Shown here: positions 1 through 24,830 of the stretch, one piece after another
Numbering within the stretch: the first letter of the stretch is position 1
Layout of the letters: each line of letters begins with the position of its first letter
Virus record (IMG/VR): IMGVR_UViG_3300010342_001192
Span: 1 to 24,830 of that record
Reading direction: 5' to 3' (one strand)
DNA length: 24,830 nt
From: a virus
Notes under the pieces: model-generated
Databases searched by the model: none
Seen by the model: only the letters and a program-made list of their open reading frames with translations
Told to the model about the DNA's origin: nothing
Program-made: the position numbers and the translations under genes

Positions 1-2022
1 AAATTTATAATTCTGAAAACTTAAAAGGGGAACTCCATAATTTACATCAAATTCATAAAGCAAAATAGAATTTGTATCTGGAACAAGATTAACATAGGAA
101 TTAAATTGGTAAATATCTAATCCGGATGAACTTTCCATCCAATAATATCCTAAACCCGATGGGTCAGGATAAATTTCATAAGCTTTGGAGGAGGTCCAAT
201 CATCATTAGAAGGATCTCTTAAAATAGCGTTTTCAAGAAGAATATTCAAATTTGTTGAAACATCATAAAATTGGGAAGATGAATCCAAAATATCATAAAA
301 ACGTAGATCGTTTTCATAAACAAATAATGGCTTCGATACTAATTTGTCTATTATTGTTCCAGCATCAGTTTTTTGTACAGAAGCTCTCCATTGAATATCG
401 AATAGATCAATGAAAGGAAATTGGAATGTCGAGCCTACGAGAACTGTAGATGGGTCATACCAGTATAAAGAGGCATCTGCCAAGGAAAATTGTCCGTTTG
501 AAGGATCCCAACAATATTTCAATAAATCTTTGAACCTTACTTGTAATGCTTCAATTGGCATTTTTTGAAGTTCCTCTAAGGTTAATCTAATACTTGCATC
601 ACCTTGAATTAATTCCGAACTTTCGTCAAGAGTGTCCGGAGAAATAGATTGCTCAAAAATAGCTTCAGACCCTATTGTATTAGTTCCATAAACAACATTT
701 CTAAATCTTTCAAAATAAACTCCTTCACCAGTTATATCTGTAATCCTGGTATTTACTCCAATGATCCATCTTTCAAGCCATTGCTTAAGAGCATATAATT
801 TAACAAAAATCTCATTAATATTGTAATTATAACATTCTTCAACAATAGGATTACCCCATTGATCAATTTGACCAGTTTCCCGGGTCAAACAATAAACAAG
901 GGACAGCTGATTTAATTTCTTTAAATTTCTTCTTTCGTCTGGTGAAAAATAAAGAAGGGTCTTTGTTCTATCTGCAGCATCATAGGGAACTGTAAGAGAA
1001 AGTTTCTGCCCATCTTTTACATTCTTAAACCATTCTTTTACTTGAATATCCTCATATCCAAGCCACTTTATTGCATTGATAAGACCTTTATAAGTTCCTA
1101 TATAAGGCATAATTTTATCATGTTCTAATATGATATGCTTTGCCTTATAATTTAAAAGTTGCCAATCAGGAAGGTCTTCATTAATATCTGCTTCTTTAAA
1201 GAGTGTATGATTAGCTTTAGGACTTGGTAAACCAAAGTTAGTTATAAGTGTATCAAACCTTTCATCCGGTCCAACAGATTCCGCATTAACTAGGATTTCA
1301 TAAATGAGATATTCTGCATTACCTACTTTATGAAATACTCTAAGTCTTCTTTCAAAAACCCCTTCAGTTTCCGCACGGAATCCAATATTAATCATTAATC
1401 CCGTTTTTTCTGCATATTCCGTTGTATCAATTATTACTTCATCAGTCCATTCTACGAGTTGATTTTCTTCATCTATTTCAAAAAGTTTAATCTCAGAATC
1501 TCCATCAGTAAATCTAAAGATCAAATAAGGATTAATTGGATCATAAGGTCTAATTAAAACTCCTGTTGATGATTCTTCAATAATCGTTAAATGCTCTGTT
1601 TCTACAAGACCTTGAGAAATAGGTTGTAAAAATACAGCCGAACTATAAGTAATTGCAGGATAAAGGAAAGAAACGTCTGGTGTTAAAGAGATAACTACGC
1701 TTTCAATCGATTGAGAATTTACAGGAGCCGGATTAAAAATGGAAACATCTTTGAATCCTATAGAAACTTCAGAAGGAGTTAAGACCTGTGAATATCCGCC
1801 AAAAGAAAAATCTAATTTAACCTGTGTATTTGAAGGATATTCCCATCCTCCATTTGTAACTTCGACATCTATAATATAATTACTAGGATTTGTAACAGCA
1901 AAAGCAGCTGCGCCGGTAGCATCAAGATTATCGGCAATAAATGTAAGAGGTAAGTAAGTGTCTGCGTATGAGTTTAAAAAACTTCCGCTTTTATTAAATA
2001 TTTTCCAATTCTGCTGATTCAT
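1..2022 (-). CDS. Large virion structural protein, probably baseplate wedge/tail (3' end runs off the window; absent from the supplied ORF track)
   Basis: Hand translation from ATG at 2022 (MNQQNWKIFNKSGSF...) of the first ~135 codons, a block near 1081-1140 and the last ~220 codons to base 1 is stop-free and all in one frame (674 codons). Contains IGTYKGL, resembling the KGT..gl motif of baseplate wedge/tail-I proteins, and lies downstream of gp25- and gp6-like genes in the same operon. Confidence 0.6.
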   Translation of the reverse strand, partial: MNQQNWKIFNKSGSFLNSYADTYLPLTFIADNLDATGAAAFAVTNPSNYIIDVEVTNGGWEYPSNTQVKLDFSFGGYSQVLTPSEVSIGFKDVSIFNPAPVNSQSIESVVISLTPDVSFLYPAITYSSAVFLQPISQGLVETEHLTIIEESSTGVLIRPYDPINPYLIFRFTDGDSEIKLFEIDEENQLVEWTDEVIIDTTEYAEKTGLMINIGFRAETEGVFERRLRVFHKVGNAEYLIYEILVNAESVGPDERFDTLITNFGLPSPKANHTLFKEADINEDLPDWQLLNYKAKHIILEHDKIMPYIGTYKGLINAIKWLGYEDIQVKEWFKNVKDGQKLSLTVPYDAADRTKTLLYFSPDERRNLKKLNQLSLVYCLTRETGQIDQWGNPIVEECYNYNINEIFVKLYALKQWLERWIIGVNTRITDITGEGVYFERFRNVVYGTNTIGSEAIFEQSISPDTLDESSELIQGDASIRLTLEELQKMPIEALQVRFKDLLKYCWDPSNGQFSLADASLYWYDPSTVLVGSTFQFPFIDLFDIQWRASVQKTDAGTIIDKLVSKPLFVYENDLRFYDILDSSSQFYDVSTNLNILLENAILRDPSNDDWTSSKAYEIYPDPSGLGYYWMESSSGLDIYQFNSYVNLVPDTNSILLYEFDVNYGVPLLSFQNYKF

Positions 2023-2028
2023 GAATCC

Positions 2029-2325
2029 TTAATTAATATTGGTATCCTCTTTTCCATGAGCAATACTCATAGTTTTCTTAATATATTTAACCTGTTCCAA
2101 AATAAATGTCAATATAGCTTCAATTTGAGCAAATAGGGGTTTTTGAATAGGGTTTGCCCATAATTCGGAGGAGGTTGTTTTTGATAATATTTTTCCTCTA
2201 TAATCATATCCCAGGTTGGTATAATTATCTGATAAGTGTTTTGCCGAAGCAAAATAAGGAGTTCTTACTTTAGACCTTTGACTCTTACTACTTACTGCAT
2301 TTTGTTTTTGAGTTGCTGTTGCCAT
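2029..2325 (-). CDS. Hypothetical protein in baseplate operon (98 aa)
   Basis: Coupled to the gp6-like gene by a TAATG overlap at 2325 and followed 6 nt later by the next structural gene; no motif recognised. Confidence 0.6.
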   Translation of the reverse strand: MATATQKQNAVSSKSQRSKVRTPYFASAKHLSDNYTNLGYDYRGKILSKTTSSELWANPIQKPLFAQIEAILTFILEQVKYIKKTMSIAHGKEDTNIN

Positions 2326-4220
2326 TATAAGTTAGAAACAATATTTTTGTTTTGATTACTGTTAAAGTTAACTGGGGTAATTCCTCTCAATTGAATATTT
2401 ACAGTTGAAAGCCTATCTTTTGCAACTGAATCATCATAAGTAATTCCAAGTTGACTTTCGAATCCTCCTCTAATAAGAGGATATATGTCCTTGACAGTTA
2501 CTCTATTTCCAAATGCGTCTAATACAAATCTTTCGAGAATAATATCGCCATAATCATCAAGGCCATATCCATTTCCATAAATTGTAAAATTGTTTTTGTC
2601 TGCATCAAACCAGACAGATACAGAGTCTACTCCATCAATGCCTTCAATTATTCTAACTAAATCTGATTGAGGGATTCTATCTCTTCTGGTATTCTTTAAG
2701 AAATAATCAGAGGTTTTTGAAATAATTTGTTCCCTGATATTGTTAAGATCATAACCCTCATAGATAACTAAGGCAACATTTAGAACGAATTTAGGATATC
2801 GAAGAGTCATAATAGCATTATCTACGGTAAGTATCCTTTGCCCGCTTTCTTCAATCAAATCTAAAATTCCTCTTTTTTCAAGATCAGTTAATTGGAATGA
2901 ATCTAATCCACAAGTAAAATAATTCTGATTTGCTGGGATCCTTTGATTAACATCTGGAACTAAATAAAGATAAACAGTGTTATCGTCTTTTTTCTGCTCT
3001 TCAACTTGGCTTTGCCAATAATAAAGTTGGGTTTGAGCATTATCTAATTCGGTTTTCTTAGCAAGCGATTGAGAAGCCGAAGCCCCCACTGTTGCTAACA
3101 AAGTTCTGTATTGTTCGCTTATATTTTCGTAAGTAGTTTTGGCTACATTATACTTATCAATTGTGTATTTGTCCTCGAATGTTGCAAATCCGGGAATAGC
3201 ATCAACAATAGTAAACATATTCAATTTACGTAAAAAATAAATGTAATTATCAGTATTAGCTAAAACAAAACTTCTTGACATGTGAGGAGCAAGTAATCTA
3301 GTAAGATATACAGGTTCCTCATTAGCTCCAAATAAAACATCCTTTTGAATAGAAACTCTAAGAATCTTATTAAGATCTATCTCCTGACTATTAATAGAAT
3401 ACCCCTTTCCTTCAAATTTCCAGTTGGCTGTCGTTTTAGCTTCTGCCGTTCTAATATTTCCTGCATCCCCATCAGTTAACAAATATTCTACAAGGATCGT
3501 TGATCCAAGAGGGGGAACAGAACCGTTATAACCATTCCCAAAGAAGACATCAATACCTCCGGTTTGTCCTGTTTTAACTATAACAGATTCTTCATTAAAA
3601 TTCATATCAAGAATAGATTCCCTCTTTGCCCATTTTTTACCATTAACATAAATATTAACAAAAAAATTATCTATAATGGATCCTTTTTTAGCTTGGAAGT
3701 TAAATGATTGTAGAGGATCACCGGTTCCCGTTGATTGTTGATATTCTAATTTACCTTGAACAATATTTACATCAACATAATTTGTTACAGAACCAAGATC
3801 TAGTCTAACTTCATTTCCGGGTAATACAATAGTATAAGTTAGACCATTATAAGTTGAAATAATTCTAGTATAATTTGGAATAACTGCGGTGTTCCCATAA
3901 ATATCTAATTTCTGCCCATTATAGAATAATCTTAGAGTCCCCCTAGCAGCTACACCTCTGGATGAATTGTGACCTGTTAAGGCTGCAAGACCCTTTACAC
4001 TCTGAGATCTAGAAGCCGTGTTGATATTTAATTCCGTTATAGAGTCCTCAATATAATATAGGATTGTTCTACCAAGATTAAGAATAACCTGAAGAAGCTG
4101 ACCCATAGGAGATGCCATGGTAAAATATTGTCCAGCATCTTCGTATGTTTGTTTTATAAAGTTAATTGAATCCTGATATAATTCGGATAATCGGATTCGG
4201 GCAGTTTTAATTATACTCAT
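2325..4220 (-). CDS. Baseplate wedge subunit, T4 gp6-like / baseplate J-like (631 aa)
   Basis: N-terminal pattern (SPMGQLLQVILNL...YIEDSITELNINTA...SVKGLAALTGHN..R..AA.G.L) typical of gp6-like wedge proteins; size fits and a gp25-like gene lies nearby. Confidence 0.7.
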   Translation of the reverse strand: MSIIKTARIRLSELYQDSINFIKQTYEDAGQYFTMASPMGQLLQVILNLGRTILYYIEDSITELNINTASRSQSVKGLAALTGHNSSRGVAARGTLRLFYNGQKLDIYGNTAVIPNYTRIISTYNGLTYTIVLPGNEVRLDLGSVTNYVDVNIVQGKLEYQQSTGTGDPLQSFNFQAKKGSIIDNFFVNIYVNGKKWAKRESILDMNFNEESVIVKTGQTGGIDVFFGNGYNGSVPPLGSTILVEYLLTDGDAGNIRTAEAKTTANWKFEGKGYSINSQEIDLNKILRVSIQKDVLFGANEEPVYLTRLLAPHMSRSFVLANTDNYIYFLRKLNMFTIVDAIPGFATFEDKYTIDKYNVAKTTYENISEQYRTLLATVGASASQSLAKKTELDNAQTQLYYWQSQVEEQKKDDNTVYLYLVPDVNQRIPANQNYFTCGLDSFQLTDLEKRGILDLIEESGQRILTVDNAIMTLRYPKFVLNVALVIYEGYDLNNIREQIISKTSDYFLKNTRRDRIPQSDLVRIIEGIDGVDSVSVWFDADKNNFTIYGNGYGLDDYGDIILERFVLDAFGNRVTVKDIYPLIRGGFESQLGITYDDSVAKDRLSTVNIQLRGITPVNFNSNQNKNIVSNL

Positions 4221-4678
4221 AGTATTTTACTATATTTTTCTCGATTCTTTTTTAAATTTTTTAACCAATCCTGAATTTCTTCAGTATAAATTAATTTTGT
4301 ATCCCAGGACAAATGCCATTGTGGTCTATTCTCAATAGCTAAATCTGTTAGAATTTGAATAAGCTTTTTTCCATCATCTTCAGATAAACATTCAAATTTA
4401 ACTGCATTGCCTTCCAGTACTCGAACAACTTTAACATAGAAATGATTCCATTTAGATATGGAAATATCTTCGGGGTTTACCCCTGCACTCATAAGAAGTT
4501 CTACGGTCTTTGCTATATTTTCAATATGTAGATTTACCTTTTTATCTTCTTCTCCTGATTGATCCCATGTAGTGTCAAATTCGACTCCTTTTTGTTCAAG
4601 GGATTTTCGAATACCTATCTGAAGAGCATCTTTTGGATCTTTTCCTCTTTCAAAATTAATATTTTCTCTAACTAACAT
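4217..4678 (-). CDS. Hypothetical protein carrying the FxRGxDP..IG tag (long class, MLVRE-NINFERGKDPKDALQIG)
   Basis: 153 aa ORF coupled on both sides (TAATG at 4678, ATGA at 4217-4220); tag at 4613-4654. Confidence 0.8.
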   Translation of the reverse strand: MLVRENINFERGKDPKDALQIGIRKSLEQKGVEFDTTWDQSGEEDKKVNLHIENIAKTVELLMSAGVNPEDISISKWNHFYVKVVRVLEGNAVKFECLSEDDGKKLIQILTDLAIENRPQWHLSWDTKLIYTEEIQDWLKNLKKNREKYSKIL

Positions 4679-5040
4679 TATTTAACTAATACTCCTATTG
4701 CTTTTTCATCATTGATATAAAAATCAATAACGCAGAAATCAAATCCATCTGCTTTACCAAATGAAACTGAAGGTTCTATTTTAAATTTGCTGGATTCAGA
4801 AATATACTGTTGAACTTGTTTTTTGATTTTCTCTTCCAATTCAAGTTTGTTTATTCTTGTCTCGAAGATAAGATCCTCAATTCCTACTCCAAAATTAAGA
4901 TCCCCTAAGACTTGTCCTTGTGTAGTTCCTAGAATCATTCTTATCTTTGAAATAATACTTTCTATCGGATCAGAATGTTCAAAAACCCCATAACGATAAT
5001 TTGGGTCCTCGGGGTTTCTGATGTATATTTCTTTAACCAT
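4678..5040 (-). CDS. Baseplate protein, GPW/gp25-like (120 aa)
   Basis: Motif SIISKIRMILGTTQGQVLGDLNFGVGIEDLIFE matches the gp25 pattern (T.kGE..g.p.FG..l..llFE); size and position upstream of gp6-like gene. Confidence 0.75.
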   Translation of the reverse strand: MVKEIYIRNPEDPNYRYGVFEHSDPIESIISKIRMILGTTQGQVLGDLNFGVGIEDLIFETRINKLELEEKIKKQVQQYISESSKFKIEPSVSFGKADGFDFCVIDFYINDEKAIGVLVK

Positions 5041-5045
5041 TCTAG

Positions 5046-5061
5046 TTTTTATTTATATATC
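5046..5061 (-). promoter_or_regulatory. T4-like late promoter GATATATAAATAAAAA
   Basis: Contains TATAAATA 9 nt upstream of the gp25-like ATG; identical 16-mer at 23285-23300 upstream of a structural gene. Confidence 0.7.
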
Positions 5062-5082
5062 TTTACCCTACGAAAAGACCAC

Positions 5083-5103
5083 AAAAAAAGCCCCGAAGGG
5101 GCT
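5083..5103 (-). terminator. Rho-independent terminator
   Basis: Minus strand AGCCCC-TTC-GGGGCT followed by a T run, just downstream of the 5125-5736 ORF. Confidence 0.8.
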
Positions 5104-5124
5104 GAGACAATAAAAAATCATATT

Positions 5125-5736
5125 TTATAAATTATTTGCCATAAAATGCTTCCCCTCATAAACCTGATGAATTTTTGAAGGAATATTGCTATTCTCCTTA
5201 AGATCTGCAAATTTCATCCCTACAAGTTTGTCCTGAAGATTAAGGCCTGGATTCTTCTTCTTAGCGTTATTGATATAAGCAGAATAATAAGGAATAAGCT
5301 TGTCATAATCGTTTTTGTCATAAAGGAGACGATTACTTTCTCCAATGCAAATATTATCGGTATCCTTATATCTTTGAACCGTAACAAATCCAGTTTCTGC
5401 AGGAAGCTGTTTACTCCATTTTTTGGAAAATTCGCCTTTTAGAATACCTTTAGAAAATAGGATCTTAAGAATGTCATGATGAATTTTTTCAGAGAAATTT
5501 TCCATATAAATGTCACCATCTTTGGAAATAACTCCTCTGATATTAGGACCTAAAGAAGAAATAGAAGCAGGGTTTTTAATGAGAGCCCATTTACCATCCC
5601 TTGCAATAATATCTTCAGATGAAATGGATGCTTGCTTTTCGCTTCTATCGGTTTCATCGAGGATGCCAAACATTCTTTCGGCTGCTTTATCAGCTACACC
5701 TTCTTGAATAACATCTATGACTTTTTTAGCTTTCAT
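5125..5736 (-). CDS. Hypothetical protein, possible virion-internal protein (203 aa)
   Basis: Monocistronic ORF flanked by a late-promoter-like motif and a terminator; N-terminus MKAKKVIDVIQE-G resembles a Glu-cleaved propeptide. Confidence 0.7.
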   Translation of the reverse strand: MKAKKVIDVIQEGVADKAAERMFGILDETDRSEKQASISSEDIIARDGKWALIKNPASISSLGPNIRGVISKDGDIYMENFSEKIHHDILKILFSKGILKGEFSKKWSKQLPAETGFVTVQRYKDTDNICIGESNRLLYDKNDYDKLIPYYSAYINNAKKKNPGLNLQDKLVGMKFADLKENSNIPSKIHQVYEGKHFMANNL

Positions 5737-5790
5737 GGAGTAAATGTACTAATTTTTTCCTTAGAAAAAAAATTTCCTAAGTTATTTTTA

Positions 5791-5798
5791 TATTTATC
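5791..5798 (-). promoter_or_regulatory. Late-promoter variant GATAAATA
   Basis: One mismatch to TATAAATA, immediately after the Hsp20 terminator; the same octamer occurs at 13542 and 21922. Confidence 0.4.
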
Positions 5799-5800
5799 AC

Positions 5801-5827
5801 AAAAAAAGAGCCATTAGGCTCTTTTTT
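5801..5827 (-). terminator. Rho-independent terminator after hsp20 (symmetrical)
   Basis: AAAAAAAGAGCC-ATTA-GGCTCTTTTTT inverted repeat abutting the hsp20 stop. Confidence 0.8.
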
Positions 5828-6236
5828 ATTGAATTGCTATTCTTTTTTGTGTTTTAGATTCTTGAGATTTAAATTTAATTTCCAAAATTCCATCTTGTAA
5901 TTTAGCTTCGACCGATTTAGAATCTATTCCAAATTTTCTCATTTTATAAGAGAATTTCTTTTCACCGATCCTTTTCTTTAGCTCCTCATTTTTGAGCTCC
6001 CCTTCTATAGTTATTCCCGTTGCATCAATATCTATTTGGATATCCTCTTTAGAAAAACCTGGGGCCTGGACAGTAATTATCATTTGCTTATTTTCTTCAT
6101 CGAAAAAATAATGAGCAGGCTCTGCGGAATAATCCCAGTCAATTTTTTTCAGCCAATTATTATTAAAAAAATCATTAAAGAAAAAATCATCAAATAGGCT
6201 AATGCCCTGATTTCTTAAAGCTAATTTATTTTCCAT
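5826..6236 (-). CDS. Small heat-shock protein, Hsp20/alpha-crystallin family (136 aa)
   Basis: FDDFFFNDFF N-terminus; alpha-crystallin signatures APGFSKEDIQIDID..GITIEGE and VEAKLQDGILEIKF; C-terminal I-x-I motif (KRIAIQ). Confidence 0.9.
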   Translation of the reverse strand: MENKLALRNQGISLFDDFFFNDFFNNNWLKKIDWDYSAEPAHYFFDEENKQMIITVQAPGFSKEDIQIDIDATGITIEGELKNEELKKRIGEKKFSYKMRKFGIDSKSVEAKLQDGILEIKFKSQESKTQKRIAIQ

Positions 6237-6291
6237 AATTTTATAATTTTAAGTTATTTTTAATTTTTCATACACATATTTTCAAAAAATA

Positions 6292-6375
6292 TGCCATTGA
6301 AAAAATATGACAAAATGGCAATAAATCAAAAAAATTTTGACAATTTGACAAAAGAATATATAAAGAAAATGTCAA
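6292..6375. promoter_or_regulatory. Array of TG(A/C)CA / TG(G/T)CA pentamers in the divergent hsp20-lysozyme intergenic region
   Basis: TGCCATT (6292-6298) is inverted with AATGGCA (6314-6320); TGACA at 6308, 6338 and 6346; TTGACA (6345-6350) is inverted with TGTCAA (6370-6375). Confidence 0.35.
6354..6369 (+). promoter_or_regulatory. Late-promoter-like GAATATATAAAGAAAA
   Basis: Resembles the GATATATAAATAAAAA element; ends 9 nt before the lysozyme ATG. Confidence 0.35.
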
Positions 6376-6378
6376 TTA

Positions 6379-7197
6379 ATGATTATTTACGAGTCTGTAT
6401 ATCCTTTTTTAAATGAAGAGTTTCTAGCATCCGAGATTCTAAATGAAAAATTCGACATCAATAGTATAAAAAATGTTGCTAAGAAAGCTGCTATTCTTGC
6501 ATATATGTTTCTAATGACAGCTTCTAATAAAGGATATAAGGATTTACCCAGCAAAGAAGAAGTTAAGAATTCCAAACCCCTTATCTATTTAGCAAATCAA
6601 GATCATATTTCAAAAAAAGAGGTGGATGAGGAATTCAATAAATTATTCAAAAAATATTTTTATCCTTGGAGTGAGCCTCGATTAAATTATGATATTCTCC
6701 AAGATCCATTTCAATTATCTACAAGTCCTGAAGGAATGGAATTTATTAAAGAACATGAAAAATTAAAGCTAGAAGCTTATGAAATTGGGGATGGAATGGT
6801 TACCATTGGATATGGGCATGCCGAACCAATCCAAACTTCCAGGTTTAAAAAAGGAGATAAAATTACCATAGAGGAAGCGAACAAACTTTTTATGGAAGAT
6901 CTTAAAAAAGCAGAAGATGGGTTAAGAAGATTATTTACTATGTGGAATGACCAAGGAATAAATGTTATGATTTCCCAGCACATGTGGGATTCCATGGTTT
7001 CTATGGCTTATAATATGGGGGTTGGCGGATTAAGATCCACAGATTTTGTTTTATCTCTTAAAGATCAAAATTATATAGAAGCTGCAGATAGCATATTATC
7101 TTCTGGAGTTAAAAAAGCGGATAAATTTCCGGGATTAATAAATAGAAGAGAAGCAGAAAAAGAGTTATTTCTTAAAAATCTTTTACCAATAACTTAG
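6379..7197 (+). CDS. GH24 (phage lysozyme) muramidase with about 110 aa N-terminal extension
   Basis: HEKLKLEAYEIGDGMVTIGYGH catalytic region, MVSMAYNMGVGG and GLINRREAEKELF C-terminal motif of GH24 lysozymes. Confidence 0.85.
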   Translation: MIIYESVYPFLNEEFLASEILNEKFDINSIKNVAKKAAILAYMFLMTASNKGYKDLPSKEEVKNSKPLIYLANQDHISKKEVDEEFNKLFKKYFYPWSEPRLNYDILQDPFQLSTSPEGMEFIKEHEKLKLEAYEIGDGMVTIGYGHAEPIQTSRFKKGDKITIEEANKLFMEDLKKAEDGLRRLFTMWNDQGINVMISQHMWDSMVSMAYNMGVGGLRSTDFVLSLKDQNYIEAADSILSSGVKKADKFPGLINRREAEKELFLKNLLPIT

Positions 7198-7475
7198 ATC
7201 CATTCCCCTTCAAGACTAGGATCCTGGGCATCCAAAGCCATATCTCTGGTGACCTGAATTCTGTTATAATAAGGGTCGTTAATGCAGCAATCCCCATGAA
7301 GTAATTCTGTTTTTGAATCTCCTATTTCATCAATAATAGATGTAACCCTTTTAAATTCTTCTCCAGTAAGAGGAACTCCATTCTCATCAGTGGGTGTTCC
7401 GCAATGACCGCATCGATAAATTTTAATACCAATGCCCATAGCTTTTAGTGGATCCTGTCCTCTTTCAAAATTCAT
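7194..7475 (-). CDS. Tagged small protein (short class) with Cys cluster, possible metal binder (93 aa)
   Basis: MNFERGQDPLKAMGIG; CGHC and a distal GDCC. Confidence 0.75.
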   Translation of the reverse strand: MNFERGQDPLKAMGIGIKIYRCGHCGTPTDENGVPLTGEEFKRVTSIIDEIGDSKTELLHGDCCINDPYYNRIQVTRDMALDAQDPSLEGEWI

Positions 7476-7749
7476 TGTTTATCGGATAAATAAAATCTGA
7501 AAAATCCTCGGGTTTCTCTTCTCCTGGGAATTTTATTTTAAAATAAAGCCCTTCCCTATCCATGGTAACCTCTATCTTTAATTCTAATCCTACCTCTTCA
7601 TTGAAGGAACGCATAATTCTTTCTCTCACCGATGGATAAATCATTACAGTTCTATTTTCATCGACGAGTTTTAGAAGAACCTCGGATGCTTTTTTTCTGA
7701 TCCCTATCCCCATTATTTTTTTCGGATTCTGTCCTCTTTCAAAATTCAT
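7465..7749 (-). CDS. Tagged small protein (short class, 94 aa)
   Basis: MNFERGQNPKKIMGIG; ATGA coupling upstream; its stop lies inside the next gene's tag. Confidence 0.75.
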   Translation of the reverse strand: MNFERGQNPKKIMGIGIRKKASEVLLKLVDENRTVMIYPSVRERIMRSFNEEVGLELKIEVTMDREGLYFKIKFPGEEKPEDFSDFIYPINNEF

Positions 7750-8111
7750 CTTATGAAATATTTTTTGCCTTCATATAAAACATAAGAGCCAAATATTTCT
7801 GAAAAACGAATGGATTCTACCCCTTTAATAATTCCATCCGTAATAATAAATTTTCCTTTATCCGTTTCATTTATAATTTTTCCCACTCCATAATATTCTT
7901 TTAAAAAAGGAGTTAATCCCTTGGAATTTATAAATTCGAGAATCTTTTTAGCAGTTTTCTCTGCAAAAATTGTTTCTTCAAAATATCCTTCCCCGTCACC
8001 ATCCAAATTTACACAAGGTATAAAATGATAAACCCCAGAGATTTCAATAGGATTTTGACTTCTCCCTATTCCAATTCGATCAAATATTTCTCCTTCTCTT
8101 GTAAATTTCAT
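7746..8111 (-). CDS. Small protein with degenerate tag (121 aa)
   Basis: MKFTREGEIFDRIGIG keeps F, R and IG at tag spacing. Confidence 0.7.
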   Translation of the reverse strand: MKFTREGEIFDRIGIGRSQNPIEISGVYHFIPCVNLDGDGEGYFEETIFAEKTAKKILEFINSKGLTPFLKEYYGVGKIINETDKGKFIITDGIIKGVESIRFSEIFGSYVLYEGKKYFIR

Positions 8112-8117
8112 CGTATT

Positions 8118-8183
8118 TTAAAATCTATTTGAATTGATTCGATACTTTTCTTTACAGTAAACATTACCTCTTTCGAAATTCAT
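8118..8183 (-). pseudogene. 21-codon minigene or relic of a tagged gene (MNFERGNVYCKEKYRINSNRF*)
   Basis: Hand translation; ATGA-coupled to the upstream stop at 8180-8183, ends 6 nt before the next ATG; holds only the first half of the tag. Confidence 0.55.
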
Positions 8184-8539
8184 TTTGGTATTTTAAATGT
8201 AAATTCCTGTGGCTTAATATCATCACTCCAAATCTGAGCCATTATTCTAGGATAATAAATGTATTTTAAATATTTCCCTTTATATTGAGAAAGATCTTCA
8301 ACCATTTCTTGTCCTTTGATAACAACTTTAAAAAGATCCGAGCTAAGTTCCCCATCCTCTATCATTTGTAGCATATCTATAACTTCTTTTGGGTCTTCGA
8401 TAAATTGTGTTCGCTGATGTGTTCGCCAAATATAATCGTCGAACCTACTTATCTTAATAAGTGATTCAATGTACAAGGCTTTTGATATTTCCCCTATATT
8501 TAGGGATTTCTTAGGATCCAATCTTCTTTCAAAGTCCAT
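8180..8539 (-). CDS. Tagged small protein (short class, 119 aa; start reassigned from 8617 to 8539)
   Basis: MDFERRLDPKKSLNIG begins at Met27 of the track ORF; the longer start would overlap the upstream gene by 89 nt. Confidence 0.75.
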   Translation of the reverse strand: MDFERRLDPKKSLNIGEISKALYIESLIKISRFDDYIWRTHQRTQFIEDPKEVIDMLQMIEDGELSSDLFKVVIKGQEMVEDLSQYKGKYLKYIYYPRIMAQIWSDDIKPQEFTFKIPK

Positions 8540-9029
8540 GATACTTATTATAATAATCCAAAAGTAATTGCTTAACCTCCGGATTTGGTCGATTTTCATG
8601 CATATATCTCGAAGCAAGATTAATATAGGCCCCGAAATTTGTAGCTCTCATAGGTCTTTTTTCATCACCTCTCTCTACATATTGTCCTTTTAATTCCGAA
8701 GTTCCATGATCCAAAATAAACGTCTCCTCCGGAAATAAATTAGGAATGGTTAAAAGAGCTTTTACAGCTGCTACATTTCCTTCTGATACAGAATCCCATA
8801 GATAATCTGGATCCGAGAAATCAATTTTTTCACCATTAACCCATTTTTTCCCATTTAAACTAATAAGATATGGAAAAACAATATCCTTTTTTCTTCTCAA
8901 TGCCCATGTCCAGACTTCAAAAATATCATCATAAGAAAAATCCCTGGAATGACTCATCCAGTTTTTAATCTTAGGGCCTAACCCTATTCCTAATGCTTGT
9001 TTAGGATCTGCTCCTCTGACAAAATTCAT
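8529..9029 (-). CDS. Tagged protein (short class, 166 aa), possibly helical/ankyrin-like core
   Basis: MNFVRGADPKQALGIG; LWDSVSEGNVAAVKALL resembles one ankyrin-like unit. Confidence 0.75.
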   Translation of the reverse strand: MNFVRGADPKQALGIGLGPKIKNWMSHSRDFSYDDIFEVWTWALRRKKDIVFPYLISLNGKKWVNGEKIDFSDPDYLWDSVSEGNVAAVKALLTIPNLFPEETFILDHGTSELKGQYVERGDEKRPMRATNFGAYINLASRYMHENRPNPEVKQLLLDYYNKYHGL

Positions 9030-9325
9030 AATACTCCGTCTTTTTTAAGCATTTCAACAACATCTGGGATAGAAGCACCGCCATAATTAAACATGCCTAA
9101 ATCGTAAGATATAGAATATTCCTGCCCCATTTCAATTAACTTTATATAACTACCGTTAACCGAACTTGACCAACAAAAAATTATTTCTGGATTATTTGGA
9201 TAAGGTGATGAACTTGTTAAATCAAGTTTAATTCTTTTTGCTAATAATCCTACCATCTGGAGAGCATATTCTCTTCGTCCTATGCTCATAGCTTCTTTGG
9301 GGGCTTTTCCTCTTTTAAATTCCAT
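9026..9325 (-). CDS. Tagged small protein (short class, 99 aa; start reassigned from 9340 to 9325)
   Basis: MEFKRGKAPKEAMSIG follows a TAA-A-ATG junction with the upstream gene. Confidence 0.75.
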   Translation of the reverse strand: MEFKRGKAPKEAMSIGRREYALQMVGLLAKRIKLDLTSSSPYPNNPEIIFCWSSSVNGSYIKLIEMGQEYSISYDLGMFNYGGASIPDVVEMLKKDGVL

Positions 9326-9326
9326 T

Positions 9327-9641
9327 TTAGATTTTATCATTAATTTCCCAATCTCCGTTCTCGTTCATAGATGAAATAAATTCTTCCTCACCTATACGGC
9401 ACTTAATAAAGGTATGAGGCTTAAAATCAAAAGGATCATAAATTAATCTAGGATGACCAATACAAATAGCAACTATTGGTTCTCCCTTTCTCTGCTTTTC
9501 CTGAAGAGGATAAAATTCTGGACAAGATTTTCTCAAGAGAAATTGAACTATGAAAGATCTCCCTTCTCCAGGTATACGGCCATTATGATTTAGACCAATA
9601 TCCAAAGATCTTTTAGGATCAATTCCTCTTTCGAAGTTCAT
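9327..9641 (-). CDS. Tagged small protein (short class, 104 aa), first gene of the short-class cluster
   Basis: MNFERGIDPKRSLDIG; preceded by an intergenic TATATTTGC. Confidence 0.75.
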   Translation of the reverse strand: MNFERGIDPKRSLDIGLNHNGRIPGEGRSFIVQFLLRKSCPEFYPLQEKQRKGEPIVAICIGHPRLIYDPFDFKPHTFIKCRIGEEEFISSMNENGDWEINDKI

Positions 9642-9654
9642 TTTAATCTTTTTT

Positions 9655-9663
9655 GCAAATATA
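9655..9663 (-). promoter_or_regulatory. Bacteroidota-type primary-sigma -7 element (TAnnTTTG)
   Basis: TATATTTGC in the 50-nt intergenic gap, 13 nt upstream of the 9641 ATG; only a TTTA-like -33 candidate is visible. Confidence 0.5.
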
Positions 9664-9691
9664 CAAAAAAGAATCTAAAGTAAAAAATATT

Positions 9692-10285
9692 TTAACGATT
9701 TTTTTGATTGGCGGACTCGCTTGTTAAAGAAGCCATTTGCCATTTCCTTTGGTCAAGATATTTTGGGTTTCTTGAACCATATCCATAAGGAACATTTTTT
9801 GTTTTTAATAAAGGCGATTTTATATGTTCTTTTCCCATTTCGAGTTCGGATCTTTCTTCACTTCCTTCATATTCAGCAACGGGGATTAATCTAGATGTAT
9901 AATTATCGTCTTGTTTCCATGAATTTTTATCAATGACTTCTACTTCCCAACCTATCATATCTTCTCCTAATTTATCAGAAAGAAGATCTATAGCTTCGAA
10001 GAAAGTTTCCCTATCTGGATATTTCCAAAAACTTATTAATTTTTTATCGGTCCATAGTCTTCCAGATAATGTATTTCTGGTTCCTTCAGGATGGGTTTCC
10101 CCGGCTGGGCCAATATGAAAGATTCCATCTTCATACCAAAAAGCATGAGCATCTTCATCGCTAAAATGAGGGGATTTAAAAATATCATTTTCCAAAGGCT
10201 CTCCATACTTATTATAAGTAAGATGAGGCATGGAAATTTCATCAGGACTTTCAAATATTTTTAACGATTCTTTAACTATTTTCAT
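9692..10285 (-). CDS. Hypothetical protein with MKIVKES leader but no tag (197 aa)
   Basis: Starts MKIVKESLKIFESPDE, sharing the long-class prefix; ATGA-coupled. Confidence 0.75.
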   Translation of the reverse strand: MKIVKESLKIFESPDEISMPHLTYNKYGEPLENDIFKSPHFSDEDAHAFWYEDGIFHIGPAGETHPEGTRNTLSGRLWTDKKLISFWKYPDRETFFEAIDLLSDKLGEDMIGWEVEVIDKNSWKQDDNYTSRLIPVAEYEGSEERSELEMGKEHIKSPLLKTKNVPYGYGSRNPKYLDQRKWQMASLTSESANQKNR

Positions 10286-11529
10286 ATCTCATCTAATCTA
10301 TTTGAAAGGGAATCATTAAAAACCTCAGAGGTTATATCTCCATTATAACTATATTGAGGAGGATAATATTTTATCTTATAATCACTATCGTATAATGCTA
10401 AGCAGCCAAATAATTTTTCAATACCATTTAGAGAAATTGGTGCATAAAAATGGGAATAATTATTTGGTTTTTCCACCCATTTTATTTCTTCATCATTAAT
10501 ATCAAAATGCTTTTTAATAGCATTTTTCAAATCTTTAAAAGCTTCATCCTGATCTGCCATTTCTTGGGAATCTGTCCAAGCAAATCTAATAGCATCATGA
10601 AGATCTTCATACTCATCATTTGATTCTATTTCATCAAATAGTTCTTCAAGATTATTTGCTGTTTCTGGATCCCCGCCTCTTTCGATAAATTTTTCTTTAA
10701 GATCGTCTAAAGCAGGTATTTTTCCTTTTGCCAAAAGCCTTTTAAGAAACCAAGTCATTTCAGTAATATCGCCGAAATTAACGCTATCATATTCAAAGTA
10801 CTCTTCAACATTTTCCCCCGATAAAACAGCTTCAACGAAATCTTTACTTAAATTCCTTGTATCTGTATCAAATAAATCTGAGAAACTTTGCCATCCATCA
10901 AATGAAAGAAAGTATTTCCCATTTTTAAATTCATATTGAATTTCATCACTAGGAAGCTTAACATAAGGAATCCATTGAATACCCCATTTCTTTAATTCAT
11001 AAAAGTCATTTTCATCAAGACTATTATTATATTCTGGATTTTTAATCAGAAACTCAATCCATTGTTTCCTTGTTTCGTGATCAAGTTCGGCATCTTCTTC
11101 TGTAAGTAAATAGGAGATCCACATGGCAGGACTATCACTAGTTCTTTCTCTTAAAAAATTAGATATTTTTTGTTCCAAACCAACATTCATTGCTTTCTTT
11201 GGGTCCAAACCTCTTTCGAAATTCTGAGCCTCCGACATGCTTCCGGAAGTATCCCCGCCAAAGCCAAGAAAAAGCTTATCTAAAAGTTCTTTCGATCCCA
11301 GATACTCTTTATGATTAACTAAAAATAAAAGCCATGATTCTTTTGTCCTATCGTCAAGATCTTTATCTTCTTGTATTTCCCATATCCAACCAGTTGGAGA
11401 GGACCAAGATGAATCGCCTTCAGACATTTTTTTTCGAGCATAATTTATAATTCTTGGGAAAATTCCAATATCGATGGCTTGTTTAGGATCTAAACCACGT
11501 TCAAAATTTATGGATTCTTTTACTATCAT
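10282..11529 (-). CDS. Double-tagged acidic protein with internal duplication (415 aa)
   Basis: Tags at 11464-11505 and 11179-11220, each followed by a similar helical unit (SSPTGWIWEIQEDKDLDDRTKESWLLFL / DSPAMWISYLLTEEDAELDHETRKQWIEFL). Confidence 0.8.
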   Translation of the reverse strand: MIVKESINFERGLDPKQAIDIGIFPRIINYARKKMSEGDSSWSSPTGWIWEIQEDKDLDDRTKESWLLFLVNHKEYLGSKELLDKLFLGFGGDTSGSMSEAQNFERGLDPKKAMNVGLEQKISNFLRERTSDSPAMWISYLLTEEDAELDHETRKQWIEFLIKNPEYNNSLDENDFYELKKWGIQWIPYVKLPSDEIQYEFKNGKYFLSFDGWQSFSDLFDTDTRNLSKDFVEAVLSGENVEEYFEYDSVNFGDITEMTWFLKRLLAKGKIPALDDLKEKFIERGGDPETANNLEELFDEIESNDEYEDLHDAIRFAWTDSQEMADQDEAFKDLKNAIKKHFDINDEEIKWVEKPNNYSHFYAPISLNGIEKLFGCLALYDSDYKIKYYPPQYSYNGDITSEVFNDSLSNRLDEI

Positions 11530-11978
11530 ACAACAATACGTCCGCCAACGGTACAGATCTTTTTAATTTCATCGACAGTAAATTTTTCCTTATTTCCTCG
11601 AATATAAAAATCCCCATCGACCTGTTTTGGACATCCTTCAAGATCCTCTATTTTATTATTATCTACGAAGAAATCTCCTTTAACAACTTTAGGAAGACCT
11701 TTCATAGACATTAAATTTTGATCTCTTATAATAACACTGCCATGACAAATACCGAAATCAACATATTCTGGTATTTCTTTAAGATCCCAATATCTTTGAG
11801 AAGGAATAACTAATTCCCTTACATCAATTGTCCAATCTGAATTGATTTTATATTTGGTATATTTGGTATATTTGTTTATCCATTCTTCGACTTTTCGTTT
11901 CCTTCCTAAATCTAAAGTTCGAGAAGGGTCTTCACTCCTCTCGAACTCATTAAGCCTTGGATAAAAAATATCCTTCAT
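11526..11978 (-). CDS. Tagged LRR-like/beta-solenoid protein (150 aa; start reassigned to 11978)
   Basis: MKDIFYPRLNE-FERSEDPSRTLDLG after a TAA-A-ATG junction; repeats SMKGLPKVVKGDFFVDNNKIEDLEGCPKQVDGDFY. Confidence 0.75.
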   Translation of the reverse strand: MKDIFYPRLNEFERSEDPSRTLDLGRKRKVEEWINKYTKYTKYKINSDWTIDVRELVIPSQRYWDLKEIPEYVDFGICHGSVIIRDQNLMSMKGLPKVVKGDFFVDNNKIEDLEGCPKQVDGDFYIRGNKEKFTVDEIKKICTVGGRIVV

Positions 11979-11979
11979 T

Positions 11980-13515
11980 TTAGAATATATCTTTATATTT
12001 TTCAATAAATCTATCTACGCCCTTCTGATATTTGTCTCTTCCCTCAACTTCTCCAAGTTCATCGTGGATATAAGGATGAAGGTCAATCATCATCTTAATA
12101 GCTCTGGTTGCAAGAGAACCATTGTCAAGACGGATAAGATAGGTTACAAAATTATCAAATTCTTCAGGAGTAATATCTCTTCCCCTGGTTGATGTACAAA
12201 CGAGAGATAGAAGAGCGTTAGCTTCTGACTGATCATATCCGGATCCAGCTTTCTTAGGCATACGAGCTTTTTCAGGATGGGCAAGAACCTCTTTAATATC
12301 TTCTTTTTTGAAGGATTCAAGAAGTCTTAGGAATGTTTGGAACTCTGTTGCAATATCCATACCAACGTCTGAACCAACTACGTTTGTTATATCCTGAATA
12401 GAAGGCTTATAACCTTCATCAGCAGCATCCTGCATTAGAAGAGCAATATTCTTAGAAGCTGCTTCCCATGAACGAGGGCTAGCAAAGATGCTCTTTTCTG
12501 GATCATCGTCAAGAGTATAGAAATATTCTTGGTTAAATTCTAGGAAGTCAAGTATTCTTTGGTCAACTTTATTCTGTGCCCATTCTTTCCAACCAGCAAA
12601 ATCAGGAATATAGTTAACCTGCGAGAATCTGTTTCCGAGAGCTGTTGAGAAGTTCTGAACACCTTCAGGGTCATCTCCTGCTCTGTTGGATGCTGAAACA
12701 ATCGTCCATTTAGAACCTAGAACTGCGTCCCCAATAATTCTTTCATCAATAAGTTTTAAGCAAGTATTTTGAACGGACCCGGATGCACGGGAAAGTTCAT
12801 CCAAGAATAAAATACCTCCTTCACCCATATTAGCTATGCCATCTCTTCTTTTATCTTCTTCTGCATCGCCGCTCTTAATATAAACAGGAAGCCAAGATTT
12901 AGGAATATCCCTAGCTTTTAATTCATCATCAACTTTATAAGTTGCTGGAAGTGACCAGTCATCTGGGGCCATTTTAGAAGTTTGGACATCGATCAATCTT
13001 CCTTTTGTATTCTGTGCAAGAACTGCTTTAACAATTGCGGTTTTTCCAATACCAGGAGCTCCCCAAATCATAAGAGGTTTCCCCTGTGGGTTCTTTAAAA
13101 CCATACGAATTCTTCTATATAATTCTTTCTTTCCTACATTAGGAACGTTTTTATCAGGGTGTTCAAGTTTTATTCTAGCTTCATTAATAGTTCCCTCTTT
13201 AAGATCCGGTCCTCTTTTCTGAATAACTTTTTCAGCGGTAAGGGATTTTAGTTCAGGGCTTAATTCAACATCACCCTGGGAAGCTACATAAGAAATAGAT
13301 TTTGGTAAAGCACCATCCTTATCTAATATCCCAATATTAACAGGAGCCATAGCTTCTGTAACAGGTTGCCCCTGGAAAATGAAGAAAAAAAGCTTTCCAA
13401 CTTTCTGGAAGAATTTTTTAATAGCTTGTCCTATTTTGCTGAAGATCGCTTCATTTAGTTCTCCTCTAGCAATCTGAAAATCCTGGAGAGATTCAAATAC
13501 TAATTGTTTTTTCAT
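11980..13515 (-). CDS. MoxR-type AAA+ ATPase with N-terminal extension (511 aa)
   Basis: Walker A IWGAPGIGKT, Walker B GILFLDE, sensor ASNR, PRSWE motif; linked to a vWA partner. Confidence 0.9.
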   Translation of the reverse strand: MKKQLVFESLQDFQIARGELNEAIFSKIGQAIKKFFQKVGKLFFFIFQGQPVTEAMAPVNIGILDKDGALPKSISYVASQGDVELSPELKSLTAEKVIQKRGPDLKEGTINEARIKLEHPDKNVPNVGKKELYRRIRMVLKNPQGKPLMIWGAPGIGKTAIVKAVLAQNTKGRLIDVQTSKMAPDDWSLPATYKVDDELKARDIPKSWLPVYIKSGDAEEDKRRDGIANMGEGGILFLDELSRASGSVQNTCLKLIDERIIGDAVLGSKWTIVSASNRAGDDPEGVQNFSTALGNRFSQVNYIPDFAGWKEWAQNKVDQRILDFLEFNQEYFYTLDDDPEKSIFASPRSWEAASKNIALLMQDAADEGYKPSIQDITNVVGSDVGMDIATEFQTFLRLLESFKKEDIKEVLAHPEKARMPKKAGSGYDQSEANALLSLVCTSTRGRDITPEEFDNFVTYLIRLDNGSLATRAIKMMIDLHPYIHDELGEVEGRDKYQKGVDRFIEKYKDIF

Positions 13516-13533
13516 TGCAGTTCTAGTTTTATT

Positions 13534-15168
13534 TTATATTTTATTTATCTTAGCTTTTATCTTATCAATTTCTTTATCCGATAATTCCTCGTGGATCTTT
13601 GGTTTTGACAAAATAATTTCAATCATCTTTAACCAATTCTCCTTTGCCTTTTCTGAAGTTCCTACCTTACTTATCTTAGAAATAAGCATTTGAAGTGTTT
13701 TCTTTACTTTTACTCTTGGGTCTTTTAAAAGCTCCTCAACAGCAGCAAAAGCTTGATTAGCAGCAGCTTCATAAATTATATAATTATCTTCATAGACAAT
13801 ATTATAATTTTTATCCAAAGATTCTTTTGCATCGGCAGGATTAACCCTGGGATCTTCCATTAATTTTTTTACGGCATCAACATTATTATTTTTTGCTGCT
13901 TGATATAATGCTTCATTATGATTATCAGCTGGATTTACTCTTTCATCTTTTAATAGTAATTCAATCACATCTGGATTACCTCCCATAGCAGCTGATGCAA
14001 TTATAGAATTTTTTCTAAAAGCTGGGTTTGCAGCAGGATCCGAAAGGAGGAGTCTAACAATATCTACATTTCCCTTCATAGCAGCTCTTGTTAAAATCCC
14101 ATTTTTATCTTCCATTTTTAAAGGAAAATTCTTTAATGATGGATATTTAGCTATTTCATTATTAACTTCTTCAATAAAATCCCCAAGAAGCTTCTCCCTT
14201 CCTATACCTATATTAGCTTTAGCATCCCCGCCTCGTGTAAAGCCTAAAGCTTCTCGGATCGGATTATTCTCCATCATTTTTCTAAGTCTTTTCTGAGAAA
14301 GTTCTTTCATATATGGAACTTCTTTTTTAACTCTAGGATCTGATAATAAAAGACTTACCATTTCCCTATCCCCATTATTTAAAGCCGCTGCTAGAGCCCA
14401 ATTATCTCTGCTTGTGGGATCTACTCTTTTATCTTTTAAGAGGAGTTTAACAATATCTACATATCCATTTTTTGCAGCTCTTCTAATGCAATAATTAGTT
14501 TCATCATTTCCATATCTTTTGCCATCTCGGGTTTGAGCTGCTGGATCTACAATAGGACTGGATAAAAGAGCTTTGGCAACTTCTAGATCTCCTCTTTCAC
14601 AAGCTTTTTGGATAGGGCCATCAGAATCTATATTTAAATTGGTTGCTCCGTTTTCAATAGCCCATAATAAAAGCTCCGGGGTCCAATGAGAATACGATAA
14701 AGAAAATGCTTTATTTGGTCCTAATTTTTTTATACCATCTATAGTTCTCTGAGGTTCATATCTCATAAAATCAATGAAAGTATATTCAGTTATCCATGAT
14801 TTAGGAGCATTCCAAAGATCATCTTCTCTTCCTAATAAATAAAATGCTTGAACCCATCCAGAAGCATAACTTTCCAAATTATTTGGATTAAAGGTTTTTA
14901 TTTTGTCCAATAATTCATTAAAAACTTGCATCATAGCAGGCCTGTTTTGATTCATTGAATAAAAACTAGCGATTTTTCGAGTATCAATATGATAGATCTT
15001 TTTTTCTGTAAAATCATTAAGTGATTTTGGTGCTTCTGATTTTAGAGCCCAAGAATGATCATGAGCTAAATCTTCCATCATCTCTGGAAAAAGCGCAGCC
15101 TTTCCAATAGCCATTCCTTCTTTAGGATCTATATTTCTAGTAAAAGATATAGCTTCCCTGACAATCAT
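13534..15168 (-). CDS. Double-tagged ankyrin-repeat protein (544 aa)
   Basis: About seven ankyrin units (e.g. CIRRAAKNGYVDIVKLLLKDKRVDP) in blocks of 3 and 4; tags at 15103-15144 and 14200-14241. Confidence 0.85.
   Translation of the reverse strand: MIVREAISFTRNIDPKEGMAIGKAALFPEMMEDLAHDHSWALKSEAPKSLNDFTEKKIYHIDTRKIASFYSMNQNRPAMMQVFNELLDKIKTFNPNNLESYASGWVQAFYLLGREDDLWNAPKSWITEYTFIDFMRYEPQRTIDGIKKLGPNKAFSLSYSHWTPELLLWAIENGATNLNIDSDGPIQKACERGDLEVAKALLSSPIVDPAAQTRDGKRYGNDETNYCIRRAAKNGYVDIVKLLLKDKRVDPTSRDNWALAAALNNGDREMVSLLLSDPRVKKEVPYMKELSQKRLRKMMENNPIREALGFTRGGDAKANIGIGREKLLGDFIEEVNNEIAKYPSLKNFPLKMEDKNGILTRAAMKGNVDIVRLLLSDPAANPAFRKNSIIASAAMGGNPDVIELLLKDERVNPADNHNEALYQAAKNNNVDAVKKLMEDPRVNPADAKESLDKNYNIVYEDNYIIYEAAANQAFAAVEELLKDPRVKVKKTLQMLISKISKVGTSEKAKENWLKMIEIILSKPKIHEELSDKEIDKIKAKINKI
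13542..13549 (-). promoter_or_regulatory. Late-promoter variant GATAAATA embedded in the end of the ankyrin gene
   Basis: GATAAATAAAA 26 nt upstream of the AAA ATG, followed by AAAACTAGAA as in the gp25 leader. Confidence 0.35.
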
Positions 15169-16943
15169 TAGCTAATATTAATTTGCTTGCCAAATGGTTG
15201 CTGCCATTGAGGATTATCATAAACCATCCAAATGAATTTATGAGCATAAGGTGGTTTTTTTGGATTGGGGGCTCCTCCATCTGTAAAGAATACGCAAAGA
15301 GAAACTCTATCTTTTAATTTATCATGTACCCAATCAAGGGCTTTTTGGAAGCTAGTCCCCCCACCCCCTCTAACATTTTTAGGGATATAGGGTTTTCCCA
15401 TTTTTTTAATGGTCTGAACACTTCCTTCGTCAACTCCATCATCAAAGAAAGCTACTGTAATTTTATTAACTCTTTTTGAGAAAATAATTTGGTTAATTTC
15501 ATTTAATATTTTTTCTAGAGCTTCCCTACCCATAGAACCAGAAACGTCGACTAATACTACAATATGTTCCATAGCATCCATCTTATGTTTCTCTCCATAA
15601 CGTAGAAATTCCCCGCTTAAGTGTTTTTTATTTCCAATTTTCTGATATGTTTCAGGGGATAGAGCAGTTGCAACATATCTTCTGAACATATTTTGCCAGT
15701 TAACATCTCCTCTATGTAATCTTGAAAGTGCTGTAACAAGAGCACCTCCTTTTCCAGTACCTCTTCCCTTTGATCCTTTTAAAGCACGATCGAGCATTTT
15801 TGCCCCCTCAACACGCCATTTATCTGTCGGACTTTCGTCTGGCCCCATTTCCCCTTCTCCATATCCGCTTGCTTTAGCAATTTTCTTTCCCATTTCTGGA
15901 GTAATAATACCTCCTGTTCCAGCAGGGTCATATTCCTCAGCTTGATCGAAACTTTCTTCGTATCCATCACTTCCGGATCCACCAACACCTTTATCTTCGC
16001 CTTCTCCTTCTTCTCCTTGTCCCTGTCCTTGGCCTTGCCCTTGCCCCTGACCTGAATCAAGAGGAATTAATTCATCTTTTTTATAACTTTCAAAAAGATA
16101 GGTGACTAAAAGACTTTCATTAAGAGGACCTACCTCATAAGTTCCATCAGGATTAACTGCAGTAACAACTCCTTTTTCCCCTGTAGCTTTAATCTTAACT
16201 TTACTACCTACTTGAAGAGGTTGGGGTTGACCTTTTCCACCGCCCTGCTGACCTTGACCCTGTCCTTGTCCTTGACCGCCACCTTGCTGATCTTGTCCCT
16301 GATTTTGCCCCTGATTATTCTTTTTAAATGGGTTAGGTGGCATTTTTGGAATAGTTTTCTTTAGATCATCATAAATCTGTTCAACGGGAACATTTAAATA
16401 TTTTTCATCATAAAGACCATAAATTTTTTCTACAAATTCCTTATTGAAGTCACTTAAAGTATCTACTATAATGGTATTAATTTCATAGTCCCCAGCAATA
16501 TTAAACAATGAAGCTGGTTTTCCTTCGGAAGTCATGACTGTTGCATTTCTAGATTTCATACGTTCCATGTGAAGGAGAACGCAGTGCATGATCTCATGAA
16601 TAATAACAAAAATCTTCTGCTCCCATGAAAGCTTATCAGCAAATAATGGATTTACAAATAATCTTGTTCCATCGGTTGCCATTGTAGGAACAATCCAAGT
16701 GTAGATTGGGGTAAATTTATGAACATAAGGGGCAAATAAAGGAGATTGAGAAACAATAGCTGTTTTAGCACTTTCCATTTCATTTTTAAGATGCCTCATG
16801 TCAATTTTGGTTCCATCTTTAGCGAAAACATATCTATAATCTTCGATCTTCGCTGATTTAGGAATATCCATTCCTTCTTTAGCTTCATACAAAAAATCGT
16901 TTATTTGAGGATAAAATCTTGGATTTAATAGTTTCATATTCAT
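15168..16943 (-). CDS. DUF2201-type metallopeptidase-like plus vWA domain protein, MoxR partner (591 aa)
   Basis: HEIMHCVLLH zinc motif, NIAGDYEIN, MIDAS VDVSGSM, GGGT and FFTDGG. Confidence 0.85.
   Translation of the reverse strand: MNMKLLNPRFYPQINDFLYEAKEGMDIPKSAKIEDYRYVFAKDGTKIDMRHLKNEMESAKTAIVSQSPLFAPYVHKFTPIYTWIVPTMATDGTRLFVNPLFADKLSWEQKIFVIIHEIMHCVLLHMERMKSRNATVMTSEGKPASLFNIAGDYEINTIIVDTLSDFNKEFVEKIYGLYDEKYLNVPVEQIYDDLKKTIPKMPPNPFKKNNQGQNQGQDQQGGGQGQGQGQGQQGGGKGQPQPLQVGSKVKIKATGEKGVVTAVNPDGTYEVGPLNESLLVTYLFESYKKDELIPLDSGQGQGQGQGQGQGEEGEGEDKGVGGSGSDGYEESFDQAEEYDPAGTGGIITPEMGKKIAKASGYGEGEMGPDESPTDKWRVEGAKMLDRALKGSKGRGTGKGGALVTALSRLHRGDVNWQNMFRRYVATALSPETYQKIGNKKHLSGEFLRYGEKHKMDAMEHIVVLVDVSGSMGREALEKILNEINQIIFSKRVNKITVAFFDDGVDEGSVQTIKKMGKPYIPKNVRGGGGTSFQKALDWVHDKLKDRVSLCVFFTDGGAPNPKKPPYAHKFIWMVYDNPQWQQPFGKQINIS
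16015..16318 (-). repeat. Two Gly-Gln low-complexity tracts flanking a KOW/SH3-like insert in the vWA protein
   Basis: NQGQNQGQDQQGGGQGQGQGQGQQGGG (~16229-16318) and SGQGQGQGQGQGQG (~16015-16053). Confidence 0.8.
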
Positions 16944-16951
16944 TTATTTTT

Positions 16952-18214
16952 TTAATTCCATACTGTTCCGAGGACTTTTATTTTCTTTCGGATCTCATCC
17001 TCCTTCCATTTTTTTGATCCCGGATAGCTTGAATAGATTGAAAGATCTCCTTTAACTTCTTTTGGAAACCCATCAAGTTTTGTAAAAATATTTTGAGCTA
17101 CATAAAAACCTCCATATATTATCTTAAATTTAATAAAATATGGAAAATTATTTATATTGCAATCAACTAAATTTAAGTCATCTAAAACATCGATGGTTCC
17201 ATCTTTATTTATCCTATATTCTACATACTTATCATCATTTGGATCTTCAGAAATACCACATTCTTTAAACCAATTTTTTATCTGAGCATGGTATCCTATA
17301 TCTAAAGAGGATTTTGGATTAATATTTCTGTGAAATTCCATATTCTCTTTTATTGGTACATCAACTATTTCTTGTGGTTCATCACCCCAAGCAGATCCTT
17401 TTACTCTACAGACCTTTCGTATATCTTTTTGAGAAAATAACCCTGGATTATTATGGCAAACATAATTTCCATCTACATGTCTTGGCCCATCCTCTAATGT
17501 CATTAATTTATTGTTAGAGCATTTAAAATTACCTTTTAGATTTTCAGTTCCTACAACCTTTTTGGGGCACCCCCGTAAAGTTTTTAATTGGTTATCAGAA
17601 ATATCAAATCCTCCGATAACAGTTCCAAATTGAATATATTCTGGAAGGACTTCTCCTATATTTCTTAATCGTATAACTAATTGAACCTCAGGAGCTGTAT
17701 TTATAATAAGATCTTTCGAAATAACAGTATCCTCTAATAGATCATGTTCATTTAACCATTTTTCAATTAATGCCCTTTTACCTATATTCATGGAAACCAT
17801 TGGATCCCCTCCTCTGTGAAATTCTTGAGCTTCATTCATACTTCTGGGAAGAAATTCAAATAATCCGTTCTTAAATTGTTTTGGCGTTCCTTTTACAAAT
17901 CCATGTCTTGGGCGAACATTATCATTTTTATTTGCCTTAAAATCTTCTAAATCCACAAAATATTTAAACCAGATAATCCATTCCTTAGAAGACGAATTAT
18001 CAAATTCTTCCGTCTGTAATATAACACCTATTGGTAAATCGGAAACCGGGAAATCGCCGTATGATATTTCATTATTAGTGTCCAGAGGAATATTTTTTAT
18101 AACTTTTAGCAAATCTCCCTCATGAAGATTATTCCATGAAGGCATCCCAATTTTCATGGAAGACTTTGGATCTATTCCCCTTTCAAAATTAATATGTTCC
18201 TTTACAATTTTCAT
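16952..18214 (-). CDS. Triple-tagged protein: unique domain plus two LRR-like solenoid modules (420 aa)
   Basis: Tags at 18146-18187, 17780-17821 and 17294-17335; repeats TLRGCPKKV.G.FKCSNNKLMTLEDGP and KLDGFPKEVKGDL. Confidence 0.8.
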   Translation of the reverse strand: MKIVKEHINFERGIDPKSSMKIGMPSWNNLHEGDLLKVIKNIPLDTNNEISYGDFPVSDLPIGVILQTEEFDNSSSKEWIIWFKYFVDLEDFKANKNDNVRPRHGFVKGTPKQFKNGLFEFLPRSMNEAQEFHRGGDPMVSMNIGKRALIEKWLNEHDLLEDTVISKDLIINTAPEVQLVIRLRNIGEVLPEYIQFGTVIGGFDISDNQLKTLRGCPKKVVGTENLKGNFKCSNNKLMTLEDGPRHVDGNYVCHNNPGLFSQKDIRKVCRVKGSAWGDEPQEIVDVPIKENMEFHRNINPKSSLDIGYHAQIKNWFKECGISEDPNDDKYVEYRINKDGTIDVLDDLNLVDCNINNFPYFIKFKIIYGGFYVAQNIFTKLDGFPKEVKGDLSIYSSYPGSKKWKEDEIRKKIKVLGTVWN

Positions 18215-18669
18215 TCGCTATCATCTGCTTGAATGTTTGGGGCAAAACAAACTTTTCTTATTTCAGCTTCGGTAAATTCTGCTTTATTTCCAAAACAATA
18301 AACACACTCACGGACCTCTTTTGGAAACCCCTTTAAATCTGTAATTTCATTCATTTGACAAGAAAAATATCCATTTACTTTTTTGGGGCATCCAACCAAG
18401 GAAACTATTCCGCAATCATCAATATCAAAAGAACCTGAAGAATTAAATCTAATATAATCAGGAAATCTTCCATTTGGAAATAATTCCGGTCTTTCAACTG
18501 CAATGACATCCAAATCCGTATCTATAGTAAAATCCGAATTAAGCTTATAATTTCTTACCCCGATATGAACCTCATCAAGCCAGCCCTGAATTAATTTAGC
18601 TTTTCCAATACCTATGGCTTCTTTAGGATCTAATCCCCTTTCAAAATTGATATTTTCCCTAACTATCAT
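18211..18669 (-). CDS. Tagged LRR-like solenoid protein (152 aa)
   Basis: MIVRE-NINFERGLDPKEAIGIG; SLVGCPKKVNGYFSCQMNEITDLKGFPKEV. Confidence 0.8.
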   Translation of the reverse strand: MIVRENINFERGLDPKEAIGIGKAKLIQGWLDEVHIGVRNYKLNSDFTIDTDLDVIAVERPELFPNGRFPDYIRFNSSGSFDIDDCGIVSLVGCPKKVNGYFSCQMNEITDLKGFPKEVRECVYCFGNKAEFTEAEIRKVCFAPNIQADDSE

Positions 18670-18935
18670 ATAAAAAATAATTCACCTATTTTCCAAAGAA
18701 ATATCATACCCCAACCTCCGCACACTGTGTAGAAGAAATCATAATAATCTGGAGTTCCCTTTCCTAGCAACTTATCGTAAATAACTTCTTTGAAAGCACC
18801 TGCAACAACAGTAAGAACTGCTGCTACGCCAGCATCCCATCCATAAACGGGAACGTGTACAAATATCGCAAAAAACGCAAGAGTTATTAATGAAATAAGA
18901 GCTCCTGCAAAAAAGTGTTTAGGGTAACCTTTCAT
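18666..18935 (-). CDS. Small membrane protein, YfiM/VanZ-like phage family (89 aa)
   Basis: KHFFAG...hydrophobic helices...AGAFKEVIYDK..GKGTPDYYDFFYTVCGG pattern. Confidence 0.55.
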   Translation of the reverse strand: MKGYPKHFFAGALISLITLAFFAIFVHVPVYGWDAGVAAVLTVVAGAFKEVIYDKLLGKGTPDYYDFFYTVCGGWGMIFLWKIGELFFI

Positions 18936-19040
18936 TTTTATAATTTATTTTTATTTCTATTTAAGATATATTCTTTCTTTCTCTCTTGGACACTCATTGT
19001 ATGAGCATTTTAGAGTTAGTTTTTTATTTCATGTTAAGAT

Positions 19041-19736
19041 TTAGTTAAATTTTAAGGTCAACTCTTCCTTAACAATTTTATTTTTATTTACATTTCTATC
19101 GAATTTATGAGGATACCAAACCCCCTTCGATCTTAAAAATTTAAGTATTTTTATAAAACTATATTTATTTTCTAATTCTCTTTCTATAACTCTGGATCCA
19201 AATCCTTTAGAATAAAGATCCAAAATTTTTTCTTCATCCTCGATAGGAATTATTTTATATGATGGGTTATTGGATCCAGCAAATTGACTGCATTTTTTAT
19301 TTTTGTTCCAAGGTATTTGTCCAATATGAGATAATGATTGGTTTTTTCGACGTTCAGATGTATGTTTAACCCCCAATAAGGAATTTCTGATTTTTTCTTT
19401 ACATTCATCATTATGAAAACCGCAGCTAGGACCGATTTTCATATTATACCCAAATTTTGGCAAATACGTTTTATCTTTTTGTATCCAAAATAATTCTCTC
19501 AAATTTAAAATTTTAATTAAATCTGTTTTTTCTTCTAGCTGATATTCTTCAATAATTTTCCATTCGAAATTTTCAAATCCATATTTTCGTAAAGCTCTCT
19601 GAAATGATCCTTGTAAATTTCGAATAAAGCATCCTCCCCGATGACATTTTTTCCTTCTTTCTAAAGAGGAAGTTGTTTGCCCGTAATATTTTTTACCTTT
19701 CGGGCTAGTAGCTAAATATATAAATCCTTTATACAT
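19041..19736 (-). mobile_element. Free-standing GIY-YIG homing endonuclease with NUMOD3-like repeats (231 aa)
   Basis: GFIYLATSPKGKKYYGQT...R...H, conserved Glu helix and GYN, then HNDECKEKIRNSLLGVKHTSERRKNQSLSHIGQIPWNK. Confidence 0.8.
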
Positions 19737-19742
19737 AATTGT

Positions 19743-20477
19743 TTATGGGAACATTAGGAAAAAATCTGGTGGATTATCCCCTTTAATTTTTTCCCTTAAT
19801 CTTTCTAATTCTTCATTACCTTCAGTTCTCCAGTTATCATAATTGATCTGTACATTACCCAAGAGCTGATAATTAAAAGCCCCAAGTATGCGAGCGAGAG
19901 AAAGCTTACATTTAGCTATCATCCATTCCAATACAATAGTGTCTTCATAAGCATCTTCTTCTGGTATATGATCCATTGCTAAAACAAATAAACTTTCATT
20001 TGGCGTTCTACCGGTTATTGCTAATCGATGTGTATTTGGATTAAAATCATGATTTATATCTACAAGATTAAATGCTCGTGCAAGATCCCAGAAACTCCAT
20101 TGAATAGTTCTATAAGTAATCTGGTCTGACGAAAGAGGGGTTAGATAAAGATCTGACGCCATTAATCTATCAAAGTTTAGATCCGGGTCGTTTATACCAA
20201 ATATCCTGGATCCTCCAGTCATTTCCTTTACGGCTTTTATACCTTCAGTGCAAGTATTTAGCTGGAATGTTCTAGTATCCCTCCATTGCTGAGTTTGATA
20301 ATAGGATTTATTAATTATATAGATCCTATCATGGAGAAGTTCTCTATATTCTCTATAGAGCCATCTCATTTCCTTATCAATAATACGTTCGATCTCTTTC
20401 TGAGGCAAACTATATGGAAGAGAGCAGGATGCTGTTATCTCTCCATTTATTCTTTCGATAAACTCGGTTTTATTCAT
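19743..20477 (-). CDS. Neck/head-completion protein, T4 gp13-like (244 aa)
   Basis: C-terminal ILGAFNYQLLGNVQINYDNWRTEGNEELERLREKI resembles the gp13 C-terminus; size fits. Confidence 0.55.
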   Translation of the reverse strand: MNKTEFIERINGEITASCSLPYSLPQKEIERIIDKEMRWLYREYRELLHDRIYIINKSYYQTQQWRDTRTFQLNTCTEGIKAVKEMTGGSRIFGINDPDLNFDRLMASDLYLTPLSSDQITYRTIQWSFWDLARAFNLVDINHDFNPNTHRLAITGRTPNESLFVLAMDHIPEEDAYEDTIVLEWMIAKCKLSLARILGAFNYQLLGNVQINYDNWRTEGNEELERLREKIKGDNPPDFFLMFP

Positions 20478-20480
20478 TTT

Positions 20481-21908
20481 TTACCACTTAGGTTTATATT
20501 CATTTTGAAATCCCTTGTCTTTTCGTTCTTTGTTTAAATCTTTTAACCATTTATAATCTCTAACTTCCTCAACGGCAAGGGGTTTTGCTTGTTTTTCAAT
20601 TTTTCTTTTTGGCTCAATCACAACACATTCTTCATCAAGCTTGGCTTCCTTTCCGATACCTGCGTCTTTTATGATACTTTCACTAACATTACAATTAATG
20701 ATTTCTCCTGCATTATAAATTGAACTCTTTTTTATAGTATTATTCCTATCTGCTCTAACTCTTTCGAGAACACAATCTTCAATTTTATTATGTTCAACAA
20801 GAGTTGAAAGAATAACTCTAGAATTTTTTAAAGTACTATTCCATACTCCACAGTCCTCAACAACAGATTGTATTTCGCAGTCAACAATATCTAATTGGGA
20901 AATTTTTCCTCCTGATAATTTAGCTTCTTTTATCTGGAACCTTCCTTCAGCACTATCCCAATTGAATTTTCCTTTTCTAAATTCGCACTCAAGCATTAAT
21001 TTCATCAATGGATCCCTTAATTTAGTCCAATAAGCTTCAATTATTTCATCTGCTCTTTTTAGATCCACGCCAACCTGAATGTCTTTAAAATGCTTTAAAA
21101 AGAATTTAGGTTCATAATAGGCTCTCCTGATAATAGGATAATCTTCAAATATTTTTTCTGCACTTATATTCATCTCGGGAGTATATCCTTGAGAATTTAA
21201 AATCTGATAAGTTGAAAGAATATAATAATGAAGAGTTTCGGTTATCGATTTATGATTTTTTGGATAATCTTTTCCGCCGATATAGTTAAAAATTAATTCC
21301 CCCATAGCTTGATCTGTAAAATCTATTCCATAATAATGAGCCTTAGGCAATATAAAAAAGCTTTTTAAGTGTCCAAGAGAACTTGGGGCTGTCATAAATT
21401 CATTTGTGGGAATTAATGTCTTAATACTAACTGCAAAAGGAGAATTCTTTCTTTCCGGAAATCTTTGAAATAAATAGTTTTCATCCATTTTAAGGATCAA
21501 CTTTGCAGGATCCATATTAGAAATAGTATTAATTGTCTGAAGAGACCCATGATTAAAGGAAAGCAATACTTGTAATCCTGTAGTTTTGTCAGTTTTTGCT
21601 TTTTGATTGATCCATTCAAGAACTCCAAAAAGCATGGGCCCAACACTTAGAAAATCCTGTGGCGAAGTGATAAATTTATATCTCGGATTTTTACCCTGGT
21701 ATTCCTGGAGTAAAATTGGACTATCCCAGGTTGGGGTCATTTTTTCTGAAGTGATAGCAACAGATTTCCCGCAAACCCTCGATAGGTCTTCAGCTATAAA
21801 TGGGGTTTCTTGAGAAGAAAAGAATTCAAAAACGAACCCTATCCTTGTTGAATTAAATACCTCCTGAACAGAATAATCCTTGATATGATTGTAGAGAACT
21901 TCCATCAA
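20481..21908 (-). CDS. Amidoligase-like (COOH-NH2 ligase type 2) protein, apparently degenerate, with C-terminal beta-helix (475 aa)
   Basis: IGFVFEFF, TDKTTGLQVLLSF, YYGIDF and LIFNYIGGKDY map onto the family motifs; C-terminal ~100 aa of 5-6 residue I/V-x-x-C/S repeats. Confidence 0.55.
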   Translation of the reverse strand: MMEVLYNHIKDYSVQEVFNSTRIGFVFEFFSSQETPFIAEDLSRVCGKSVAITSEKMTPTWDSPILLQEYQGKNPRYKFITSPQDFLSVGPMLFGVLEWINQKAKTDKTTGLQVLLSFNHGSLQTINTISNMDPAKLILKMDENYLFQRFPERKNSPFAVSIKTLIPTNEFMTAPSSLGHLKSFFILPKAHYYGIDFTDQAMGELIFNYIGGKDYPKNHKSITETLHYYILSTYQILNSQGYTPEMNISAEKIFEDYPIIRRAYYEPKFFLKHFKDIQVGVDLKRADEIIEAYWTKLRDPLMKLMLECEFRKGKFNWDSAEGRFQIKEAKLSGGKISQLDIVDCEIQSVVEDCGVWNSTLKNSRVILSTLVEHNKIEDCVLERVRADRNNTIKKSSIYNAGEIINCNVSESIIKDAGIGKEAKLDEECVVIEPKRKIEKQAKPLAVEEVRDYKWLKDLNKERKDKGFQNEYKPKW

Positions 21909-21921
21909 ATCTATTTTATTT

Positions 21922-21929
21922 TATTTATC
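21922..21929 (-). promoter_or_regulatory. Late-promoter variant GATAAATA
   Basis: GGATAAATAAAA directly after the S1 terminator and 13 nt before the next ATG. Confidence 0.45.
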
Positions 21930-21932
21930 CGC

Positions 21933-21964
21933 AAAAAAGAAGGAGCTTAGTGCTCCTTCTTTTT
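21933..21964 (-). terminator. Rho-independent terminator after the S1 gene
   Basis: AAAAAAGAAGGAGC-TTAGT-GCTCCTTCTTTTT perfect inverted repeat overlapping the stop codon. Confidence 0.85.
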
Positions 21965-23210
21965 ATTCTTCTTTTTCCTTGGGTTCAAATTTCTTTATTG
22001 GCGCATCCAGCTCAAAAGTGATCTTATCATCCTTTAAATCTAGATATTTTACCTTTATCGGATCCCCTGTTACAAAATTTCTAGTAGAAATCTTTCGAAT
22101 TCTAAATTCTTTTGACGGAACTATTCCAGTAATATCTCCAACATTTACAATAACCCCAAAATTCATTATTGCCGCAATAGAAGCTTCTAAGGATTTTCCT
22201 TTATTAGCCTGAACGAAATCATCTATTTTCTTTTTCTTTTCTTCTGGGCTTTCCTCTGTTAAAATGATTCTATTTTCCTTAGTAATTTCTCCAATATAAA
22301 AAGAAGCGGCGTCCCCAGGTTTAAATATTCTCTTTCTAAAGAGATCCAGGGTACTGTCTTTCATCTTTGAAACATGAAGCAACCCAGTGAATATTTCTCC
22401 AAATTCTACAAAGATACCGTATTTGGAGGTTCCAGTTACAGTTCCCGAATAGAGTTTATTAAGATCTAATTCAGCAATTTTCTGTGGTAAAACATGCTCG
22501 ATATATTTCTTATGAGAAACGATGAATGAATTCATTTCTTTTAAGAAGTCTTCAACCATAACTATAACTTCTTTTCCAACAAGAGTTTGGAAATCAACAA
22601 TCTTATTTGGAGCTGCAAGTGATCCTGGCATAAATGCTTCTACACCAGAAACTTCTACAAAATATCCTCCACGGTTAGCATTTAGAACTTTAGCTCTGTA
22701 AGCTTTTGAAGGAGCACTAATTTGTTCCATCATCTCGTCTTTAGTTTTCTTAATATGGCCTTGCCATAAACTGATTTTTAAAGAAGGAGACGATTCAATA
22801 ACATAAGCATAAAATCCTGACGAAACAAAGTTCTTTCTTATCTCAGGATTTGCAAGAACATGGGCAAATTCTTCGGGAGTTTGGTATCCATAAATCTGAA
22901 CAAATCTCTTTTCTCTATTTAAATCTATATCCACAGTTAATCCACCCAATAATTCAACAGTCATCCTATCCTTATCAATATAAGGAATCTCGACCACTGT
23001 AACGCAGTCTCCTTTTGTTAAGTCTTTTCTTACTGATTTTGTGGATCTTTCGGAATATAGGTCAAATAATTCTTGAGCGTAAGGTTCGTGGTTAAAAACT
23101 TTAGTTTTGTTATCTACTCCTTTTATTTTGGGATTAACAGTTAAACGGGTTCCTCCCGTGTAGTTGTTTTCATATAATTCCCAATTGAATTCTTCTAATT
23201 TTCCACTCAT
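21963..23210 (-). CDS. rpsA: Phage-encoded ribosomal protein S1 homologue (415 aa, about four S1/OB domains)
   Basis: S1 repeats GGYFVEVSGVEAFMPGS...VGK...IVSHK, GTVTGTSKYGIFVEFG...GLLHVSK and AIMNFGVIVNVGDITGIVP; EEFNWELYE N-terminus recalls Bacteroidota S1. Confidence 0.8.
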   Translation of the reverse strand: MSGKLEEFNWELYENNYTGGTRLTVNPKIKGVDNKTKVFNHEPYAQELFDLYSERSTKSVRKDLTKGDCVTVVEIPYIDKDRMTVELLGGLTVDIDLNREKRFVQIYGYQTPEEFAHVLANPEIRKNFVSSGFYAYVIESSPSLKISLWQGHIKKTKDEMMEQISAPSKAYRAKVLNANRGGYFVEVSGVEAFMPGSLAAPNKIVDFQTLVGKEVIVMVEDFLKEMNSFIVSHKKYIEHVLPQKIAELDLNKLYSGTVTGTSKYGIFVEFGEIFTGLLHVSKMKDSTLDLFRKRIFKPGDAASFYIGEITKENRIILTEESPEEKKKKIDDFVQANKGKSLEASIAAIMNFGVIVNVGDITGIVPSKEFRIRKISTRNFVTGDPIKVKYLDLKDDKITFELDAPIKKFEPKEKEE

Positions 23211-23284
23211 TTATTTTAGGTTTAAAAAGTTTGACACTATAGGCTATATATTACGGCCAAAATCTAGTCTTTTTAATACTGTCG

Positions 23285-23300
23285 GATATATAAATAAAAA
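23285..23300 (+). promoter_or_regulatory. T4-like late promoter GATATATAAATAAAAA
   Basis: Contains TATAAATA 13 nt before the ATG at 23310; identical to 5046-5061. Confidence 0.7.
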
Positions 23301-23309
23301 TCTAATAAT

Positions 23310-23930
23310 ATGAATTGGGATCAAATTTATTTGGATACTTTTATCCCCGAATTACCAAGACATTGGAATAATAACTTCGCTTCTGTTAAGCGTTATCTTG
23401 ATGTTTTTTATGATGGTAGTCTCGGAATAATCATAAAACCTGTTAATACAACCGGAAGGGTAAAAGCAGCCAGAGGGGAATTTGTAACGGCTGTAGTTGA
23501 TAACCTTATCGTTAAAAACCAGTTTACAAATCTTTACGATAATACAACTTCAGTAGATGGCGATTTCTATAATACCTATATAGGAGCAGATGTTTCAACA
23601 AGAGCAGCAGATCCCTCTCTATGGGAGAATACCTCTTTTGCTTATGTTGATGTCAATAAACCCTATTATAAAATTACAAATGATATTTCAACCGCTTTTC
23701 TTTGTTCAATAATGGGGCAAGAGTTTCAGATCCTATTCGATATTTCTACAAATACAGCACCTTATAATATATTATTAGACCCTAGTATTGGAGGAACTTT
23801 TCAGACTTTAAGCGTTGCGTATGCTGATGCTCCAACAACTTGGATAAAACTGATTGCTGTAGATTATGATGCTTCCTATGGAACTACATGGGCAGTAAAA
23901 CAATACGGCGGAAATTATACAATAATTTAA
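23310..23930 (+). CDS. Probable virion structural protein (206 aa)
   Basis: Late promoter; T/S/D/N-rich beta-type composition; RVKAARGEF. Confidence 0.55.
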   Translation: MNWDQIYLDTFIPELPRHWNNNFASVKRYLDVFYDGSLGIIIKPVNTTGRVKAARGEFVTAVVDNLIVKNQFTNLYDNTTSVDGDFYNTYIGADVSTRAADPSLWENTSFAYVDVNKPYYKITNDISTAFLCSIMGQEFQILFDISTNTAPYNILLDPSIGGTFQTLSVAYADAPTTWIKLIAVDYDASYGTTWAVKQYGGNYTII

Positions 23931-23951
23931 GAAATAAAATTTTAATCAGAT

Positions 23952-24830
23952 ATGAGCAACAATAGAATAACACCTTTTGTTAAAAGAATGAGAACTTCGG
24001 GCGGGACGATTTACCTCTTTAGTTCTGCGACAGAAGATATTGGTCTAAACATTAACGAGAAAAATAATGATGTTAGAATTTCTCATTTTGCCCTTTTAAA
24101 TATACCTAGCATTCAAAACCCATCAAATATAAATGAAAATCGTTTCAATTTATATGCAATAGATGGTGCTTTGGAATATGCTAACGCAGGAGATATAAAA
24201 GATGGCCGAGTTCTTATAGCTGAAAGTTTCCAAAACTATGCTTTGAACTTTGAAGCAAATCTTCTCAATCAAGCTACTTATGATGCAACTCTTCAAAGAA
24301 CTGTATCTGAAAGAGTATTTTGGAAATGGTTAAAGGAAACTGGTGCTATTCGTTGGGCAAATCCTTCTAATGGATATTGGATGGAAGCAGAAGATTCCGA
24401 TGGATCTCTTGGTTATAATACTGTTGTAAAATATGTAGGATTAGTAAGTGCAGGAAATGTTCGCTCTGATTCCTTTGGAACTTATAATGAAACCTATATT
24501 ATGGTTCCCACCTCTCATGGACAAATGGAAGCTTATTTCGAGCAAACAGAGGATACTAACTATTATCATGGAATGGAAATTGGGGGACTTGGAGAAAATA
24601 TTCTCGGAAGAGAAACCTGGCTTCAGCCTCATCCAGATGGATTAAGTTATAGAGGATTTTATGATTTTGTTGATTCCTCAACTCAGGTAGGATCTAATTC
24701 ATATCTTTTATATTATGATGCTTCTCCTGGTTGGTGGTATACTGCAGAAGGTCGCGAGCCTCTTCAGAAAAAGACCTATATGACTGATACATCTGCTTAT
24801 TTAACTACAGGAATTTATGATGTGTCATTA
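23952..24830 (+). CDS. Probable large virion structural protein (5' part; runs off window; absent from ORF track)
   Basis: Hand translation gives 293 open codons from ATG 23952 (MSNNRITPFVKRMRTSGGTIYLFSSATED...ESFQNYALNFE...SERVFWKWLKETGAIRW); same late operon as the 206 aa gene. Confidence 0.6.
   Translation, partial: MSNNRITPFVKRMRTSGGTIYLFSSATEDIGLNINEKNNDVRISHFALLNIPSIQNPSNINENRFNLYAIDGALEYANAGDIKDGRVLIAESFQNYALNFEANLLNQATYDATLQRTVSERVFWKWLKETGAIRWANPSNGYWMEAEDSDGSLGYNTVVKYVGLVSAGNVRSDSFGTYNETYIMVPTSHGQMEAYFEQTEDTNYYHGMEIGGLGENILGRETWLQPHPDGLSYRGFYDFVDSSTQVGSNSYLLYYDASPGWWYTAEGREPLQKKTYMTDTSAYLTTGIYDVSL

Follow-up and report, generated by a model that had tools for sequence, protein, structure and literature searches.

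A conserved 20-residue peptide tag on diverse modules and apparent polyproteins of T4-like phages

Tagged genes and their neighbors in the window

The window (the entire 24,830-nt stretch of viral DNA that we analyzed) encodes repeated copies of a peptide with the 14-residue core F-x-R-G-x-D-P-K-x-x-[LMI]-x-I-G. Six-frame scans identified 16 clear copies, all on the minus strand and all within ORFs, and there is also one degenerate copy and one truncated copy (Table 1). Our recount agrees with the initial annotation, which had reported 17 full copies and one truncated copy across 14 ORFs, with F1, R3, and G14 always in register: these three residues are invariant, and the alignment of the copies contains zero indels. 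The window contains 12 matches to a loose pattern, F.R...P[KR].....G, versus a mean of 0.01 across 200 shuffles. The codons vary, with AGA, AGG, CGA, or CGT for arginine; CCT, CCA, CCC, or CCG for proline; and GGA, GGG, or GGT for glycine. When two tags share a residue, they use the same codon in 51% of the pairs, which supports the earlier suggestion that selection acts on the protein.

Table 1. Copies of the tag and the genes around them (coordinates within the window; tags run from the F-start to the G-end)
Feature	Position	Strand	Evidence or remarks
Tag copies	18645-18604, 18187-18146, 17821-17780, 17335-17294	minus	six-frame scans
Tag copies	15144-15103, 14241-14200, 11945-11904 (weakest), 11505-11464	minus	six-frame scans
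Tag copies	11220-11179, 9635-9594, 9319-9278, 9023-8982	minus	six-frame scans
Tag copies	8533-8492, 7743-7702, 7469-7428, 4654-4613	minus	six-frame scans
17th tag copy, degenerate, in register	opens ORF 7746-8111	minus	MKFTREGEIFDRIGIG
Truncated tag remnant, 21 codons	~8118-8183	minus	MNFERGNVYC...; overlaps stop codon of upstream ORF
Tagged gene, 152 aa, LRR-like solenoid body	18211..18669	minus	long-class N-terminal tag, MIVRENIN-FERGLDPKEAIGIG
Three-module polyprotein, 420 aa	16952..18214	minus	tags at F10, F132, F294
DUF2201 metallopeptidase-like (HEIMH) + vWA (DVSGS MIDAS), G/Q-rich insert	15168..16943	minus	PF13203 4e-26, PF09967 4e-16
Two-module ankyrin protein, 544 aa	13534..15168	minus	Pfam Ank_2 4e-31
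MoxR-type AAA+ ATPase	11980..13515	minus	Pfam AAA_5 1.4e-8, phrog_1297 5e-52
Tagged gene, LRR-like body	11526..11972	minus	weakest tag copy, FERSEDPSRTLDLG; aligns with LRR-like family
Two-tag protein, 415 aa	10282..11529	minus	tags at F10, F105; SMSE/AQN before the second
197-aa protein, leader MKIVKES... only, no FERG core	9692..10285	minus	homologs open MIAKKIYES, MKLVCES
Seven clustered tagged genes of the short class (104, 104, 166, 119, 121, 94, 93 aa)	7194..9641	minus	
Long-class tagged gene, 153 aa	4217..4678	minus	conserved at this place in five relatives

In the AF2 model of the 152-aa protein, the body has pLDDT above 90, while residues 1-11 are below 50 and residues 11-20 are at about 55. 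Foldseek against the PDB gave weak matches to LRR proteins alone (E above 1), and 98-100% of this protein's atlas neighbors are viral. The 420-aa polyprotein has SMNE/AQE and PIKE/NME ahead of its two internal tags (slashes mark the putative cut). Its tags lie in segments with pLDDT under 50 (residues 1-30, 120-141, and 280-306), and its second and third modules are at 85-94. For the gene with the weakest tag, the listed start, a TTG, is doubtful, and the true start is probably an ATG.

Whether neighboring tagged genes are fused or separate varies between genomes. For instance, the 544-aa ankyrin protein has an N-terminal tag, MIVREAIS-FTRN..., and an internal tag, NPIREALG-FTRGGDAKANIGIG. In three relatives, the two ankyrin modules are encoded by overlapping genes, the second of which opens with MIVRE[AS]LGF[TV]RGGD. 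The second module thus has an N-terminal MIVRE where its gene is separate and an internal NPIRE where it is fused. Within the gene for the 415-aa protein, a public contig joins position 11191 to 11477, from tag to tag, with an in-frame skip of 285 nt.

The cluster at 7194..9641 comprises eight ORFs if the 21-codon remnant is included. Most of these genes open with M-[ND]-F-E-R-G and have no Phi-x-E-S upstream (Phi is hydrophobic). Their bodies are unrelated to each other; one is a Cys-cluster protein, and none of the genes matched a family in Pfam or PHROG. A TAtaTTTG-type sequence lies upstream of position 9641.

The tagged genes lie in a block of neck, baseplate, and sheath genes. At the far end, the 153-aa gene overlaps at its start with the stop of a gp25-like gene and at its stop with the start of a gp6-like baseplate gene. 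Overall, the late-promoter-like word ATAAATAAAA shows no enrichment (25 matches versus 23.8 expected); exact copies precede several of the structural genes. Contigs from RNA libraries span the tag island, but contigs cannot prove transcription, strand, or expression level.

The untagged metallopeptidase-vWA gene (hereafter DUF2201-vWA) sits inside the tag island, and its position is syntenic in L095 and L099. L100 and L101 also have homologs, but no FERG tags. Its HExxH and DxSxS motifs are intact, and it is a candidate for an alternative processor of the tag junctions. The MoxR ATPase begins with MKKQLVFES-LQDF, which resembles the upstream half of the tag (see below), and the Phi-x-E-S is retained in L095, L099, and L098.

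The conserved unit, its bodies, and its distribution

We searched for further loci with a degenerate DNA pattern, and we searched 1.84 billion protein clusters with a profile of the tag, which matched 1,472 clusters with up to 12 tags per protein. The 14-residue motif reported initially is real, but it is part of a longer conserved unit of 20 residues, [LIV]-x-E-S-[LIV]-N-F-E-R-G-x-D-P-K-x-[AS]-[ML]-x-I-G. The six additional positions, [LIV]-x-E-S-[LIV]-[NDSE], are conserved wherever polypeptide stands ahead of the tag. Among 521 internal copies, position -6 is L, I, V, or M in 85%, position -4 is Glu in 97%, and position -3 is Ser in 74% (S, A, N, or G in 92%). The edges are sharp, with no conservation before -6 or after +14.

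The spacing from tag to tag has a median of 120 residues, with a body of about 100 residues behind each tag. Among the proteins examined, only 3 lack a full body behind the final tag of the chain. In the called proteins, the first tag mostly begins 8, 9, or 11 residues past the initial Met, or at -2. Carriers fall into a long class, with a short putative propeptide before the tag (such as MIVRE/... or MKAKFIYE/...), and a short class, which opens directly with M-N-F-E-R-G and lacks Phi-x-E-S. Because Phi-x-E-S is absent from the short class, this segment must be dispensable for the tag, yet Glu(-4) is nearly always kept when polypeptide precedes it. This is how a cut site would behave. (The MK-rich N termini may partly reflect bias at translation starts in an AT-rich genome.)

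If Phi-x-E-S is a cut site, then it might be avoided within the bodies. We found 43 occurrences versus 72.7 expected (z = -3.5), and control patterns were not depleted. The depletion falls to z = -1.9 with one representative per family, and Phi-x-E alone is not depleted (1,415 observed, 1,349 expected).

We also considered two kinds of cleavage by the tag itself. We rejected 2A-like ribosome skipping, as N-terminal copies are conserved as well as internal ones, and we dropped self-cleavage at Asp-Pro, which only the dipeptide itself favors.

The initial annotation had described the tagged modules as largely unrelated, and this extends well beyond the window. By BLAST, 703 bodies form about 260 sequence families, of which 146 are singletons; they include ankyrin, LRR-like, GNAT, and Cys-cluster bodies. 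Across 59 polyproteins, ankyrin and GNAT were the only domains that Pfam recognized. Most bodies are acidic or neutral (median pI of 5.6). In AF2 models, every modeled tag is in a segment with pLDDT below 50-55, while the adjoining bodies are at 85-98; for the LRR-like bodies, pLDDT is above 85-90 and the tags are mostly below 50. Tags that lie in low-confidence linkers beside confident bodies are not elements of a shared fold.

Almost all of the matches to the profile are on viral contigs, from T4-like phages of about 400 kb in activated sludge and digesters. The largest number of tags that we saw in one chain was 12, in 1,511 residues. A 133-kb fragment (33% complete according to CheckV) carries 39 tags, and so does a 46-kb fragment. 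When we scanned cellular genomes, the sole match, LFERGLDPKRRSQIG from Dehalococcoidia, lacked the flanking residues, and we judged it to be due to chance.

As far as we can tell from these comparisons, the tag is undescribed. Pfam, PHROGs, and NCBIfam have no family for the tag or its small carriers, and the best match in a profile search of the PDB was unrelated (E = 0.17). Likewise, the initial annotation had not recognized the motif as that of a named family. Neither a six-tag protein nor a 34-aa tag segment matched the phage records in GenBank, which is weak evidence of absence because such searches have limited sensitivity for short motifs. We found nothing relevant in the literature on the motif or on phage polyproteins.

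Resemblance to prohead protease sites and to other systems

The phage family to which the relatives belong has a capsid protein of the gp23 type and tail genes similar to gp13, gp25, and gp6, along with a protease-scaffold fusion. In this fusion, an S77 prohead protease (PF03420/PF20034) is joined to a scaffold-like region with internal W-containing repeats. Just past the protease domain are Phi-x-E-[SAGN] sites that are conserved in 37-40 of 40 homologs. The capsid protein (Gp23, PF07068) starts with MKQLNE/AQ and has a second LNE/A at residues 41-44, and the SMNE/AQE and SMSE/AQN of the window's tags echo its NEAQ. The protease and gp23 were found in three relatives, not in the window; a 376-kb contig with both also carries orthologs of the 152-aa tagged protein and of the vWA protein.

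In phage T4, the cleavage rule of the gp21 protease is L/I-x-E (PMC9026906), and unrelated proteins reach the core by means of a 10-residue capsid targeting sequence (CTS), MKTYQEFIAE (PMC9026906, PMC8442874, PMC5694885). The upstream edge of the tag fits this rule, as a match of sequence. Also, the multi-tag proteins look like polyproteins: they have several independent domains per ORF, with a conserved junction between them and linkers that are disordered in AF2 models.

The initial annotation had compared the tag to the targeting sequence of T4's internal proteins. In T4, the CTS is on IPI, IPII, IPIII, and Alt, and gp21 cuts it. In part, this parallel holds: both systems attach a short N-terminal peptide that ends in L/I-x-E to unrelated proteins, both lineages are T4-like (with gp23 and the S77 protease in the relatives), both have hypervariable loci, and long-class leaders such as MKAKFIYE/ and MIVRE/ are laid out like MKTYQEFIAE/. 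But the leaders are alike in layout alone, and nothing in the T4 CTS resembles the FERGxDPK core. The 16 conserved residues of the tag follow the putative cut and would be retained, while the T4 peptide precedes the cut and is removed. Unlike the T4 sequence, the tag can also be internal, with as many as 12 copies in one chain, and it is present in dozens of copies (probably over 100) per genome, instead of a handful. T4 internal proteins are highly basic, unlike most of the tagged bodies, and the short class has no leader at all. Closer look-alikes of the CTS, MKTFEEYISE and MKNIKTY..ES, are found in other lineages of huge phages, ones without the FERG tag.

Expanded families of head proteins are known from other huge phages, including phiKZ, 201phi2-1, and SPN3US. 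Family B of SPN3US has 20 members, and many head proteins of giant phages are cut after Glu by a gp21-like protease with a three-residue motif (PMC5694885, PMC9026906). In contrast to the tagged libraries, these families are true paralogs with one fold, and they have neither a common 20-residue tag nor multi-module polyproteins. Their cleavage motif is S/A-x-E, whereas the tag junction has a hydrophobic residue and then x-E.

The payloads of PVCs and other extracellular contractile injection systems (eCIS) are diverse proteins with disordered, loosely defined N-terminal leaders of about 50 residues, and a gene for an AAA+ ATPase is nearby. The tag is also disordered and on diverse bodies, with an AAA+ gene nearby, and the initial annotation had offered these leaders as an analogy. 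We think the fit is poor, because this is a capsid-bearing phage and the ATPase is a single-ring MoxR (AAA_5) with a vWA partner, while eCIS lack capsids and have a Pvc15-type ATPase. Also, the tag is sharply conserved over 20 residues and can be internal. Encapsulin cargo-loading peptides, which are usually C-terminal, dock diverse cargo inside an HK97-fold shell; their consensus presumably includes S-L-x-I-G-like residues, which would resemble the [AS]-[ML]-x-I-G at the end of the tag. Viral polyproteins similarly have independent domains in one ORF with a conserved junction peptide between them, but the tag junction exceeds by far what a protease site requires, in both length and conservation. 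Polyproteins with junction repeats are known mainly from RNA viruses and retroviruses, and we are not aware of any tailed phage with libraries of modular polyproteins.

Possible roles of the tag

We tentatively propose that the tag combines a cleavable junction with a retained docking peptide for cargo that is packaged in the capsid. The tag is a portable linear peptide, outside of any domain fold, and it appears to have two parts. The first four positions (Phi-x-E, and then S, A, or N) would be a T4-type prohead protease site, and cleavage there would release the propeptides of single-module proteins and split polyproteins, which have up to 12 modules, into pieces of about 13 kDa each. The other 16 residues would remain on the new N terminus, where they would serve all modules as a handle for docking to one conserved partner. 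Short-class genes, which open with M-N-F-E-R-G, would need no cut. The tag would address a fast-evolving library of small binders and enzymes (ankyrin, LRR-like, GNAT, and hundreds of unknown folds). Their likeliest destination would be the prohead core, to be packaged and injected with the DNA, like the internal proteins and Alt of T4. The cleavage, its enzyme, packaging into virions, and the partner are all putative. A more complete scenario is possible but somewhat unlikely: that a T4-like lineage with genomes of about 400 kb encodes over 100 unrelated small modules (binders and enzymes) per genome, alone or in polyproteins of up to 12, which are loaded into the prohead, cut by its protease, and docked via the 16-residue handle to a single hub. 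This docking could serve retention in the capsid, ejection, or action in the next host.

Several points count against cleavage and packaging in the capsid. Because the conserved peptide would be retained after the putative cut, the T4 mechanism is not simply transferable. The depletion of Phi-x-E-S in the bodies is weak after redundancy is removed, and Phi-x-E is not depleted; the protease and capsid genes are known from relatives instead of from the window; and we know of no precedent for over 100 different cargo species in one capsid. Also, the leaderless short class, which seems to lie behind a host-type promoter (the TAtaTTTG-like sequence), is at least as consistent with the tag acting in the infected cell. 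In such a role, many different binder or enzyme modules would be tethered by the tag to a single hub, which could be a host complex or part of the phage factory. If the polyproteins are cut at all, DUF2201-vWA, whose catalytic and MIDAS motifs are both intact, might cut them instead, with MoxR as an unfoldase or loader, and the conserved Glu or Asp of the tag could be a ligand of the MIDAS site. This pair is within the island, and its synteny with the tags extends to relatives with as little as 47% identity (L095 and L099), and the ATPase itself opens with half of a tag. In L100, from another lineage, arrays of ankyrin genes flank the pair and have a different N-terminal leader in common, MKNIKTYxESLxES, which suggests that the pair is repeatedly associated with variable arrays that carry a leader. 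On the other hand, DUF2201/MoxR pairs are also common where tags are absent, in phages and in bacteria: we found them in N4-like phages, in L101, and in control genomes of Deinococcus and Thermotoga. The pair is present in 3 of 22 tag-bearing fragments, all from the window's clade, although with fragments this figure is weak evidence either way. The tagged genes are within structural operons, and the junction fits the rule for a Glu-specific serine protease better than the preference of zinc proteases, which is typically for a hydrophobic P1' residue. Overall, we consider an infected-cell hub to be fairly unlikely.

Cleavage would not be needed if the tags were multivalent stickers, so that many-tag chains build a proteinaceous structure, either an inner body of the head or a compartment in the cell. 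The tags would bind each other or a multi-site reader, such as the W-containing repeats of the protease-scaffold fusion, and the variable bodies would be clients or spacers. Chains with up to 12 evenly spaced tags in disordered linkers, and dozens of tags on single genome fragments, fit this idea, and giant phages are already known for inner bodies and large paralogous families of head proteins (PMC5694885, PMC9026906). But many carriers have a single tag, and the same module can be fused or separate, which implies that valency is not critical; a cut site better explains why Glu(-4) and Ser(-3) are conserved only behind polypeptide. We view stickers as improbable. It is even harder to argue that the repeat is maintained mainly as DNA, as a recombination site that shuffles, deletes, and fuses cassettes, with a peptide of little function. 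Public contigs do join tags (4656 to 11482 and 4657 to 18617, besides 11191 to 11477), and neighboring tagged genes undergo fusion and fission. However, short joints in metagenomic contigs are often assembly artifacts at shared words, codons vary freely between tags, conservation tracks amino-acid classes (A/S and M/L/I), and the motif survives in orthologs that are just 40-50% identical. This makes a DNA-level role highly improbable, and recombination at tags is more likely to be a by-product that aids diversification. Finally, the carriers might be ordinary paralogs from one diverged domain family, with the tag as its first structural element, which is what the initial annotation had named as grounds for abandoning its proposal. 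The modules are of similar length, and an amphipathic helix opens many bodies after the tag. Given bodies that range from ankyrin repeats and LRR-like solenoids to GNAT enzymes and Cys-cluster proteins, the number of families, conservation that ends abruptly at +14, and tags that are not packed onto the body in AF2 models, a single fold is hardly credible.

If cargo is indeed packaged via cleavable tags, this would widen the idea of T4's internal proteins from a handful to a large, fast-evolving, modular arsenal, a phage counterpart of the effector arsenals that are tagged with secretion signals. It would also mean that polyprotein processing is usable by tailed phages, as their first modular polyprotein system. 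As a short transferable peptide, the tag would be a natural 20-residue means to load foreign proteins into capsids. The tagged proteins are probably binders or modifiers of host targets, which makes them candidates for anti-defense or takeover functions. The tag's profile provides a sequence handle on over 1,400 clusters of phage proteins that otherwise cannot be annotated, and it makes the contents of huge-phage heads directly testable. Tag-bearing phages are a common presence in activated sludge and digesters, turning up in at least 14 studies, so it should be possible to obtain samples for virion proteomics.

The tag, its modules and their spread

The strict tag pattern, F-x-R-G-x-D-P-K-x-x-[LMI]-x-I-G, was found 16 times in six-frame scans of the window, always within ORFs on the minus strand (16/16), and a loose form occurs 12 times, versus 0.01 in shuffles. 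Together with a degenerate in-register copy and a remnant ORF, these scans agree with the initial annotation, which counted 17 full copies and one truncated copy in 14 ORFs. The remnant, apparently a decayed tagged cassette, starts in an ATGA shared with the stop codon of the tagged gene before it. In the alignment of the window's copies, F1, R3 and G14 never vary and there are no indels (positions are numbered from the core Phe). Synonymous codons do vary, as had been claimed: only 51% of identical-residue pairs share a codon.

A sharp-edged unit of 20 residues is conserved across 521 non-redundant internal copies, and conservation is absent outside either edge. Position -6 is L/I/V/M in 85% of copies, -4 is Glu in 97%, and -3 is Ser in 74% (S/A/N/G in 92%); -2 is L/I/V and -1 is N/D/S/E, followed by F-E-R-G-x-D-P-K-x-[AS]-[ML]-x-I-G. 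The first tag begins 8, 9 or 11 residues past Met in long-class genes (MIVRENIN, MKIVKEHIN, MKAKFIYENLD) or at -2 in short-class genes (MNFERG). Tags lie a median of 120 residues apart (5th-95th percentile, 95-235), and all but three of the examined proteins have a full body (the module after a tag) behind the last tag.

The 703 single-module bodies form about 260 BLAST families, with 146 singletons, which bears out the proposal that the tag is carried by largely unrelated modules. Only ankyrin and GNAT were recognised by Pfam in 59 polyproteins. We also modelled a 152-aa protein and a three-module 420-aa protein with AlphaFold2. The LRR-like bodies were confident (pLDDT 85-98), and each tag lay in a low-confidence segment (pLDDT below 50-55) whose D-P-K-x-[AS]-M stretch forms one helical turn at most. 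Because the tags are low-confidence beside confident bodies in these models, the tag is a conserved linear motif of inter-domain linkers. It is very improbable that the carriers are an ordinary paralogue family with a single fold: the initial annotation had asked if the tag is the first element of one shared fold, and the models place it in linkers instead.

The profile search that had been suggested, with 34 columns built from the window's copies, matched 1,472 representative proteins at E <= 1e-3 and 421 at E <= 1e-10 among 1.84 billion proteins. One 1,511-aa protein contains 12 matched stretches, and many others contain 3-10. All 43 of the IMG/VR records searched have tags, including fragments of 133 kb and 46 kb with 39 each. 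Viral contigs give about 150 matches to the tag's DNA pattern, and 596 Gb of prokaryotic genomes give one genuine match, on a 2.9-kb contig with two tags that was binned to an archaeal digester MAG and is probably phage. The other match, in a Dehalococcoidia chromosome (L096:5178-5218, GTLFERGLDPKRRSQIGAHFTDAESI), looks like chance: the core pattern fits, the flanks are absent, and the protein is unrelated. Atlas neighbours are 98-100% viral. The tag matched no entry in Pfam, PHROG, NCBIfam or PDB and no GenBank phage record, and a literature search found no publication on it.

The phage and its tag island

The window comes from a T4-like myovirus and is AT-rich, at about 32% GC. It has gp6-like and gp25-like baseplate, sheath-like and lysozyme genes; a close homologue of ORF 19743-20477 contains the T4 gp13 neck family. 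IMG/VR and public metagenomes contain many syntenic relatives, with protein identities of 40-100%, and the phage turns up in activated sludge, digesters and wastewater in many studies. Because the 133-kb relative is 33% complete (CheckV) and orthologues lie on 376- and 405-kb contigs, the genome comes to roughly 400 kb.

The word ATAAATAAAA is similar to the T4 late promoter, TATAAATA. It lies at 5047-5056(-), 13539-13548(-), 21919-21928(-) and 23290-23299(+), 10-25 nt before the gp25-like gene, the AAA gene, ORF 20481-21908 and ORF 23310-23930; overall it is not enriched (25 matches versus 23.8 expected). One-mismatch copies at 18949-18958(-) and 23930-23939(+) precede the small membrane ORF at the head of the long-class tag operon and the sheath-like gene. 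Upstream of the short-class cluster, 9641-9692 (TTTTGTATATTTGC) contains a Bacteroidota-type TAnnTTTG -7 element, pointing to a promoter for the host polymerase and to a host among the Bacteroidota.

Selected features of the window (a slash ends a tag-like leader)
Feature	Position	Strand
203-aa protein, leader MKAKKVIDVIQE/G, no FERG core	5125-5736	-
Hsp20 small heat-shock protein	5826-6236	-
Degenerate in-register tag copy	start of ORF 7746-8111	
21-codon remnant ORF MNFERGNVYC..., MNFERGNVYCKEKYRINSNRF then stop	about 8118-8183	-
197-aa protein, leader MKIVKES/L, no FERG core	9692-10285	-
MoxR ATPase, half-tag start MKKQLVFES-LQDF, no FERG core, start kept in three relatives	11980-13515	-
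GIY-YIG homing-endonuclease-like gene, adjoins neck gene	19041-19736	-
S1-domain protein, three or more S1 repeats	21963-23210	-

Two genes inside the tag island encode a MoxR AAA+ protein and a DUF2201 metallopeptidase-vWA protein. The latter (15168-16943, minus strand) has a G/Q/E-rich low-complexity insert (GQGQGQ runs) between its domains, at about residues 205-330, and its homologues vary from 456 to 690 aa. This AAA/vWA pair keeps its synteny with tags in relatives as little as 47% identical (L095, L099). Tags take a variant form ending D-M-G-I-G in a 405-kb lineage (L098), and FERG tags are absent near more distant homologues of the pair. For instance, in another huge-phage lineage (L100:2958-14349) the pair is 29% identical to the window's, and about 12 genes surround it, many of which are ankyrin genes. 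All of these genes begin with another common leader (MKNIKTYxESLxES, MKTYMKDFNEFS or MKYVKVFE); this array would be a tagging system that runs parallel to the window's and lacks the FERG motif. On another large phage contig, a lysozyme-domain protein (L101:13873-14667) starts with MKTFEEYISE. Leader-tagged variable arrays thus recur among huge T4-like phages.

The upstream segment and prohead proteases

[quoted passage not shown] In relatives that carry tags, an S77/S80 protease is joined to a long scaffold-like region, and a Gp23-family capsid gene comes next. In one such fusion (L090:768-3299) the scaffold-like part spans about 650 residues and includes a repeated W-containing unit (DWVGNNAKVTNAI, EWNGQISHAVNAL); over 3,300 homologues occur in public data. 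Phi-x-E-[SAGN] sites (Phi, hydrophobic) directly after the protease domain are kept in 37-40 of 40 homologues, and the capsid protein begins MKQLNE/AQ (here a slash marks a putative cut), with a second LNE/A at residues 41-44. The tag's consensus from -6 to -3, [LIV]-[NK]-E-S, is the same signature, and two of the window's tags read SMNE/AQ and SMSE/AQ.

Short-class genes begin M-N-F without any Phi-x-E-S segment, so the segment is dispensable for the core, yet it is 97% conserved wherever polypeptide precedes. This is the pattern that a cut site would predict. Also, two ankyrin modules form a single ORF in the window and a pair of overlapping genes in three relatives (internal NPIRE versus N-terminal MIVRE), so the fused and separate states are interchangeable. 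Within bodies, Phi-x-E-S is mildly depleted (43 versus 72.7 expected, z -3.5; -1.9 on family representatives), and Phi-x-E alone is not.

What the tag may do

We tentatively propose that the tag has two parts, a cut site for the prohead protease and a retained 16-residue docking handle. The protease would cut at the upstream segment, the handle would stay on the module and dock to a partner, and a hypervariable library of small binders and enzymes would be sent, most probably to the prohead, to be packaged and injected. We infer the cleavage, its enzyme, the packaging and the partner, which go beyond the sequence facts. Two points argue against this proposal: T4's conserved peptide is removed, whereas the one here is downstream of the putative cut and would stay in place; and the short-class genes, which lack a leader, may be early genes. 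A less likely account is that the tag is a docking motif used inside the cell, with the DUF2201-vWA/MoxR pair as its processor or loader. The pair's synteny with tags, the leader arrays and the AAA protein's half-tag keep a loader or processor role alive.

That the tags are multivalent stickers assembling a protein body is unlikely. We doubt still more that they are a recombination site acting at the DNA level, which the codon variation contradicts. The sole support for such a site is a set of tag-to-tag joints (4656/11482, 4657/18617, 7445/7732, 11191/11477) in contigs from public RNA-library runs; one is an in-frame 285-nt skip that takes out exactly the first module of a 415-aa protein. These joints are either strain variants via recombination or assembly artefacts at shared words.

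The closest known counterparts of the proposed two-part system are the T4 CTS/internal-protein system and the processed head-protein families of giant phages. Unlike those, the window's system would keep a 16-residue core after the putative cut, the tag is also internal, giving polyproteins of up to 12 modules, the bodies form hundreds of families, and a genome carries from dozens to probably more than 100 copies. These differences appear large enough to set the system apart as a variant. If the partner is a non-head component, a more novel function is possible.

Follow-up and report, generated by a model that had tools for sequence, protein, structure and literature searches.

Hydrophobic-x-Glu sites before a repeated 14-residue tag suggest cargo polyproteins in giant T4-related phages

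Tagged open reading frames of the window

The locus analysed here, a 24,830-nt stretch of viral DNA (the window), encodes proteins that carry a 14-residue tag, the core of which reads F-E-R-G-x-D-P-K-x-x-h-x-I-G, in some cases two or three times in one open reading frame (ORF). It raises the question of whether the residues preceding the tag constitute a protease site at which such ORFs are cut into separately tagged proteins, as an earlier note on this DNA had proposed from ten long-class copies, nine of them with a Glu four residues before the Phe of the tag. Upon re-reading, all ten copies, each on the minus strand, were identical to those readings (Table 1): Glu lies at -4 relative to Phe in nine, and the residue at -6 is I, V or M in every one of these nine. 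The second class described there, short copies that start M-x-F, was also recovered, with one ambiguous case, and the ORFs with two or three tags at 10282, 13534 and 16952 are real open frames in which the Phe positions could be located. The ORF with the tag at 4613 sits between gp25-like and gp6-like baseplate genes, a synteny kept in many loci.

Table 1. Features of the window (Phe codons are given by their first base; a slash marks the putative cut)
Feature	Position	Strand	Phe codon	Remarks
Tag L-V-R-E/N-I-N-F	4613..4672	-	4654	ORF 4217-4678
Short-class cluster	7194..9641	-	9635, 9319 (ambiguous), 9023, 8533, 7743, 7469	M-x-F starts, no Glu prefix
415-aa ORF, two tags	10282..11529	-		Phe at residues 9, 104; putative cuts after E5, E100 (modules 6-100, 101-415)
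Internal tag M-S-E/A-Q-N-F	11179..11238	-	11220	
N-terminal tag I-V-K-E/S-I-N-F	11464..11523	-	11505	
Exception tag L-N-E/F	11904..11963	-	11945	Glu at -1; ORF 11526-12005, tentative start
MoxR-type AAA+ ATPase	11980..13515	-		Embedded in array
544-aa ankyrin-repeat ORF, two tags	13534..15168	-		Phe at residues 9, 310; Ank_2, 4e-31; putative cuts after E5, E306 (modules 6-306, 307-544)
Internal tag I-R-E/A-L-G-F	14200..14259	-	14241	D-A replaces core D-P
N-terminal tag I-V-R-E/A-I-S-F	15103..15162	-	15144	
DUF2201 metallopeptidase-like and VWA domains	15168..16943	-		Partners MoxR gene; embedded in array
420-aa ORF, three tags	16952..18214	-		Open frame; Phe at residues 10, 132, 294; putative cuts after E6, E128, E290 (modules 7-128, 129-290, 291-420)
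Internal tag I-K-E/N-M-E-F	17294..17353	-	17335	
Internal tag M-N-E/A-Q-E-F	17780..17839	-	17821	
N-terminal tag I-V-K-E/H-I-N-F	18146..18205	-	18187	
152-aa single-tag long-class ORF	18211..18669	-		Leader M-I-V-R-E; body weakly LRR-like (weak matches)
N-terminal tag I-V-R-E/N-I-N-F	18604..18663	-	18645	

Conservation of the residues preceding the tag

An HMM of the 14 core residues alone was used to scan the window and 54 related viral loci, yielding 229 unique tags; because only the core was scored, the residues upstream of it are unbiased. Among internal tags, defined as those with an open frame of at least 50 aa upstream (n=93), 91 have Glu at -4 and the remaining two are offset by one residue, such that a Glu is found within -5 to -3 in all 93. 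The Glu at -4 is accompanied by V, L, I, M or F at -6 in 84 internal tags, and the residue at -3 is S, A or N in 83 (S 65, A 13, N 5). Where a gp21-type substrate would be expected to have [L/I]-x-E and then a small residue, the prefix of the tag is of this type. This occurrence of h-x-E before tags is far above chance: outside the tags of the same ORFs h-x-E occupies 2.6% of positions, and h-x-E-[SAN] 0.4%. Internal copies keep the Glu at -4 as strictly as they keep the tag core itself, with positions upstream of -6 being unconserved.

A library of 1.84 billion proteins supplied 147 further multi-tag proteins, the richest having 12 tags; Glu is at -4 in 441 of their 451 internal tags, a count to be read with the caveat that the profile used to pick out these proteins covered positions -8 to -1 as well. 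The P3 residue is V, L, I or M in 80/93 and 381/451 internal tags of the two sets, respectively (A = 11, G rare). Spacing between tags is mostly 90-160 aa, and at least 1740 tag-bearing protein clusters are present in public metagenomes.

Predicted structure and diversity of the tagged modules

The AlphaFold model of the 420-aa ORF contains three domains with pLDDT of ~80-94, split by segments below 50; such low values occur solely at residues 1-22, 126-144 and 280-307, which correspond to its three tags. An alignment of homologues shows E128, F132, E290 and F294 of this protein to be invariant or nearly so. Similarly, in the model of the 152-aa ORF residues 1-8 have pLDDT <50 and the body 88-98, and Glu at residue 5 is invariant across 19 homologues. 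In these two predicted structures the tags are the low-confidence segments, and the only ones. The model of the 420-aa ORF is in keeping with a polyprotein, in that units predicted to fold independently within one ORF are joined by apparently exposed linkers bearing the same site.

BLAST sorts the 220 module bodies into 119 clusters, i.e., the cargo is diverse and has the putative signal peptide alone in common. The few Pfam matches point to ankyrin, LRR and GNAT domains, and no replication enzymes are among them; the bodies show no basic character, their median pI (5.9) being that of the background. Cargo families recur in three forms, namely with an M-N-F start, with a long-leader start, or as an internal module; for example, the family of ORF 7194-7475 is also found as an internal module behind L-E-E-S-V-N in a related locus (L006). 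Further, the number and order of modules vary freely among relatives. The start codons of N-terminal copies show a bimodal distribution, lying either at -2 to -4, without the Glu, or at least 8 residues upstream, with h-x-E, and a conserved 5-8-residue leader is kept in two thirds of these copies.

Prohead protease and capsid protein in relatives

A gp21-type (Peptidase S77/U9) protease is encoded by relatives of the window's phage. The close relative G002, with ~75-88% identity to the gp6-like, MoxR and VWA proteins of the window and 36 tags of its own, has a T4-type prohead protease (Peptidase_S77, PF03420; 55.5 bits against a 27-bit cut-off) and a gp23-type capsid protein, and in over 30 loci a homologue of the protease adjoins the gene for the capsid protein. 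The capsid protein in about 30 relatives conserves A-L-N-E/A-[A/E]-M-G-G, and a more distant group has I-N-E/N. In G002 the site reads L-N-E/A-E-M-G-G, matching L-T-E/A-E-I-G-G of T4/T6; T6 gp23 has the latter sequence, and mature gp23* begins 65 residues in. The [L/I]-x-E/[A/S/N] pattern of the capsid protein coincides with the point where T4 gp23 is known to be cut. Additionally, three conserved h-N-E-[S/A/G/N] sites are located C-terminal to the protease domain, in line with reports that related proteases cleave themselves near the C-terminus (PMC5694885).

Proposed processing of the tagged proteins

These observations make it fairly probable, in our estimate, that the tagged ORFs encode cargo precursors of a T4-related giant phage which are cut after Glu by a gp21-type protease. 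Each module, typically of 90-160 aa and with a body largely unrelated to the others, would open with a disordered linear motif of two parts. The first would be the site of the prohead protease, [V/L/I/M]-x-E and then S, A or N as a small residue, and the second the 14-residue tag, which would be retained after the cut. We propose that the phage's gp21-type (Peptidase S77) protease makes the cut after the Glu; this would strip the 5-8-residue leader off N-terminal copies and break ORFs with several tags up into individual modules that start some three residues ahead of Phe, approximately the end that short-class genes would obtain straight from the start codon (M-x-F). In the window, the ORFs at 10282, 13534 and 16952 could thus give rise to two, two and three modules. 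From the precedent of the internal proteins of T4, we further infer that cutting would take place inside the prohead, with the modules then packaged into the capsid and delivered to the host, and with a role for the retained tag.

The premise of the earlier note that the gp21 protease of T4 and phiKZ-type proteases cut after Glu agrees with the literature, in which this is recorded for T4, phiKZ, 201phi2-1 and SPN3US (PMC9026906, PMC5694885), and those sequence-level predictions of its cleavage proposal that were tested were all favourable. That the tag needs a free N-terminus is not an established point, given that the short class is essentially absent from the complete 405-kb relative G009. 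This genome has 85 copies of a variant tag, and ~85 modules in 62 ORFs amount to many distinct species to package, which counts against packaging. The conserved leader on N-terminal copies, too, is superfluous if the cut serves purely to expose the tag, and counts against that model. The non-basic module bodies and the place of the conserved peptide, downstream of the putative cut, likewise weigh against the proposal.

Alternative explanations

A different view is that the whole stretch of ~20 residues, hydrophobic residue and Glu included, stays uncut and acts as a short linear motif or flexible linker recognised by one shared partner (for instance a chaperone, hub or scaffold), in which case the multi-tag ORFs would encode multidomain and multivalent proteins, up to the 12-fold seen in the library. 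Disorder combined with strong conservation is as expected of a binding motif, and N-terminal copies retain h-x-E even though little would be removed from them. We nevertheless regard this as unlikely. The short class manages without the prefix, with cargo families switching between the forms, and the prefix resembles the lineage's own head-protein processing sites. Further, the variant tag of G009 has an invariant h-x-E two residues nearer to Phe, at -4 to -2 (25/25 internal copies), whereas the old Glu, now at -6, remains in just 5/25 internal copies and the Phe-to-Gly spacing is unchanged. Such a shift, with decay of the old Glu, is hard to accommodate in one rigid interface and indicates that the kept feature is a site just upstream of Phe as opposed to a fixed contact geometry.

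Alternatively, the junctions could be handled in the cytoplasm by another enzyme, either a host protease or, as the leading candidate, the DUF2201 metallopeptidase-VWA protein with MoxR; the MoxR ATPase may serve as another processor or as the partner of a loader. In 6 related loci this conserved pair again sits amid tagged genes, with the MoxR ATPase at 59-99% identity, and in G009 it has variant-tagged ORFs on its flanks; moreover, the MIDAS sites of VWA domains classically bind an acidic side chain of their ligand. Against this, most tag-rich loci (e.g., L030, L051) occupy other parts of the genome and lack the pair, MoxR/VWA pairs are common in large phages (phrog_1297, phrog_1314), DUF2201 is not known to have Glu-specific activity, and h-x-E plus a small residue is the documented gp21-type signature and matches the capsid site of the lineage. 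On balance, this explanation appears rather improbable.

Translation initiation at nearby Met codons, which would yield internal modules with no cleavage and which the earlier note had proposed to check, is suggested by three of the four internal tags of the window, with Met at -6 or -2 (11220, 17821, 17335), yet any Met within 12 residues is found in only 23/93 internal tags, as against the Glu in 93/93, which argues that internal starts are not a general explanation; together with the library, where Met is at -6 in 29 and at -2 in 10 of 451 internal tags, and with orthologues of the M-N-E site of the window that read V-N-E or V-S-E, this renders it highly improbable. We attach as little weight to the conserved stretch being a DNA-level cassette boundary (a recombination site) with no peptide function: orthologues do gain and lose whole tag-plus-module cassettes with breakpoints inside tags, and p197 is fused to an extra module in one locus (L001), but codons at conserved residues follow background usage (Pro CCT 7, CCA 6, CCC 1, CCG 1; last core Gly GGA 7, GGT 5, GGG 4), so selection acts on the peptide, and recombination is better seen as a consequence.

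Implications of the proposed cleavage by the prohead protease

Returning to Glu-directed cleavage by the prohead protease, the sequence patterns suggest that the modules form a large, swappable protein kit made as polyproteins and then cut apart. More tentatively, and with somewhat less than even confidence, this giant T4-related clade may load its capsid with a large set of small, rapidly shuffled, host-directed modules, made as polyproteins of up to 12 units and cut in the prohead, each keeping the 14-residue N-terminal handle for retention or ejection. If so, the T4 internal-protein paradigm would be extended to processed cargo polyproteins with a signal kept after the cut and tens of modules per genome, and a simple sequence rule would predict which effectors uncultured giant phages deliver. 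The delivered effectors would be candidate anti-defence and host-takeover proteins, and the tag and cut site could be portable for loading foreign proteins into large capsids.

Comparison with known systems

The T4 internal proteins are diverse, fast-evolving cargo with a short conserved N-terminal peptide alone in common (PMC3012670, PMC9026906), and the tagged modules resemble IPI, IPII, IPIII and Alt of T4 in this regard. As in T4, where IPII and IPIII start M-K-T-Y-Q-E-F-I-A-E/A, the putative site follows Glu, P3 being I/L and P1' small, and in the lineage a gp21-type protease is found alongside a gp23-type capsid protein that bears a homologous cut site. Residues 8 and 10 (I, E) of the T4 capsid targeting sequence govern processing (PMC9026906, PMC5694885); leaders of the form M-K-I-V-K-E..., and in G009 M-K-I-V-R-E-H-I-N-E/K-F, are like the T4 sequence at M1, K2, E6, I8 and E10, a likeness confined to N-terminal copies. 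The T4 targeting peptide precedes the cut and is lost, whereas at internal copies the conserved 14 residues come after the Glu and would be retained, an arrangement that has no characterised precedent. Neither a processed cargo polyprotein nor a retained targeting tag has been described for tailed phages. Also unlike T4, with its handful of basic internal proteins each from its own gene, modules are chained with up to 12 tags per ORF, reach ~85 copies per genome and are not basic.

In phiKZ, 201phi2-1 and SPN3US, a distant homologue of gp21 cuts many of the head proteins after Glu, among them families of paralogues whose N-termini are identical; it also cleaves its own C-terminus, and several sites per protein are possible (PMC5694885, PMC9026906). 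The tagged proteins share with these head, inner-body and ejection proteins the Glu sites, their multiplicity within a protein, and C-terminal sites in the protease. They differ at P3, where A, S or G is preferred in those phages and V/L/I/M is present here as in T4; further, those phages discard long propeptides, and no common retained tag or bead-on-a-string polyprotein of unrelated modules has been described in them.

Finally, the presence of several folding units in one ORF with a short conserved protease site recalls the polyproteins of RNA viruses, for example at picornavirus 3C sites; enzymes of the 3C type likewise recognise Gln or Glu at P1. Unlike those, the present proteins belong to a dsDNA tailed phage, and their modules are accessory cargo, free in number and order, rather than a replication or structural set.

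Tag copies and gene content of the window

The window consists of phage DNA with a GC content of ~33% (its other genes are listed in the table), in which the tag F-E-R-G-x-D-P-K-x-x-h-x-I-G (h, hydrophobic; positions are counted upstream from its Phe) has sixteen minus-strand copies in the region from 4.2 to 18.7 kb; twelve of them stand at an ORF start or close to it, and the other four lie within ORFs. The tag is recognised by neither Pfam nor PHROGs, and a full-text literature search with the motif string gave no relevant match. Short-class ORFs start M-x-F. The earlier note held that long-class copies always follow a hydrophobic-x-Glu site, at which a protease would cut multi-tag ORFs into separately tagged modules. 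Its residue readings of ten long-class copies match exactly in all ten, and nine of these have Glu at -4 and I, V or M at -6; in the exception, at 11945, L-N-E directly abuts the Phe.

A 197-aa ORF (9692-10285) starts M-K-I-V-K-E-S-L and continues into a decayed tag, F-E-S-P-D-E. The C-terminus of its counterpart in the related viral locus L001 continues in the same frame into an additional tagged module missing from the window, which, judging from the two sequences, is a cassette deletion ending inside a tag. ORF 19041-19736, which borders the tagged array on its upstream side, encodes a putative GIY-YIG homing endonuclease.

Genes of the window and an example stretch bearing the variant tag
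Feature	Source	Coordinates
gp25-like baseplate gene	window	
gp6-like baseplate gene, large	window	
Hsp20 gene	window	
Lysozyme gene	window	
Ribosomal-protein-S1-like gene	window	
Ankyrin-repeat ORF	window	
MoxR AAA+ ATPase	window	11980-13515
DUF2201 metallopeptidase-VWA protein	window	15168-16943
Variant-tag stretch	G009 (L109-L129)	L110:10497-12234

Conservation of the Glu prefix at internal tags

To keep upstream residues from biasing the search, an HMM restricted to the 14 core residues was run on stop-to-stop frames of the window and 54 related viral loci and gave clearly bimodal scores. Among the 229 unique tags that passed, 93 are internal, i.e., preceded by at least 50 residues of open frame. 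Glu stands at -4 in 91 of these 93, the remaining two being off by one residue; -6 is V, L, I or M in 80, -3 is S in 65, A in 13 and N in 5, and no residue conservation was seen upstream of -6 in the 93 copies. The background frequency of h-x-E in these ORFs is 2.6% per position. When 1.84 billion representative proteins were searched with a profile, 1740 tag-bearing clusters were found, with as many as 12 tags in one protein of 1511 aa. In the best 147 of these clusters, chosen with a profile that, unlike the core HMM, included -8 to -1, Glu occupies -4 in 441 of 451 internal tags and is thus as invariant as the tag core.

Nature of the tag, the modules and their leaders

Synonymous codons at the conserved tag residues follow the background usage of the window, which indicates that the peptide, rather than the DNA, is under selection; a DNA-level signal as the function of the tag was rejected on this ground. 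For the 420-aa three-tag ORF 16952-18214, the AlphaFold model has a pLDDT below 50 only at residues 1-22, 126-144 and 280-307, which are the three tags, and the domains between them reach ~80-94. In the model of a single-tag 152-aa protein the leader is likewise disordered, and the first helix begins with the D-P-K part; Foldseek gave only weak LRR-like matches for this 152-aa module. The models thus suggest that the tag is a conserved linear motif in exposed linkers.

The module bodies, typically 90-160 aa, are highly varied: 220 of them form 119 BLAST clusters, with identical cargo families at both N-terminal and internal positions, and orthologues of window ORFs vary by entire tag-plus-module cassettes. 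Pfam matches in 139 tagged ORFs are confined to ankyrin, LRR and GNAT, and the basic-protein signature of T4 internal proteins is absent from the bodies. The reading of the tag as a removable propeptide, released by a second cut downstream of it, was rejected, as no conserved Glu occurs at a fixed position from +14 to +35 and variable-position sites are indistinguishable from chance. One repeated cargo body, G-C-P-x-x-V-x-G-x-F-x-C-x-x-N, is found in 18211-18669 and in C-terminal modules of 16952-18214, with a 33%-identical copy in the 735-kb uncultured phage records LR756501 and LR756503; its predicted structure is confident (pLDDT 88-98).

The start codons of N-terminal copies are bimodal: those at -2 to -4 exclude the Glu, and those at -8, -9 or -11 include it. 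A given cargo family can occur in short-class or long-leader genes or as an internal module. Together these patterns fit the idea, put forward in the earlier note, that either route leaves a mature N-terminus at almost the same point. A short, conserved leader persists in most N-terminal copies. No enrichment of the T4 late-promoter word TATAAATA was seen in the window (4 found versus 4.8 expected) or upstream of the tagged ORFs of G009, a complete relative; the word occurs at 5050-5057 (-), 10 nt ahead of the gp25-like gene and hence preceding tagged ORF 4217-4678, and at 23289-23296 (+), upstream of ORF 23310. Another word, ATATATAAAATAAA, recurs 10-25 nt upstream of the start codons of several G009 tagged ORFs and may be a phage promoter.

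Protease and capsid genes of relatives

The protease and capsid evidence is drawn from relatives of the window. A close one, G002, is a 133-kb fragment carrying 36 tags, whose gp6-like, gp25, MoxR, VWA and S1 proteins share 75-88% identity with their counterparts in the window. It encodes a Peptidase_S77 (T4 gp21-type) prohead protease to which a long tail resembling a scaffold is fused, and a gp23-type major capsid protein matching the solved T4 gp23. In G002 (L078:3393 onward) and relatives the protease gene is a single open frame of ~845 aa, whose long, charged scaffold-like region stops right ahead of the capsid gene. Copies of the protease domain lie at L063:3566-4210 and L078:3393-4037.

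The sequence A-L-N-E|A-[A/E]-M-G-G ("|", predicted cut) is present in the capsid protein of ~30 relatives, and I-N-E|N in that of a more distant group, as compared with L-T-E|A-E-I-G-G at the known maturation cut of T6 gp23; the cut offset of 65 residues is consistent with solved mature chains. Three conserved h-N-E-[S/A/G/N] sites directly follow the protease domain, at the domain boundary, and related giant-phage proteases self-cleave in this region (PMC5694885). Cutting after Glu is common to the proteases of T4, phiKZ, 201phi2-1 and SPN3US (PMC9026906, PMC5694885). Processing of the T4 capsid targeting sequence is governed by its residues 8 and 10, and Asp at P1 prevents this processing while leaving targeting intact (PMC9026906); IPII and IPIII start M-K-T-Y-Q-E-F-I-A-E|A. 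Comparison of the capsid and protease sites thus indicates that the tag prefix has the same four-residue pattern as the presumed head-maturation sites of the lineage. Complex prediction with the protease domain (alignment A5, residues 1-162) and a 44-residue tag junction (A4) scored 0.00 in both runs and is counted neither way.

A variant tag with a displaced Glu

G009, a 405-kb genome with terminal repeats, has no window-type tag. Instead, it carries a variant, h-N-E-K-F-x-E-E-S-D-P-I-x-D-M-G-I-G, in 85 copies across 62 ORFs (up to 6 per ORF), which the window-type profile misses entirely; the tag family is therefore broader than the F-E-R-G form. The Phe-to-Gly core is of equal length in both, and an insertion of two residues (E-K) ahead of the Phe creates a new h-x-E at -4 to -2. 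This is present in 25/25 internal copies, whereas the ancestral Glu, now at -6, is kept in only 5/25 internal copies as against 39/60 N-terminal leaders. What is preserved is thus a hydrophobic-x-Glu site shortly before the Phe rather than a fixed distance, a pattern that favours a cut site rather than a binding contact of rigid geometry. The N-terminal leader M-K-I-V-R-E-H-I-N-E|K-F has M1, K2, E6, I8 and E10 in common with the T4 targeting sequence, which may reflect homology or coincidence. G009 is essentially without the short class.

Cleavage and its alternatives

On balance, the tag junctions are probably cut after Glu by the prohead protease. Several points weigh against this or are unexplained by it, namely the retention of leaders, the near-absence of the short class in G009, the non-basic bodies, and the ~85 modules, a large number of distinct cargo; we also know of no characterised precedent for a tag retained downstream of a cut. 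That the tag is instead an uncleaved multivalent binding motif appears unlikely, the displaced Glu of G009 being better suited to a cut site. Junction processing by the embedded metallopeptidase-VWA/MoxR pair, which in G009, too, has tagged genes on either side, is more doubtful still. As a dedicated tag receptor the same pair is a minor alternative: G009 has it but no window-type tags, although the variant tag there also flanks the pair. That internal modules arise from internal translation starts without cleavage is very improbable, as a Met lies within 12 residues in only 23/93 internal tags and the M-N-E site of the window reads V-N-E or V-S-E in orthologues.

The MoxR ATPase has a leader-like N-terminus, M-K-K-Q-L-V-F-E-S-L (h-x-E-S), its AAA domain starting only at about residue 148, and it might itself be processed or packaged. 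In the DUF2201-VWA protein, the metallopeptidase-like domain is interrupted by a long Gly/Gln-rich low-complexity insert (residues ~205-330).

Comparison with the T4 internal-protein system

The tagged system may be likened to the internal proteins, targeting sequence and gp21 protease of T4, with cutting and packaging here being inferred. The two have in common the protease family, as encoded by the relatives, and the cut-site pattern. The removable upstream targeting peptide, one of the defining features of the T4 system, is missing, and the T4 internal proteins are basic, unlike the tagged module bodies. In turn, the tagged phages go beyond T4 in their polyprotein architecture and very large copy number.
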